From contig JASFQK010000018.1 in NCBI GenBank assembly GCA_050115495.1, positions 32,001 to 96,000 of the forward strand: a stretch of DNA of 64,000 bases, read 5' to 3'. Both the position numbers and the translations under genes were made by a program. This document shows, one piece after another, positions 1 through 64,000 of this stretch. How positions within the stretch are numbered: position 1 is the stretch's first letter; every line of letters begins with the position of its first letter. The stretch is from Phycisphaerae bacterium. Lineage in GTDB: Bacteria; Planctomycetota; Phycisphaerae; UBA1845; Fen-1342. A model generated the notes under the pieces. The model was not told the origin of the DNA, ran no database searches, and saw only the letters and a program-made list of their open reading frames with translations.

Positions 1-882
1 CGCGCCGTGAAGAATGGTCCGCCGCTTCGGCGGAACGTGTTGTTCATCACGTTCAGCGGCGAGGAGCTGGGGTTACTGGGCAGCCAGCACTTCGTCAGTG
101 AGCCGACGATCCCGCTGACGGATATCCGGGCCATGATCAACCTCGACATGATCGGCCGGCTGAGCAAAACGCCGCTGGCCATCATGGGGATCGATACGGC
201 GACGGAGTTCCCCGACCTCGTCAAGACGGCGGCCGAGCGGGCCGGGATCGAATATCGCGGCAGCGGCGGCCGGTTCGGCGGCAGCGACCACGCTTCGTTT
301 GCCCGCCACGAAGTCCCGGTGCTCTTCTTCTTCACCGGCATCCACAAGCAGTATCACCAGCCCGAGGACGACTGGGACCTGATCAACGCTCCCGGCGCCA
401 CGCAGGTGCTGGGCCTCGCGCACGATCTCCTCGTCGAACTGGCCGACCTGGAGAGCGGGCCCACGTTTGCCGAGTCGAAGGAGCCGGCGTCCGCCGAGCA
501 TGGCGTGAAGAGACCGGCTATCGAGGAGGAGCGACAGGCGGCCGAGGGTGAAGGGGCGCCGCCGCCTACGGACGAGCAACCGAGCCGGCGGGCGATGCGC
601 GTCCGGCTGGGCATCATTCCCGATATGGTCGGCGACGATCAGCCCGGGATGGTCGTGCAGACCGTTCTCGACGGCGCCTGTGCCCAGGCCGCCGGCCTGA
701 AGGACGGCGACCGCATCATGAAGATCGGCGACGACACAATCCGTGACATCTACGCCTACATGCGTGTGCTCCAGCAGTTCAGGCCGGGCGACGAAGTGGA
801 CATCGTCGTCGCGCGTGAGGGCAAGGAGCTCACGCTCAAAGTGAAGCTGGAGGCCGCGAAGCGCCGGCCGGGCGACGATTAG
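1..882 (+). CDS. M28-family metallopeptidase with C-terminal PDZ domain (5'-truncated by window edge)
   Basis: FSGEELGLLGS, INLDMIG, GSDHASF and YHQPED M28 motifs; C-terminal LGIIPD...GLKDGDRI PDZ; frame open from base 1. Confidence 0.88.
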   Translation, partial: RAVKNGPPLRRNVLFITFSGEELGLLGSQHFVSEPTIPLTDIRAMINLDMIGRLSKTPLAIMGIDTATEFPDLVKTAAERAGIEYRGSGGRFGGSDHASFARHEVPVLFFFTGIHKQYHQPEDDWDLINAPGATQVLGLAHDLLVELADLESGPTFAESKEPASAEHGVKRPAIEEERQAAEGEGAPPPTDEQPSRRAMRVRLGIIPDMVGDDQPGMVVQTVLDGACAQAAGLKDGDRIMKIGDDTIRDIYAYMRVLQQFRPGDEVDIVVAREGKELTLKVKLEAAKRRPGDD

Positions 883-889
883 CCGCCGC

Positions 890-1807
890 CTAGCTCGCGG
901 GCACGAGCATTTCGCCGCGCAGCGTCGTGTGGCAGCGTCCGCCGACGAGCGTGTGATGGCCGTTGGGGGTCGTCTCGACGAGGGCCCGCAGCATGCCCGT
1001 GCGCCCGCCGGGCACACCTTGCATGCAGTTCATGGCCGAGCGTCCGCCGACGTGGGGCACGAGCTGGTTGGCCACCAGCAGCACGGCGAGGGCGCCGTGG
1101 ACGCTGCCGGTGACGGGGTCTTCCGCGATGCCGACGGCGGGGGCGAAGAAGCGCGAGTGCACGTTGACGGAGGGGCTGAGCGTGTTCAGCGTGGACACGC
1201 AGATGCCGCGGATGCCGCGCTGCCGGGACCACTCGCCGAGCTCGCCCTGGTTGGGTTTCAGGTTCAGCAGCCGCTGGCATTCGTGGAGGAAGAGGATCAC
1301 GTCCTGGTCGCGGGTGCGCATGGCGGGCACGCCTTCGTCCACCTCTTCGGCGCGGACGCCGAGCAGGGCGTAGAGCTCGTTGAGCTTGCTACGCTCCGGC
1401 TGCAGGCCGGCCGACGGCATTTCGAGCCACCAGTTCAGCCCGTCGCCCAGCGGTTCGCCGCGGATGGCCAGTTCGCCGGCGGCGGTCGTGAAACGCATGC
1501 CGGCGTCGGCACGAGCCTGAATTTCGTCGGGCGGGGCGAGCTCGGTGAGGGCGTGGGCCGTGGCCAGCGTGGCGTGACCGCAGAACTGCACTTCGGCGAT
1601 CGGGGCGAACCAGCGCAGCCGCGGCGGCCGGTGCAGGTCGTTGCCCCCGATCACGAACGCCGTCTCGCTGGCGTTGATCTCGCGGGCGACGAGCTGCATC
1701 TGTGTGTCGTCGAGTTCGTCGGCGTTGAGCACGACGCCCGCCGGATTGCCGGTGTAGGGCGTTTCGGCGAACGCATCGATCAGGCGGAATTGCACGAAGC
1801 GGGGCAT
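890..1807 (-). CDS. PhzF-family isomerase/epimerase
   Basis: DAF...GNPAGVV, SETAF, EVQFCGHAT, EDPVTGS motifs; RBS AGGAGG upstream of ATG. Confidence 0.92.
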   Translation of the reverse strand: MPRFVQFRLIDAFAETPYTGNPAGVVLNADELDDTQMQLVAREINASETAFVIGGNDLHRPPRLRWFAPIAEVQFCGHATLATAHALTELAPPDEIQARADAGMRFTTAAGELAIRGEPLGDGLNWWLEMPSAGLQPERSKLNELYALLGVRAEEVDEGVPAMRTRDQDVILFLHECQRLLNLKPNQGELGEWSRQRGIRGICVSTLNTLSPSVNVHSRFFAPAVGIAEDPVTGSVHGALAVLLVANQLVPHVGGRSAMNCMQGVPGGRTGMLRALVETTPNGHHTLVGGRCHTTLRGEMLVPAS

Positions 1808-1843
1808 GTTGTCCTCCTACGGTCGACGTGGCGACCGATAATC

Positions 1844-2974
1844 TTAACCTGACAGGTACTCCGCCACGGCCTGCTCGAGGTTCGCCGCCGTGGCAAGCAG
1901 GGCCTGGTCGAGCGGTTGGTCCGGCGGGCTGATGACGATGATATCGCGCAATCGCATGCGGCTGGCCAGCTCGGCGCGGGTTTGACCAGGCCGCAGTCGC
2001 ACGCTACCTACGAACGCCACGACCGGCACGCTACGCGTCAGGGCTCGCTCGGCGACGCCGGCGACGACTTTGCCCCTCACCGTCTGGTCGTCGATCCGAC
2101 CCTCGCCGGTGAGGCACAGGTCGGCGCTGGCGAGCATCCGGTTGAGGCCGACGGCGTCGGCGACGCGAGGCAGTCCCGGGCCAGCGCGGGCGCCGAGCGC
2201 AGCAGCGAGACCGGCGGGCAGGCCACCCGCCGCACCGGAGCCGGCCAACACCCGGACCTCGCGCCCGGTGCCGGCGGCGAGGACGTCGGCCCATTTTTCG
2301 AGGCCCCGGACGAGTTCGTCGACTTCCGCCGGCGTCGCCCCTTTCTGCGGGGCGAAGACGGGGGCCGCGCCGAGCGGGCCGAGCAACGTGTTCTCGACGT
2401 CGCACAGCACGTCGATCTCGGCGGAGAAGGGGGCGTCCGGCGGATGAATGCTGGCTATTCGCAGCAAGTCCCGACCGCAGGCCGGAGCGGGAATCGTCTG
2501 CCCGGCGGCGTCGCGCAGCTCCCAGCCGAGGGCCTGGAGGCAGCCGGCTCCACCATCCACCGTGGCCGAGCCGCCGACGGCGAGGAGGATGTGCCGGACA
2601 CCGGACTCGGCCGCGGCGTGGAGCAACTCGCCGGTGCCGAAGCTGGTCGTGTGCAGGGCGCTGCGTTCGGCGGGGGCGAGCAGGCTGAGCCCGGAGGCCT
2701 GGGCCATTTCAACGATGGCTTGGCCGCGGACCGCGTTGCACCACCACGTGGCCTGGCGCGGGCGGACGCGCGGATCGCGGACTTCGAGCGTGCAGGCATC
2801 GGCCCCGGTGGCGCGGGCCAGCAGGCGGCCGGTCCCCTCGCCGCCGTCGGCCAGCGGGCAGGCGGCCACGACCGCGGCGAAGCGGGCCCGGCGGATGCCG
2901 GCGGTCATCGCGGCGCAGACCGCCTCGGCGTCGAGGGCGTCCTTGAACTTGTCCGGGGCGACGAGAACGGTCAC
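1844..2974 (-). CDS. glxK: Glycerate kinase (GlxK/GarK family)
   Basis: APDKFK, ADGGEGT, GGSATVDGG, FAPQKGA, TGEGRID motifs; GTG start at 2974 overlaps the lpxA stop (GTGA), so the longer ORF-track start is rejected. Confidence 0.92.
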   Translation of the reverse strand: MTVLVAPDKFKDALDAEAVCAAMTAGIRRARFAAVVAACPLADGGEGTGRLLARATGADACTLEVRDPRVRPRQATWWCNAVRGQAIVEMAQASGLSLLAPAERSALHTTSFGTGELLHAAAESGVRHILLAVGGSATVDGGAGCLQALGWELRDAAGQTIPAPACGRDLLRIASIHPPDAPFSAEIDVLCDVENTLLGPLGAAPVFAPQKGATPAEVDELVRGLEKWADVLAAGTGREVRVLAGSGAAGGLPAGLAAALGARAGPGLPRVADAVGLNRMLASADLCLTGEGRIDDQTVRGKVVAGVAERALTRSVPVVAFVGSVRLRPGQTRAELASRMRLRDIIVISPPDQPLDQALLATAANLEQAVAEYLSG

Positions 2975-3783
2975 GGCATTTCGTCTTCGGATGGGGGTTC
3001 GTCCGCCGCGTGCGACCGCCCCCGCAGGTAACCGCGCAGCGACTTGCCGCGCAGGAACTCCACGAGCCGCCGCCCGGGATCGGTTTCCACGTGACGAATC
3101 ACACGTTCGATCGCTTCGGGGAAGGCCAGCCCCGAGCGGTACAACAGCCGGAAGCATTCGCGCAGCTCGAGCCGCTCAGCGCTGCTAAAGCCGGCGCGGC
3201 GCAGACCGATGACGTTGATGCCGGCGACGCAGTGGTCAGCGACGAGCATGAACGGGGGCACATCCTTGGGCACGCGCGACATGCCGCCGAGCATGGCCAG
3301 CTCGCCGACGCGCGTGAACTGGTGGATGCCGACGTAGCCGCTGAGGAATACGCCGTTGCCCACCTCGCAGTGGCCGGAGATCAGCGCGGCGTTGGCCAGC
3401 TTGACGTCGTCGCCGACGATGCAGTTGTGGGCGATGTGGGCGGTGGACATGATGAAGCAGCGGCGGCCGACAACGGTCGTGCTCTCGGGCACGGTGCCGC
3501 GGTGCACGGAGGCGTGTTCACGGATGACGGTTTCGTCGCCGATCTGCGTGTACGTGGGGGCGTCCTCGTACTTCAGGTCCTGCGGCAGGTGGCCGACGAC
3601 GGCGAAGGGGTGGATGACGCAGCGGCGGCCGAGTGTCGTGCCCTGGGCGACGTAGGCGTGCGGGTAGAGGCGCGTCTCGGGGCCGATGTGGGTTCCGGAT
3701 TCGACGACCGCGTAGGCGCCGATTTCGGCGGTGGGGTCGATCTCTGCGCCTTTGTCCACAATTGCCGTCGGATGAATGGCCAT
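2971..3783 (-). CDS. lpxA: Acyl-ACP:UDP-N-acetylglucosamine O-acyltransferase
   Basis: IHPTAIVD, hexapeptide repeats, PQDLKY, HRGT, AHIAHNC, HQFTRVG, KDVPPF, GINVIGLRR. Confidence 0.93.
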   Translation of the reverse strand: MAIHPTAIVDKGAEIDPTAEIGAYAVVESGTHIGPETRLYPHAYVAQGTTLGRRCVIHPFAVVGHLPQDLKYEDAPTYTQIGDETVIREHASVHRGTVPESTTVVGRRCFIMSTAHIAHNCIVGDDVKLANAALISGHCEVGNGVFLSGYVGIHQFTRVGELAMLGGMSRVPKDVPPFMLVADHCVAGINVIGLRRAGFSSAERLELRECFRLLYRSGLAFPEAIERVIRHVETDPGRRLVEFLRGKSLRGYLRGRSHAADEPPSEDEMP

Positions 3784-3792
3784 ACCGGGTGC

Positions 3793-5061
3793 TTAGCCTC
3801 CGGCGGACCCGGCGGGGGGGCCCGCAGTACCAGCGACGCGCCGCCCGCCGTGCAGAACGGCCAGGGGTTTCGGGCGCAGCCGCACCAATTCCATCAGATC
3901 GGGAACGGGAAAAACGACGAGATTGGCCGGGGCGCCGAGGTCCTTGCGGTGGCAGGCCAGCCCCAGCACGTCACCGGCCATGTGGCAAATCATGTCGCAG
4001 GCCTGCCACAGGCGGGGCGGGGCGCTCATGTGCTCGGCGTGGATCAGCAGGTGCGCCTGGTCGAGCAGTTGCCCCGTGCCCAGCGGGTAGAACGGGTCAT
4101 TGATCGAGCCCTGGCTGGCGGCGCATTTCACGCCGGCGTCCAGCAACGCGCAGACGCGCGTCAGCCCGCGGCGTTTGGGATAGGCGTCGGTCCGGCCCTG
4201 GCGGTAGAGACTCACGCCGGGGCAGGTGACCACGTGCACGCGGGCTTCGGCGAGCAGGTCGATGACCTGCGCGGCGTACGCGTCGGCGTAGCCGGACAGG
4301 GCGCAGACGTGCGAGGCCGTTACGCGGCCCTGCCAGCCGCGCTCGATGGTCATGTGGGCGAGTTGCTCGGTGTAGGTCGAGCTCGCGTCGTCCGTCTCGT
4401 CGATGTGCACGTCGATGGAGGCGTTGAACTCGGCGGCCAGGTCGAAGACACGCTCGAGGTGGAGCCGGCCGTCCTGCTCGTTGCGTTCGCGGTGCGGCAG
4501 TCCGCCGACGAGGTCCACGCCGCTGCGCAGGGCCTGGCGCATGCCGTCGACGGCCTGCTCGTTGCGGACGAGCCCCTCACCAGGCAGGGCCACGAGCTGG
4601 ACCTTGCAGATGTCCCGCGTGGCTTCGCAGGCGGCCAGCACGCCCTCGCAGAGCCGCATGCCGGCGGCGGGAGCGACGTCGACGTGGCTGCGCAGGAAAC
4701 CGGTGCCGTAGTCGACCTCGGCGCGAATGGCCCGCTCGGCCCGCTGCTGCACGTCGGCCGCGGTCATCGTGTCCCGCATCTCGAACCAGTAGCGCAGGGC
4801 CTCCGAGGGGGTCCCAGCCGCTTCCGGCGGGAGCCGGCCGTGCGTGTAGGCCATGTCCAGATGCTGGTGAGCGTCGATGAGGGCCGGCATGACCAGCCCG
4901 CCGTCGGCGTCGAGGATCTCGGCCGGGGCGACCACGCCGGGCCGGGGCCCGGTGTCATCCTGCGGTTCGATGCCGACGATGCGGCCCTGGGTGATACGCA
5001 CCGACCAGAGCCCGACCGCGTCCCGCCGGCGTGCGTTGACGATCGCCTTGATGTCCATCAC
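3793..5061 (-). CDS. Cytosine deaminase (CodA)-like amidohydrolase with an atypical active site
   Basis: DAHQHLD, RSHVD, VGGLPH, DVHIDE, TASHVC, RRGLTRV, DPFYPLG; CodA Q156 and D313 positions appear to be Gly. Confidence 0.85.
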   Translation of the reverse strand: MMDIKAIVNARRRDAVGLWSVRITQGRIVGIEPQDDTGPRPGVVAPAEILDADGGLVMPALIDAHQHLDMAYTHGRLPPEAAGTPSEALRYWFEMRDTMTAADVQQRAERAIRAEVDYGTGFLRSHVDVAPAAGMRLCEGVLAACEATRDICKVQLVALPGEGLVRNEQAVDGMRQALRSGVDLVGGLPHRERNEQDGRLHLERVFDLAAEFNASIDVHIDETDDASSTYTEQLAHMTIERGWQGRVTASHVCALSGYADAYAAQVIDLLAEARVHVVTCPGVSLYRQGRTDAYPKRRGLTRVCALLDAGVKCAASQGSINDPFYPLGTGQLLDQAHLLIHAEHMSAPPRLWQACDMICHMAGDVLGLACHRKDLGAPANLVVFPVPDLMELVRLRPKPLAVLHGGRRVAGTAGPPAGSAGG

Positions 5062-5069
5062 CAGTCCGT

Positions 5070-5831
5070 TTAGGTTCGCTGGGCCGCACTGTCCATGAGG
5101 GCGACGACCGGCAGCGCCCGATCCAGGAGACGCTTCATTTCCCGCACCGCCTCCCGCAACCCGACGAACACCGCCCGGGCGACAATGCTGTGCCCGATGT
5201 TGAATTCCTCGAAGCCACCGACGGCGGCGATCGGCTCAATGTTGCGGTAAGTCAGGCCGTGGCCGGCGTGCACGACCAGCCCGAGTTCGTTGCCCAGGTC
5301 CACGCTGTTCAGGAGATCCTCCAGCGTGCGCTGCCGGGCCCGCTCGGTGCGGGCGTGGGCGTAGGCCCCGGTCCACAGCTCCACCGCGTCGAAGCCGCAT
5401 TCGGCCGATGCGCGAAGCTGCTCGGCCACCGGCTCGATGAACGCGCTGGCGGTGATCCCGGCCCGCTTGAGCTTCTTGACGACCGGCCCGATCCGCCGTC
5501 GCAGACGCTTGACGTCGAGGCCACCCTCGGTGGTCAGCTCTTCCCGGCGTTCGGGCACCAGCGTGCACTGGTGCGGCTTGAGACGCAGGGCGATCCGCAC
5601 GATGCCCGGGTGGATCGCCATCTCCATGTTGAGCTTGCCGGCCACCGTCTGCTTGAGCAGTTCGGCGTCCCGGTCGTTGATGTGCCGCCGATCTTCCCGC
5701 AGGTGGAAGGTGATGCCGTCCGCCCCGCCCAGCTCGGCCTCGGCGGCGGCCCAGACCGGGTCGGGTTCGTCCGCCCGCCGTGCCTGGCGAACGGTAGCCA
5801 CGTGGTCAATGTTCACGCCCAGTTTGTTCAT
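5070..5831 (-). CDS. pdxJ: Pyridoxine 5'-phosphate synthase
   Basis: LGVNIDHVATVRQAR, HLREDRRHI, LVPERREELTTEGG, HAGHGL, NIGHSI; RBS GGAGG before ATG 5831. Confidence 0.97.
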   Translation of the reverse strand: MNKLGVNIDHVATVRQARRADEPDPVWAAAEAELGGADGITFHLREDRRHINDRDAELLKQTVAGKLNMEMAIHPGIVRIALRLKPHQCTLVPERREELTTEGGLDVKRLRRRIGPVVKKLKRAGITASAFIEPVAEQLRASAECGFDAVELWTGAYAHARTERARQRTLEDLLNSVDLGNELGLVVHAGHGLTYRNIEPIAAVGGFEEFNIGHSIVARAVFVGLREAVREMKRLLDRALPVVALMDSAAQRT

Positions 5832-6071
5832 GCTGCCTCCGTGAGCAGAGGGTCCGCATATCCTAGCAGCCGGCCGCGTTTGGCGACAGCGGGGGGAGGT
5901 TACGTTGCCGGCCGGGGCGGCCGGACCGGGAATCCGCTCAGGTAGCGGCCCTTTCGTTACGAAATAAGGAGTAGGGGGGGCCGCGCCCCGCCGGCGAGCC
6001 GAACCCCGGCGGCGCGGGAGTTGGCGTTTCACGGGCGGCCGGTGGGCCGCCGCGTGATCGTGCGGAGGTGC

Positions 6072-6494
6072 ATGACCATGGCCGGCCGGCAGATGACAGC
6101 GGAACAGGCAAGCCAGCGGTTGGTGGCAGCGCACGCCCTTTGCCTGTGCCTGGGGCTGGCGTTGCTGATTTGGAGCTTGGCGCCGGCCGTCGTGGAACGC
6201 GTTCTGACGGGGCACGCCCCGCATTGGACGACGCTGGCTTTCAGCAGCCTGACGTTCGTGGTCGGGCTGCTCTTCGTGACCTTCCACTTCTTCATCCGCG
6301 GGGGCACGCGCTGGGCGATGTGGGCGGCGTTTGGCCTGGCGCTGCTGCTGGCGTCGGCCGGGATCATGGCCACCATGATGACCAGTGCCTCGACCCCGGC
6401 GCTGTTCTCCCTGGTGCTCGCCACAGGCACCGTGATCGCGACGTGGTTGGCCCTGCAGGAGAAGCAGACCGGCCGTCCACGGCGAGCGAAGTAG
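6072..6494 (+). CDS. Small hypothetical membrane protein (about 4 TM)
   Basis: Four hydrophobic segments; GGAGG RBS just before ATG 6072 (6078 is an alternative start). Confidence 0.7.
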   Translation: MTMAGRQMTAEQASQRLVAAHALCLCLGLALLIWSLAPAVVERVLTGHAPHWTTLAFSSLTFVVGLLFVTFHFFIRGGTRWAMWAAFGLALLLASAGIMATMMTSASTPALFSLVLATGTVIATWLALQEKQTGRPRRAK

Positions 6495-6744
6495 GCCCGC
6501 GGGGGGCCCAAGTATCGGACCCGGGAGCATTTCCGGCAGGACTTGGCGGGGTTGGGGCGTTCTTGGCCGATAGTGACGCTGTAGGGACGCGCTGGCCCAC
6601 CGCCGGTTCGTCCCCGCGGGATAGAGGTTCTGCCGGCGGGTGGTACGGCCGGCGCAGCGTGGAGAGAGTATGCTTCCGTGGGCACCGATTCGTGGTAGAA
6701 TCCGCTCGAACCAGGGGGCAGACGGCAATGGCCGGGGAACGTTG

Positions 6745-7140
6745 ATGAAGTTCGACCTGCATGAAGCCAGCCCGGGATTCGTGGTGCTCACCTGTAACGG
6801 CGGCCTGTCCTGGGAGGACCGTGAGTTGCTCTCCGCCAGCGTCGAGCAGTACCTGGTGGGACGGGAGAGTATCCGCGGACTGGCTCTGGACATGTCGCAG
6901 GTCGAGTTCGTCAACTCCGCCGGATTGGGCGCCCTGTTCCAACTCGTGCAGCGGCTTCGCAGTCGCGGGGGCCGGCTGGCGTATGCGGCGGTGCCGGCGA
7001 CGATTCGGCGGCTGCTGAGCACGGTGGGGATGGAGCGCCTGGCGTTGTTCGCGGAGAACATCCCGGAGGCGCTGCAGCTGCTGGCCGAGCAGGAGCAACC
7101 CGCCGCCGAGGGGAACCCGGGGCAGGATGCGAACACGTAG
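6745..7140 (+). CDS. STAS-domain protein (anti-sigma factor antagonist-like)
   Basis: LDMSQVEFVNSAGLGAL motif including the phosphorylatable Ser; TAGAAT -10-like box at 6695-6700. Confidence 0.88.
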   Translation: MKFDLHEASPGFVVLTCNGGLSWEDRELLSASVEQYLVGRESIRGLALDMSQVEFVNSAGLGALFQLVQRLRSRGGRLAYAAVPATIRRLLSTVGMERLALFAENIPEALQLLAEQEQPAAEGNPGQDANT

Positions 7141-7196
7141 AGCCGTGTGGGCGGACCCGGGCGCGGGGCCGCCGCCATCTGTGAGGAGACCCGTTC

Positions 7197-8486
7197 ATGC
7201 CGTTCATGTCGCCTCCCGAGACCCGTTCGGGGTCGCCGGCTGATGCTGCCGGCGCGAACCAGCCTGGCCGCCTGTTCAACGCCGAGGATTTCGCGGTCGC
7301 CGACCTGGCTCCGCCGGAGATCTGGAACCGCATCACGACCATCGCGGTGCGGGAGCGGGCCAGCGACGTGCACGTCAGCTTCCACAACGAGACGGCGCAG
7401 GTTGCGGTGCGCCTGGACGGCCGCGTTTGCCCGCAGGGCACGCTGCCGCTCGACCTCGGTCAGCGGCTGGTGAACCACATCAAAGTGACGGCGAACCTCG
7501 ACCCGGCGGAGCGTCGCCGGCCGCAGGATGGCCGTATCGCCGCCGAGATCGACGGGCGGATGGTGGATCTGCGCATCTCGCTGTTCCCGACGAATCACGG
7601 GGAGAGCGTGGCGGTCCGCGTGCAGGATCGCGAAGCCGCGCTGCTCGACATGGAGCACCTCGGCATGGGCACGCAGCAACTGAACGAGCTGTCGTCGCTC
7701 ATCGACGCGCCCAGCGGATTGGTGCTGGTGACCGGTCCGACCGGGGCGGGCAAGACGACGACGTTGTATTCGCTGCTCCGCCGGCTGGCCGACGGCTCGC
7801 GGAAGATCATCACGGTCGAGAACCCGATCGAGTATGACCTGCCCGGCGTCGAGCAGTCCGAAGTGAACTACAAGATCGGTGTGGACTACGCCAGCCTGGT
7901 GCGGGCGGGTCTGCGGCACGATCCGAATATCCTCATGATCGGCGAGGTTCGCGACGCCGAGACGGCCCAGGCGGTCGTCCGGGCGGCGAACTCCGGCCGG
8001 TTGGTCTTCGCCACGACGCACGCGGTGCAGGCGGCGGCGGCCGTCGAGAGCCTGGTGGCCCTTGGGGCGCATCCGCATTTCGTGGGCCGCTCGTTCCGTG
8101 GAGCGATCGCCCAGACGCTGGTCCGCCGGCTGTGCCCGTATTGCACGGTGCCGCTGGCCGAGACGGCGGACGCGTCGCTGCTGTCCGAAGTGCGTCACCT
8201 GCTCGAATCGCACGAGCAGCCGACGTTGTCGATGGGCCGCGGCTGTCCGCATTGCCGGCACACCGGCTATCGCGGTCGGCTGGGCGTCTTCGAGATCCTG
8301 GTGGCCAACGAGCCGATCCGCGAGATGATCGGCCGCGGCGCCCCGGCCCGCGAGATCTACGACACTGCTCGCCAGAGCAAGATGGTCACCATCGACCAGG
8401 CCGCCAAACTCGCCGCCCTCCGCGGCCTGACGACGATCGAAGAGCTCATCCAGAACGTCTCGGAGCTCTGGACGACGAACGGGTAG
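7197..8486 (+). CDS. GspE/PilB-family secretion ATPase, short form without the N-terminal domain
   Basis: ASDVH, RPQDG, Walker A GPTGAGKTT, LRHDPNILMIGEVRD, CPYC/CPHC zinc motif, GYRGR. Confidence 0.92.
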   Translation: MPFMSPPETRSGSPADAAGANQPGRLFNAEDFAVADLAPPEIWNRITTIAVRERASDVHVSFHNETAQVAVRLDGRVCPQGTLPLDLGQRLVNHIKVTANLDPAERRRPQDGRIAAEIDGRMVDLRISLFPTNHGESVAVRVQDREAALLDMEHLGMGTQQLNELSSLIDAPSGLVLVTGPTGAGKTTTLYSLLRRLADGSRKIITVENPIEYDLPGVEQSEVNYKIGVDYASLVRAGLRHDPNILMIGEVRDAETAQAVVRAANSGRLVFATTHAVQAAAAVESLVALGAHPHFVGRSFRGAIAQTLVRRLCPYCTVPLAETADASLLSEVRHLLESHEQPTLSMGRGCPHCRHTGYRGRLGVFEILVANEPIREMIGRGAPAREIYDTARQSKMVTIDQAAKLAALRGLTTIEELIQNVSELWTTNG

Positions 8487-8547
8487 GCGATCGGCCGGCG
8501 ATATCCCCACCTTCGCAGTGATGCGCGCGGTTCGCTACAATCGCGCC

Positions 8548-9930
8548 ATGCGCATCGCCATCGCTCAGACTCCCGGCACGCGGCTGGAGGAGTGGCCGCG
8601 GACGCGAGCCATCGTCGTTGATCTGCTGTCGCGGGCGGCGGATCTGCGGGCGGACGTCGTCCTGCTACCGGAGTGTGTCTGGCCGGCATACTACATCGGC
8701 TCGTCGGCGGCCTACTTCGCCGCTCGCGAGGCCGGCCTGCCCGATCCGCAGCACTTCCTCGATCTGCTGAGCGAGCACGCCCGCCGGCTGCGGCTGGCTA
8801 TCTGCGCGGGGTACATCGAAGAGCAGGGGGGCGGACTGGCCAACACCGCCGGCATCATCGGGGCGGATGGTCGGCTGTGCGGGGTACACCGCAAGTGCTT
8901 CCTTTGGGACTTCGATCACGAGTTCTTCCGCCCGGGCGATGGCGTGACGCCCATCGAGACGCCGTTCGGCACGGTCGGCGTGATGATCTGCGCCGACGCC
9001 CGGTTGCCGGAGATCGCCGCCTCGCTGGCGGCCCGTGGCGCCCGGCTGATCCTTCAACCAACGGCGTGGGTGAACGTTGGGACCGCCGACCGGCTGAGCA
9101 ATCCGCAGCCGGAGTTCCTGATCGCCGCCCGCGCCTGCGAACTGGGCGTGCCGATCGCGTCGGCGAGCAAGTGGGGGTGCGAGGGCGAGACGACGCTGGT
9201 TGGTTCGAGCCTGATCTGTGACGCAGACGGCGCCATTCTGGCGCAGGCTGGCACAGCGGAGACCACCGTACTCGTGGCCGACGTGGAGCCCCGAACGCCG
9301 AAGCCTCTGATGCTGACGGCTGCGCAGCGAACAGCGCTGCTCACGCCGGCCGCGCCGGCGCCGCCACGAGCGGACGTACCACCGCTCGCGTTGGTACCGC
9401 TCCCGATGGGCGCAGACGAGGAGACGTGCCGGTCCGTGGCGGCGTCGCAGTCCGGGCCGGGGCGCCCCGTGCTGGCGGTTGGGTGGCAAGAGGAAGAGGC
9501 GGGACGGGCACGTGGCGCCGCCGGCGCCAGCGGGGCGCACGCTGCCGTCATCTGTCGCACGCTGCCGGCGCCGCTGGACGTTGACGGTATCCGTATCGCA
9601 ACGCTCGAAGGTCCTGAAGTCCGAGGGTTCGCGGCGGCGCGCGTGCTGACGCTCGGCGGCGTGCACGTCGTGGTTGTCCTGGATGCGGACGTGCCGCCGG
9701 CGCTGCTGCGCGCCAGAGCCTGCGAGAACCGGATCTTCGTGGTCGCGATCAACGCCGACGGGTGGCGCGTATTCGACCCGCGCGGGCAAACGGCGGGGGC
9801 GGGAACATGGTCTCCGGTCGGCTCCGAGAAGACGGGCGCCGTGCTCGATGTGGGCTCGGCAGCCGACAAGCGGTTCGCTCGCAATACAGATCTGCTGAGC
9901 GGCCGCCGACCCGCGCAGTATGCGGTCTAG
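8548..9930 (+). CDS. Carbon-nitrogen hydrolase (nitrilase superfamily) with a degenerate second domain
   Basis: Glu-Lys-Cys triad in LPEC, HRKC and ICAD; C-terminal part has RARACENRIFVV but no triad. Confidence 0.88.
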   Translation: MRIAIAQTPGTRLEEWPRTRAIVVDLLSRAADLRADVVLLPECVWPAYYIGSSAAYFAAREAGLPDPQHFLDLLSEHARRLRLAICAGYIEEQGGGLANTAGIIGADGRLCGVHRKCFLWDFDHEFFRPGDGVTPIETPFGTVGVMICADARLPEIAASLAARGARLILQPTAWVNVGTADRLSNPQPEFLIAARACELGVPIASASKWGCEGETTLVGSSLICDADGAILAQAGTAETTVLVADVEPRTPKPLMLTAAQRTALLTPAAPAPPRADVPPLALVPLPMGADEETCRSVAASQSGPGRPVLAVGWQEEEAGRARGAAGASGAHAAVICRTLPAPLDVDGIRIATLEGPEVRGFAAARVLTLGGVHVVVVLDADVPPALLRARACENRIFVVAINADGWRVFDPRGQTAGAGTWSPVGSEKTGAVLDVGSAADKRFARNTDLLSGRRPAQYAV

Positions 9931-9984
9931 GCTGCGCCGGAGGGGATTCTGGCGATATCAGGTATATACCCGATCAAACACCTC

Positions 9985-10013
9985 TTGTGGTTGACTTGGC
10001 GTGCTGTTAGGCT
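9985..10013 (+). promoter_or_regulatory. Putative sigma70-type promoter of PEP-CTERM gene 1
   Basis: TTGTGG-N17-TAGGCT; same geometry upstream of genes 2 and 3. Confidence 0.55.
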
Positions 10014-10378
10014 AAGAACATCATGTGAGGAGAGCGGGGTGAGGGCTCCACAGCGAGGAGAGAGGAGTCCCCTCGACCGCTAGAGCGGCTCGATGCAAGC
10101 ATTTCCGTCGGCCGCGCCATAGACGTCAGGCGTCCACCGGGCGCCGAGTGTTACGGACCAAGTCTTCGCAGGCGGGTCGCCGGGCGGCGATTCGTCAGCA
10201 TCTTTGGTGTCTGGACGGTCCCTGAGGTGCCATCGCCTTTCGGGTAGTCGATGTCTTGTACGGAAAGGAGGCGCTCATTGGAGCAAGCCGGCCCGGCCGG
10301 ATCAGCCGTGTATGCGTGTTCCGGCGGGCCTCCCCAGGTGGTTCCGCAAGTTGGTTCTGATGTAGAGGAGGAGAGTCC

Positions 10379-11239
10379 ATGATGAAGGGGCTTGTACTGT
10401 GTATTGCCGGCCTGTTCCTGGCCGGTGTGTCGTATGCTGACCTGAACCTCGACTCGGATCTGGGCACGTTGGGTGTGGGTGACTACAACCTGACGGGGAC
10501 CACGGCTGGCATGCCGAATAACTGCGACTACTATGATGGTTGCAGCTACAACGAGTCGTTGGGCGAGTACGTGTACTCGTTCACCATTACGTCGACGATG
10601 CAGATCAGCTTGACGTCCAACTCGTCTGGTAACCCTGACCACGACCAGTTCCTGCTGGACAGCCTGGTGACGTACAACGACGGGACGTACAACCGTTCGG
10701 CGAACATGCTCAACTACGTCGACGAAAGCGGCGCTTTCGGCCGCTTCGAGGCAGGCACGTACTACCTGTCCGTCGATACGTATTACAGCACTCCCGAGGG
10801 GCCGTACGACATCACGCTGTCGTTGGTGCCGGGCCTGACGATGGCCGAAGCTTCGCTCGGTGTCGTCGCTGCCGGTACGTGCGTCAATGGCGACATCACC
10901 GGGCATACGGACAACTTCGGTTGGGACGAGGGCTACGGCGACGACGTTTGGACGATCGAGCACGCCGGTGGCGAGGCGATCCTCGACCTGACGTGGGCGG
11001 GCCTGCCAGATGGTCCGGATATCGATCTGCGGCTGTATGACGTGAACGAGGTGGAGGTCGAGAGCTCCTTGGGTGTTCCCGGTCCTGAGAACATCACGAT
11101 TGCCGATCTGGCGGCCGGGACGTACTACGCGCTCGTCGACGGCTACGGCGGCGAAGACGCGTATACACTGTGCTACACGCCGGAGCCGACCGCGCTGCTG
11201 CTGCTGGCGGTGGCCGGTTTGGCGCTGCGTCGGCGTTAG
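10379..11239 (+). CDS. PEP-CTERM surface protein 1 (two PPC-like beta domains)
   Basis: Signal peptide; GTYYLSVD and GTYYALVDGY PPC-like motifs; C-terminus TPEPTALLLLAVAGLALRRR; RBS GAGGAG. Confidence 0.9.
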   Translation: MMKGLVLCIAGLFLAGVSYADLNLDSDLGTLGVGDYNLTGTTAGMPNNCDYYDGCSYNESLGEYVYSFTITSTMQISLTSNSSGNPDHDQFLLDSLVTYNDGTYNRSANMLNYVDESGAFGRFEAGTYYLSVDTYYSTPEGPYDITLSLVPGLTMAEASLGVVAAGTCVNGDITGHTDNFGWDEGYGDDVWTIEHAGGEAILDLTWAGLPDGPDIDLRLYDVNEVEVESSLGVPGPENITIADLAAGTYYALVDGYGGEDAYTLCYTPEPTALLLLAVAGLALRRR

Positions 11240-11291
11240 GGCTGACGAAACGCGCTGTCCTTCGTGACGGCGTGTGAGACTGCCAATCGGA

Positions 11292-11329
11292 GAAGGAGGC
11301 CTTCGGCACCGGGGGCCTCCTTCCTCTTT
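11292..11329 (+). terminator. Rho-independent terminator after PEP-CTERM gene 1
   Basis: GAAGGAGGCC...GGCCTCCTTC stem followed by CTCTTT. Confidence 0.75.
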
Positions 11330-11529
11330 GGCGGCGGCGCGCGTTATCGAGGCGGCTGGGCAGGAGCGAAGGGCAGGAAGGCGACCGCCGACGAGCCCGA
11401 GGATCAGCTCGTCAGCCGACATGGCATTCGTCAATCATATTGGCCGGCTGAGCGGCCGCGAGTCAATCCAATCCGGACGCTGATTCGCTTCGACTGCGAC
11501 GTTGCAGGCATTCACCCCATTGATTGTCC

Positions 11530-11558
11530 TTGTAGTTCCGTTGCCGGGTCGTTAAGCT
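11530..11558 (+). promoter_or_regulatory. Putative sigma70-type promoter of PEP-CTERM gene 2
   Basis: TTGTAG-N17-TAAGCT. Confidence 0.55.
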
Positions 11559-11936
11559 GGTATTTAGCATGCGACGAATGCGGGGCGAGGCTTCTCCACC
11601 GAGGACGGAGGCGCACGTCCCCGCGCAGTCACGGCGGCGCGGTGTTTGCGTGCGTGTACGACACCGTCCGTGCAGCGCGTCTTTCAGACGACGCTCACGG
11701 TGAGGCAGCTCTTTCTGGTGAACCCGCGGGCCCGGGTGCGCCGCGGCGCTCGTGCATGTCGCGAACGCGAATCAGTGATCGCCCCCCAAGTCATGAATGC
11801 CCTTGATGGGAAGGAGGAGTCGCGAAACACGTTTGGACGAGGAATGTGCGGCCGGACGGCGCGTTTCGGATACAGCCGTTGCGGCCGTGGGGACTGGAGT
11901 CACTCGGTTCGTTCGAATGAGAAGGAGGAGATCAAT

Positions 11937-12920
11937 ATGAAGAGAGTGTTGGCACTATGTGTCGTCGGCTTGTTCCTGGCCGGAGTGTCGAATGCCGATC
12001 TGACCCTAAATGAGAGCCTCGGCACGCTCGTTGAAGGAAGCTACAACCTGACGGGCACCACGGTCGGCATGCCGACCAACTGCGACTTCTACGACGGCTG
12101 CTCGTACAACGAGAGCTTGGGCGAGTACGTTTACTCGTTCACGATCGGCGCGACGATGAACATCAGTATGACGTCCGTGTCCGGCGTCGGTGGTGATAAC
12201 GACCAGTTCCTGCTCGACAGCCTGGTGACGTACAACGACGGGACGTACAACCGCTCGGCGAACATGCTGTCCTACGTGGATGAAAACGGCGGATTCGGCC
12301 AGTACTTGCCTGGCACGTACTATCTGTCGGTCGACACGTACAACAACAGCACCGAGGGTCTGTACGACATCACCCTGACGTTCGAAGAGATCGTCCAGCT
12401 TCAGTACGTCTGGTTCCATGACTTCGAGGGCGGTTTGCCCGCCGGCTGGACGGTGGTCGAGAACGGCGACGTGGGCGGCATCTGGAAGACGAACACCGAG
12501 TGGAGCCGCGCCAACGAGGCCGGCGCCGGCCTGTGCATGGACGCCGACTCCGACGCGTTCGGAACCGGCTCCAAGCTGATGGACACCGAGCTGGTTACGC
12601 CGATGTTCAACGTGCCGGCGGATGCGACGTTCGAGTTCGACCAGTACTACCGTCACCTCGGGACGAGCTACGGCGACGTCGACATCAACGACGGTCGCGG
12701 CTGGGTGAACCTGTTGCACCAGACCGCGAGCTCGCCGCAGTACGATCACCAGTCACTTGACCTGTCGGCCTATGCCGGTCAGGACGTTCAGATTCGGTTC
12801 CACTTTGACGACAACGCCGAGTACGACTGGTACTGGGAAGTCGACAATGTGGGTGTGACGCCCGAGCCTGCTGCGCTGCTGCTGCTGGCGGTGGCCGGTC
12901 TGGCGCTGCGTCGGCGTTAG
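11937..12920 (+). CDS. PEP-CTERM surface protein 2 (shared N-terminal domain plus MAM/cleaved-adhesin-like domain)
   Basis: MKRVLAL signal peptide after AAGGAGG RBS; N-domain homologous to genes 1 and 3; HDFEGGLPAGW...DTELVTP...DLSAYAGQDVQIRF...WEVDNV; TPEP-TM-RRR. Confidence 0.9.
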   Translation: MKRVLALCVVGLFLAGVSNADLTLNESLGTLVEGSYNLTGTTVGMPTNCDFYDGCSYNESLGEYVYSFTIGATMNISMTSVSGVGGDNDQFLLDSLVTYNDGTYNRSANMLSYVDENGGFGQYLPGTYYLSVDTYNNSTEGLYDITLTFEEIVQLQYVWFHDFEGGLPAGWTVVENGDVGGIWKTNTEWSRANEAGAGLCMDADSDAFGTGSKLMDTELVTPMFNVPADATFEFDQYYRHLGTSYGDVDINDGRGWVNLLHQTASSPQYDHQSLDLSAYAGQDVQIRFHFDDNAEYDWYWEVDNVGVTPEPAALLLLAVAGLALRRR

Positions 12921-12967
12921 AGCGGACGAGCCGCGCCGCCCACCAGGGTGGTGTGTGAGAACGTGAT

Positions 12968-13015
12968 AGACGGAGGGAACTTCCCCCCGCGGGGGGGGCC
13001 TTCGTCTCTTTTTTT
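12968..13015 (+). terminator. Rho-independent terminator after PEP-CTERM gene 2
   Basis: AGACGGAGG...CCTTCGTCT stem followed by a T7 run. Confidence 0.8.
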
Positions 13016-13189
13016 GCGCACGGCCTGGGGGCGCAACCGTTCACGGGATTCGGGGTGGAAAGGGGGCGGCATGGGGTAATCCGTGGGTTATCGGAAGCAG
13101 TAGATTGCTCCGCCGGCCCGAGAATGTGCGCCGTAAGTCATTTCTGCCGCCGTTTTTGCGCTTTCTGACACATTAGCACCGCAATTCCG

Positions 13190-13218
13190 TTGCGACAGGG
13201 TTGCCGGATGGCTAACCT
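13190..13218 (+). promoter_or_regulatory. Putative sigma70-type promoter of PEP-CTERM gene 3
   Basis: TTGCGA-N17-TAACCT. Confidence 0.55.
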
Positions 13219-13546
13219 AAGCTTAGCAAGTTGTATAGTCGACGGTTAGGGCTCGCGGCAGAGGAAAGAGGAGAGCCCCTTGTACGAGTAGTACTCGGTT
13301 CGCCGGCTTGTGCCGGGTGCCGTGCCTTCTGGGCAGTCGGTCTGTGGCCGGTTGCCCGTGATCGGTGCCAGGGAGCGGTCACGAAGGAGTGGCTGCTCGT
13401 CGAGCAGTTCGGGCGTTTTAGGGAAAGGAGGAGTTGATTACGGGGAGAAGGTCAGCTCGCCGGGGCAAGAGTCAACTCAAAGTTGCCCACGACGAGCGTT
13501 TTACGGAGTTCCGTGAGTGAATTCTGGATTGAGAGGAGGAGCGTTC

Positions 13547-14410
13547 ATGAAGAGAGCATTGGTGCTTTGTGTTGCCGGCCTGTTCCTGGCCGGTGTGTCG
13601 TATGCTGACCTGAACCTGGATCAGGACCTGGGCACGCTTGGTGTGGGTGACTACAACCTGACCGGGACCACTTCCGGCATGCCGAATAACTGCGACTACT
13701 ATGACGGTTGCACCTACGAGGAGTCACTGGGCGAGTACGTGTACTCGTTCACCATCACGTCGATGATGCAGATCAGCTTGACGTCCAACACGAGTGGTAA
13801 CCCCGATCACGACCAGTTCCTGCTGGACAGCCTGGCGACGTACAACGACGGGACGTACAACCGCTCGGCAAACATGCTCAACTACGTCGACGAAAGCGGC
13901 GCTTTTGGCAACTACGGGCCGGGTACGTACTACCTGTCCGTCGATACGTATCACAGCACTCCCGTGGGGGCGTACGACATCACGTTGTCGTTCGCGGACG
14001 CCACGACGATGGCCGACGCGTCGCTCGGCGTCGTTGCCGCCGGCACGTGCGTCAACGGTGACATCCGCGGGCACACGGACAACTTCGGTTGGGACGAGGG
14101 CTACGGCGACGACGTCTGGACGATCGAGCACGCCGGTGGCGAGGCGATCCTCGACCTGACGTGGGCGGGTCTGCCCGATGGTCCGGATATCGACCTCTGG
14201 CTGTATGACGTAAACGAGGCCGAGGTCGCGCACTCCTGGGCAACCCCCGGGCCGGAAAGCATCGTGATCGACGATCTGGCGGCCGGGACGTACTACGCGC
14301 TCGTCGACGGCTACGACGGCGAAGACGCCTACGAGCTGTGCTACAACATCCCGGAGCCGACCGCACTGGCGCTGCTGCTGGTGGCCGGTCTGGCCTTGCG
14401 TCGGCGCTAG
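13547..14410 (+). CDS. PEP-CTERM surface protein 3 (close paralog of protein 1)
   Basis: Long identical peptide stretches with 10379..11239; IPEPTALALLLVAGLALRRR; RBS GAGGAGG. Confidence 0.9.
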   Translation: MKRALVLCVAGLFLAGVSYADLNLDQDLGTLGVGDYNLTGTTSGMPNNCDYYDGCTYEESLGEYVYSFTITSMMQISLTSNTSGNPDHDQFLLDSLATYNDGTYNRSANMLNYVDESGAFGNYGPGTYYLSVDTYHSTPVGAYDITLSFADATTMADASLGVVAAGTCVNGDIRGHTDNFGWDEGYGDDVWTIEHAGGEAILDLTWAGLPDGPDIDLWLYDVNEAEVAHSWATPGPESIVIDDLAAGTYYALVDGYDGEDAYELCYNIPEPTALALLLVAGLALRRR

Positions 14411-14460
14411 AGCTGACAACACGCGCTGCCTTCTATGACAGCGCGTGAGGCTGCGAATGA

Positions 14461-14500
14461 GAGAAGGAGGTCTTCGTCACCGAGGGCCTCCTTCTTCTTT
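14461..14500 (+). terminator. Rho-independent terminator after PEP-CTERM gene 3
   Basis: AGAAGGAGG...CCTCCTTCT stem followed by TCTTT; homologous to the gene 1 terminator. Confidence 0.75.
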
Positions 14501-14756
14501 GGGGGCGACGGGGCGGATCAGCCGTCGGTTGGCCGGGGCAGGGGCGTCTTTGCGGGCATGCTGGAGGAAACGGACCTGAAAAAAGGCCGACCGGCGGGTT
14601 GCCCGCCGTGATCGGCGGTGCCTAGAACTCTCATGGAGACGGGATCGAGACAGGGGCACTGTGGCTTCGCCTCCGGCCGTCCGTGACGCCGGAGAGATGC
14701 CTCGTGTGCGCCATCTGTTGGTTGGGTCGTGGAGATTCCCTGCGGAGGAAGATGCG

Positions 14757-15785
14757 ATGACCAAGGTCTATGCCTTGATGGCGGGAGCGCTCGTGGCCGC
14801 CGCCCCCGCGCTGGCAGGCTTCACCGCGACCGCCGCCGGCCCGATCAATTCGGACGGCCTGTGGGGCTCGGCGGCCAACGGTTGGTTCACGTACGACTAC
14901 GCCGGTGCGGACTTCTACATCGGCGACATCAACTTCTTCGGCGAGGTGACGAGCGGGGGTGTCGGCTCGTATCAGTCCGAGTTGCTGGTGGGGATCACCG
15001 ATCCGCTGGGCAACACGGCGTTTCTGGACGGCTTCGGGCCGGCGTCGACCTGGACGGGCAAAGTCGCCGTGGGGCCGCTGACCTTCCCGGGTCTGGGCGA
15101 TAGCATCGTCGGCACCGCGGGCACCTATACGTTCACGTTCTGCGAGACATATGACGACGTTGGCCTGGACGCGTTCTGGGAGAACCTGTCCATCGAGCTG
15201 GCCGACGGTGTCGAGCCGCCGCCGGCGCATCCGTGGCCGACGGATCTGCTGTGGGAGGACTTCGAGGCCGGCGTGCCGCCGACGGGCTGGTCCGCCGTAA
15301 CGAACAACCCGTTCACCTGGGAAGCGGACGTATACGATCCGTACGAGGGCCTCTCCTCGGCCACCTGCTTCTTTGACGAGGACAACACCGGGTCGCAGGA
15401 CGAGTGGCTGATCACGCCGGTGATCAACACGATGCACGCCGACGTGGCCGTCGGCGGACAGACACGCGGTAGCCTGTACTGGGGCGGTGGGGAGCCGAAC
15501 GACAACTACGACGTCGAGGTGTGGATCGTCAACGGGGCGGACGTCAATGACGGCGACGACGTGTACGTGGGTTTGCTCGACGACTGCTGGGAGGATTCCT
15601 GGGTGTGGTCGCCGTTTGAGTACGACCTGAGCGGGCTCTACGCGCCGGGCGTGGACTTCCGCGTCGGTTTCCGGTACGCCGGCTCGAACGGCGCGGCCGG
15701 GAGCATCGACGCCGTGTACATCACTCCTGAGCCGGCCTCGCTGGTGCTGCTGGCGTTGGCCGGCCTGGCCTTGCGCCGCCGCTGA
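14757..15785 (+). CDS. PEP-CTERM surface protein 4 (unrelated N-domain plus cleaved-adhesin-like domain)
   Basis: MTKVYAL signal peptide after GGAGG; WEDFEAGVPPTGW...QDEWLITP...DLSG...FRVGFRY; TPEPASLVLLALAGLALRRR. Confidence 0.9.
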   Translation: MTKVYALMAGALVAAAPALAGFTATAAGPINSDGLWGSAANGWFTYDYAGADFYIGDINFFGEVTSGGVGSYQSELLVGITDPLGNTAFLDGFGPASTWTGKVAVGPLTFPGLGDSIVGTAGTYTFTFCETYDDVGLDAFWENLSIELADGVEPPPAHPWPTDLLWEDFEAGVPPTGWSAVTNNPFTWEADVYDPYEGLSSATCFFDEDNTGSQDEWLITPVINTMHADVAVGGQTRGSLYWGGGEPNDNYDVEVWIVNGADVNDGDDVYVGLLDDCWEDSWVWSPFEYDLSGLYAPGVDFRVGFRYAGSNGAAGSIDAVYITPEPASLVLLALAGLALRRR

Positions 15786-15837
15786 ATGGTGTTTCTTCGC
15801 TGCTCACACACGGGCGGCGGTGGAAGCGCAAGCAAGT

Positions 15838-15870
15838 GCGGGAGGCTTCCCCGAAAGGGGAGCCTCCCGC
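15838..15870. terminator. Strong hairpin between convergent genes (likely bidirectional terminator)
   Basis: GCGGGAGGCTTCCCC-GAAA-GGGGAGCCTCCCGC; weak U tail. Confidence 0.65.
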
Positions 15871-15897
15871 GGCCATTTGTCGGCGGGGCCGAGGGTG

Positions 15898-17721
15898 CTA
15901 CTGCGGCTGGCGGAACGGCTGGTGCTGCTCGTAGAGGGCGACGCGGGCCCGGTACTCCTCCGCGTTGGCGGTGGCGTTGCTCTTCACGGCCAGATCAAGC
16001 GCCTGCCGGGCACGGCTCAGGGCCTCGTCGAACCGACCCAGCTCGGCGAGGGCGGCTGCCAGCGTGTCCAGGTAGGCATGAGCCGCATACCGCGTCTGTT
16101 CACAGACCTTCGTGGCCAGCGCCAGGGCTTCCTCGCCGTTGCGCTGGGCGTCGTCCGGGGAGGTGGCCAGGGTCCAGGCCAGTCCGTTCTGAAGGGCGAG
16201 GGCCTCGGGGACGTGCTCCAACCCGCGGCGGAAGATGGCCTCGGCCGCATGCGTGTCGTGGCCATCCAGGGCGATCGAGGCCAGACCGAGATACGCCGCC
16301 ACGATGCGCGGGTTGATCTCGAGGATCTTCTCCCACTCGGCTTGGGCCGCGGGGATTTGGTCGTGGTCCTTGAGCATGATGGCGAGCGTGCTGCGGGCGG
16401 CGATGAGGTCGGGCCGCAGCTCGACAGCTCGGCGCAGGTGAGCGAGGGCATCGTCCGTGCGGCCGGCCGAGTTCAGCCGCATGGCCAGCAGGGCGTGCAG
16501 TGAGGTGTTGTCCGGGTCGGCGTCCACCGCGGCCTGGAGCAGGTCGATAACCTCCGCCGTGCGGTTCTGCATCTTGAGCAACAGCTCGTAGCGTTGCAGC
16601 GCGCCGACGTTGTCGGGGTGTTCGGCGAGGACGCTGCGGAAGAGCTGCTCGGCCTCCTCGTGCTGGCCGGCGTCGGTGAGCGTCTGGGCCAGGTTGGAGC
16701 GGGCGTTCACCGACGTGGGGTCGATCTCGAGGATACGGCGGAAGATCTTCTCGGCCTCGGGGAAGCGGCGCTGCATCGCCTGGATGTAGCCCATGGCATT
16801 GAGAACCTGGATGTCGTTCGGGTTGACCTCGGCGGCCTGGTTGATCAGTGATTCGGCCTGGACGAAATCGCCGCGCTGCGCCACGAGGACCGCGTCGTCA
16901 CAGAGCACGCCGGGAGCCAGGCCGCTGCGCATGACGGCTAAGCCGATCGGGTCGTCGATCGTGGGGGTGCCGCCGGCTTCGGCCCAGCGGGCGTAGTGCT
17001 GCGCGTCGGCCTCGTGGCCGGTGGCGCGGAGGATGCGGGCGACGCCTGCATTCGCGGCGGGGTAGTCCGGGCTCATGCTCAGGGCGATGCGGTATTCCCT
17101 GAGGGCCTCGTCCTGCCGCCCGCCGATCTCGGCCACGCGGCCCAGGCCGTAGTGGGCCCGGGGGTTGTCCGGCATGATCTTCAGGATGTCGTGGTAGAGC
17201 GTCGCAGCGCGAGCGGTATCGCGCTCGACGAGCAGATCGGCCAGGTGGAGCTGCGCCGGCACGTAGGCGCCCTCCAACGACACGGCGTGGTCGTAGGCGG
17301 CGATGGCCTGTTCCGTGCGGCCGGCCGCCTCTTCGGCGAGCCCGGTGCAATACCACCAGGGCATCTCCTGCGGCATGAGGCGGGCGGCTTCGGCGAAGCA
17401 GGCAGCGGCCGGCTCATAGAACTGCTGGGCGAAGTACATCGTGCCGAGGCGGCCCACCTTCAGCGCATCGTCGGGTGCGTGGCTGGCGTCCCAATGGGCC
17501 GAGGAGATCTTCATCTCCAGCGACATGGTCAGCTTCCTGGCCTGGTCGTCGGTGAGCTTCGGCGGGACGAAGCCGGTCGAGCCCTGGCCGGTGGCGGCGG
17601 CCTGCTGGGTCGTTGGCGTCTCGGTGGCCTTCCGGTCGCAGCCGGCCGGCAGAATGAACGCGGCGGCCAGGAGAAGGATCGCGCCGCATCGCCGACGGTC
17701 GAAGCATGGCACGCGTGACAT
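15898..17721 (-). CDS. Multi-TPR lipoprotein
   Basis: Lipobox LPAGC after a hydrophobic stretch; many TPRs; C-terminal NGLAWTLATSPD...RNGEEA...YLDTLAAALAELGRF motif. Confidence 0.85.
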   Translation of the reverse strand: MSRVPCFDRRRCGAILLLAAAFILPAGCDRKATETPTTQQAAATGQGSTGFVPPKLTDDQARKLTMSLEMKISSAHWDASHAPDDALKVGRLGTMYFAQQFYEPAAACFAEAARLMPQEMPWWYCTGLAEEAAGRTEQAIAAYDHAVSLEGAYVPAQLHLADLLVERDTARAATLYHDILKIMPDNPRAHYGLGRVAEIGGRQDEALREYRIALSMSPDYPAANAGVARILRATGHEADAQHYARWAEAGGTPTIDDPIGLAVMRSGLAPGVLCDDAVLVAQRGDFVQAESLINQAAEVNPNDIQVLNAMGYIQAMQRRFPEAEKIFRRILEIDPTSVNARSNLAQTLTDAGQHEEAEQLFRSVLAEHPDNVGALQRYELLLKMQNRTAEVIDLLQAAVDADPDNTSLHALLAMRLNSAGRTDDALAHLRRAVELRPDLIAARSTLAIMLKDHDQIPAAQAEWEKILEINPRIVAAYLGLASIALDGHDTHAAEAIFRRGLEHVPEALALQNGLAWTLATSPDDAQRNGEEALALATKVCEQTRYAAHAYLDTLAAALAELGRFDEALSRARQALDLAVKSNATANAEEYRARVALYEQHQPFRQPQ

Positions 17722-17824
17722 GGTCAACCCACCTTTCGCTGTCTGGTCGTATTGAGTCGTGCGGGACAGGGCCACGAGCATAGAGGATAACCGCCAGACC
17801 GGCTCTTGAAAAACCGGCGGACGA

Positions 17825-20302
17825 TCAGGCCAAGCCGGATCGCTTGCGGACGGCCCACTCGATAGCCAGCGTGATGATCAGGACGACGAGGAGCACTTCG
17901 GGTTCATCGGTCACCGTTCCGTAGTGCCGCCGCGTCCACACCTCGCGCCGGCTGTCCGCCTGCGTGAGACGTTCGAGCAGCTCCGGCAGCTCGTGCAGGG
18001 GAACGTACGCGCCGCCCTTGTCGCCGGTTTGCTCGGCGGCGGCGCGGAGGAGGTCGAGGTTGGCCGTCGGCGGGGTGAGCTCGAGTTGACGCTCGATGAC
18101 GGCAAAGGACGTTCGCGCCTCCAGCAGCGTATCGTCGGGGCGGGGCAGCCGGCCGGTCGTGCCGGGCTCGGTCAGCGTAGCGCGGAACTCCAGCACGTAC
18201 TCGCCGGCGGCGTCGAGGGCGAAGTCCCCCGCCGCAGCGGGCAGTTCGGCCGTGAGCTGATTGCCGTGTCGTTCCACACGTAGCGGCTGGCGGCGCTCGC
18301 CGGCCACGAGGACCAGCTCGGGACGTACGAGCTGTCGGCCGGCGGGGTGATCCGGGTCGAGTCCGCTGACGCCGGCGCGAATGCGAACGTGTTGCTGGCC
18401 GGCGCTGAGAGCGGCGAGCGAATAGCCGGCCTGGTCGGTGAGGACCCAGGCCCGCGGTCGGCGGTCGGCCAGCCACCAGATCAACTGCCGCCACATCCGC
18501 CGGTGCAGACGCGAGCCCTCGTCCGACGCCAGCGCCCAACCCCACGTACTCTCCCAGGCGGCGGCGAGGCAGCGCCCACGGCCCACCTGCTGAGCCACCA
18601 GCAACGGGTGGCGGGCGCCGTCGTCGGCGAGGATCTCGGCGGCCGGCTGTGGGTCCTTCAGCAGGGCGGCACCGCCCAACAGCGGGAGGTCACGCCACAT
18701 CGCGAGTTCGTCCGGCTGGGTCGCGGGGTTGGCGGCCGTGTCGAGGGCCGCGCCACGCAGCACCGGGTGCGCCAGGCCCGCAGTGGTCGGTACAAACGGC
18801 AGCGGTCCGGCCAGGCCGAAGTCATCCCGGACCAGCCGTGTCGGGCACACGTCGGCCAGCGGCGTCCGCCCGAAGCCGGCATCGTTGAAGAGCCGGCGTC
18901 CGCCGCAGAGCAGCAGGCCGACGCCGTCCTCGGTCACGGCGTGCCGCAACGCTTCGAGCGCATCGCCCGACAGCGTGGCCGGTACGCCGCCGAGCACCAC
19001 CACGTCGTAGCTCGCCCAGGACAGCTCGGGTGTGGCGGCCGAGCCGCCGCCGGGGCCGGCGTAGAGATAGCGGCTAGTGAGCTCGAGACGCGGTTCACCG
19101 GCGAGAAGGCGGGCGACGGTGGCGGCTTCCGGTCGTGGCGGCCCCTCGACCCACAGGACGCGGACGGATTCGTCCTGGACGTCGACGATCGTGGTTGTCT
19201 CGAAGACGGCGCCGCCGGAGCTGGCGGGTAGCGTGACGCGGGCAGTAAGGCGGTGCAGGCCGGCACTGGGCGGGCGGACGTCGAAGGCGGCGTCGATGTG
19301 CTGGATGTCGTGGTCGATGCGGGCGGTCCGCGTGCCGGCGACATCGGCGTCCCACAGCAGGTCGATCGTGATCGTGGCGGTCCGGCAGCCCTGCACGCGG
19401 GCGGCCACCGGCACTCGCAGCCGGTCGCGCAGGCCGAGCTGTCCGGGAACCGACAGACGCTTGAGCTCGACCAGCGGCGTCGAGCCGGGTGCCGGGCCGA
19501 CGCCCACCGCCCACAACGCCGTGCCGGCGTCGGCCAGATCGCGAGCGGCGCGGGGCAGGGCGTCTGCCGCACTGACGTTGTCCGCTCCGTCGCTGACCAG
19601 CAGGATGCCGGCGGGCGGGTCGCCGGCGGCGGAGCGAAGTGCACCGGCTTCGCGGACGGCGGCAGCGAGGGCGGTCGCCGGTTCCTTGGGCGAGATGAGC
19701 CAACGCGACAGGGACGTCACGCCGGCGCCGACGCCGAGGAGGCGGGTCTCGTAGCGTTCATCCAGGCGAGCCAGGGCGGCCTTGGCCTGGATGAACGCGA
19801 CGTTGGTCTGGGAGGCTCGCGGCGAACGGAGGGTGGCGCCGTCGGTGTCGCTGAGGCCCATCGACTCGGTCTGGTCGAGCAGGACGATGAGTAGCGGTTT
19901 CTGCCAGTGCCGCGTCATCCAGTCCCACGTCGGTCGGCCCAGCATGACCAGCAGCAGCAGGCAGGCGAGGCAGCGGAGCACGATCAGCACGCCGTGCGTG
20001 AGCCCGTGCAGCTCGGTGCCCTGCGGTCGGTAGACCACTACCGTCAGCCAGACGGCCGCGGCGGTCGCCAACACGCCGAGCAGGGCCAGGGCGGCGGACG
20101 TGCCCGAGCCGGCCAGCCAGGTTCCCAGGAGCAGCGCTCCGACTGCGGCGGCGACAGCCCACGCCAGTGGCACGCCCTGTGTTCGCCACCACGTGTGCGC
20201 TTCGCTCTGTGCGGGTGTGGCCCGGCGGTACGCAACGAGAGCGCAGGCCGCGGCGAGCACCACCACGAGCCAAGCCGGCTGCTGCCATGAGAAGGAGGCC
20301 AT
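17825..20302 (-). CDS. Membrane protein with vWA-like and GATase-like domains
   Basis: N-terminal TM helices; MIDAS-like DQTES and LVSDG; YDVVVLG...GVGLLLCGG...GRGR; C-terminal TM ending EWAVRKRSGLA. Confidence 0.8.
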   Translation of the reverse strand: MASFSWQQPAWLVVVLAAACALVAYRRATPAQSEAHTWWRTQGVPLAWAVAAAVGALLLGTWLAGSGTSAALALLGVLATAAAVWLTVVVYRPQGTELHGLTHGVLIVLRCLACLLLLVMLGRPTWDWMTRHWQKPLLIVLLDQTESMGLSDTDGATLRSPRASQTNVAFIQAKAALARLDERYETRLLGVGAGVTSLSRWLISPKEPATALAAAVREAGALRSAAGDPPAGILLVSDGADNVSAADALPRAARDLADAGTALWAVGVGPAPGSTPLVELKRLSVPGQLGLRDRLRVPVAARVQGCRTATITIDLLWDADVAGTRTARIDHDIQHIDAAFDVRPPSAGLHRLTARVTLPASSGGAVFETTTIVDVQDESVRVLWVEGPPRPEAATVARLLAGEPRLELTSRYLYAGPGGGSAATPELSWASYDVVVLGGVPATLSGDALEALRHAVTEDGVGLLLCGGRRLFNDAGFGRTPLADVCPTRLVRDDFGLAGPLPFVPTTAGLAHPVLRGAALDTAANPATQPDELAMWRDLPLLGGAALLKDPQPAAEILADDGARHPLLVAQQVGRGRCLAAAWESTWGWALASDEGSRLHRRMWRQLIWWLADRRPRAWVLTDQAGYSLAALSAGQQHVRIRAGVSGLDPDHPAGRQLVRPELVLVAGERRQPLRVERHGNQLTAELPAAAGDFALDAAGEYVLEFRATLTEPGTTGRLPRPDDTLLEARTSFAVIERQLELTPPTANLDLLRAAAEQTGDKGGAYVPLHELPELLERLTQADSRREVWTRRHYGTVTDEPEVLLVVLIITLAIEWAVRKRSGLA

Positions 20303-20389
20303 CACGATGCGGCACCCCGGGGTCACGGTTGCCGGCAGCGTAACGGACTTGGCCGGCACGGCAAGCGCGGGCGAAGGGCGTCCGGGGGG

Positions 20390-20480
20390 CGTTGAAAAAG
20401 GGGACAGGCACCGCGCCTCAGGCGTTGCCTGGTGTTCCGGGTTTCCTTGGGGACGCGGAGCCAGTCCCCTTTTTCAGCGG
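20390..20480. repeat. Palindromic MITE/REP-like element, copy A
   Basis: Terminal inverted arms CGTTGAAAAAGGGGACAGGCACC and GGAGCCAGTCCCCTTTTTCAGCG; second copy at 46693. Confidence 0.8.
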
Positions 20481-20484
20481 CGAG

Positions 20485-20958
20485 CTATGGGGCGACCAAG
20501 TCTGTGTCCTGGTTCTTCAGCGTCAGGACGGCACAGGGGGCGTGCTGCACGATGCGTTCGGCTGTGCTGCCGATGATGGCGTGTTCGAGGCCGGTGCGGC
20601 CGTGCGTCGTGACGACGATGAGGTCGATCTGCTTGTCGGTGGCGTACTTGCAGATTCCGGCCCACGGGTTGGCGAAGAAGGCGTCGACGACGATCTGCGG
20701 GTCGCCGGCGAACTGCTCATCCACCAGCCGCCGCAGGCTTTCCCGACAGGCGGTGAGCATGTCGGGCTCGGCGCCGGCGCCGGTGACATTGAGCGGCAGC
20801 GGCGTGGAGAAGTCGGGTGTCATCAGCGGGGCGATGACGTGGATGATGTGCAGGCGGGCCCCGAAGTGGCGACAGAGGCCAAAGGCGTGCCGCCCGCCTT
20901 TGAGGGCCAGGTCGGAGAAGTCGGTGGGCCAGAGCACGTTTTGCAGGCTGATGGTCAT
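20485..20958 (-). CDS. Universal stress protein (UspA family)
   Basis: VLWPTDFS, DLIVVTTHGRTG...IGSTAERIVQHAPCAVLT; GGAGG RBS. Confidence 0.93.
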   Translation of the reverse strand: MTISLQNVLWPTDFSDLALKGGRHAFGLCRHFGARLHIIHVIAPLMTPDFSTPLPLNVTGAGAEPDMLTACRESLRRLVDEQFAGDPQIVVDAFFANPWAGICKYATDKQIDLIVVTTHGRTGLEHAIIGSTAERIVQHAPCAVLTLKNQDTDLVAP

Positions 20959-21006
20959 CGTGCACCTCCCGTCGCCGGCAGGTCGCCTCGAAGCCACCCG
21001 CCGCGC

Positions 21007-21972
21007 TCAAGGATCGCGGACAATCCAGGTCCCGCTCTGCCCGGCCAGGGCCAGGGCCATGCGTTGCAGATCACAGATGATAACGCAGGGATCGTCGATG
21101 GTGGCGCCGTCGAGGAAGTCGATCGCCGCCTGTACCTTGGGGCCCATCGAGCCGGGGGCGAACTGCTTGTCGGCCATGTACCGGCGGGCCTCGGAGACGG
21201 TCATGCGTTCGAGCAACTGCTGGTTTGGTCTGCGGTAGTTGATGGCCACGCGGTCGACGTTTGTGACGATCAGCAGGGTCGTCGCGCCGATGGCCCGGGC
21301 CAGCAGGCCGGCGGTGCGGTCCTTGTCGATCACCGCTTCGACGCCGATGTACTGGCCGGCGGGTGTGCGCTGCACGGGAATGCCGCCGCCGCCCGCCACC
21401 ACCAGCAATTCGCCTTGCTGCGCCAGTCGGCGGATCAGGTCGATCTCGACGATGGCCTTGGGGATCGGCGAGGGGACCACCCGGCGGAACCCCTGTTGCG
21501 GAATCTCGACCATCTGCCAGCCGTGCTGTTGCTGGAGGGCTCGGGCCTCCGCGGCCTGGTAGAACGAACCGATCGGCTTGGTCGGGTTCTGGAACGCTGG
21601 GTCCGCGGCGTCCACCTCGACGCTGGTGACGATACCGGTCACGCCACGTTCGATGCCGCGCTTGTGCAGCTCGTTGCGCAGACATTGCGCGATCATGTAG
21701 CTCATGCCGCCCTGGGTGTGTGCGCCGCAGATCTCCAGGGGCAGGCGGTAGAGTTCCCTGGCGGCGAGCTCAACGCGGCGGAGAACGTTCCCGACCTGGG
21801 GGCCGTTCCCGTGCGTGACGACCAAGTGGCAGCCGGCCTCGATCAGGTCGGCCAGGTGCACGGCGGTCTGCCGCGTGTTGAGGAACTGCTGGGTGACGTT
21901 GCCTTCTTCGCCGGGACGCGAGATGGCGTTGCCGCCCAGTGCGACCACCATCGGACCCTTCGTGCGTAACAT
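21007..21972 (-). CDS. arcC: Carbamate kinase
   Basis: VVALGGNA, THGNGPQVG, PTKPIG, RRVVPSP, GGGGIPV, GVEAVIDKD, GSMGPKV. Confidence 0.95.
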   Translation of the reverse strand: MLRTKGPMVVALGGNAISRPGEEGNVTQQFLNTRQTAVHLADLIEAGCHLVVTHGNGPQVGNVLRRVELAARELYRLPLEICGAHTQGGMSYMIAQCLRNELHKRGIERGVTGIVTSVEVDAADPAFQNPTKPIGSFYQAAEARALQQQHGWQMVEIPQQGFRRVVPSPIPKAIVEIDLIRRLAQQGELLVVAGGGGIPVQRTPAGQYIGVEAVIDKDRTAGLLARAIGATTLLIVTNVDRVAINYRRPNQQLLERMTVSEARRYMADKQFAPGSMGPKVQAAIDFLDGATIDDPCVIICDLQRMALALAGQSGTWIVRDP

Positions 21973-22142
21973 AGACACCACAGAAGTATACGATTACGGA
22001 AGTCGGCTTCCCAATGTCATCCTTATCGGTCGCGCAGCCGACCGGGAGTCAGCCGGCGGGGAAGCGGGGCGGCCGGCGGCGGCGGGCTTTCCCGTCGCTG
22101 CGCCGGCCGCGCGGCCCGTTTCGCTGTCCGCCGCGACGCGGA

Positions 22143-23411
22143 CTACGTACCCTCGCCCGAGCTGCTCAGGTACTCCACCTGCTCGCGGGTCAGCCGGTCG
22201 ATGCGGGCGTTCATCGCCTGCAGCTTGAGCTTGGCGACGACTTCTTCGATCGACTCCGGCACATCGTGCACGGCCACTTCGAGCTTCCTGCCCTTCTTGT
22301 GGCACCACTCGGCGGCGAGCGCCTGCGTCGCGAAGCTCATGTCCATCACGCTGGCCGGGTGGCCGGTGGCGGCGCTGAGGTTGACCAGGCGGCCCTGGGC
22401 CAGCAGGTGAATGCTGCGGCGGGCGTTGATCTGGTACTCGTCGACGTTGGTGCGGATGTTCTTGATGACCTTCTTCGACATCTTGCGCAGGGCCGGGATG
22501 TCGATCTCGACGTCGAAGTGGCCGCTGTTGCAGACGATCGCGCCGTGGGGCATCTTGCGGAAGTGCTCGGCCCGCAGCACGTGCTTGTTGCCGGTGACGG
22601 TGATGAAGATCTCGCCGAAGGCGGCGGCCTCGCTCATGGGCCGCACGTCGAAGCCGTCCATGATCGCTTCGAGGGCCTTGAGCGGGTTGACCTCGGTGAC
22701 GGTCACGATGGCGCCGGCGCCGCGGGCCCGCATGGCCACGCCGCGTCCGCACCAGCCGTAGCCGGCGACGACCACGTGCTTGCCGGCGAGCAGCACGTCC
22801 GTCGCTCGCACGACGCCGTCCAGCGTACTCTGGCCCGTGCCGTAGCGGTTGTCGAACAGGTGTTTGGTGTCGGCGTCGTTGACGGCGATGACCGGGAACT
22901 TCAGGGCGCCGTTCTTGTCCATGGCCCGCAGGCGGATCACGCCGGTCGTCGTCTCTTCCATGCTGGCGATGATGTTGGCCGCATCCTTCTCACGCTTGGT
23001 GTGCAGCGTGTTCACCAGGTCGGCACCGTCGTCCATGGTGACCTGCGGCTTGTTGTCGATGACGGAGTTGAGGTGGTCGTAGAAGACCGGAACGCTCTCG
23101 CCGCGGCGGGCGAAGACCGAGATGCCGAAGTCCTTGACCATGCTGGCGGCGGTCTCGTCCTGCGTGCTGAGCGGGTTCGAGGCGCAAAGGGCGACGTCGG
23201 CTCCGCCGGCCTTGAGCGTGCGCATCAGGTTGGCCGTCTCGGACGTCACGTGCATGCAGCAGCCCATGCGCAGGCCGCGGAGCGGCTTCTGCTTTTCGAA
23301 GCGCTGCCGCACGAGGGCCAGCACGGGCATGTCGCGGTCTGCCCAGAGAATCCGCTTGCGGCCTTCGGTGGCCAGCCGGAGATCGGTCACGTCGTAACGT
23401 TTCTTCGCCAT
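22143..23411 (-). CDS. ahcY: Adenosylhomocysteinase
   Basis: [63 protein letters not shown]. Confidence 0.97.
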
Positions 23412-23564
23412 CGATGCACACTCCATTCCGAACCGTGAAAGTCCTTGCCACGCCGGCCCGCCGCTGGCCGGCCGACCGGGGCGATCGCCTGACCGCACCA
23501 GAGAGAAGCCGTCCAAGCTAACCGGGATTCGCGATGACGACAACCGGCCGCGGCCGGCTTGCGC

Positions 23565-25115
23565 TCAGGCCTGCGCTGCCGGGGTCGGTCGACTGAGCGC
23601 GTCGACCACGGTCAGGAGGCGGGCGCGGTCGATGGGCTTGGTCACGTGATCGTCGCAGCCGGCGGCGAGGCATTTCTCGCGGTCGGCCGCCATGGCATGG
23701 GCCGTGAGGGCCACGATGGGGCAGGTGAACCCGCGGCGCCGCAACTCGGTCGCCGCTTCGTAGCCGTCCATGACCGGCATCTGCATGTCGAGCAGAATGA
23801 TGTCGAAGGGGCCGCCGTTGGTACCTTCGGCGGCGGAGACGGCGAGATCCAGGGCCTCCCTGCCGTTCTCGGCGACGACGACGTCCGCCCCGGCGCGTCG
23901 CAGCAGCAGGGCGATCAGCCGCTGGTTGTCCGGGCCATCCTCGGCCAGCAGGATGCGGCAATCGAGCGTGGGCAACGCGGGTGACGGTCGCGTGCTCGAC
24001 GCCGACGGGGCCGCGCTCAGTTCCTCTGGCGTACGCAAGAGCCGGACGCCTCGTAGCGGCCCGGTGGCCACGGTGACGTAGAAGGTGCTGCCGACGCCGG
24101 CCTGCGACTCGACGGTGAGTTCGCCGCCCAGCTTGCGAGCCAGTCGCCGGCTGATCGCGAGCCCGAGGCCGGTACCGCCGAACTTGCGGGTGGTGGAACG
24201 GTCGGCCTGCGTGAACGGCTCGAACAGGCGGGACAGCACGTCGGGAGCGATGCCGATGCCGGTATCGCGCACGCTGAAGTGGAGCCGTTCGCTGGCCGGC
24301 GATTCATCGACGAGCCCGAGCGTCAGGCACACGCTGCCGTCCTGCGTGAACTTGATGGCGTTGCCGAGGATGTTGACCAAGATCTGGCGCAGGCGGGTGG
24401 GATCGGTCTGGATCGTCTCGGGAATGGGGCCCGCGTACTCGACCTTGAAGGTGAGCGTCTTGTTCCGGGCACGGGCCCGCATGAGCGAATCCACCTCGGC
24501 CACCAGCGGCAGCAGCGGGCAGGCCATCCGCTCGATTTCGAGCCGCCCAGCTTCGATCTTCGACAGATCGAGAATGTCGTTGATCAGGCGGATGAGGTGC
24601 TGTCCGTTACGCTGGATCGTCTCGACCGCCTCGATGGAATCCGCCGCCGCTCCCGCCTTGCTCAACTGCTCAGCCAGCACATCGGTAAACCCCAGGATGG
24701 CGGTCATGGGCGTACGGATCTCGTGGCTCATGTTCGCCAGGAACTCGCTCTTGGTGCGACTGGCTTCCTTCGCGGCGTCGCGGGCCTCGGCGAGGTCGGC
24801 GGCTTGCTCTCGTAGTCGCTCTTCGGCGGCGGAGCGCAGCCGGTTCTCGCGGTTCGATTCCCGCCAGCGCCGGATCGAAAAGATGGCCAGGGCGATTGTG
24901 ACGACGGCGGTTGCCACCAGGAGTTCGTCGACCTCCCAATCCTCGTGCTCCTCAGCGAAGCGCAGGATGTGTTCGAAGGCGTCCAGCGCCGAACAGATGA
25001 GGACCGTGGCGATCGCGAGCACGGCGAGAACGGCAGTATCCCAGGCGACGGCCCGGTTGCGTCGTGAACGCGTCTGCTCGGCGCGCGCAGCGTCGGGGTG
25101 GTCGGCGGTTGCCAC
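23565..25115 (-). CDS. Membrane hybrid histidine kinase / receiver
   Basis: Two N-terminal [16 protein letters not shown]-box; GNAIKFT, DTGIG, GGTGLGL; receiver LLAEDG...[11 protein letters not shown]...KP. Confidence 0.93.
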
Positions 25116-25423
25116 GTCTGCCTATTCCTGTTCTCGCGGACCCACAAAGCGGGTTGTATAACATATCGTCACCATGAAGCCCGGTCTGAACTGTACGCCG
25201 GCGACAGCGGCGCGTGATCGCTGACGCTGCCGTTCTTCGGTGCGACGCGAGCGCCAAATCCGCGCGGGGTGAATCCACGTTCGAGACTCCGGAAAGCGGC
25301 TATCGTTGCCGGAGGAGCACGTGGAAAGTCATCGCCAACTCCGGGCGCGCGGTGTACGTGCCGTCTGTTCGAGCGCCGAGCGGCGGCGAGGCGTCGATCG
25401 TGCAACGCGTTTTCGTCGGAGGG

Positions 25424-25572
25424 ACCGCTCCCCGACGGTCGCAGCGCGGACGGATCGAGCATACGAGGCGTTTCCGGCATGCGACGTCCGACACGGAGGT
25501 CGGCCGCTACGGAAGGCGTCTGGCGCGGCGCCCGGACAGTACATGCCGGCGCCTTCGGCTTCAGCATGCCAC
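25424..25572 (-). repeat. Cluster of short palindromic REP-like elements
   Basis: On the minus strand: GTGG-CATGCTG...CCGGCATG (25542-25572), GTAG-CGGCCGACCTCCGTGTCGG (25485-25510), GCGACCGTCGGGGAGCGGT (25424-25442). Confidence 0.6.
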
Positions 25573-25653
25573 ACCCAACACGACGCCGGAGACCGGCTTC
25601 GCCCTTTGGGCTGACCGGTCTCCGGCGACGAGTTTGCGTTGGATGGCGGCGTG

Positions 25654-27066
25654 CTATTCGGCCGCGGCTGGCTGATGCGCCGGGGCTTTCGGGGCCCGCA
25701 ACAACAGCGCCAGAACGGCCGCCACGAGGCAGGCCACGCCGGCGATGATGAACGGCGTACGCCAGGCGGTTGCCGTGACCTCGGCCACCGTCTGAGCCAC
25801 AGGGGCCGCGTCCTTGAAGTAGCCGGCCACCTGGGGCCCGGCGATGCCGGCGATGCCGTAGGCCAGGAAGACCCACGGGTAGTTCGTGCCGACGTTCTTG
25901 TTGCCGAAGAAGTCGGCCGTCGCCGCCGGGAAGAGGGCGAAGTTGCCGCCGAAGTTGAAGCCGATGATGCAGGCGCCGACGATCAGTCCGATCTCCGAGG
26001 CGCCAACGTTGTAGAACACGAGCATCATGACGCCCTGGATGAGGCACATCAGGAATAGCGACGCCTTGCGTCCGATCTTGTCGGACACGGTGCCCCAGAC
26101 GATGCGTCCGAGACCGTTGAGGATGGCGTACCAGGCCATCGCCGTGCCCGCGATCGCGCCGGCGCTCTTGCGCACGTCCTCGAGCACATCGCCGGTAACC
26201 ACCTTGTTGGCGATCAGGCTGTCCACGCCGAACAATCGGATGCAGCCGATCACCATCAGGCCCGCCAGTGCCGAGCCCGTGAACATGACCAGCAGGCCCC
26301 AGTACTGGGGCGTGGCGAACAACTGTCCAGTCGTCAGATCGGCGACGGCCGCCAGCTTGGTACCACCAGCCTTGGCGGGTCCCGTCGGGTTCCAGCCGGC
26401 CGGCTTCCAGCCCGCGGGCGGGTTGACCATCACGCAACTGCCGAGCAGGATCAGGACGAGGAACGTGATGCCGTAGATGACGAAGACGGCCTGGACGCCC
26501 GGCAGGCCGAACAGTCCGTCGGCCTTCGCCAGCAGCCCGCCTTTCCAGAACCAGCTTCCGGCCAGTTTGACCCAGATCGTGGCGCCGAAGCCGAAGCCCG
26601 CGACGGCCAGGCCGGTGATCATGCCCTTCTTATCGGGGAACCACTTGACGCCCACGGCGATCGGCACGACGTAGGCCAGGCCGATGCCGGCGCCGCCGAT
26701 GATGCCGATGCAGATAAGCTGGCTGACGAAAGTCTTCCCGACGAAACCGCCGAGGATGTAGCCGACGCCGAGCACAAGGCCGCCGACGATGGCGACCACA
26801 CGCGGCCCCGATTTCGCCTGCCAGCGGCCGGCGACGAGCATGGCCAGAGCGAACGTTGCCAGGCCGGCCGAGAAGACCCACTGCGTCTGCGTGGCCGAGA
26901 AGCCGTAGCCGCCGTTCTCCGGACTCGCCTTCAGCGTCGTGGTGAACACGCTCCAGGCGTAGATCGCCCCAAGGCATAATTGGATGAGGATGGCCCCAAT
27001 GACCACGAGCCACCGGTTCATGACCGGAGAGGCTGCCGGCGTGGCCGCCGCGTCGTCGTTTGTCAC
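25654..27066 (-). CDS. MFS transporter, OFA (oxalate:formate antiporter) / L-lactate type
   Basis: QLCLGAIYAWSVF, KWFPDKKGMITGLAVAGFGFGA, NGLGRIVWGTVSDKIGR, FGGNFALFPA; about 12 TM. Confidence 0.9.
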   Translation of the reverse strand: MTNDDAAATPAASPVMNRWLVVIGAILIQLCLGAIYAWSVFTTTLKASPENGGYGFSATQTQWVFSAGLATFALAMLVAGRWQAKSGPRVVAIVGGLVLGVGYILGGFVGKTFVSQLICIGIIGGAGIGLAYVVPIAVGVKWFPDKKGMITGLAVAGFGFGATIWVKLAGSWFWKGGLLAKADGLFGLPGVQAVFVIYGITFLVLILLGSCVMVNPPAGWKPAGWNPTGPAKAGGTKLAAVADLTTGQLFATPQYWGLLVMFTGSALAGLMVIGCIRLFGVDSLIANKVVTGDVLEDVRKSAGAIAGTAMAWYAILNGLGRIVWGTVSDKIGRKASLFLMCLIQGVMMLVFYNVGASEIGLIVGACIIGFNFGGNFALFPAATADFFGNKNVGTNYPWVFLAYGIAGIAGPQVAGYFKDAAPVAQTVAEVTATAWRTPFIIAGVACLVAAVLALLLRAPKAPAHQPAAAE

Positions 27067-27182
27067 TTGTCTGTCTCCCGTTGAGGAATTGCGGATGGTT
27101 CCGCGCAGTCGGGGGTCGGTGGTGGGTCAGCCCGGACGTTCCGCGCCACGTCCGCGCCGCCCGGCCGGCTTGCGCCTGAGGT

Positions 27183-27215
27183 AAAACCGCGGCGCGGGCG
27201 AACCCGCGCCGCGGT
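27183..27215 (-). terminator. Rho-independent terminator after acs
   Basis: Minus strand ACCGCGGCGCGGG-TTCG-CCCGCGCCGCGGT followed by TTT. Confidence 0.8.
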
Positions 27216-27229
27216 CCATGCCGTGCAGC

Positions 27230-29212
27230 CTAGGCCGGCTTGTTCGCGATCAGGTTTTCCACGACGCTCGGGTCGGCAAGCGTCGACGTGTCGCCGATGG
27301 CCTCCGTCTGGTTCTCGGCGATCTTGCGCAGGATGCGGCGCATGATCTTGCCGGAACGGGTCTTGGGCAGGCCGGGGGCCCAGTGAACGACGTCCGGCGT
27401 GGCGATCGGGCCGATCTCCGTGCGGACGTGCTTGACCAGCTCCTTCTTGAGCTCGTCGGTGTATTCCTGGCCGGCGATCAGCGTCACGTAGGCGTAGATG
27501 CCCTGGCCCTTGATGTCGTGCGGATAGCCGACGACGGCGGCCTCGGCGACCGCCGGGTGCGACACGAGGGCGCTTTCGACCTCGGCCGTGCCCATGCGGT
27601 GGCCGGACACGTTGATGACATCGTCGACGCGGCCGGTGATCCAGTAGTAGCCGTCCTCATCGCGGCGGCAACCGTCGCCGGTGAAGTACTGGCCGGCGTA
27701 CGATGAGAAGTACGTCTCCTTGAAGCGTTCGTGCTGGCCGTAGACGGTGCGCATCATGCCGGGCCAGGGTTCGGCGATGCAGAGCACGCCGGAACCGGCG
27801 CCCTTGATCTCCTCACCCTCGGCGGTGAGCAGCATGGGCTTGACGCCGAAGAAGGGCAGGGTGGCCGAGCCGGGCTTGAGACCCCAGGCACCAGGCAGGG
27901 GGGTGATGAGAATGCCGCCGGTCTCAGTCTGCCACCAGGTGTCGACGATGGGGCAGCGCTCGTGGCCGACGTGCTTGTGGTACCAGAGCCAGGCCTCGGG
28001 GTTGATGGGCTCGCCGACGGAGCCGAGGAGGCGGAGGCTGGTGAGCTTGTGCTTCTGCACGAAGCTCTCACCCTCGCGCATCAGGGCGCGGATGGCGGTG
28101 GGGGCGGTGTAGAACTGGTTGACCTGGTACTTGTCGCAGACCTCCCAGAAGCGGCCGGCGTCGGGATACGTCGGCACGCCCTCGAACATGATCGACTTCG
28201 CCCCGTTGGCCAGCGGGCCATAGACGATGTACGAGTGGCCGGTGACCCAGCCGATGTCGGCCGTGCACCAGAACATGTCGCCATCGTGGTAGTCGAAGAT
28301 GTACTTGAAGGTGGTGGCCGTGTAGACCATGTAGCCACCGATGGTGTGCAGCACGCCCTTGGGCTTGCCGGTCGAGCCGGAGGTGTAGAGGATGAAGAGG
28401 GGATCCTCGGCGTCCATCCACTCGCAGGGGCAGTCGGGCGAGGCCTTGGCCATGACGTCGTCCCACCAGTGGTCACGGCCTTCCTTCATGTCGATCTTGA
28501 CGCGGTCGCCCACGCGCTTGTAGACGATGCAGGTTTTGACGTTCACGCCCTGCTTGGCGCAGATGTCCATGGCCGCATCCGCGTTGGCCTTGAGCGTGAC
28601 GGCCTTGGCGCCGCGCATCACACCGTCGGTCGTGACCAGGAAGGTGCAGGTCGAGTCGACGATGCGGTCGGCCAGCGAGTCGGGGCTGAAGCCGCCGAAG
28701 ACGATGGAGTGGATCGCGCCGATGCGGGCACAGGCCAGCATGGCGATGGCCAACTCCTTGACCATGGGCATGTAGATCGAGACGCGGTCGCCCTTCTTCA
28801 CGCCGTACTGCTTGAGGACGTTGGCGAACTTGCAGACCTCGGCGTGCAGTTGACGGTAGGTGAGGCGGGCGTCTTCGCCGGGCTCGTTGCCTTCCCAGAT
28901 GATGGCGTCCTGGTCGCCGCGCGTATCGAGGTGGCGGTCCAGGCAGTTGTAGGTGATGTTGGTCTTGCCGCCCTGGAACCACTTGATGGAGATGCTGCCG
29001 GTGAAGTCGTATTCACGGACGCTGGTCCACTTCTGCTTCCAGTAGAAGTCCTTCTCCGCGATCTCGCCCCAGAAACCCGCGGGGTCGTCGAGCGAGCGCT
29101 TGTACATTTCCTGGTACTGCTCGAAGGACTTGATGTGGGCCTTCTGGACGAACTCGGCCGGGGGATGGAACAGCTCTTTGCCGGTCGCCTCGCTGGAGCC
29201 CGCTGCCGCCAT
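27230..29212 (-). CDS. acs: Acetyl-CoA synthetase
   Basis: [64 protein letters not shown]. Confidence 0.97.
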
Positions 29213-29691
29213 GTTGTTCTCCTGTCAAGTGCTGCCAGATTCTCCGGAACTACTCTGCCCGCGGACGGCCCGGCGGCATGCGCCGACCTCGCCTCGCGGT
29301 ACTCCTGAGATGCCCTGTGGGCATCGATGATCGCGCCGGAACGTGGACCACTACCGCTGTGTGGCCGTGGATTGAGCGTTGCTCAATGACCGGGCACTGA
29401 TTGTGGGCTGAAGCCGGCGGGATTTCCGCCGACAGACCTGCTCTGCTGGCCAGGGCCGAGGCGGCCGCTGACCGAGCGATTAGGATTCGTGCCTCATAGC
29501 GTACAGAGCAATCCCCATCCCGCAAGCCCCCGGTCCCGGCAAAAGCCCGTTTCACCGGTTGGAAAGGGGACACGCGGCCATGTTGCGCAGAAAACATGTG
29601 CGATTCGTTGCTCTCGGCCGACTATAATCCGCCCGAGGGCGGTTGCCGGCAGGGTCCCGGAAGGCCGGACCTCGGCGTCGGAGGAGGCGGC

Positions 29692-31173
29692 ATGCTCAGG
29701 CTCGACGGCCTGCGCATCGAGGCGATTGTCGGTCTTGAAGTCCACGTGCAGCTCGCCACGCGGACCAAGATGTTCTGCGCCTGCCCGGTCGAGTTCGGTG
29801 CGCCGCCGAATTCGCGAACCTGCCCCGTCTGCCTGGGGCTTCCAGGAGCGCTTCCGGTGCCGAACCGGGCGGCGGTCGGCCACGCGATCCGGACAGCGTT
29901 GGCCCTCAATTGCTCCATCGCGGATTTCACGAAGTGGGATCGCAAGAATTACTTCTACCCTGACCAGCCGAAGAACTACCAGATCACGCAGTACGACCTG
30001 CCGCTGACGCATGACGGGCATTTCGAGTTCACCCTCGGCCACTACCCGCGACGCGTGCGCATCCGCCGCGTCCATCTCGAAGAGGATGCCGGCAAGAACG
30101 TGCACGATCTGGCCGGCGGGACCGGCGTCGATCTGAACCGCGCCGGCACGCCACTGCTGGAGATTGTCACCGAGCCCGACTTGCGGTCGGCGGAGGAGGT
30201 GCGGGAGTGCGCCGTCCAGCTTCACCGGCTGGTGCGTTATCTCGGCGTGAGCGAGGCGGTGATGCAGCGGGGGCAGATGCGTTTCGAGCCGAACATCAAC
30301 GTTCGTATACTCAATGGCCGCAAGGAATCCCGCACGCCCATCGTTGAGGTCAAGAACCTCAACTCCTTCCACGCCCTTCAGCAGGCCGTCCAGCATGAGA
30401 TCGACCGTCAGGTGGAGCTGTGGCGAGACGACGGCGTGACCGCTGAATCGGGCAACAAGTCCAACCGGGGTTGGGACGACGGTCGCGGCGTCACCGTGCC
30501 GCAACGCGGCAAGGAAGAGGCCCACGATTATCGGTACTTCCCCGAGCCGGATCTTGTGCCGCTCTGCATCGACCGGCTGTGGGTCGGGCAGCTTAAGACC
30601 GACATGCCGGAATTGCCGGTCTATCGCGCCGAGCGCTACGTCAGCGAGTACAAGATCTCGCGTCGGGAGGCTTCGGTCTTGGTCGATGACCGGGCGACGG
30701 CGGACCTGCTGGATGATGCGGCGGACGCGGGTGGGGACAAGCGGACGCTGGCCAAACAGTTTCTTGGATTGTGGGCCCGTTTAGCCTGCGATCGTGGGAC
30801 GACGATCGCCGGGCTGGGTGTGTCGCCGGGGCGTCTGGCGGAGTTGGCGAATCTGGTTTGCGGTGGGCGGCTGAACGCGACGGCAGGGGCGCGGGTCGCG
30901 GAAGCGATGCTGGCCAACCACGATCCGCCGACGGCGGTGGCCGAGCGGCTGGGCGTGATGCAGGATCGTGATCGGACTCGCGTGGCGGTCTGGGTCGACG
31001 AAGCGCTGGCGCAGAACGAGCGAGCGGTACGCGATGCGCTGGTGAATCCGAAGAAGCGACGGGCCGCGCGCGGTTATCTGGTGGGGCAGGTGATGCAGGC
31101 GTCGGGTGGCCGGGCGGACCCGAGACTGGTCGCCGATCTGATCGACGGTCGGCTGAAAGCGCGGCAGGATTGA
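29692..31173 (+). CDS. gatB: Asp/Glu-tRNA amidotransferase subunit B
   Basis: VGLEVHVQL, CPVCLGLPGALP, RKNYFYPD, HLEEDAGK, NRAGTPLLEIV, KEEAHDYRYFPEPD, GQVM...GRADP; GGAGG RBS; TATAAT at 29623. Confidence 0.95.
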   Translation: MLRLDGLRIEAIVGLEVHVQLATRTKMFCACPVEFGAPPNSRTCPVCLGLPGALPVPNRAAVGHAIRTALALNCSIADFTKWDRKNYFYPDQPKNYQITQYDLPLTHDGHFEFTLGHYPRRVRIRRVHLEEDAGKNVHDLAGGTGVDLNRAGTPLLEIVTEPDLRSAEEVRECAVQLHRLVRYLGVSEAVMQRGQMRFEPNINVRILNGRKESRTPIVEVKNLNSFHALQQAVQHEIDRQVELWRDDGVTAESGNKSNRGWDDGRGVTVPQRGKEEAHDYRYFPEPDLVPLCIDRLWVGQLKTDMPELPVYRAERYVSEYKISRREASVLVDDRATADLLDDAADAGGDKRTLAKQFLGLWARLACDRGTTIAGLGVSPGRLAELANLVCGGRLNATAGARVAEAMLANHDPPTAVAERLGVMQDRDRTRVAVWVDEALAQNERAVRDALVNPKKRRAARGYLVGQVMQASGGRADPRLVADLIDGRLKARQD

Positions 31174-31677
31174 GGGGCGCGGGGGCCGGGGGGATTCCGG
31201 CAGAATCGACATATTCTGACGAGAGCCGGGCGGTGCGGAAATCGGATTAAGGGTTGTAGCCCGGCAGCCAGTGCATGGCGGGGATCATCTGTGACAGCCC
31301 CTCACCGGGAGGACAATTCGCGATGTCCCCGCCAGTCGCCTCGACCTACGACCATCTGGCGCTCGCAACCGCCGGCGTGGCGACACGTCGGCTGCCGGCG
31401 GTCGCCCGCGTGGAGGCACACCGCGCGGGCGACTCCGTTTGGCGGCGCGCCCTGGGGAGGCCTTCACACGGGGCGTGCACGTTCGGTGGTTGCCACCGGA
31501 TGGGTGTTGCCCGCGCCCGGGCCGAAGCCCCCACGCCGCCATCTTGATGTGACCCTTCTCATGTGCCACGTGCACACGCGACGCCCGGGCCGGATTCCCG
31601 AGACCAGCATCTCTCCCCGGTGCTGAAACCCCGGCCCCGGGCGGTGTGCGCGCGGCGGGGAGCCAGGGGGATACCCG

Positions 31678-31723
31678 GAAAAGGCCGGTGCCCCGACCCG
31701 CTGGTTGGCGAGCCGGGGCACCG
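31678..31723 (-). terminator. Terminator after C25 protease A
   Basis: Minus strand CCGGTGCCCCG...CGGGGCACCGG followed by CCTTTT. Confidence 0.65.
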
Positions 31724-31763
31724 GATCAGTCTTCAGGCAGACGTCTGGTTGCGGTCAATCCGA

Positions 31764-34700
31764 CTACGGATTGAGCAGCAACTGGACGAACGGCGTGATG
31801 TCGAAGTTGTCGACGTTACCGTCGCCGTTGATGTCCGCGAACATGATGTCGCAACCGGGGTACTGCACCGCGTACTCGGTGGGGTTGGTCACCGCCAGCA
31901 CGAAGGGCGAGATGTCGAAGTTGTCGACGTTCAGGTCGCAGTTGAGGTCGCCGACGAGGCCCTCGAAAGGCACGAGCCCCCAGATCTGGACGTCGTCGAT
32001 GTTCCAGCCGGGATAGGTGACCGAGCCGTCCGTCGGGCCCATGCCCCAGCGGACGTAGACGGTCGCCTGGTGGTCGGCCACGGCCGAGATGTCGAAGGCC
32101 TGCTCGGACCAGGCCGAGTCGCTGATGGCCGTCGTGCTGGTGTGGTTCCAGACGGTCGTCCAGGCCGTGCCGTTGTTGGAGACCGCCACGTTCGCATGGT
32201 CGTACGTGGCGGATTCGACGCCCAGCCACCGCATGAAGCGCAGCTCGGTGTCGCTCACGTTCGAGCAATCCAGGGCCGACGTGGTGAGATACATCGTCGT
32301 GCTCATGTCATCCGGGTAGTCGCCGGCCAGGTTGTAGCCGTAGACGTTGGTGCCGGTGTACCCGCTGTGGGGGTCGTAGTTGTGGCTGCCGCCACCGGTC
32401 GGCTGACCGTACGCCCACTGGCCGGTCGTGGACCAACCGGGGTCCGTGTCGAAGTTGAACGCGTGGACCAGTTGCGGGCCGCCGACGGTGATGGACACCG
32501 TGGCGTCGAACGAGGCCTGCTCATCCTCGACGCGGTAGGTGAAGCTGTCCGGACCGACGTAGGTGTTCACCGGATCGTAGGTGACGGTGTCACCGCCGGC
32601 CAGCAGCGTGTACGGCACGGTGGTGATGGTGCCGCCGTTCGGATCGCGCAGGGCGCCGTTGGCCGGTAGGCTGACGATGACGTAGGTCAGCGGTAGGCCC
32701 TGGATGGACTCACCGTCGAGGGTGATCGGTCCGGGCAGAACCTCGGGCACGGTCACCGTGACGTCGTGCGCGATCGGCGGGCAGGTCTCGCCCAGCGGGA
32801 CGATACGCAGCGCCCAGCTATTGAGCGAGCCTTCGTCGGAGCCGGCGCTGTCCTGCACGGTCAGTGTCCAGGTGCCGTTGACGCCGAGGTAGTTGAAGTC
32901 GGCGAGGGCGCCCGGCCCGTCGGGCATGGTGCCGTCCTGCTCGTCGTAGGTGGTGACGATGTCCTCTTCGGTGCCGCCGGTGCGATTGTGCAGCACGACA
33001 CTGACGCCGGTGGGCGAGGTCAGCGTGACGGTGAGGTCACCGATGTAGGTGTGCGTGATGTCCATGTCGACGTCGACGTCACCGACGCAGTAGTGGTCGA
33101 CGACGTTGATCGTGCTGGTGATCGTGGTGTAGTCGTTGATGTCCTGCGGCACGTCGTTCGGCGTGTAGAGGACGCGGCCGACCTCAAGGAGGACGTCGCG
33201 GGTAGCGCTGCCCTCGCCGCTGGTCACGTTCACGAAGTTCACCGTACCGTTGTACATGCCGACCTCGAGGAGCTCGGCGGCGGCGGAGATGCCGACGGTG
33301 ACGGTGGCGGAGTCACCGGTGCCGTTGAGCACGAAGCTCAGCGGGTCGGTGTCGCCGTCGAGGCTGATCCAGTCCTGCGTGGCGGTGACTTCGACGGTCA
33401 CCGGCGTGGGCCGGAGGCTGGTCACGGTGTAGGTGACGAAGCCGGTGAAGGGGCCACCGAGCGGGCCGCCGGTCTGGAGGCCGTAGGTGGGATCGACACT
33501 GATGATGGTGCGGCCGACGTCGAGGACGACGGGACGCGTGGCGTTGCCGTCACCGGTGGTCAGGTTGATGAAGTCGACGACGGCCTCGTAGTGGCCGTTG
33601 CCGAAGGTGTAGGCCTCGGCGCCGAGGGCGACGGTGACGTAGACCTCGCCGTCGACGGGGATGGTGCCGGTGCCGTTGGTGATGTCAATCCAGGTCGCCG
33701 TGGTGGAGACGCTGTAGTCGAGCGGGGCGTCGGTGTTGTTACGGAGCGTGTAGACCTGGTTGTCGGGGTCGAAGGGACCGCCGGCCATACCCTCGGTCAT
33801 CAGGCCGCCGCCGGGGGTGACGCGCAGGTCAGCTCCGCCGCCGGGTTCGGGGATCCACAGGCTGGGATCGCCCATGAGGTTGTACATTTCGAAGTAGCGG
33901 CGGACGGTGCCGGGGTCGTCCTCGAAGTAGGGGGCGAAGAGGACCATGGCGGCCTGCCAGGCGGGGCTCACCTCGCGCTGGGGGTTCTCGGGATCGTAGA
34001 TGACGTCGAAGAGCTTCTTCTCGAGGATGTCGTCCTCATCCCAGTAACTGGAGACCGAGGAGCCGTACATGGTGGCGGCGCCTTTGTCTTCCTCGCGGAG
34101 CCAGGTCTCGGTGAAGCACTCGTTCTGATACTCGTAGTCGCCGGTCGAGCAGGCGAAGCTGCACACGAACGCGTAAAGCTGGTAGTTGAAGAGGTCCCGC
34201 ACGTTGGCCTGGGAGAACGCCGGACCGTCCCCCCAGCTCGTCGAGCCACCGTGGCCGGAGTAGATGCCGTAGACGCGGCCGTTGTTGAAGGCGTCGCTCA
34301 CCTGCTGGGTGGTCGCATTGTAGGTATGGCAATAGAGCTTGTCGGACGCGATCTCGTTCGGCACCATGTAGTTTTCGATGACGTAGTTGTGGGTGCCTTC
34401 ACTGACCTGGTAGTTGTCCTCCGAGGCCATGAAGACGGCGCGCGTGGCGTACTCGGGGTCGGCCCAGTTGCCGTCCTCGATGTCGATCGTCTTCTCGATG
34501 ATCGCCTCGAGCTCCTCGGGGGCGCGCACGGAGAAACGGCCGAGGGCGATGTCGGGGTAGTAATCGCTGCCACCGTCCATGCAGGCGTACTGGATATCGG
34601 TGTCGGGCGAGCCCGTGCCGCTGCCGGTCCAGGCCGGGATGGTATCCGTGTCACCCACCAGCAGGATGTAGGCCGGCGAATCCGCGCCGCCGTAGAGGCT

Positions 34701-35591
34701 GGCGATGTAGTTCTTGATGGTCGTGGCGCTCGTGCCCGCGGGAACCGTGTAGGTCTCGACGTCGTAGCCCTCGGCCGTCTTGTAGTTGGCGAAGGGGACG
34801 ATATCGTCGGCGTAGGCTTGGGCGACGACGATCAGGTAGTCATTGTCGGCGCGGCCGCTGACGACCGGCACCAGACTGGGGTTCAGCACGACGCTCTGGA
34901 GCACCGGCAGCGGGAGCACCTGGCTCATCTGCCCGCCGACAAACTGCACTTCCACGTCGATCTGCGGGTAGAAGACAACCTGTTCGGCCGCGGGGTTGTA
35001 GGCGACCGGCCAGATCTCGAGGACCATCAGGCGCTGGCCGCGCATGATGCCCAGCTCGCGGACGACGACGCGCTCGGTGCCGTAGTTCACGTTGCCGTAG
35101 GCCGCGGCGTCATAGACGAACTCGGCGTTGTCGGCGGCGCCGGGGATCTTGGGCAGGGGGGGCTGAACGGGAACGAGCCGAAGCTGCGTCCCGAGCAGGT
35201 CGCTGCCGAACGCGTGGCCGGCGCCGGTCCGGGCGCTGGCGGTCACTGCGGCGCCCAGCGGGGCGGTGAAGACCCGGCGGATCACCGGGACGGTGGGCTG
35301 ACCGTACGTGCCGGCCACTGCCGAGTCCGGCAGACGCACGCACGTGAACTCGCCGAGCTCGCTCTTGCGGTAGCTGAGAGCCAGACCGGGTGCGTCCACC
35401 GCAACGTGGAACCCGCCGCGGCCGAAGTCATCAACGGCCAGCGCGGGTGCCGCGGGCGGAGTCGCCTCCTTGATACCTACATCCCCTGACGGGCCGACCG
35501 TTACCCATTGGTCGGCGAGCGTCGCGCTTGTGCAACACAGGCCCAGGATCACCGGGGCCAACAATAGAAGCCACCTTCCTCGTGCGTGCAT
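31764..35591 (-). CDS. Gingipain-like C25 cysteine protease A: propeptide, catalytic domain, two BACON-like repeats, P-domain, Ig-like, jelly-roll, dockerin-like tail
   Basis: Signal peptide; propeptide GQPTVPV; YILLVGD, IALGRF, YSGHGG (His), SFACSTG (Cys), YNLMGDP; ITHTYIGDL...GTWTL..D P-domain; GWNIDD; duplicated GDLNCD/ADINGD loops; GGAGG RBS. Confidence 0.92.
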   Translation of the reverse strand: MHARGRWLLLLAPVILGLCCTSATLADQWVTVGPSGDVGIKEATPPAAPALAVDDFGRGGFHVAVDAPGLALSYRKSELGEFTCVRLPDSAVAGTYGQPTVPVIRRVFTAPLGAAVTASARTGAGHAFGSDLLGTQLRLVPVQPPLPKIPGAADNAEFVYDAAAYGNVNYGTERVVVRELGIMRGQRLMVLEIWPVAYNPAAEQVVFYPQIDVEVQFVGGQMSQVLPLPVLQSVVLNPSLVPVVSGRADNDYLIVVAQAYADDIVPFANYKTAEGYDVETYTVPAGTSATTIKNYIASLYGGADSPAYILLVGDTDTIPAWTGSGTGSPDTDIQYACMDGGSDYYPDIALGRFSVRAPEELEAIIEKTIDIEDGNWADPEYATRAVFMASEDNYQVSEGTHNYVIENYMVPNEIASDKLYCHTYNATTQQVSDAFNNGRVYGIYSGHGGSTSWGDGPAFSQANVRDLFNYQLYAFVCSFACSTGDYEYQNECFTETWLREEDKGAATMYGSSVSSYWDEDDILEKKLFDVIYDPENPQREVSPAWQAAMVLFAPYFEDDPGTVRRYFEMYNLMGDPSLWIPEPGGGADLRVTPGGGLMTEGMAGGPFDPDNQVYTLRNNTDAPLDYSVSTTATWIDITNGTGTIPVDGEVYVTVALGAEAYTFGNGHYEAVVDFINLTTGDGNATRPVVLDVGRTIISVDPTYGLQTGGPLGGPFTGFVTYTVTSLRPTPVTVEVTATQDWISLDGDTDPLSFVLNGTGDSATVTVGISAAAELLEVGMYNGTVNFVNVTSGEGSATRDVLLEVGRVLYTPNDVPQDINDYTTITSTINVVDHYCVGDVDVDMDITHTYIGDLTVTLTSPTGVSVVLHNRTGGTEEDIVTTYDEQDGTMPDGPGALADFNYLGVNGTWTLTVQDSAGSDEGSLNSWALRIVPLGETCPPIAHDVTVTVPEVLPGPITLDGESIQGLPLTYVIVSLPANGALRDPNGGTITTVPYTLLAGGDTVTYDPVNTYVGPDSFTYRVEDEQASFDATVSITVGGPQLVHAFNFDTDPGWSTTGQWAYGQPTGGGSHNYDPHSGYTGTNVYGYNLAGDYPDDMSTTMYLTTSALDCSNVSDTELRFMRWLGVESATYDHANVAVSNNGTAWTTVWNHTSTTAISDSAWSEQAFDISAVADHQATVYVRWGMGPTDGSVTYPGWNIDDVQIWGLVPFEGLVGDLNCDLNVDNFDISPFVLAVTNPTEYAVQYPGCDIMFADINGDGNVDNFDITPFVQLLLNP

Positions 35592-35905
35592 GTAAGTGTT
35601 CCTCCAGGTGCGATACAGCGAGCGAGCGCGGTATCCGCCGCGCCGCGAAATCAATCCCGGCTAACCCCCCGTGAAGACCATACTCGGAACCGTAATCAGC
35701 AGAGCGTACGTGTAGTGCAGACCCATCACGGAGTTGTCCATCCCATGCTCCGTTCCCCACGACCGGCTGGGCGCAGCGCACAGTCGATCGTTCCATTATC
35801 GCCTGTCGTCGTCGTAGACTCAAGCGGATCGGCGTGGGTTGGCGCCAGTGCATTTGCGCACCACCGCCCACACCCGGTAATCGGGATACGTGTTATAGGA
35901 TGGGC

Positions 35906-35920
35906 GCAGTTATCGGGCCA
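35906..35920 (-). promoter_or_regulatory. Possible sigma54 (-24/-12) promoter of C25 protease A
   Basis: Minus strand TGGCCCGATAACTGC has GG-N10-GC spacing; a TATAAC box at 35892-35897 is an alternative. Confidence 0.4.
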
Positions 35921-35958
35921 CCGGCAGGAAGGCCGTGCGGATTCCCCCTCTCGGCTGT

Positions 35959-35991
35959 CCGGGTGCCGGCCGGGGCGGCCGGCACCCGGGA
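35959..35991 (-). terminator. Hairpin after C25 protease B
   Basis: CCGGGTGCCGGCC...GGCCGGCACCCGG inverted repeat; no U tail. Confidence 0.5.
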
Positions 35992-36009
35992 GTCCACTCA
36001 CTCAGCTAT

Positions 36010-38802
36010 TCAGGGGACGAGCAGGTTGACGAACGGACTGATGTCAAAGTTGTCCACGATGTCGTCGCCGTTCACGTCCGCCAGGTCGCGGTCGCAGCCG
36101 GGGTACAGGTCGTAGTACTCCGGGTAGTCCGGCGCGGTGGCGTTCAGGGCCACCACGAAGGCCCGGATGTCGAAGTTGTCGACAAGGCCGTCGCAATTCA
36201 GATCACCGACGGTGTACTCCGGTTCGCCCGGCAGACCCCAGATGGCCACGTCGTCGATGTTCCAGCCGGAATACGCCCAGGCGGCGCTGCCGATGCGATA
36301 GCCCCAGCGGACGTAGACGGCCAGCTGATTGTTGGCCAGGGCCGAGATATCGCAGGTGATCGGCGTCCAGGCGCTGTCCGTGATGGCCGTGTTGGCGTTG
36401 GCCCAGACTTCGGTCCACGTCGTGCCGTCGACGGAGACCTCGACGGTGTTCTTTACGTACGGCTGGTAGTCGCTGTTGAGCCAGCGCTGGAAGCGGACGC
36501 TCGTTTCGGTCAGGCCGGTGAGGTCGACCGGGCCCATGCTCAGGTAGTAGGGCCCGCCGGGCGTGACCGAGTAGTCGCCGCTGAGGTTGACGCCGTAGAC
36601 GTAGGCACCGGTGGCGCCGGCGGTCGGGTCGGGGTTGGGATGCAACACGCCGCCGCTGCCGGCCGGCTGGCCGAAGGCCCACTGCCCCATGGCGGACCAG
36701 CCGGGGTTCTCGTCGAGCGGCCAGGTGAGCAGGCTGGTGGGGACGCCGACCTTGAGCGTGATGAGGCGGGTGGCATCGCCGACGTGCGAGGTCTCATTGA
36801 CGAACTCGACGGTGGCGACGTACGTGCCGTAGCCGAAGCTGTTGGCCGTGCTGTTGACGGTGACGGTGACTTCGGCGGTACCGTCGACGGGCAGCGTGCC
36901 CGCGCCGTTCCCGACGGTGACCCAGGTCTGGTCGGCGGTGGCCGAGTAGGTGAGCGGCTCGTCGGTGTTGTTGGTCAGCGTGTAGGTGACGCCGTCAGGC
37001 GTGAAGGGGCCGCCGGGCTGACCCTCGGCGATGAGGCCGCCGGCCGGATCGATGGCGAGATCGACGGCGCCGGGGCCGGGCAGGTAGAGGCTGGGGTCGC
37101 CCATGAGGTTGTACATCTCGAAGTAGCGGCGGGTGGTGCTGCCCGAGCCGAAGTATTCGAGGTAGCGGACGAGGGCACCCTGCCAGGCGGGGCTGACCTC
37201 GCGCTGCGGGTTCTCGGGGTCGTAAATGACGTCGAAGAGCTTCTTCTCGAGGATGTCGTCCTCGGTCCAGTAGCTGTTCACGGAGGAGCCGTAGATGGCG
37301 ATGGCGCCCTTGTTCTCCTCGCGGAGCCACGTTTCGGTGAAGCACTCACTGGCCGTGAACTGGCCGGTGACGCAGGCGAAGCTGCACACGAAGGGGTAGA
37401 GCTGATAGTTCGTCAGGTTGCCGACGTCGCTCGCGGAGAACGGCGGGCCGTCGCCCCAACTGGTCGTGCCGCCGTGGCCGGAGTAGATGCCGTAGATGCG
37501 GCCGTCGTTGAAGGCGTTGCGGACCTGCTGCATGGTCGCGTTGTAGGTGTGGCAGTAGAGCTTGTCCGACTCGATACCGTTGGGAATCATGTAGTTGTTG
37601 ATGACGTAGTTGTGTGTGCCCTCGCTGACCTGGTAGTTGTCCTCCGAGGCCATGAAGACGGCTCGCAGGACGTAGTCGGGATCGGCGAACAGGCCCAACT
37701 CGAAGTCGATCGTCTTCTCGATCATGTTCGTCAGATCCGTGGGACTCTGCGTCGAGAAGCGGCCGATGGGGATGTCCGGGTACCAGTCGGTGGTGCCGTC
37801 CATGCACACGTAGTTCAGGTCGGTCGCCGGCGAGCCGGCGCCGCCGCCGGTCCAGCTCGGGATCGTGTTCGTGTCGCCGATCAGGAGCACGTAGTCCGGC
37901 GAATTGGCGCCGCCGTACAGGCCGGTGATGTAGTTCTTGATGGTCGCGGCGCTGGCGCCGGCGGCCACTTCCTGCACGGTGACGTTGAAGCCCTGGTTCT
38001 GTTTGAAGGTGACGAAGTCGCCGATCTGGCCGGCGTAGGTGCTGGCCACGAGGATCAGGTAGTTGCCGCCACGGCTGCCGAGCCCCGCGGGCAACAGCGA
38101 CGGATTCGCCACGACGCCCGCCAGCCCCGCCGGAGCCGACATCGTCGCGGGCGTTCCGCCGGCGAAGGACACGTTGACGACGGTGCGCGGATACAGGGTG
38201 ACCTGCTCGGTGGCGGTGTCGTAGGCGACCGGCCACACCTCGAGCAGCATCAGCCGCTGGCCGTGCATCACGCCCAGCTCGGTGACCGTCGCGCGCGCGG
38301 TGCCGTAGCTGATGCCGGCGTAAGCCTGTGCGTCGTAGATGAACGGGGCGTTCTCAATCGCTCCGGGGAGCTTCTCGATCGGCGGCTGCACGGGGGCGAG
38401 CAGCAGGCGGCGACCGACGGCGGCGGCGTCGAGCACCTCCAAGCCTTCGGTCTGCACGTCGAACGTCACGGTCGCGTCCGGTGGCGCCACGAAGATCCGG
38501 CGAACCACCGCGATCCCCGGTGCGCCGATCTGCCCGGCGAGCGGGCTGTCCGGCAGCGTCAGTTCCACGAACGTACCAGCGTCGGTCTGCTGATCGATCA
38601 GCTCCAACCCGAGCACGTCCACCATGAGCTCGAAGCCCTCGCGGCCGTCGTCCTGCACCTGGACGTACGGTGCCTGGGCAGGGGCCATCTGCGGCTGCCC
38701 GGTGCCGACCGGCAGCCAGTCGCCGGCCACAGCCCCGGCCGGGATCAGCAGTATGAGAGCCATGATCGACAAGCTCAGCCGCCATCCACATCGCACATGC
38801 AT
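36010..38802 (-). CDS. Gingipain-like C25 cysteine protease B: propeptide, catalytic domain, BACON-like, jelly-roll, dockerin-like tail
   Basis: Paralog of 31764..35591; YSGHGG, SFACVTG, YNLMGDP; GDLNCDG/ADVNGD loops; GGAGG RBS. Confidence 0.92.
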   Translation of the reverse strand: MHVRCGWRLSLSIMALILLIPAGAVAGDWLPVGTGQPQMAPAQAPYVQVQDDGREGFELMVDVLGLELIDQQTDAGTFVELTLPDSPLAGQIGAPGIAVVRRIFVAPPDATVTFDVQTEGLEVLDAAAVGRRLLLAPVQPPIEKLPGAIENAPFIYDAQAYAGISYGTARATVTELGVMHGQRLMLLEVWPVAYDTATEQVTLYPRTVVNVSFAGGTPATMSAPAGLAGVVANPSLLPAGLGSRGGNYLILVASTYAGQIGDFVTFKQNQGFNVTVQEVAAGASAATIKNYITGLYGGANSPDYVLLIGDTNTIPSWTGGGAGSPATDLNYVCMDGTTDWYPDIPIGRFSTQSPTDLTNMIEKTIDFELGLFADPDYVLRAVFMASEDNYQVSEGTHNYVINNYMIPNGIESDKLYCHTYNATMQQVRNAFNDGRIYGIYSGHGGTTSWGDGPPFSASDVGNLTNYQLYPFVCSFACVTGQFTASECFTETWLREENKGAIAIYGSSVNSYWTEDDILEKKLFDVIYDPENPQREVSPAWQGALVRYLEYFGSGSTTRRYFEMYNLMGDPSLYLPGPGAVDLAIDPAGGLIAEGQPGGPFTPDGVTYTLTNNTDEPLTYSATADQTWVTVGNGAGTLPVDGTAEVTVTVNSTANSFGYGTYVATVEFVNETSHVGDATRLITLKVGVPTSLLTWPLDENPGWSAMGQWAFGQPAGSGGVLHPNPDPTAGATGAYVYGVNLSGDYSVTPGGPYYLSMGPVDLTGLTETSVRFQRWLNSDYQPYVKNTVEVSVDGTTWTEVWANANTAITDSAWTPITCDISALANNQLAVYVRWGYRIGSAAWAYSGWNIDDVAIWGLPGEPEYTVGDLNCDGLVDNFDIRAFVVALNATAPDYPEYYDLYPGCDRDLADVNGDDIVDNFDISPFVNLLVP

Positions 38803-39035
38803 GACCACACCTCCACCAGTTGGACCCAACGGTCGGCGGCGACCAAGCGCAGTCCTCGCGCATGGCCGGCGGCCGATTCGAGTGAAAAAGGGAAACAGCA
38901 CCTCTGTAGTCCGAGACTTCGCGCGGATCGTGCCCCGCGTCGGGGACGCGCGCTTCTGCCCGCCGTCAAGCTGATTGGACCATCCCAGGCGCGTGACCAT
39001 GGCGCCCACGCCTTCAACCTGCCGGCTCGACCGTC

Positions 39036-39064
39036 ATTATCCCGGCTCCGCCCCAGGCATACAA
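39036..39064 (-). promoter_or_regulatory. Putative sigma70 promoter of C25 protease B
   Basis: Minus strand TTGTAT-N17-GATAAT. Confidence 0.55.
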
Positions 39065-39208
39065 CAGATTTCGGCGGATTTCCGGCCTTGCGTCACGCCG
39101 GTGACGACCTTCGCCGCCGCTGGAACTGGACGGGCGCAGCCACGCAGGTACCATAAGCTGCTGTTGTTGACCGGCGCATCCAGCCGCACGCGAACTGAGC
39201 GATCCGAT

Positions 39209-40213
39209 ATGAAGCCCCTCCTGGTTATTCCGCCTGCCCCAGCGCGATGGGCAGCTTTGCGCGCCTTGCCACTGCACGAAGACCCGCTGTGGTGGGACGA
39301 CCTTCACAAACGCTTCGCCGACGGCGTTCCCGGGACGCAGGACGCCTTCGCCCTGGTCAGCGACGGCGGGCTGATCCTGGGCTGCGCCTCCATCAGCAAA
39401 CGGCATGACGTCGGCGTGCTGACCCGCCTGTTCGTTCAGGCGGACCACCGCCGGCAGGGGCTGGCCCGAGCGCTCACCGAGACGCTGCTGTCCTGGTTCG
39501 ACATGACCGGCGGCAAGTGGCTTTATGGGACGACTACCACGGAACTCGCCGAGACGCTCTTCGGCGGCCTGGGGTTCTCGGTCCTGCACAGGGCCCCGCG
39601 AGAGCCGCACGACGCCGTCGTGCTGGTGCGGCGGGCGGACGATGTACCGCCGGACCCGCTCCTTACGGCCGACGGAGCCTTCAGCATTCACGACGTGACG
39701 CGGGCCAATTGGCCGACGCTGGCCACACTTCTTTACAATCGGGCCGGGCCCGATCCGCGGGCCAGCCTCGACGAGTCGGCGGTCGCCGCCGAACGCAGCA
39801 CGCTCGAACTGCTCGCCCAGCAGGAAGCGGGTACGTGCCAGCTCAAGGCGGCGTTCCACGGGGCCCGCTTGGTCGCGCTGGCGTCGGTGGCGCTCGACGC
39901 TCCCGGCGATCGCACGTACGCCGTCATCATGCCGCACGACGACGCGCCTGAGAAACTGCGTGATACGGTCATTCAGTTCGCTCGCGGGCGCGGTTACGCC
40001 AACGTCGATTTCCCGATGGAGGCGCTGGCTCCGAGGCGTCCGGTCCGGCGACCGGGTCCGCCAGTGTCGGCGCAGGAGAAAGCCGCGGCTCCGTCCGCTG
40101 AGACAGTGGACGCGTCCGCACCGCCCGCCGAAACGACGGAGACGCCCGAACTGCCCGCCGAGCCGGAACCGGTCACGCCGCCGGCGGCGGTGGAGGGTGA
40201 GCAGCGGGGCTGA
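39209..40213 (+). CDS. GNAT-family N-acetyltransferase with Pro/Ala/Glu-rich tail
   Basis: LFVQADHRRQGLAR acetyl-CoA binding motif A; LFGGLGF. Confidence 0.75.
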   Translation: MKPLLVIPPAPARWAALRALPLHEDPLWWDDLHKRFADGVPGTQDAFALVSDGGLILGCASISKRHDVGVLTRLFVQADHRRQGLARALTETLLSWFDMTGGKWLYGTTTTELAETLFGGLGFSVLHRAPREPHDAVVLVRRADDVPPDPLLTADGAFSIHDVTRANWPTLATLLYNRAGPDPRASLDESAVAAERSTLELLAQQEAGTCQLKAAFHGARLVALASVALDAPGDRTYAVIMPHDDAPEKLRDTVIQFARGRGYANVDFPMEALAPRRPVRRPGPPVSAQEKAAAPSAETVDASAPPAETTETPELPAEPEPVTPPAAVEGEQRG

Positions 40214-40236
40214 GGCCCGGCGGCGATGGGGGTTGC

Positions 40237-41139
40237 CTACAGATCCAGTCCGATGTCCAACGCCGGCGCGGAGTGTGTGAGTGCGCCGCAGGAGATGCGA
40301 TCGACGCCGGTAGCGGCGATGTCGGCGATGCGCTCGAACGTGACGCCACCGCTGGCTTCGAGCTCGGGGCGGCCGTCGCGGCCAGCGGCGTCGCGCTGGG
40401 CCACGGCCTCGCGCATCTGCTCGGGCGTGAAGTTGTCCAGCAAGACGATGTCCACGCGCTGCACGCGGCAGACTTCGGGCAGTTGCGCCAGGCTGTCGAT
40501 CTCGACCTCGACGAAGCTTGGTTGCGTCGTGAGCCGGGCGAGCATCTCTTCGAGCGCCGTGGCGAGCCCGCCGACGGGGATGCCCGCCAGGTGGTTGTCC
40601 TTGATGAGCACGGCGTCGTGCAGGCCGAAGCGGTGGTTCGTTCCGCCGGCGATGCGCACGGCGTACTTGTGTAGCTCACGCCAGCCGGGCAGCGTCTTGC
40701 GCGTGTCCAGGATCTTCACCGCCGGGCTGACGGCACGGGCGGCCTGAACGTATCGGCGGGTCAGCGTGGCCACGCCGCTGAGATGCGTGAGGAAGTTGAG
40801 TAGCGTACGTTCGACGGTGAGGACGGCGGCACGCGGGCCGGAGATGGTGGCCACGCACGTGCCGGGCGAGACGCTGGCGCCGTCGGCACACGGCTGTTCG
40901 CCGCGCGATGCCGGTGTGAATTGCAGGGTGGCTCCGAGACGTCGCGAGAACGTAGCGCAAATGTCCGGGCCAAGCGCGAGGCCGCAGATGACGCCGGCCT
41001 GACGGGCGACGAGCCCCGCGGAGACCTGCTCGTCAGAGACGGCGAGCAGGGCGGAGGTGATGTCGCCGGCGGTGCCGAGATCTTCCTCGCAGGCGGCGGT
41101 GATCAGATCGAGCGTGCGTTTGGACCAGGTTGGCGTCAT
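40237..41139 (-). CDS. nadC: Quinolinate phosphoribosyltransferase
   Basis: EDLG..GDITS, ERTLLN, SGVAT, DTRKTLPG, HRFGL, LIKDNH, LLDNF, EASGG, GALTHS. Confidence 0.97.
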   Translation of the reverse strand: MTPTWSKRTLDLITAACEEDLGTAGDITSALLAVSDEQVSAGLVARQAGVICGLALGPDICATFSRRLGATLQFTPASRGEQPCADGASVSPGTCVATISGPRAAVLTVERTLLNFLTHLSGVATLTRRYVQAARAVSPAVKILDTRKTLPGWRELHKYAVRIAGGTNHRFGLHDAVLIKDNHLAGIPVGGLATALEEMLARLTTQPSFVEVEIDSLAQLPEVCRVQRVDIVLLDNFTPEQMREAVAQRDAAGRDGRPELEASGGVTFERIADIAATGVDRISCGALTHSAPALDIGLDL

Positions 41140-41157
41140 GGTTCGTCACTCGCCGGA

Positions 41158-41964
41158 CTACTTGCCCGTGAAGCGCGGCGGTCGCCGAGCGAGGAAGGCT
41201 GCGACGCCTTCCGCGTGATCGGTGGACTTCGCGGCGGTTGCCTGCTGGAAGGCCTCGTATTCCAGTTGCTCGTCGAGCGTGGCGGTCCAGGCGTGGTTGA
41301 GGGCCCGCTTGGCCAGCCCGATGGCCTGCGTGGGCTTGGCGGCCAGTCGGCGGGCGAACTCCTGGGCCGCCGCCGCCAGCTCCTCATCATCGACGACGCG
41401 GTTGACCAGCCCCCAGCTCAGCGCATCCTCGGCCGAGACCGGCTCGCCGAGCATGCACATCTCCGCAGCGCGGGCGTAGCCGGCCTGTTGCACGAGCGTC
41501 TGCGTCGAGGCCATGTCCGGCACGAGACCGATGTTCACGAAGGCCATGATCAGCTTGGCGCTGCGGGCACACAGCCGCAGGTCGGCGGCTAGCGCGAGAC
41601 TGGCGCCGCCGCCGGCGGCCACACCGTTGATGGCGGCAATGACCGGCATCTCCATCGTGCGCAGGCGGACGATCAGCGGGTTGTAGCGCTGCCGCAGGAT
41701 GGCGCCGAGCTCGAGGCCCTCGTCGTCCAGCTTGCCGTCGCGGGCGGCGGCCAGCTCCTTGAGATCCTGGCCGGCACAGAAGGCTCGCCCGGCGCCGGTG
41801 AGCACGATACAGCGCACGGCGTCGTTGCGCTGGGCCAGGCGCAGGGCCGTGCCCAGCTCGACGCTCATCGGCCCGTTGAGGGCGTTCAGTGCATCAGGCC
41901 GGTTCAGCGTGATGGTCAGCACGCCTTCGGCCGAGTCGGTCCAGATGGTTGAGAAGGATGTCAC
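41158..41964 (-). CDS. Enoyl-CoA hydratase/isomerase, PaaG-like
   Basis: LNRPDALNA, GRAFCAGQDL, YNPLI, AAGGGASLALA, IGLVPD. Confidence 0.88.
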   Translation of the reverse strand: MTSFSTIWTDSAEGVLTITLNRPDALNALNGPMSVELGTALRLAQRNDAVRCIVLTGAGRAFCAGQDLKELAAARDGKLDDEGLELGAILRQRYNPLIVRLRTMEMPVIAAINGVAAGGGASLALAADLRLCARSAKLIMAFVNIGLVPDMASTQTLVQQAGYARAAEMCMLGEPVSAEDALSWGLVNRVVDDEELAAAAQEFARRLAAKPTQAIGLAKRALNHAWTATLDEQLEYEAFQQATAAKSTDHAEGVAAFLARRPPRFTGK

Positions 41965-41975
41965 GCGCTGCTCCT

Positions 41976-42746
41976 TCAGCGTCCCACGAAGACCGCGGGC
42001 CGTTGTTCGAGGAAGGCCCGCATGCCCTCGCGCTGGTCCGCGGTGCCAAAGAGCAGGTGGCGCAGGCTGCGCTCCAGGGCCAGCCCGTCGCGCAGGGCGG
42101 CCTGCTCGGCGTGGAGGATGGCGGCCTTGGCCATTTGCAGCGCCAGCGGTGGGCGCGTGGCCAGATCGCGGCAGACGTTGAGGGCTTCGTGGTAATACTG
42201 CTCGCGCGGCACGACCCGGCTGACCAGGCCCATGGCCAGCGCTTCGCGGGCGGTGATGCTGCGCCCGGTGAGCAGCAGGTCCATGGCTCGTGCCTTACCG
42301 GCCAGGTGTGTGAGGCGCTGCGTCGCTCCGCCGGCCGGCAGGGCACCCATGCCCACTTCGGGCAGAGCCAGCCGGGCGGTCTCCGCAGCGATGACGATGT
42401 CACAGGCCAGCAGTAGGGCACAGCCGGCGCCGATCGCCTGGCCGCTGACCGCCGCCACCAGCGGCTTGCGCAGTTGCTGCAACCGTTCCCAACGGCGGGC
42501 GGCGTCGCGGTGATAGACCTCGACCGCCGACGCGTCGGCGAGTTCGGTGACGTCTTCGCCGGCGCAGAAGGCCCGCTCGCCGCCGGCCAGCAGCAGGCAG
42601 CGGACGTCGCCGTCGGCGTCGAAGCGTTCGGCCGCGGCAGCGATCTGGTCGAAGGTCTTGAGGTTCAGCGTGTTCAGCGTCTCCGGCCGGTTGAGCCGGA
42701 TGATGCCGATCGGTCCGTCGCGTTCGGTGAGGGTTTCGGCCGCCAT
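41976..42746 (-). CDS. Enoyl-CoA hydratase, PaaF-like
   Basis: LNRPETLN, AFCAGEDV, GAGCALLLACD, LPEV...PAGGATQRL, DQREGMRAF. Confidence 0.88.
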   Translation of the reverse strand: MAAETLTERDGPIGIIRLNRPETLNTLNLKTFDQIAAAAERFDADGDVRCLLLAGGERAFCAGEDVTELADASAVEVYHRDAARRWERLQQLRKPLVAAVSGQAIGAGCALLLACDIVIAAETARLALPEVGMGALPAGGATQRLTHLAGKARAMDLLLTGRSITAREALAMGLVSRVVPREQYYHEALNVCRDLATRPPLALQMAKAAILHAEQAALRDGLALERSLRHLLFGTADQREGMRAFLEQRPAVFVGR

Positions 42747-42798
42747 GGCCGAATCGTAAACGACAGGCGCACCCGGGTTCAAGCCGCGCGGCCGCCGC

Positions 42799-43953
42799 TC
42801 AGGACTCGGATTTGGGCGGAGCAGCGGGCCGTGGGGCGGGGCGTTCTTCGGGGTGGGTCAGTCCGGTGAGGTAGGCGACCAGTGCCGTGAGCACGCAAAC
42901 CGCCACGTAGAGCGGTACCGCGTAGCGTGTGCGAATGACCGGACCGCTCGGCCGCACCCACATCATCAGCAGCCCGGCGCCCACGTAGAGCATGGTCAGC
43001 CCGTACGAGATCAGCACGGTCTGCCGCACCGACAGGCCGCGGTGCACGAGCTGATCGTAGAAATGGCTGCGGTCGCCCTCGAAGATCGAGCGCCCGCTCC
43101 GCCAGCGGCGGAACATCGCCAGCGCTGTGTCGAAAATCGGCAGGGCGAAGATCATCAGCGCCGCGATCACCCAGCGCAGAATGGCCTGCTCGGCGAACAG
43201 GACGATGAGCAGGCCGCAGTTGTAGCCCAGCAGCACGCTGCCGGCGTCGCCCATGAAGATGCGGGCCGGGTTGAAGTTCCACGGCAGAAAGCCGATGGCG
43301 GCTCCGCACATGGCGATGGCCAGCAGCAGCCGCAGCGGATCGCCCGATTGGCTGTAGCCCCACAACGCCAAGTGCGAAGCCAGCAGGAAGAAGCCCAGCG
43401 AGATGATGGCCGTCACGCCCGAGCACAATCCGTCCAGCCCGTCGATCAGGTTCGCCGAGTTGCACGCCCCGAGCACAATCAGGAGGCTGATGACCACGGA
43501 GGCGGGCACGGCGAGGAAGCCGGGCACGGAGAATCCGAACTGCCCGAGCATGGCCTCAACCAGCCGGCCCCCGGCGCCGGTGGTGATCAGCACCGCGGCG
43601 ACGATGACGGCGCCGATGATCAGCCGCCACTTCGGGGCGATACCGCGGATGTCGTCGACGAGTCCCATGATGGAGATCGCCACGCCGCCCAGCAGCACCG
43701 GGAGCAGTAGCGGCCAGTCGACGATCCCTCGTGCCAGCCCCACGATCAGCGCCAGCGTCCAGGCCAGGCAGATGGCCGCCCCGCCGAGGTAGGGGGTCGG
43801 CTTCGCGTGGGGCTTGAGGAACGTATCGGGGAAGTCCATCACGCCGAAGCGCTGCGCCACGCGCATCGCCAGCGGCGTGGCGAAGACGGCGACGACGAAG
43901 GCGGTCAGCCCATAGCCGCCATACACGGAGAGCAGGTCCCAGAACGCATCCAT
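42799..43953 (-). CDS. WecA/TagO-like undecaprenyl-phosphate GlcNAc-1-phosphate transferase (MraY family)
   Basis: PTPYLGG, GLVDD, NLIDGLDGL, NFNPARIFMGDAGS, DRSHFY; polytopic membrane protein. Confidence 0.92.
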   Translation of the reverse strand: MDAFWDLLSVYGGYGLTAFVVAVFATPLAMRVAQRFGVMDFPDTFLKPHAKPTPYLGGAAICLAWTLALIVGLARGIVDWPLLLPVLLGGVAISIMGLVDDIRGIAPKWRLIIGAVIVAAVLITTGAGGRLVEAMLGQFGFSVPGFLAVPASVVISLLIVLGACNSANLIDGLDGLCSGVTAIISLGFFLLASHLALWGYSQSGDPLRLLLAIAMCGAAIGFLPWNFNPARIFMGDAGSVLLGYNCGLLIVLFAEQAILRWVIAALMIFALPIFDTALAMFRRWRSGRSIFEGDRSHFYDQLVHRGLSVRQTVLISYGLTMLYVGAGLLMMWVRPSGPVIRTRYAVPLYVAVCVLTALVAYLTGLTHPEERPAPRPAAPPKSES

Positions 43954-44061
43954 CGCGGCGTTACTATACTCATTTCCCCCGCGATGCGAAGTGCGCGCGG
44001 GCCCGTTCCCTGAGCTCCGCGCGCATTTGGATGCCGTGAAGGTCGTTGGCCGCGGGGCCGC

Positions 44062-44826
44062 CTACTGCCGGCGGCGCCAGGTGAAGAGGAGGGCTACGCC
44101 GCCTGCGCCGGCCAGCATGACGACTTCCGGCTCGGGAACGGCGGTGACCTCGACGACGAGATCGTTGTAATCCGCGTCGCCCAGGTCGGGCAGGTCCTCC
44201 CAGCACAGCAGCCAGTGCTTCAGCCCGTCGTCGAGGCCGGTTAGCTCGTACGTTACCAGGTGGTCGTCGCCATCGGTGTTGCCGCCGATATCGGAGTACC
44301 AGGTCAGACCGCTGCCACTGCGGGCCCAGGTCCAGGCGTCGTTGCGGGCGAAGGAAAGCGTTGCCCCGCCACTGACGTTTGTGCCGCTGCCGGAGACGTC
44401 GAACAGCTTCGCGTAGCCGGCGTTGTCGCCGAGCAGGTCGTAGCCGAACTCCTGGGCGTACGCTGCGTAGCGGGCCCGGGCCTCAGCGGAGACGGCCTGG
44501 CCGGTCCAGACGGCGTCCGTGGCGTCGCCGGGAGAATTCCAGAAGGCATCCAGGATGCCGTTTAGCCCGAAGTCGTCGACGCGGATCGCGCTCAGTGTGC
44601 CGTTGGTGAAGTCGACGTAGGCGTCACGGGCGTCCCGCCGATCGCCGAAGGGCTCCCACGCTGTGCCGGGAGAGAAGGCGGCTTCGAGGATGGCGGGGTG
44701 ACCGAGTTCGCCCGAGTGTGTGGGGGCGGCGATGGGGACGAAGTCCGCTGTCGCCGGTCCCGCCGCGAGGGCGATCCATGTCGCTGTGCCGAGAAGCAGT
44801 GTTGTCCAGCCGCGTGTGTTCATCAT
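44062..44826 (-). CDS. PEP-CTERM protein with DUF4114-like C-terminal domain
   Basis: Signal peptide; WEDL...DADYNDLVVEV; VPEPEVVMLAGAGGVALLFTWRRR. Confidence 0.85.
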   Translation of the reverse strand: MMNTRGWTTLLLGTATWIALAAGPATADFVPIAAPTHSGELGHPAILEAAFSPGTAWEPFGDRRDARDAYVDFTNGTLSAIRVDDFGLNGILDAFWNSPGDATDAVWTGQAVSAEARARYAAYAQEFGYDLLGDNAGYAKLFDVSGSGTNVSGGATLSFARNDAWTWARSGSGLTWYSDIGGNTDGDDHLVTYELTGLDDGLKHWLLCWEDLPDLGDADYNDLVVEVTAVPEPEVVMLAGAGGVALLFTWRRRQ

Positions 44827-45099
44827 GACGTACCTCATTCGACGTGTCCGCCGCAGGGCGGAGGCTCGTCGCGCCCACCACGTTCGCCACGATCCCGGGA
44901 AGACGTCCGGTACGGGGCCCGGCCGCCACGGGGCGCCCGGTGCAGGACCGGACACCACGCCCGGATGGTGCGCCGACAACGGTGGCACCTTATTGGGTAT
45001 GGACAAAACGAAGCCCCCCGGCGTCAAACGAGGCGAGCGAACGCGTGCGGCGGTGGAGGAATAGCTGCGTTTATCGGGCGTGACGCAGCCGCCGGGCGG

Positions 45100-46605
45100 T
45101 TACAGGCCGTATTCCTGCCACCGATCGTCGACGAGCCGCCGGATTTCCGCGGACATCTCGATCTCCGGCGGCCAGTCGCGGACCTGGCCCTCGCCGGCGA
45201 TCTTCCGCGTCGCGTCGATCCCCATCTTGCTCCCGACGCCGCAGACCGGAGCCGCATGATCCAGAATGTCCAGCGGCCCGTCCGCGAAGACGACATCCCG
45301 CCGGGGATCGACGTTGCTGGCGACGTGGAAGAGCACCTGCTCCAGGTCGTGCACGTCCACGTGTTCGTCCACGACGACGATGATCTTGGTCAGGGCCATC
45401 TGGCCGGCGCCCCACAGAGCGTGCATGACCCGCCGGGCCTGGTACGGGTACTCCTTGCGGATCTTCACGAACACGCAGTTGTGGAAGCAGCCGAACCGTG
45501 GCAGGTCATAGTCGATCAGGTCCGGCACGATCATCTGGAGCATGGGCAGGAAGATCCGCTCCGTCGCCTTGCCCAGCCAATAGTCCTCCATGGGCGGCTT
45601 GCCGACGATGGTGGCGGCGTAGATCGCGTGGCGGCGGTGCGTGATCGCCGTCACGTGCAGGCGGGGGTACAGGTCGGCCAGCGAGTAGAACCCGGTGTGA
45701 TCGCCGAAGGGGCCTTCGAGGATCGGCTCTTCCGCCGGGTCGATGTAGCCCTCGATGACGATCTCGGCGGTGGCCGGCACCTCGATGCCCGGCTGGCTGA
45801 CCGCGGGCACGAGCTCGATGGCTCGCCCCATGAGAAAGCCGGCGAAGAGGCATTCGTCGATCCCGGGCGGGAGCGGGCACGTGGCGGCATAGGGCAGCAC
45901 CGCCGGCCCACCGAGGGCGATGGCCAGCGGCATGCGCTCGCCGCGCTCACGGTATCGGCGGAAGTGGCGGGCGCCGTCGTGGTGCATGTGCCAGTGCATG
46001 GCGGCCAGTCGCGGCTCGAAGAGCTGGACGCGGTACATGCCGACGTTGCGGTCGCCGGTTTCAGGATCGCGCGTGAAGACCCCGCCGAGTGTCAGGTAGC
46101 GGCCGGGCTCGGTTCCGACGGTGGGTACGGCCGACGCGGCGTTGCCACAGAGGTCCGGCCGGCCGTCCAGCGGCCAGCATTTCAGGGCGGGCAGGGTCAG
46201 GATATTGGCGTCGTCGGTGTGCACGACCTCCTGACAGATGCCGCGCTTCACGATCTTCGGCGGCAGGCTGCCGAGCTGGGCCAGCTCCGGCAGCTTCTTC
46301 AGCTTGGCCATGAGCGTGGTGGGCATCTCGGGGCGGAGGAGGCGGGCGACGCGGTCGGCGACGGCTGCGAAGCTGGCGGCTCCGAGAGCGAGGCACATCC
46401 GCTCCTGCGTGCCGAACGTGTTGATGAGCACGGGGAAGTCGTATCCGCGGACGCGTTCGAACAGCAGGGCCGGTCCGCCGGCCTTCATGACACGGTCGGC
46501 GATCTCGGTGATTTCGAGGATCGGGTCGACCTCGGCGGCGATGCGTTTCAGCCAGCCGCGCTGTTCGAGCTCCGTCACGAACGTTTGCAGGTCGTCTGCG
46601 GGCAC
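45100..46605 (-). CDS. ubiD: UbiD-family (prFMN) decarboxylase, menaquinone-biosynthesis type
   Basis: EITEIADR, GPALLF, RNVGMYR, EIVIEG, EGPFGDHTGFY, GKPPMED, SKMGIDAT. Confidence 0.92.
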   Translation of the reverse strand: MPADDLQTFVTELEQRGWLKRIAAEVDPILEITEIADRVMKAGGPALLFERVRGYDFPVLINTFGTQERMCLALGAASFAAVADRVARLLRPEMPTTLMAKLKKLPELAQLGSLPPKIVKRGICQEVVHTDDANILTLPALKCWPLDGRPDLCGNAASAVPTVGTEPGRYLTLGGVFTRDPETGDRNVGMYRVQLFEPRLAAMHWHMHHDGARHFRRYRERGERMPLAIALGGPAVLPYAATCPLPPGIDECLFAGFLMGRAIELVPAVSQPGIEVPATAEIVIEGYIDPAEEPILEGPFGDHTGFYSLADLYPRLHVTAITHRRHAIYAATIVGKPPMEDYWLGKATERIFLPMLQMIVPDLIDYDLPRFGCFHNCVFVKIRKEYPYQARRVMHALWGAGQMALTKIIVVVDEHVDVHDLEQVLFHVASNVDPRRDVVFADGPLDILDHAAPVCGVGSKMGIDATRKIAGEGQVRDWPPEIEMSAEIRRLVDDRWQEYGL

Positions 46606-46692
46606 CGGCAGGTCCTCCGCCGCGTGAAGGCCGCGGGCGCCGGCAGTATAGGACGTCTCCCGCCGGCGATGTAGCCGCCGGGCGGGCCCAGT

Positions 46693-46782
46693 CCGTTGAA
46701 AAAGGGGACTGGCTCCGAGCCGCGGCGCTGATACGGGAGCAGAAACCCGGCGGAGCGAGGTGCCCGTCCCCTTCCTTAACGG
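46693..46782. repeat. Palindromic MITE/REP-like element, copy B (inverted relative to copy A)
   Basis: CCGTTGAAAAAGGGGACTGGCTCCG...GGTGCCCGTCCCCTTCCTTAACGG. Confidence 0.8.
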
Positions 46783-46861
46783 GCTCTTAGGCTACAATTC
46801 TATGTGAGGCCGCCCGGCTCGTGTGCGCCGGCAGGGCCGGTGTCGTGTTTTGGGGCAGCCC

Positions 46862-47740
46862 GTGGGCTGGAACGACCGCGACTACTCGCAGGAGACGTGG
46901 ACCGACCGCGGCGGTGGGCCGGTGTCGTTTCGTTGGCCATCGCGTGTGGCGGGCGTGCTAGTCGCGCTGCACGTCGTCGCGTTCGTGCTGCTGCGTGCGC
47001 TGCCCGGCGGCGAGGAGGCGGTCGGCAAACTCGTTCTGCAAGGGCCAGCGGTGCAGCCGCTGGCCGTGCTGACGCACCCGCTGGCGACGACGGGCGTTCT
47101 GACGCTGCTGGTGACGATCGTCGGCGTCTGGTGGCTGGGGACGCGGATCGAGGAGGAGAGCGGTCGCGTCCGGCTGCTCAGCTTGTACGTCGCCGGCAAC
47201 GTGCTGGCCGGGTTGGCGTTCTATGCGGTGGCCTCACTGCGGCCGGCGCTGGCCGGGGCGGAACTCGACTATCCGGGCGGGGCGTTCGTGGCGTGGATGG
47301 TCGTCTTCTTTCGGCGGCACGCCGGCGAGATGATGCCCGTGTTCGGGCGACTGCGACCGGCCCGCCAGGTGGTGATGATCGCGGTTGCGATTGTGGCGGG
47401 ACTGATGTTCCTCTTCGGCGGGCCGGCGGTCATCGCTCGCCTGGTGGCGCTGGCGGTCGGCGGCCTGGCCGAACCGCTCGTTCGGCGGGTGCCACTTCCG
47501 ATCGGTCGGACGGGCTGGCAGCATCGGCCGCGCGTCCGGCCGAGCATTCCGCGGGAGCCCATCCTCCCCGAGCCACCGCCGCCGGAACCGGAGTCCGGCG
47601 ACGAGCCGGCGATCGACGATATCCTGGCGAAGATTAGCAGCTCGGGTCTGGCTTCGCTGACGGATGAGGAACGGGCCCGGCTGGAGGCGGCCCGGCGGGC
47701 TAAGCTGCGGTCCTCGTCCGGCGCCCGAACCGGTTCCTGA
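46862..47740 (+). CDS. Rhomboid-fold protein lacking catalytic residues, with DUF6576-like tail
   Basis: MGWNDRDY start; LGTRIEEESG..RLLSLY rhomboid motif; YPGG in place of GASG; ARLVA in place of AHLGG; tail IDDILAKISSSGLASLTDEERARL. Confidence 0.8.
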   Translation: MGWNDRDYSQETWTDRGGGPVSFRWPSRVAGVLVALHVVAFVLLRALPGGEEAVGKLVLQGPAVQPLAVLTHPLATTGVLTLLVTIVGVWWLGTRIEEESGRVRLLSLYVAGNVLAGLAFYAVASLRPALAGAELDYPGGAFVAWMVVFFRRHAGEMMPVFGRLRPARQVVMIAVAIVAGLMFLFGGPAVIARLVALAVGGLAEPLVRRVPLPIGRTGWQHRPRVRPSIPREPILPEPPPPEPESGDEPAIDDILAKISSSGLASLTDEERARLEAARRAKLRSSSGARTGS

Positions 47741-48734
47741 AGAACTTCCTCAGCGGGCGGATAAGGCCGCGGCGAGCGCCGTACTCCGTGGCCATGAGCA
47801 GCGGTAGCATGCCAATCCAGAGCACCTCGATCGCTGCGACGACGAGCAACTCCTCCACCGTTGACAATGTCCGGTCCGAAGTACTACTGCGCAGCGGAAC
47901 CTCAGGGGAGCATGCGGCACGCAGAATAGGCACCAGGGCGAAGGCCGCGCCGATCACGAGCCATGTCAGGCAGTGCCTACGAAGGTCTCTTGCGTGTTCC
48001 TCGTGACCGGTCGCGCTCGGACAGTGTATACGCTGCAACGCGCCTTCGAGGACTCTCCAATCGTGGTAATTCTCTGGGATGAGAGATACCTTGGGCTGGA
48101 TGGACAGGCTGGGCGTGCGGCACCACCGGCGTTTCTCAAGCTGCGTGGCGTCGCTCCAGGACTGGAACGTCTCCTGGCCGGTGTCGAGGATGCGCCGGAT
48201 TCCCGCCGCCGTGGTCTGCGCTGCCAGCGCACGCGGCCCCGGGCAACGACTCTTCCAGACGAACAAGAGAAAGGCGCCTGCCACCGCGAGGAAGCCCAGG
48301 ACGATGACAAGTGGAGGGAGCAGAATGAGTCCAAGCTGGCCAGCATCGGCAGCCCCGGCACTCAGCAAGTCCTGACGGGCACGCGCCAGCATCATCAGAG
48401 ACACGAACAGAAAGCCTGCGGCCGCCACAATGCAGACGAACCATTCCGGGGCAGCGAAGCGGGGGCGTTTCCAGAACCGATCGTAGCTGCCGTCTTGTAG
48501 TGCTCGGGCGGCGGCCCGCACGCGCAGCCGGCGGATCCGCCAGCTCCCAGCGTATTCGGGCAGGTGTATGCCGCGCGGCAGCCACGGATGCAGGGATCTG
48601 ACCGCGTCGGAGGGTATCAAGTACTGGCGGCCGCCACGAAGTTCGGTCCAGGGGATGCGAGCGCTGAGGCCATCGGAGCGCGTGACTTCGAGGGTGGAGA
48701 GGTGGAAACGGTATTGAAGCTGTTTCCTTCTCAT
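47700..48734 (-). CDS. Hypothetical membrane protein (paralog 1)
   Basis: Full-length similarity to 48770..49828; four hydrophobic segments; basic C-tail GARRGLIRPLRKFFRNRFGRR. Confidence 0.72.
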   Translation of the reverse strand: MRRKQLQYRFHLSTLEVTRSDGLSARIPWTELRGGRQYLIPSDAVRSLHPWLPRGIHLPEYAGSWRIRRLRVRAAARALQDGSYDRFWKRPRFAAPEWFVCIVAAAGFLFVSLMMLARARQDLLSAGAADAGQLGLILLPPLVIVLGFLAVAGAFLLFVWKSRCPGPRALAAQTTAAGIRRILDTGQETFQSWSDATQLEKRRWCRTPSLSIQPKVSLIPENYHDWRVLEGALQRIHCPSATGHEEHARDLRRHCLTWLVIGAAFALVPILRAACSPEVPLRSSTSDRTLSTVEELLVVAAIEVLWIGMLPLLMATEYGARRGLIRPLRKFFRNRFGRRTRTAA

Positions 48735-48769
48735 GACATGTGTATCATGCCACAGGCGCCCGGCGGACG

Positions 48770-49828
48770 CTATTGCAAACCCACTGCGCGTTTCCCACGA
48801 CGGCGCCCGAAGCGGTCCCGGAAGAACTTCTTCAGCGGGCGGATGAGGCCGCGGCGGGCGCCCAGGTCACTGGCGATCGCCGCAGGAAACAGACAGATCA
48901 CAAGCCCTTCCATTAGCCCGCATAGCGCAAGCTTCTTCGCGAAGGATACCGGTTCCCGATGGCGTACGACGTCCAGAGAGTCCGCCGCATCGTGCTCGGG
49001 CAGCACGAGAAACAGCGTCAAGAGCCCGCCGAAGAGGAGCACAATGAACAACCAGCCCCAACACGCCTGTCGGAAGTCTCTGGCGTGGTCTCGCCGAGGC
49101 GCGGTCCCGGGGTGCAGCACGCGCTGCAGCGCCTCTTGCAGGATTCCGTAGCTGCACGGGGGCAGTAGGGAGCCAAGAATGGGCGACCGCATTCGCAGCC
49201 GGAGCGTCTTGCCGTCCCAGCCGCGTTTGAGCTCAGTGGCTTCGCTCCAGGTCTGGTACGTCTCCTGACCGTTGCTGAGGTAGCGGCGCAGACCTGCCGA
49301 CGTGGCCCGGGCGGCGAGCACACGCAGCCTCCGTTCCTGCATCCAGCCGATAACGGACGCCACGATAGCGGCGACAATGCACGCCACGATCGCCACGACA
49401 AAGGGCGTTGGCAACACGGGGTCCGGCAAATCGGCTTCGGCGGCTCCGGCGTCCAACGCGTACTGCCGGTAGTAGTGCAGCGCCGCGATGCAGATCAACA
49501 GTGTAATCGCGCCCGGAATCAGGACTGCCCTCCAAACGCCGCCGAGCGAGGTGGTATCCACCCAGAACCGGTCGTAGCTGCCGTCCTGTAGGGCGTGGGC
49601 GGTGGACCGCACTCGGAGACGGCGGATCTGCTGCTGCCCCACGCCGGTCGGTAGACGAAGGCGGCGTGGCAGCCACGGATGTGCAGTTCTGACCGCGTTG
49701 GGCAGGACGAGGATGCCACTGCCATGGTTGACCTCGGCCCAGGGGATGCGAACGCTCAGGCCGTCGGGGCGCGTGACCTCGAGGTGGGAGACGTGGAACC
49801 CGTATTGGAGCCGTTTCCTTCTCAACAC
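48770..49828 (-). CDS. Hypothetical membrane protein (paralog 2)
   Basis: Shares LEVTR.DGLS.RIPW, ALQDGSYDRFW, GQET.Q.WS.AT.L and GARRGLIRPL.KFFR with paralog 1. Confidence 0.72.
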   Translation of the reverse strand: MLRRKRLQYGFHVSHLEVTRPDGLSVRIPWAEVNHGSGILVLPNAVRTAHPWLPRRLRLPTGVGQQQIRRLRVRSTAHALQDGSYDRFWVDTTSLGGVWRAVLIPGAITLLICIAALHYYRQYALDAGAAEADLPDPVLPTPFVVAIVACIVAAIVASVIGWMQERRLRVLAARATSAGLRRYLSNGQETYQTWSEATELKRGWDGKTLRLRMRSPILGSLLPPCSYGILQEALQRVLHPGTAPRRDHARDFRQACWGWLFIVLLFGGLLTLFLVLPEHDAADSLDVVRHREPVSFAKKLALCGLMEGLVICLFPAAIASDLGARRGLIRPLKKFFRDRFGRRRGKRAVGLQ

Positions 49829-50014
49829 ATCTGCATTATCGCTCGGCCGCTACGTGCAGGCCATTAGAAACGGGGGCCCGCTTCCTACGGTGGCGCCTTC
49901 CCGTGAATCGCTCTGCCGTCGGGTCGTCCGGGCGTCGTCGCCGCCGAACGGCGGGTGCGTTTCGACCGGCGGCTGGCTAGAATCCGGGGACCTTTGAGCC
50001 ATGGAGCCCGTGCT

Positions 50015-51238
50015 ATGCCGCCTCGTCGTTTGACTCGCCAGGTTCAGGTCGGTTCGGTCAAGATCGGCGGCGACGCCCCCGTCGCCGTCCAGACCATGAC
50101 CGCCGGCCATACTTATGACGTCGACGCCTGCATCGCCGAAGTGCAGCGCCTGGCCGCCGCCGGCGCCGACCTCGTCCGCGTCGCCGTCCCGACCAAGCGC
50201 GACACCGAGGCCCTGCCGGCGATCCTGGCCGCCTCTCCCGTCCCGATCATCGCCGACGTGCACTTCCACTTCGAGCGGGCCCTCGAAGCCATCGCCGCCG
50301 GCGTGCACAAGATCCGGCTGAACCCCGGCAACATCCAGGACCGCCCGCAGGTCGAACGCGTCATCGCGGCCTGCAGGGAGCGCGGCGTCCCCATTCGTGT
50401 CGGCGTCAACGAGGGCAGCATCGTCGAACGCCGCGACCGCGACGTCCGCGCCGCCCAGAAAGCCACGCTCGAGCACGACTACCAGGCGAACCTCATCCGC
50501 CTGATGCTCGACAAGCTCGACGACTACCTGCGCATCTTCGACGCCTGCGACTTCCACGGCATCGTCATCTCGGCCAAGTCGATCGACCCACGCCTGGTCA
50601 TCGACGTCTACACGGCGATCAGCGAGCGCTACGATTTCCCGCTGCATCTGGGCGTCACGCACGCCGGCCCGCCCGAGACCGGCCGCATCCGTTCGGTCGT
50701 CGCCCTGGGCACGCTGCTGGCCAACGGCATCGGCGACACGATCCGCATCTCTTACGCCGCCGACCCCGTGTACGAGGTCGAGGACGGCCACGAGATGCTC
50801 TGCTGCCTGGGGCTGCGGGATCGGCGCGAGCCGGAGCTGATCGCCTGCCCGACGTGCGGCCGCATCCAGGTCGACCTGTTCCGGCTCGTGCAGGACGTGC
50901 GGGCGAAGCTGTCCGAAATCGACGTGCCGATGAAGGTGGCGGTGATGGGCTGCGTGGTGAACGGCCCCGGCGAGTGCGAAGGAGCCGACGTGGCCATCTT
51001 CGCCGGTGCGGGCAAGGGCGTCATCTACGTACAGGGCGAGCAGCGGCAGACCGTCGCCGAGGACCAGATGCTCGAAGCCTTGCTGCACGAATGCCGCGAG
51101 CTGGCCGGCAAGGTCAAACGCGGCGAGGCCAGCCTCTTCGGCGGTCGGGCCGCGGTCACGCCGCCGCGTGAACCGGCCGCGCCGGGACGACCGGTGCAGA
51201 TGAACGTCTCGGGGCGTCGGGGCTCAGCAGCGACGTAG
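50015..51238 (+). CDS. ispG: 4-hydroxy-3-methylbut-2-enyl diphosphate synthase
   Basis: VQTMT, IADVHF, RLNPGNI, IRVGVNEGS, PLHLGVT, GIGDTIRIS, IACPTCGR, VMGCVVNGPGE. Confidence 0.97.
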   Translation: MPPRRLTRQVQVGSVKIGGDAPVAVQTMTAGHTYDVDACIAEVQRLAAAGADLVRVAVPTKRDTEALPAILAASPVPIIADVHFHFERALEAIAAGVHKIRLNPGNIQDRPQVERVIAACRERGVPIRVGVNEGSIVERRDRDVRAAQKATLEHDYQANLIRLMLDKLDDYLRIFDACDFHGIVISAKSIDPRLVIDVYTAISERYDFPLHLGVTHAGPPETGRIRSVVALGTLLANGIGDTIRISYAADPVYEVEDGHEMLCCLGLRDRREPELIACPTCGRIQVDLFRLVQDVRAKLSEIDVPMKVAVMGCVVNGPGECEGADVAIFAGAGKGVIYVQGEQRQTVAEDQMLEALLHECRELAGKVKRGEASLFGGRAAVTPPREPAAPGRPVQMNVSGRRGSAAT

Positions 51239-51271
51239 CGCAGAATCCGTCGTGGACCGTTGCCGATGCCT

Positions 51272-51383
51272 GGGTGGGACGGGCGTCTGAGCCTGTGAAT
51301 CATTCCCGGGTGGGTCGGGCGTCCCGCCCGACATTTCTCTGGTTCCAGGGCGAATACGGCAGGCGAGACGCCTGCCCCACCCA
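51272..51383. repeat. Three GTGG-type REP palindromes including an inverted doublet (REPIN-like)
   Basis: GTGG-GACGGGCGTCTGAGCCTGT, GTGG-GTCGGGCG-TCC-CGCCCGAC, and inverted GGCAGGCG-AGA-CGCCTGCC-CCAC, between convergent genes. Confidence 0.75.
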
Positions 51384-51475
51384 GTGTTCCTGTTCCACCA
51401 GTGTTGGGAATTATCTCACAAGCGCAGACGCCCGATCCGCCCGTGTCGCGGGATTCGCGACGAGATAGTCCCGTG

Positions 51476-53641
51476 TCACGGTAGCTCGCGATACGGCCGG
51501 CCGGCCTGGTAGTAGACCAGGTAGCCGCGAATTGTCGCCGCCAGCGCCTCTTTGTCGGCGGCTGCGGCGCGTTCGGCGGCGCGTATGGCCGTCTGCGTCG
51601 CGGCGGGATAGTCGCCCGTCTCGGCCTGAGCGGCGGCGAGGGCGACCTGCGATTCAATTTCCGGCTCACCCGCTGTGTCGCAGCTCAGCCTCGCCAGACG
51701 CAGCGCCTCCGCGCCGTCACGCAGCTCCGCATCCCAGGCGGTGGCCAACACCCAGGCCAGCGTGCGGGCCAGGTCGCGGTTGTTCGGACGACCAGCCACC
51801 GCTGGCCGGAGTACATCCAGCGCCGCCTGCGTGTCGCCCGCCGTCAGCAGCAGCGTGCCCAGCCGCAGCGCCGCTTCCGCGGAGTTCGGATCGGCCGCGA
51901 GCTGCTGCCGGCACTTCTCCATCTCGCCGTGACGCTGCTGGGCATACGTCGCCAGCCGGGTGAGCAACTCCTTCGCGTCGGGGTACTTCTCGTCGAGGGC
52001 CATGCCTCTCTGGCAGGCCGCCGCCGCCTGGGCGAGCCGCCCGCGCGTGCCCAGTGTGATGGCCAGCTCGATGTTGGCCTCGGCCGACTCCGGGTGCATG
52101 GACACGGCCCGCAGCAGCATGGCCTGACTGTCGACCAGGCGGCCGGCGAGGCGATAGGCCTTGCCCAGTCCGAGCACCAGGACGAACGACTCTGGGCTGC
52201 GCTTGACCGCCGGTTCCAGCAGGGAGATGGCCTCCGCCCCCTCGTTGTTGACGATGTGATATTCGGCCATGCGGAAGTCGTGGTCGATGTCTGCCATGTC
52301 CCGTGGGTTCTTCAGGTTGCTCGTTTCAACCGGCGCAGGGGCCCCGCCGACGTAGCCGAGACTCTGCAATCGCGCCAAGCCCTCGGCGTCCATGACCACG
52401 CTCGCTCCCTCGCGTTGCCGCATCGCAGCTTCGAGTGCGGCGAGTGCGGCTTCCATGTCCTCAACGATCTCTGGGTGGTCCGCTGCGATGTTGTTCAACT
52501 CGCCGCGATCAGTCGCCAAGTCGTACAGCTCGATCTGGGGGGCACGGATATACTTCCAGTTGCCGTCGACGAGGCAACGCAGCTTGCTCCAGCCGAAGTT
52601 GTGGAAGCCGTAGTCCGACTCGCCGTAGCTGCTGCGCGGCGCCAGCGTCCTGCCCACGAGGGCCGGCAGGAAGCTCTCGCCACTGACTTCCGCCGGGATC
52701 GGCTGCCCGATCAGCTCGAGGACCGTGGGCATCAGGTCGATCAGCCGCACGGTGTCGGCCCGCACCTGGCCTTCGGGAATCCGCCCCGGTAGGGAGACGA
52801 TCAACGGCACGCGCATCATCGCGTCATAGGCCAGCAGCGAGTGCCACAGATACCGGTGTTCTCCGAGCGATTCGCCGTGGTCGCCGACGGCGATGATGAG
52901 CGTCTTCTCGCGCAGGCCGTTCGCACTGAGCCACTCCATCACACGGCTGATCTGGGCGTCCACGAAGGCGATCTCGCCGTCGTAGCCGTCGCCGGCCGCT
53001 TTCTCGAGGTAGGCCGTCGGCGGCGTGTAAGGTGTGTGCGGGTCGTAGAAATGCAGCCAGCCCATGAAGCGCTGATCCTTCACCCGCGTTAGCCAAGCCA
53101 GGCCGCGGTCGACGACCAGATCGGCGCTGATCTCCTCGCCTCTTGGGCTGGAGGCGATGCTGACCATATCGTCTTCGTAGACCTCGAAGCCGCGGTCCAG
53201 CCCGAACCGGCTGTCGAGCACGAACGATGCCAGGAATGCGGCCGTTCGGTAGCCCTGGTCGCGGAGTATCTGGGCGAGCGTACGCAGGCCGGGGGCGAGT
53301 GAGTCGGGTCCGTTGTCCCGCAGGCCGATCTCGGCCGGGTAGCAGCCGGTGAGCATCGTGCCGTGTGACGGCAGCGTGATGGGTACCTGCGTGAAGGCGT
53401 TGGTGAAGTGCACGCCGCGGTGGGCCAGGTCGTCGAGCGCCGGCGTGACCGCGCGTTCCCAGCCGGCGAAACCGAGGTGGTCGGCGCGGGTCGTGTCCAA
53501 CGTCAGCAGCAGGATGTTGTAGCCGGCCAGACTTCCCTTCAGTGCCTCGGGGGTGTTCGGCGGCGTCGAGCGGTTGCAGCCACAGAACAGAGGGGCGACA
53601 GCAAGGAACAAGATCAACAGAGCGTGCGTACAGCGGTGCAT
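51476..53641 (-). CDS. Sulfatase/alkaline-phosphatase-superfamily lipoprotein with C-terminal TPRs
   Basis: Lipobox LFCGC; LDTTRADH, VPITLPSH, HFYDPHTPY, YDGEI, GDHGE, ELYDL..D.GE, LQSLGY; start at 53641 or 53650. Confidence 0.88.
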   Translation of the reverse strand: MHRCTHALLILFLAVAPLFCGCNRSTPPNTPEALKGSLAGYNILLLTLDTTRADHLGFAGWERAVTPALDDLAHRGVHFTNAFTQVPITLPSHGTMLTGCYPAEIGLRDNGPDSLAPGLRTLAQILRDQGYRTAAFLASFVLDSRFGLDRGFEVYEDDMVSIASSPRGEEISADLVVDRGLAWLTRVKDQRFMGWLHFYDPHTPYTPPTAYLEKAAGDGYDGEIAFVDAQISRVMEWLSANGLREKTLIIAVGDHGESLGEHRYLWHSLLAYDAMMRVPLIVSLPGRIPEGQVRADTVRLIDLMPTVLELIGQPIPAEVSGESFLPALVGRTLAPRSSYGESDYGFHNFGWSKLRCLVDGNWKYIRAPQIELYDLATDRGELNNIAADHPEIVEDMEAALAALEAAMRQREGASVVMDAEGLARLQSLGYVGGAPAPVETSNLKNPRDMADIDHDFRMAEYHIVNNEGAEAISLLEPAVKRSPESFVLVLGLGKAYRLAGRLVDSQAMLLRAVSMHPESAEANIELAITLGTRGRLAQAAAACQRGMALDEKYPDAKELLTRLATYAQQRHGEMEKCRQQLAADPNSAEAALRLGTLLLTAGDTQAALDVLRPAVAGRPNNRDLARTLAWVLATAWDAELRDGAEALRLARLSCDTAGEPEIESQVALAAAQAETGDYPAATQTAIRAAERAAAADKEALAATIRGYLVYYQAGRPYRELP

Positions 53642-53832
53642 GCCAAGCATCCTTTCGCGACGTCAAGCGTCAACTCAAATGCGCAGCTTATCAGAATCAG
53701 CGACACGGAGGTATCCTCATGGTCACCGCTGGATTTGCGACGTGGGTGGACCTGCTCTTAGAATAGCCCGTACGCTTGCCCCGCGTGCCGTCGGTTGGTG
53801 CGTGGCTATGCGCAACCCACGCGAGACCGCCG

Positions 53833-56037
53833 ATGCCTCGCAGGAAGAGTCGCGGTACCCCCAGCACTGCGGGCCCGGTTCCCGCCCCGGTCAGTCGGCC
53901 TTGGGCCGCCCGGCGGTTCGTGGCCGTTCTCCTGGTGATGATGCTCGCGGCCCTTGGCCTGCGCATCGTGATACTCGTCGACTATGTGGCCCACAATCCC
54001 CTGGCAGGCACGCCGATCAACGATGCCGCGGCCTATTGGCAGTGGTCGGCTCGCGTCGCCGGCGGCAAGCTGGTTGAGGACGCGCCATTCTTCTCCGCTC
54101 CGCTGTATCCGTATCTGCTGGGGGCGTTGCGGGCGCTGGGTGGGGGGCTGATCGCGGTATACATCATCCAGATGCTCCTGGATCTGGTCACGGGTGTCGT
54201 GCTGGCCGTGACCGTTCGGGAACGCTTCACGCCTGGGACTGGCCTGGTGGCTGCTTCGCTCTACTGGCTCCTGCTCGCGCCGGCGTCCTTCTCTCTGCGC
54301 GTGCTGACTTGCTCGCTGCAGCTTCTCCTGCTGGCTTGTGCGTACCGCCAGCTTGTTCGCGTCCAGGCGCGGCCGATCTTGTCGCGGCGCATCGGGCTCG
54401 GTGCGGTCCTCGGGCTGCTGTGTCTCTCGTACCCGCCGGCGATGATGCTGACCGTGCTAGTCGTGCCGTGGCTGTTCTGGCAGTCGGGCCGCAGGCTCGC
54501 CGACGCCGGTCGGGCGCTCGTGCCGTTGGGGATGGCGGCGGTGGTGATCGCGCCGGCGACCATCCACAACTGGTACGCCAGCAGGGGGGATCTGTTCCTG
54601 ATCCAGTCCGTCACCGGCGTGAACCTGCGACAGGGTAACCAGCCGGAGTCGACGGGCGGCTTCACGCCCATTCCCGGTACCAGCCCCAACCGCGAGAACA
54701 TGTTTCCGGACCTGGCTCGCCAGTACGAGGAATCCACGGGCCAGCCGGTGCGCTGGAGCGCGATCGACCGACGCTACCGCGATGAGGTGATTCGCTTCTG
54801 GCTCGCTGATCCGCTGCGCACGGCTCGGCTCGTGGTGACCAAGCTGTATTGGTTCCTGTCGGCGAGGAACTACGGCGACATCTACCTGCCCGCCGTGGAG
54901 ATCACGGAGGGCCTCAGTCGCGGCTTGCGACTGGCTCCGCTACGCGTGGCCTGGCTCATGGGGCCGGCCCTGGTCGGATTAGTGCTGCTGCTCAGGCGGC
55001 CGATCCGGTACGGTCCCGAGTGGCTCCCCTTCCTGATCTCGCTGATCACCGTGGCCGTCTTCTGGTACAACCCGCGCTATCGCCTGCCGGCTGTGCCCGC
55101 GATCGTCATCGTCACTGCATGGCTTGTGGTGCGGGCGGCGGACTGGCGAACGCACTGGCGGCTGACCGCGGCGACGGTGCTGGCCGTGGCGGCGAGCCTG
55201 ATGCTTGGCGTGGTGAACCGCGCCGTCAGCTTCGACGTCCCGAATGCGCCGGCGCTGTCACTCCCGGTGGCCGGTGTCCTCGAGAAGCAGGGCCGGTTGG
55301 CTGAGGCGGTCGAGCAGTGGCGCAAGGCCGCCGACCTCAACCCGCAGAACCCGGACGTCCGCGAGCATCTCGGCGATGTGCTCCAGAAGTCCGGCCGGAC
55401 GGACGAGGCGCTGGCTGTGTACGAACGCGTCTGGGCGCTGTCGCCGTCACCCGGTGTGGTCGGCAAGCTCGTCCAGATCCTGGTGGCTGCGAAACGGCCG
55501 GATGATGCCGAGCGCGTCCTGGAGCAAGCGCTCGACCAGCAGCCCGATCAGGCGACGCTGCTGGCGATGCTCGCCAGATTGCGCCAGGCTCAGGGCCAGC
55601 TCGACGTGGCGGAGGAGCTCTACGGGCGAGCAGCCGCCCTGGCTCCGGACGATGTGACGGTGCGGTCGGCGTACGGCACACTCCTGATGAGCCGGCAGCG
55701 CTGGGCGCAAGCACAGGTCGAGTTCGCGGCGGTCGCGGAGCTGTCGCCGGACGATTTCGATGCGCAGAACAACCTGGGCGTGATCTGGGGTGAACTCGGC
55801 GATTTCGATCGGGCCCGCGCGTGTTTCGTGAGAGCAGCCGAAATCCGCCCGAACGATGCCGGTGCATTGTTCGCCGTCGGCGTTGTGGACATGCGAGCCG
55901 GCCGATTGGACGATGCCGAGCAGTTCTTCCGGCGGGCGCTCACCCTTCGCCCCGACGACGAGCGCTACCGCGCAGCGCTGGACCACGTGCAGCAATTGCG
56001 AAAGCAGCGAGGCACGTCAACGCAACCGACCCCGTAG
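53833..56037 (+). CDS. GT-C fold (ArnT/PMT-like) membrane glycosyltransferase with C-terminal TPRs
   Basis: INDAAAY acidic loop, PLYPYLL, about 11 TM, GVNL..GN, RYRLP; TPR array after the last TM. Confidence 0.85.
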   Translation: MPRRKSRGTPSTAGPVPAPVSRPWAARRFVAVLLVMMLAALGLRIVILVDYVAHNPLAGTPINDAAAYWQWSARVAGGKLVEDAPFFSAPLYPYLLGALRALGGGLIAVYIIQMLLDLVTGVVLAVTVRERFTPGTGLVAASLYWLLLAPASFSLRVLTCSLQLLLLACAYRQLVRVQARPILSRRIGLGAVLGLLCLSYPPAMMLTVLVVPWLFWQSGRRLADAGRALVPLGMAAVVIAPATIHNWYASRGDLFLIQSVTGVNLRQGNQPESTGGFTPIPGTSPNRENMFPDLARQYEESTGQPVRWSAIDRRYRDEVIRFWLADPLRTARLVVTKLYWFLSARNYGDIYLPAVEITEGLSRGLRLAPLRVAWLMGPALVGLVLLLRRPIRYGPEWLPFLISLITVAVFWYNPRYRLPAVPAIVIVTAWLVVRAADWRTHWRLTAATVLAVAASLMLGVVNRAVSFDVPNAPALSLPVAGVLEKQGRLAEAVEQWRKAADLNPQNPDVREHLGDVLQKSGRTDEALAVYERVWALSPSPGVVGKLVQILVAAKRPDDAERVLEQALDQQPDQATLLAMLARLRQAQGQLDVAEELYGRAAALAPDDVTVRSAYGTLLMSRQRWAQAQVEFAAVAELSPDDFDAQNNLGVIWGELGDFDRARACFVRAAEIRPNDAGALFAVGVVDMRAGRLDDAEQFFRRALTLRPDDERYRAALDHVQQLRKQRGTSTQPTP

Positions 56038-56063
56038 CGTCCCTCGGCTGCCGTGGCGCCACG

Positions 56064-56175
56064 ATCTCGAATCTGAAATCTCAGATCTCAGATCTCAGAT
56101 CCCCACGCTATGCGCCGTGCCCCGTCGATCGTCAGGGCACGTTCGCCCTCGCAAACTTCTGACTTCTGACTTCCG
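56064..56175. repeat. Two short heptamer tandem repeat tracts
   Basis: ATCTCGA ATCTGAA (ATCTCAG)x3 ATCCCCA at 56064-56105; ACTTCTG ACTTCTG ACTTCCG at 56155-56175. Confidence 0.8.
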
Positions 56176-56193
56176 TCTCCCTCTTCTCCCCCG

Positions 56194-58485
56194 TCACCGA
56201 AAGATCTTGGTGATATCCTGAATCGTCACCAGCAGGAACACCAGGACGATCGTCGCCAGGCCGACCAGCGTGGCGATCGTCTGCGTCTTGATGCTCAGCG
56301 GCTTGCCTTTGATCTTCTCGATGATGAGGAAGACCATCAGCCCGCCGTCCACGACGGGGAAGGGCAGGAAGTTGATCACGGCCAGGTTGACCGAGAGGAA
56401 GGCCAGGAAGTACAGCAGCTCGGCGTAGCCGACGCGGGCCCGTTGCACTGCCGCACTGACGATGCCGACCGGCCCGGACACGTGCTTGACCGTGTTGGAC
56501 CGGCCGCCGCCGATGCTGCGCGTGAGCGTGCGCAGCACGCCGTAGACCTCGGCGAGCACGTCGCCGGTGGCCTCGATGCCGAGCCAGGCGGCGCGGATGG
56601 GGTTATTGGTTTGGATGATCAGGTCGTGTGCTTTGAAGGGCAGGTCGGGGTTGCCGAAGACGACGCACAACTGCCACGGATTGACGTTGCTGAGGTCTTT
56701 CCGCACGTGGAAGTCCGCCTCTTCGAGCTTGAGTTCGCCGACGCTGCGCTGGTAGCGGACCTTCACCGTTTGGCCGGGGTACTTGGCCAGCATGGCGCGG
56801 ATAGCCACCCACTTCGGCAGGTCGGCGATGGTCCCGTCCGCCAGTTCCACCTCGGTTTCGTTGTTGATGGCGACGATCCGGGACATCAGCGGCAGGTGGA
56901 GCTCGTTCACCACGCTCGACGGCACGTCCAGCGACCCGGTCACCTCGACGTCGCCCGTCCGGTACGTCACCGATATGGTCCGGTCGGCGGCCGCCAGCAA
57001 AGTGCGGATCACATCGAGCCAGTCCTTCACCGGCTTACCGTCCACGGACACCAGCGTGGAGCCGCGCGGAATCTTCAAACTGGCCGCCGGCGTGTTGTCG
57101 ACGACGTCGGCCACCACCGGCGGGCGGTCTTCCGGCTTGAACGCGATGCCGGCCCGGGCGGTGGGCGTGCCCGTAAGCTGGAACGGCCGGCGCGGCGTCA
57201 CCGTCAGTTCGACGCGCTCGCCGTCCCGCAGCACGACGACCGGTATGGGCTTGCTCGCATTGGCCTCGATGCTCGCCTTGATCTCCGGGAAGCACGGCTG
57301 CAGCACCGACCCCCACTGGACGATCACGTCTTCGGGCCGCAGCCCGGCCTTCTCGCCCGGCTCACCCGGCGTGACGGCGTCCACGCACTGGCGTGGACAG
57401 AGCCCGAGCACGTGCGCGGGTTCGAGAGGGGCCGGCGAATCGGCCGAGGGCATCTGGGCCGAACCGAGACGGAAGATGACGGGCATCGTCGTGGTGTGCG
57501 TCGTTTTCTCGCCGGGGTGCGCGGGATCGGGCCGTTCGAAAGTGACCTCGACGCGGGAGAGCCCTTTCTCCACCGCCAGGTCGTTGAACGCCAGCAGCAC
57601 GTCGGCCGCACGGCTCACGGGCCGGCCGCCGACCTTGGTGATCCGGTCGCCGCCCTGGAGGCCGTACAGGTTGGTCGTGCCGGTCGTGTCCATGAGCTCG
57701 GTCGTGAGGTCCGGGCCGATCCCGGTGGCGTCGAGCGGATCGTCCTTGTTCTTGTTGGCCTGGATGTGCAGCGGCTCAGGCAGGAGCTTGCCGTCGCGGC
57801 GGGCCTCGAAATTCACCTCGCCGTTGTCGGCCAGGATCAGGGCGATGACGACATCGCGGAAGGTTTCGACCGGCTTGCCGTCGGCCGAGACGATGATGTC
57901 GCCCGATCGCAAGCCGGCCTGGGCCGCGGGGCTGTCGGCCTCGAGGACGCCGATCTGCGGCGCCATCGTCCGCTTGCCGATCATGAACACGCCCATGAAG
58001 ACGAGGATGGCGAAGAGCAGGTTGAACAGGACGCCGGCCGAGACGACGATCATGCGCCGGCCCACGGGCTTGTTGTTGAAGGCCCGTGGGTCGTCGGTCA
58101 TCTTCACTTCGCCGGTCTTGTCGTTGACCTGGATGTCGTCCTGGCCAAGCATCTTCACGTAGCCGCCGAGGGGCAGGAGCTTGAAGCAGTAATCTGTTTC
58201 GCCCCAGCCGCGCTCCTGAAGCTCGTCCAGCGAATAGGCCGGCCGGCCGCCGAGGGTGAACCCCTCGCCCGGACGCCAGCCGAACAGCCGCGGGCCGAAG
58301 CCGATGGCGAAGCGGTCGACGCGGATGCCGACCCACTTGGCCGCGAGGAAATGCCCCAGCTCATGCACGAAGATGATCAGCGAGAAGCCGATGACCACCT
58401 TGGCCACGACGTACGTTGTATCCAGCCAGGGCGGTACCTGGGCGATCAGGTTGCCGCCCCACATTGCGATCAGACCCCAATGCAT
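56194..58485 (-). CDS. rseP: Site-2 intramembrane metalloprotease with multiple PDZ domains
   Basis: HELGH, LPLGGYVKM, AGVLFN, several PDZ domains, SGPVGI, NFLPFPVVDGG; follows dxr. Confidence 0.93.
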   Translation of the reverse strand: MHWGLIAMWGGNLIAQVPPWLDTTYVVAKVVIGFSLIIFVHELGHFLAAKWVGIRVDRFAIGFGPRLFGWRPGEGFTLGGRPAYSLDELQERGWGETDYCFKLLPLGGYVKMLGQDDIQVNDKTGEVKMTDDPRAFNNKPVGRRMIVVSAGVLFNLLFAILVFMGVFMIGKRTMAPQIGVLEADSPAAQAGLRSGDIIVSADGKPVETFRDVVIALILADNGEVNFEARRDGKLLPEPLHIQANKNKDDPLDATGIGPDLTTELMDTTGTTNLYGLQGGDRITKVGGRPVSRAADVLLAFNDLAVEKGLSRVEVTFERPDPAHPGEKTTHTTTMPVIFRLGSAQMPSADSPAPLEPAHVLGLCPRQCVDAVTPGEPGEKAGLRPEDVIVQWGSVLQPCFPEIKASIEANASKPIPVVVLRDGERVELTVTPRRPFQLTGTPTARAGIAFKPEDRPPVVADVVDNTPAASLKIPRGSTLVSVDGKPVKDWLDVIRTLLAAADRTISVTYRTGDVEVTGSLDVPSSVVNELHLPLMSRIVAINNETEVELADGTIADLPKWVAIRAMLAKYPGQTVKVRYQRSVGELKLEEADFHVRKDLSNVNPWQLCVVFGNPDLPFKAHDLIIQTNNPIRAAWLGIEATGDVLAEVYGVLRTLTRSIGGGRSNTVKHVSGPVGIVSAAVQRARVGYAELLYFLAFLSVNLAVINFLPFPVVDGGLMVFLIIEKIKGKPLSIKTQTIATLVGLATIVLVFLLVTIQDITKIFR

Positions 58486-59621
58486 TCATGTACCTCTTGC
58501 CGCGCCCAGGCATCTGCGCTGAGCAGATCCGCCAGCGTCGGGCTTTTCACCACTTCATGCCGTCGCAGGGCTCGCTCGGCCAGTCGGGCGATCTGCCCGA
58601 AGGGGATCTCGCCGGCCCGGAACCGCTCCACCGCCGCCTCGTTCGCCGCATTCAGCACGGCGCCGGCACTGCCCCCCAGCTCGGCGGCATCATGTCCGAG
58701 GCGCAGGGCCGGAAATCGCTCGTAATCGGGGGGCTCGAAGCGCAAACTGCGGCCCACCTCCCAGTTCAGCGATTCGGCCAGGCCCGATACCCGCTGGGGG
58801 TACGTCAAAGCATATTGTATCGGCGTTTTCATGTCGGGCGTGCCGAGCTGGGCGATTACCGAGCCGTCACAGAATTCGACCATCGAGTGGACGACCGATT
58901 CCGGGTGCACCAGCACCTTGATCCGGTCGGGCTCCAGGCCGAACAGCCAGTGGGCCTCGATGATCTCGAGCGCCTTGTTCATCATCGTAGCGCTGTCGAT
59001 CGTGATTTTGGGCCCCATAGACCAGGTCGGATGCTGGAGGGCTTCCTGGATGGATGCAGTCTCAATCCGCTCGCGGGGCCAGGTGCGGAAGGGGCCGCCC
59101 GAGGCCGTCAGGTAGATGCAGCGGACCTCTTCGCCGCGGCCGCTTTGCAGCGACTGGAAGACTGCCGAATGCTCGCTGTCCACCGGCAGCAACTGGCTGC
59201 CGCGCTCGCGGGCCAGGGGGATGAGGATCGAGCCGGCAACGACCAGCGATTCCTTGTTGGCCAGGCCGACGTCCAGGCCGCGATCGACCGCGGCCAGCGT
59301 GGCCGGCAGTCCCGCCGCCCCGACGATCGCCGCCAGCACGAAATCAGCGTCAACCGTCCGGACCAGCTCGACCAGACCATCGGCGCCGGCGAAAACACGC
59401 GTGCCCCCCGGACAGGCCCGGCGCAGGTCGGCAGCGTGGCCTTCTTCAGCGATGGCCACCGCCGGCACCGAGAACGCCGTCGCCTGCTCGGCCAGACGTT
59501 GCCAGCCCCGGCCGGCGGCCAGACCCACGACGGCGATCTGGTCACGCAGCGCCCCGACGACATCGAGGGCCGAAGTGCCGATCGAGCCGGTCGAGCCCAG
59601 AATGATCACGCGCTTCTGCAC
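58470..59621 (-). CDS. dxr: 1-deoxy-D-xylulose 5-phosphate reductoisomerase
   Basis: LGSTGSIG, LANKES, PVDSEHSA, TASGGPF, HPTWSMGPKITIDSATMMNK, NAANE. Confidence 0.97.
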   Translation of the reverse strand: MQKRVIILGSTGSIGTSALDVVGALRDQIAVVGLAAGRGWQRLAEQATAFSVPAVAIAEEGHAADLRRACPGGTRVFAGADGLVELVRTVDADFVLAAIVGAAGLPATLAAVDRGLDVGLANKESLVVAGSILIPLARERGSQLLPVDSEHSAVFQSLQSGRGEEVRCIYLTASGGPFRTWPRERIETASIQEALQHPTWSMGPKITIDSATMMNKALEIIEAHWLFGLEPDRIKVLVHPESVVHSMVEFCDGSVIAQLGTPDMKTPIQYALTYPQRVSGLAESLNWEVGRSLRFEPPDYERFPALRLGHDAAELGGSAGAVLNAANEAAVERFRAGEIPFGQIARLAERALRRHEVVKSPTLADLLSADAWARQEVHECIGV

Positions 59622-59704
59622 GCGGGTAGTATAATCGCCCCTTGGGCCACGTCTGCCCCGGCGTGGCCTTTTGCGTCCGCATCGTGCCGCCCCGACCGAC
59701 CGCC

Positions 59705-60997
59705 CTAATTCTCCAGCAGCAGCTTCACGAAGGGGGTGATGTCGAAGTTGTTCACGACGCCGTCCTTGTTGATGTCCGCAAACGTGTGCGGGCAGTCCGG
59801 GTGGGCGGACGTATAGGCGGCCGGGTTCGTCAGCGCCAGCAGGAACGGGGCGATGTCGAAGTTGTCGATCGTCCCGTTACAGTCCACGTCGCCGCGCGGC
59901 GAGCGGATGCCGTGCTTCGCGGCACAGGTCAGGGCGTTGTCGCAGAGCAGGAAGTCCAGCGCATCGATGTTGTCCGCCTCGTGACCCAGCCCAAGCTCGG
60001 CCGCCGACACCAGCACGCGCGGCGACTGTCCCGGCATGACAATGAACACGTCGGCTGCGGAACCCGTGTTGCTGGTTCCGGGGATCGACGTCAGCGACGG
60101 TGAGCCCGGCGCCAGCGAGAACAGCACCACGTCCGTCCCGTCAAAATCGTGGTTCTGGTTGCCGTCGAACACGATCAGGGCGTCGATGTCGTCCTCGCGG
60201 AGCAGGCCGAGCTCCTCGTGCGAGGCATACAGCGCGATCGGCAGATCCGCCTGCGGGTTCGGGTCAAAGCAGATGTCCGCCCCGCTGGGCTGGCCGAAGC
60301 TGGGGAGCGTGCGCAGCGACGGCGAACTCGTCGTGATCGAGTAGCAGACGTTGATCACGCCGTCGTCGCTACGGTCGAGGTAGGCCATGCCGTTGACAGT
60401 GTCCACCGGTTCGCCCACGGTGTTCTCGTAGCTCGAGCAGGGGGGCTGGCCGCCGAAGTCCGTACCGCCTTCGTCGAAGTTGGCCCGCGTCAGCAGCGTG
60501 TTGGCCGGCCCCTCGGCTACGCCGAAGTTGAGGGTGATCAGCCGCGTGGACATGAACTGGTCCCCCGCAGCGTGCCCCCGCGCCGCCTGATCGGCCACGT
60601 TATAGGGCACGTTCATCGCCGCGAGGTTGCCGTCCGGCGGAGCTACGCCGACCGTGTTCTCGTCCACCGATAGCAGCAGGACGAACGACCGTTGGACGCC
60701 GATGGCCGGGTACGGGGTCGAGAGCGCGTCGAGGTCGTCCTCGGGGCTCCATAGCCCCAGGTCGGCCCGCGCGACGAGCACCACCGGATTCGGGAAATCC
60801 AGCGTCAGAACGTCGCCTGAGTCGCAGACGCCTTCTCCCACCGCCCAGGACCCGTAGTTGAATGAATAGTCCGGGATGGGCAGCGGCTCCATCGGTTCGC
60901 TCGCCCGGGCCAGCCAGCCAGCGGTCAGCGCCAGAACCAGCGCGATCGCCAGTCGACCTCCGGACCCCGCAATACGTTCATATGTGACCTTCATCAT
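59705..60997 (-). CDS. Secreted protein with three LGL...D.IDAL repeats and a dockerin-like tail
   Basis: Signal peptide; LGLWSPEDDLDAL, LGLLREDDIDAL, LGLGHEADNIDAL; GDVDCNG/ADINKDG loops; RBS GGAGGAGG. Confidence 0.85.
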   Translation of the reverse strand: MMKVTYERIAGSGGRLAIALVLALTAGWLARASEPMEPLPIPDYSFNYGSWAVGEGVCDSGDVLTLDFPNPVVLVARADLGLWSPEDDLDALSTPYPAIGVQRSFVLLLSVDENTVGVAPPDGNLAAMNVPYNVADQAARGHAAGDQFMSTRLITLNFGVAEGPANTLLTRANFDEGGTDFGGQPPCSSYENTVGEPVDTVNGMAYLDRSDDGVINVCYSITTSSPSLRTLPSFGQPSGADICFDPNPQADLPIALYASHEELGLLREDDIDALIVFDGNQNHDFDGTDVVLFSLAPGSPSLTSIPGTSNTGSAADVFIVMPGQSPRVLVSAAELGLGHEADNIDALDFLLCDNALTCAAKHGIRSPRGDVDCNGTIDNFDIAPFLLALTNPAAYTSAHPDCPHTFADINKDGVVNNFDITPFVKLLLEN

Positions 60998-63711
60998 GGT
61001 TCCTCCTCCACAACGTCGTTTCCCGGCGATGTGTTGGGCCGGGCACTCCCTGCGGCGCCGTCTGCCGATCCGCTTGCACCACCGTCGACCGGCCACGCCG
61101 GCCACGAGGGATCGTGCACCATCCGGTTGAGGATGGTCCTGGCGTGGTAGGTGTACCGCCGTTCGCCATCAAACGCGCGGTAAGCCCGGCCGAACTGCCT
61201 CCACGCAGTCGCCCGGTCACCCTGAGCCAGGTACAACGCCGCCAGATGAAATGAGCCCTCCCCGCGCAGTTTCCACGAAGCCTCCACGCCGGCGGCGAGG
61301 GCATCCAGCTCCTCCGGCGTGCTTGTGGCCCGGCAACACGCGTACAGCGTGTGCATCCACTCTGCCGTCTGTGGCGGTTCCAGGCCGGTAGCGTAGTCCA
61401 CCGCCTCGGCCCTGGCCGCCAATAGATCCTCGGCCTCCGTGGAGTGACCTAACAGACGCAGACAGGTCGCCGACCAGAGCACAGCCGCGGCGCTGGTCGG
61501 TGCCTCGTCGGCCAGCGCCCGGGCGTGCACCAGGGCCGCCGGCATGTCGCCCATCTCCGCCAGCACGAGTGCCGGGTAGACATGGGCGTAGAACGGACAG
61601 GACGGGTCGAACTCCGCCGCCGCTGCCAGATCGTCCAGCGCGGCCTGCCACTCTCCGACCCAGTAATACAGCCGCCACCGGAAGTGATAGCACTCCCAGC
61701 GGCGTATATCGGCCGCCGCCGCGGCGAGCGCCCGTGTTCTGACGGCGATCGCCTCCTCGAATCGCCCCATACTCTCCAGGCACTCAGCCTCGGCGGTGAT
61801 CGGCCGATCGTCATCCGGCGCGACTTTCTGCCCACGCTGCGCCCAGGCCAGCGCCGCCTCGTAGTGGTCGGCCACCAGGGCATCGTCGCGCGTTCCCTCA
61901 CTGCCGGCGTAAATCTCTGCGGCCAGGCGATGGGAGATGGACAGTAGGTAGTACGGATACGCGCCGTACTGCTCGTGCTCCACAAGCTGCCGCAGGCTGT
62001 CCACCGCCTCGGTGAAAGACTCGAGGCTGCGGGCCGCGTACATCTGTTGGTTCCGGGCCCGCGCCAGGTGCAGCACCGCCTGCGGGAAGAGCCCGTAGAC
62101 GCGTGCCTGCGCGGTGTTCGCCCGGCGATAAGACTCGATCGCCTTCAGCGGGTCGTCGAAGTGCACGGCCAGTCCGCGGAAGAACCACGCGTCGCCCGTC
62201 GTCGGTGGGCCGAGTCGTTCCGCTTCGGCGAAGGCCGCTCGGGCAGCGGCATGGTTTTCTCCACGGGCCAGGGCCCAGGAGAGCAGGTAGCGCGCCCGCA
62301 AGTCCTCCGGCCGGCGAGCGACCGCCGTCTCCAGCAAGTCCACCGCCGCCCGCGAGTCGTTTCTCCCCAGGGCGGCCAGGGCCTCGGCCAAGTCCAACTC
62401 CGGCGCCGACGCGCCGAGTGCCGCGGCCTGGGCCAGATCATCCGTCACCAGTTGCGGGGAACGGTAGTCGACGTACGCCAATCGCGAATACGCATCCAGG
62501 GCCAGCCGGTCACCCTCGCGGTGCCGCGCAGCGCTGGCGCGCCAGCCGAGACCGGCGCACACCAAGCAGGCCGCGAGCGCCACGCCCGCCGCCGTCGTCA
62601 GCGCCCGATGCCGATTGGCCCACAGCACGGCACGCCGCAGCCGGCTCGGCCGCCGCGCGCGAATCGGCCAGCCTCGCGCATACCGACGCAGATCCTCGGC
62701 CAGCTCCGCGGCGTCGGCATATCGCTGCTCCGGCTCCCGCTCCATCGCCTTCAGACAGATCGTCTCGAGCGGCGCAGGGATCTGGGCATCGATCCGGCGG
62801 GGCAGCAAGGGCGGCCCCGCACAGATCGCCGACAAAATCTCCTCCCGCGTCCGTCCGTCGTATGGCTTGCGCCGGGTCAGCACCTCGTACAGCGTGACGC
62901 CTAGCGCATAGATATCAGTCCGGTGATCCACGTGCAGCCCGTCGCCGCGGGCCTGCTCCGGCGACAGGTACGCCGGCGTGCCCATGATCTCGCCGGCAGC
63001 CGTCAGATGCGGGGCATCTGACAGGCGGGCCAGGCCGAAGTCGGTCAGGTGCAGGCGGTGGCTCGCGTCGAGCAGCAGGTTGTGCGGCTTCACGTCGCGG
63101 TGGATCACGCCCTGGTGGTGCGCGCAGGCCAGCGCATCGGCCACTTCGGCCATCAGGGACGCGATCCGCCGATAGTCTGCCCGGCTCCAGGGCTCCCCGT
63201 CTCGTCGCGGCGAGGCGGCCAGCAACTCCGGGTGCTCGTGCACGACCTCGTCCAGGCCGACGCCTTCCACCAGTTCCATGGCGTAGTAGAAGCGGCCCGC
63301 CGATTCGCCCTGACCGTAAATGGATACGATGTTCGTGTGATGGAGTCGAGCTGCCGCCTGGGCTTCGACGCGGAATCGCTCCGCGGCACAACGGGCTCGC
63401 GGCCCTCCGAGCGCCAGGACCTTTAGGGCGACCTCCCGCCCCAGGGGCACCTGCCGGGCGCGGTAAACAACGCCCATACCGCCCCGTCCCAGTTCGCCGA
63501 GAATCTCGAATTCGTCGAGGCGAGCCCCGGCGGTGAGCCCCGGGTCGGTCATGCCCAGACCGGCGGCGGCACTGCTGCCGGGCCGGGAGTGCAGGACACA
63601 CGGCCCCGGCGTCCGCAGTGCATCTTGCTGTAACGCGAATGCCCGCCGCAGGTTACTGGCCAGGCCTTCGTCGTCCAGTGTCACGTCTGTGCCAGCAGCA
63701 TCAGGCCACAT
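60994..63711 (-). CDS. Hanks-type Ser/Thr protein kinase with TM segment and TPR-like C-terminal region
   Basis: LGRGGMGVVY, VALK, HRDVKPHN, TDFG, GTPAYLSPEQ, DIYALG; hydrophobic ALTTAAGVALAACLVCAGLGW; helical repeats. Confidence 0.93.
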   Translation of the reverse strand: MWPDAAGTDVTLDDEGLASNLRRAFALQQDALRTPGPCVLHSRPGSSAAAGLGMTDPGLTAGARLDEFEILGELGRGGMGVVYRARQVPLGREVALKVLALGGPRARCAAERFRVEAQAAARLHHTNIVSIYGQGESAGRFYYAMELVEGVGLDEVVHEHPELLAASPRRDGEPWSRADYRRIASLMAEVADALACAHHQGVIHRDVKPHNLLLDASHRLHLTDFGLARLSDAPHLTAAGEIMGTPAYLSPEQARGDGLHVDHRTDIYALGVTLYEVLTRRKPYDGRTREEILSAICAGPPLLPRRIDAQIPAPLETICLKAMEREPEQRYADAAELAEDLRRYARGWPIRARRPSRLRRAVLWANRHRALTTAAGVALAACLVCAGLGWRASAARHREGDRLALDAYSRLAYVDYRSPQLVTDDLAQAAALGASAPELDLAEALAALGRNDSRAAVDLLETAVARRPEDLRARYLLSWALARGENHAAARAAFAEAERLGPPTTGDAWFFRGLAVHFDDPLKAIESYRRANTAQARVYGLFPQAVLHLARARNQQMYAARSLESFTEAVDSLRQLVEHEQYGAYPYYLLSISHRLAAEIYAGSEGTRDDALVADHYEAALAWAQRGQKVAPDDDRPITAEAECLESMGRFEEAIAVRTRALAAAAADIRRWECYHFRWRLYYWVGEWQAALDDLAAAAEFDPSCPFYAHVYPALVLAEMGDMPAALVHARALADEAPTSAAAVLWSATCLRLLGHSTEAEDLLAARAEAVDYATGLEPPQTAEWMHTLYACCRATSTPEELDALAAGVEASWKLRGEGSFHLAALYLAQGDRATAWRQFGRAYRAFDGERRYTYHARTILNRMVHDPSWPAWPVDGGASGSADGAAGSARPNTSPGNDVVEEEP

Positions 63712-64000
63712 GGCGTCCTCTGCGCCGGTCGCTGCCTCCCACGCCGCAGAGTATGCGCAGACACTCTACGGGGCATGCGCCGCAATCCGCGCTGGACCGG
63801 CGCCTCTTGGATGAACCAGCGTGGATGTGGCGACATCCTTCCACTACGGACCCATATAGAGACAGACGGCGCCGGCGGTGACTTTGACACGATCTCTGCG
63901 GCATGGCCGCCACTGCCGGCCCCCGCCCGCCCTGGAAGCCCGTTGTGACCCCGCCGGCAGCAGGCTCCATCTTACGGGCTGTGGCGTCGCGCTACTAGCA

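Follow-up and report, generated by a model that had tools for sequence, protein, structure and literature searches.

Dockerin-fold tails on secreted proteins of a Phycisphaerae bacterium and a candidate exosortase-anchored cohesin as their receptor

Three secreted proteins encoded in the window, that is, the whole stretch of 64,000 nucleotides analysed here, end in a common dockerin-like tail that recurs on about 165 proteins of the same genome (G000; 92% complete). The reading that we favour, and consider rather probable, is calcium-dependent docking of this cargo onto single cohesins anchored by way of exosortase, with a family that we call Coh-E as the candidate receptor. More tentatively, but as a serious possibility, most of the secretome outside the PEP-CTERM proteins (often at least 100 proteins) in this family of Phycisphaerae may be displayed via one species-coded dockerin that docks into its own cohesin family, one that co-evolves fast, is anchored by exosortase and is absent from profile libraries. 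Dockerin-type tails as such are familiar modules; what is new here is the Coh-E receptor candidate.

The tail in the window and across the genome

On translation, the three stretches yield matching minus-strand modules of 62-65 aa, each running up to the stop codon, with two Asp-rich Ca-loop repeats, NFDI in both repeats and two aligned Cys, much as the initial annotation had described. Gene 1 (31764..35591, minus strand) encodes a secreted gingipain-like C25 peptidase of 1275 aa, as judged from Pfam, motifs and the start region. It comprises a signal peptide, a propeptide, the C25 catalytic domain (33858..34838, minus strand; PF01364 E 5e-55, His/Cys motifs), a P-domain, Ig-like and MAM-like domains and a C-terminal NF-type dockerin (31764..31952, minus strand; 62 aa plus stop). 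The latter assignment draws on translation, an AlphaFold model and Foldseek. Gene 2 (36010..38802, minus strand), identified on the same grounds, codes for a second secreted C25 peptidase of 930 aa, with its catalytic domain at 37087..38061 (minus strand; PF01364 E 4e-55) and a C-terminal NF-type dockerin, recognised by translation, at 36010..36207 (minus strand; 65 aa plus stop, including an insertion of 4 residues in the linker). The catalytic regions are 69% identical, and Pfam E-values of about 1e-55 for both, together with His and Cys catalytic-type motifs, bear out their designation as C25 proteases. The third gene (59705..60997, minus strand) encodes a secreted protein of 430 aa with no assigned function, three short Asp-rich repeats, in line with its description as a repeat protein, and a C-terminal NF-type dockerin (59705..59893, minus strand; 62 aa plus stop). 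Its Pfam scan gave only a sub-threshold Dockerin_1 match, and it has one paralogue, at G000:C44:26095-27495. The ORF starts at 35591, 38802 and 60997 each combine a signal-peptide-like N-terminus with an upstream GGAGG.

Modelling supports the view that the tail is a dockerin-fold module. The AlphaFold model of tail 1 has a pLDDT of 97.8, and with this 62-aa query Foldseek matched the dockerin chains of 6kgc-6kgf (TM about 0.72-0.75, probability 0.99-1.00, E 0.05-0.4); the match at TM 0.74 is a Clostridium acetobutylicum dockerin, and nearly all rows listed are clostridial or ruminococcal cohesin-dockerin entries. The six best matches of a PDB sequence search with the tail are likewise dockerin-bearing chains. 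As in type I-like dockerins, there are two Ca-loop-helix repeats with equal recognition residues in both. As for profiles, the third protein scores 20.4 bits against PF00404, under the gathering cut-off of 22.9, and the other two do not match, while several paralogues pass. Against NF041540 (GC-type dockerin; cut-off 29 bits), two of the window tails score 20.1 and 15.3 and the other does not match.

The genome-wide count that the initial annotation called for gave 165 ORFs and 178 domains at iE <= 1e-3; reversed ORFs gave a best E of 0.095, which places the tail family far above chance. The tail is C-terminal in 150 of the 165 ORFs; other arrangements include N-terminal and internal copies and proteins with 5-6 repeats of it. 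A loose signal-peptide heuristic was positive for 137/165 tail ORFs versus 715/1676 controls, and we predict from sequence that the majority of the approximately 165 proteins are exported. Random variation of the NF positions, raised as a possible objection, was not observed: in 138 of 163 copies, both repeats have NF at positions 10-11, which we take as the code, with variable neighbouring columns, and the two cysteines co-vary. Recent copying fails to explain this conservation, because third-position identity at four-fold sites is 0.49 among tails versus 0.41 expected. These data support selection on NF within the genome. The letter pair differs between genomes: in a relative, G030, the second-repeat code is (V/I)L in 30 of the 31 read among its best-scoring tails, and other genomes use AF, VF, GF, FF, SY, FD, FA or FG. 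This is the behaviour expected of a species code, and would be consistent with one shared, species-specific receptor.

Coh-E, a candidate receptor

No profile used detected a cohesin in the window, as initially reported; several cohesin-like families are present elsewhere in the genome. One of these is Coh-E, most members of which consist of one domain plus PEP-CTERM. Two of the copies in G000, at G000:C31:43279-44124 and G000:C31:44486-45289, both outside the window, carry a PEP-CTERM by TIGR02595 (20.1 and 18.4 bits; cut-off 16), and the third ends in the tail itself. When a Coh-E model, unreliable at residues 89-121, was compared with 48,161 chains, the best 14 matches were all cohesins (Z 7.6-9.1, rmsd 3.0-3.4 Å over 120-135 residues), the top one at Z 9.1 and 3.0 Å over 131 residues, which is only moderately above the range of 7-8 that the search tool rates as common; the first non-cohesin appeared at Z 7.6. 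Foldseek gave a weaker cohesin signal, with GH123 domains ranked first. A cohesin beta-sandwich is thus the predicted fold of Coh-E, and a cohesin fold alone is not proof of dockerin binding. None of 37 Coh-E members matches Pfam Cohesin (PF00963); divergent cohesins that escape profiles are already known (PMC11557425).

Coh-E has the features of a PEP-CTERM/exosortase substrate, namely a signal peptide, a PEP motif, a transmembrane helix and a basic end, and the genome holds an exosortase gene (TIGR02602, 134 bits; cut-off 105.6). The tail system had been pictured, as one option, as an anchoring pathway parallel to PEP-CTERM; since its candidate receptor bears a PEP-CTERM tail, the display system looks dependent on that pathway instead. 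Anchored Coh-E copies are 64-96% identical within one genome and 28-41% between species of the genus. They change faster than the tail-bearing orthologue, which retains 51-63% identity between the more distant species. RNA contigs at least 99% identical cover both C31 genes in two runs from two studies. The runs were picked by means of the Coh-E stretch, and contig depth, which cannot rank genes, is not counted as evidence: in run X1, Coh-E pieces have a depth of 80-196 and those of Coh-A one of 3-6, and Coh-B and adjacent housekeeping genes are sparsely covered. Runs X3 and X4 contributed small shares only.

We searched 60 relatives, and the family comparison rests on 27 tail-rich and 9 tail-poor genomes. 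Coh-E is present in 25/27 tail-rich and 0/9 tail-poor members. The corresponding figures are 15/27 and 5/9 for Coh-A, which is Pfam-detectable, 13/27 and 5/9 for Coh-B, and 14/27 and 3/9 for Coh-C (Fisher p = 1.0 against the tail for each of Coh-A and Coh-B). Coh-E therefore tracks the tail across related genomes, whereas Coh-A, Coh-B and Coh-C do not. Among these planctomycete genomes it is common to find dockerin-like tails and no visible cohesin. In G030 (99% complete, 7 contigs), for instance, there are at least 150 tails; Coh-E gave 10 matches there, and Coh-A, Coh-B, Coh-C, X-dockerin and PF00963 gave none. The profile for Coh-E had been refined iteratively with matches from tail-rich genomes. 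It found no Coh-E in the tail-rich G002 and G003 (84-91% complete, fragmented), nor in G037, G047, G055 and G057, which lie outside the family and have 12-41 weaker tails. Matches number 1 to 19 per genome, without clear relation to tail number. A weak match in the tail-poor G027 (E 0.055) was dropped, as the frame has no signal peptide or PEP-CTERM. The 8 tail-poor members of the family that could be placed on a tree of GatB alone form two groups inside one weakly supported clade. The co-occurrence may rest on only 1-3 independent events, because kin are not independent and any gene lost in a tail-poor lineage would match the pattern.

The Coh-E tree has two subfamilies that largely follow an aromatic residue at tail position 10 versus 11 (3 changes). 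This is only a hint, as the label was chosen post hoc from mostly 1-5 tails per genome and is partly clustered on the GatB tree too. Profile-profile comparison of Coh-E with Coh-B revealed nothing. Coh-C (6 PEP-CTERM copies in G000) was rejected as receptor since its presence does not follow the tail; its cohesin status derives from its appearance and a weak PF00963 match of one relative (E 0.035), and PDB sequence searches with Coh-C and with Coh-B returned no cohesin. Another family, Coh-D (C6:128464), occurs in 31/36 family members whatever the tail type, and the copies examined end in the tail rather than an anchor.

A scaffoldin-free display model and its alternatives

In the favoured model, the tail on about 165 proteins would bind calcium after Sec export, with the Cys pair acting as a disulfide staple, and would plug the exported protein into single-domain Coh-E. 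The latter would be processed by exosortase and sit at the cell envelope through its PEP-CTERM tail. As the two repeats share one code, the tail would probably bind in either of two orientations. Peptidases, amylases, adhesin-like proteins and proteins without an assigned function would then form a coat with one socket per plug, rather than a scaffoldin-built complex. Tail-bearing Coh-E and Coh-B copies would permit chaining, or a link to a separate Coh-A/X-dockerin/Coh-B stalk module.

A mainly proteolytic complex, one option of the initial proposal, finds no support in the cargo. Peptidases account for only 28 of the 101 tail-bearing proteins of G000 that were domain-scanned (56 further proteins were left out), with M14 in 2 and M12B, the other planctosome-type peptidase, in 0; amylolytic families matched 3 of the 101, and cellulase families none. 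Nor does a scaffoldin emerge: in this 92% complete genome, the cohesin-like proteins (7 Coh-A, 3 Coh-B, 6 Coh-C and 3 Coh-E) all have a single such module, and a scaffoldin with several cohesins did not turn up. With mixed cargo and no such scaffoldin, the label 'protease cellulosome' overstates the case. What stands of the suggested shared receptor or scaffoldin is a candidate receptor, Coh-E, together with the genome-specific code.

Coh-A and Coh-B were the first receptor candidates, and were set aside when their presence proved not to follow the tail. The tail might bind one of them on stalked adaptors (cohesin, HYR repeats, X-dockerin) tethered via Coh-B-PEP-CTERM, as in the planctosome model, although we regard this as quite improbable. 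All seven Coh-A proteins of G000 have an X-dockerin end, all ten PDB sequence matches of Coh-A are scaffoldin cohesins, and the architecture resembles the adaptor described in PMC6461901. In addition, the C38 locus groups, in a row, two Coh-A adaptors, a Coh-B-PEP-CTERM protein, a Coh-B-dockerin protein and two tail-bearing peptidases. However, the two families follow each other rather than the tail (both in 18 of the 36 family genomes, Coh-A only in 2, Coh-B only in 0, neither in 16), and twelve tail-rich members, near-complete G030 among them, lack Coh-A. Coh-B proteins, including one tail-bearing copy in G000, simply carry whichever tail type their genome uses, and Coh-A paralogues are 21-58% identical to the first Coh-A, yet the tail is uniform.

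Alternatively, the tail could be a sorting or secretion signal for a non-cohesin machine, analogous to the T9SS C-terminal domain (CTD), or a direct envelope binder replacing PEP-CTERM. The C-terminal position of 150/165 copies speaks for this, as does the finding that four of five tail-poor relatives scanned carry 30-54 GC-type dockerin (NF041540) matches instead. Similarly, 12 of the 124 PEP-CTERM proteins of G000 match tail-bearing ones, and both endings are found in Coh-B as well as in Coh-E, but such swapping is equally expected if both endings reach the same surface. N-terminal, internal and 5-6-fold copies better fit a binding module than a cleaved signal, and a code particular to each genome is what one would expect with a protein partner that co-evolves. 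We consider this account unlikely. Also of low probability, on a par with Coh-A/Coh-B binding, is that the tail is an orphan Ca-binding or self-associating module without dedicated receptor, and that Coh-E is a surface protein specific to the lineage and unrelated to the tail. The existence of genes for dockerin proteins with 5-6 repeats and the few independent events behind the co-occurrence would agree with that. Against it, positions 10-11 are strict within genomes and different between them while synonymous sites are near-saturated, which calls for a selective partner, and Coh-E, whose presence follows the tail, is also predicted to fold as a cohesin.

Docking onto Coh-E, if true, would explain how these bacteria hold secreted peptidases and other enzymes at the cell, and would link exosortase anchoring to cohesin-dockerin docking. 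It would represent a scaffoldin-free, self-recognising surface display in a diderm and provide many naturally occurring, orthogonal plug-socket pairs (NF, AF, VF, GF, SY, VL, FD, FG and others) for protein assembly. If it is false, neither the tail as a type of module nor its host would be out of the ordinary. Naming a receptor family makes the question of tail function testable with two small recombinant proteins.

Relation to known systems

The window tails resemble GC-type dockerins (NF041540) in being C-terminal, dockerin-like and present in many copies per genome, and differ in scoring under that profile's cut-off. The C-terminal domain of gingipains (TIGR04183) is also a C-terminal tag on C25 peptidases. 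The T9SS CTD is a beta-sandwich, whereas the window tail is predicted to be all-helical with Ca loops; TIGR04183 and SprA had no match in G000, in searches whose controls were weak, none being positive over the cut-off.

A proteolytic cohesin-dockerin complex in Phycisphaerae is an idea already published: Andrei et al. 2019 (PMC6461901) hypothesised a 'planctosome' displaying peptidases in Nemodlikiaceae. Its dockerin-HYR-cohesin adaptor resembles our Coh-A proteins, with a different dockerin type and domain order here, and M14 cargo occurs here as well, in 2 of the 101 scanned proteins. The planctosome has few parts and its anchoring protein combines lamin-tail, P-domain, TSP3 and cohesin; in our genome, about 165 proteins bear the tag, a PEP-CTERM cohesin is the candidate anchor, and the cohesin-HYR adaptors do not follow the tag. 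No lamin-tail domain matched in the cohesin-like proteins of G000 that were domain-scanned. The cellulosome-like complex of Ca. Stygibacter (Cloacimonadota; PMC8542988) has C25, S8 and GH57 enzymes with C-terminal dockerins. It also has a scaffoldin of 3,755 aa that carries several cohesins and a CTD anchor, of which we found no counterpart.

Clostridial cohesin-dockerin pairs have a species-specific code (PMC12484212), and so does the tail. The type I pairs of clostridial cellulosomes (PF00404/PF00963; PDB 6kgc, 6kgd, 1ohz, 3ul4, 4dh2) share with it the duplicated Ca-loop-helix fold and symmetric recognition positions. Unlike in those cellulosomes, the host here is a diderm, PEP-CTERM replaces SLH, the NF code is hydrophobic and a Cys pair is present. 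The cohesin is about 200 aa long with insertions and is missed by Pfam, no multi-cohesin scaffoldin was found and 0/101 scanned cargo proteins have a cellulase family. The closest likeness in architecture is to OlpA and OlpC, the single-cohesin surface anchors of clostridial cellulosomes, which also present one cohesin on a surface-anchored protein.

A dockerin-like tail shared by secreted proteins

Translation of three stretches of the minus strand (31764-31952, 36010-36207 and 59705-59893) corroborates the tail that the initial annotation had described on three secreted proteins. Each comprises 62-65 residues running to a stop codon, with two aligned cysteines and two Asp-rich loops, each loop leading into a predicted helix and both repeats reading NFDI. 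Start codons lie at 35591, 38802 and 60997 (minus strand), preceded by GGAGG, and all three products have signal-peptide-like N-termini. Pfam identifies two C25 (gingipain-like) peptidases, with His and Cys catalytic-type motifs, and the third protein (start at 60997) is a repeat protein without family match in the same scan. A Ser/Thr kinase-TPR gene (60994-63711, minus strand) shares four bases with the start of this third gene, and such an ATGA stop/start overlap suggests translational coupling. Elsewhere in the window, at about 10360-15790 on the plus strand (42361-47782 of contig C18), four PEP-CTERM genes stand in tandem; an N-terminal domain is common to three of them, and two have PPC-like or cleaved-adhesin-like matches.

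The tail is predicted with high confidence (pLDDT 97.8), and Foldseek matches the model to clostridial dockerins (TM 0.72-0.75, with the weak E-values expected at 62 residues). Dockerins are also its best PDB sequence matches, and the nearest Atlas cluster is mostly from Planctomycetota. Since the best of the listed named GatB matches are also Planctomycetota and Phycisphaerae records (55-58% identity), the host probably belongs to class Phycisphaerae. The window tails fall below the cut-offs of PF00404 and of NF041540, the GC-type dockerin. By its modelled fold the tail is a dockerin, and it carries a code.

A tail profile, as proposed in the initial annotation, was run on the whole genome (5.97 Mb, 85 contigs, 66.7% G+C, 92% complete) and detected 178 domains in 165 ORFs (iE <= 1e-3; best E of 0.095 on reversed ORFs). 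The tail is C-terminal in 150 of these ORFs, and by a loose heuristic 137 of the 165 have signal peptides, versus 715 of 1676 controls. Pfam was run on 101 of the 157 tail proteins of at least 200 aa, 63 at E 1e-6 and 38 at E 1e-4. Peptidases make up 28 of the 101 (12 C25, 7 S8, 4 C1, 2 M14 and one each of C10, M28 and M10), followed by beta-helix or PMP-repeat proteins (12), BNR or sortilin repeats (5) and amylolytic proteins (3); about a third had no Pfam match, and no cellulase family was matched among the 101 at these thresholds. All nine matches of a narrow C25 profile in the genome carry the tail. The cargo is thus mixed rather than mainly proteolytic, and no multi-cohesin scaffoldin was found in this genome, so the suggested proteolytic complex would be an overstatement.

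Other dockerin arrangements were seen in this genome. Two neighbouring secreted proteins (C9:91018-94414) are built from 5-6 dockerins spaced by TSP3-like segments, and are possible multivalent cross-linkers. Dockerins also lie within or just ahead of what we take to be RHS/YD-repeat-like sequence (C34:74508-80081, C69:6368-12019, C67:3585-5327, C74:1581-3080 and C82:1989-3458), several of these copies being on short contigs. A PETase-like alpha/beta hydrolase (C13:108027-111149) has an N-terminal dockerin right behind its signal peptide.

Recognition code and cysteine pair

Positions 10-11 of the repeat weigh most in type I dockerin recognition. In this genome they read NF in both repeats of 138 of the 163 full copies, bearing out the expectation that they would not vary at random, with no such constraint at positions 8 and 15. 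At four-fold sites the tails have a third-position identity of 0.49 versus 0.41 expected, so NF conservation does not stem from recent copying. Both cysteines occur in 129 copies, neither in 31 and only one in 3, a pattern that suggests a disulfide. About 31 tails form a subfamily without the usual pair, many with a linker CxxC instead, and most keep NF. Codes differ among relatives: (V/I)L occupies 30 of 31 second-repeat codes from the best-scoring tails of G030, and AF, VF, GF, FF, SY, FD, FA or FG were read in others (1-5 tails per genome). Type I dockerin recognition is, as a rule, symmetric and species-specific, according to the available text of PMC12484212.

Cohesins and a candidate receptor

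PF00963 retrieves two cohesins above cut-off in the genome, and iterated searching extends them to seven proteins, Coh-A, that combine a single cohesin with an X-module and a dockerin of another type. In most of them HYR-type stalk repeats lie between cohesin and X-module, and the PDB sequence matches of Coh-A are all scaffoldin cohesins. Two candidate cohesin-like families were recognised from sequence, Coh-B (three proteins, ending in PEP-CTERM, a GC-like dockerin and the NF tail) and Coh-C (six proteins, all ending in PEP-CTERM); a PDB sequence search gave no cohesin for either. We searched 60 relatives with each profile. Of these, 36 belong to the same family, split into 27 tail-rich genomes (at least 34 matches, counts near 103 being lower bounds) and nine tail-poor ones (0-4). 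Presence does not track the tail for Coh-A (15/27 tail-rich vs 5/9 tail-poor members), Coh-B (13/27 vs 5/9) and Coh-C (14/27 vs 3/9). In G030 (99% complete, 7 contigs), which carries 150 tails or more, there is no match to Coh-A, Coh-B, Coh-C, the X-dockerin or PF00963. These visible cohesins are therefore not likely to be the tail's partner. Coh-A and Coh-B occur together in 18 relatives and are both missing from 16, two having Coh-A only; the X-dockerin accompanies them, the three forming a separate module.

One locus (C38:14735-31087) groups two Coh-A/X-dockerin proteins, a Coh-B-PEP-CTERM protein, a Coh-B with GC-like dockerin and two NF-tailed peptidases. Coh-D (C6:128464-129462), a secreted, conserved domain some 195 aa long that is joined to a tail, occurs in 31 of the 36 family members and 45 of the 60 relatives. 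In another family of the same order, a protein of 859 aa that matches Coh-A four times (G055:C5:60517-62697) is a candidate true multi-cohesin.

The genome search for a cohesin receptor that the initial annotation had proposed led to a candidate of predicted cohesin fold that tracks the tail, a fifth family, Coh-E. It came to light through small tail-bearing proteins and has one tail-bearing copy in this genome (C18:117326-118309). Two tandem genes (C31:43279-44124 and 44486-45289) encode anchored copies with a signal peptide, one domain and PEP-CTERM. Both pass TIGR02595, an exosortase gene is present, and both genes are covered by RNA contigs at >=99% identity in runs X1 and X2, from two studies. 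The C-terminus is PEP-CTERM in 46 of 65 Coh-E copies and a dockerin-like pattern in 6, the other 13 being unclassified or cut. Anchored copies evolve quickly, with 28-41% identity between species of the genus versus 64-96% within one genome. There are 17 matches in G021 and 19 in G033, one G033 pair lying about 2.5 kb from gatB.

The Coh-E model (pLDDT 80, pTM 0.80, residues 89-121 unreliable) was compared with 48,161 chains: the 14 best rows are all cohesins (best Z 9.1, rmsd 3.0 Å over 131 residues), and the first non-cohesin follows at Z 7.6. Foldseek places GH123 N-terminal domains on top and many cohesins lower, all weakly. None of 37 members matches Pfam Cohesin; cohesins missed by profiles can be revealed through structure prediction, as the consulted part of PMC11557425 describes.

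Coh-E was found in 8, 14, 19 and 24 of the 36 family members over four profile rounds, and every one of these is tail-rich. Searching more deeply brought in G007 and gave, across all nine tail-poor genomes, a single match, a frame without signal peptide or PEP-CTERM. The final tally is 25/27 tail-rich versus 0/9 tail-poor genomes (Fisher p nominally 6e-7, which exaggerates the significance since related genomes are not independent). Coh-E was not found in G002 and G003, which are tail-rich and fragmented, nor in four genomes from beyond the family, which carry 12-41 weaker tails. A quick GatB tree of 42 genomes, placing 8/9 tail-poor and 22/28 tail-rich family genomes, puts the tail-poor ones in two groups inside one weakly supported clade, and the co-occurrence may therefore reflect one to three events. 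GC-type dockerin matches number 30-54 in four of the five tail-poor genomes examined, which appear to have switched tail type. In the window's genome, T9SS CTD and SprA gave no match, with weak controls.

Proposed display mechanism and known systems

We favour, as the most probable reading, docking of cargo on exosortase-anchored Coh-E. Cargo would leave the cell interior by Sec, its tail would take up two Ca ions, form one disulfide and fold, and the NF face would bind Coh-E anchored beforehand by exosortase, with one cargo to an anchor and both orientations allowed. Copies of Coh-E and Coh-B that themselves bear the tail might build chains and connect to the stalk module. That the tail is instead a sorting signal read by a non-cohesin partner is unlikely, even though 12 of the 124 PEP-CTERM proteins have matches among the tail-bearing ones, which favours it. 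Slightly less probable still is Coh-A or Coh-B as partner, neither of which tracks the tail among the 36 family members or occurs in G030, and we give the same small weight to an orphan or self-associating module.

Docking on Coh-E would make the system a cohesin-dockerin display without multi-cohesin scaffoldin. Full-text searching returned no paper joining PEP-CTERM, cohesin and dockerin, and none on the Coh-E family was found in a literature whose subscription papers were mostly outside coverage; the terms 'cellulosome' and 'PEP-CTERM' are absent from a class-wide genomic survey (PMC11266412). For freshwater Phycisphaerae, the text available to us of Andrei et al. 2019 (PMC6461901) puts forward a 'planctosome' that degrades peptides and is built of cohesins and dockerins, and Williams et al. 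2021 described, in the portion consulted, Cloacimonadota C25 and S8 enzymes with dockerins and a multi-cohesin scaffoldin (PMC8542988). The latter system resembles ours in its C25 and S8 dockerin cargo but differs in its scaffoldin, none of that kind having been found here. Cohesin-dockerin display is itself of known type; the new and testable element is the candidate receptor, Coh-E.
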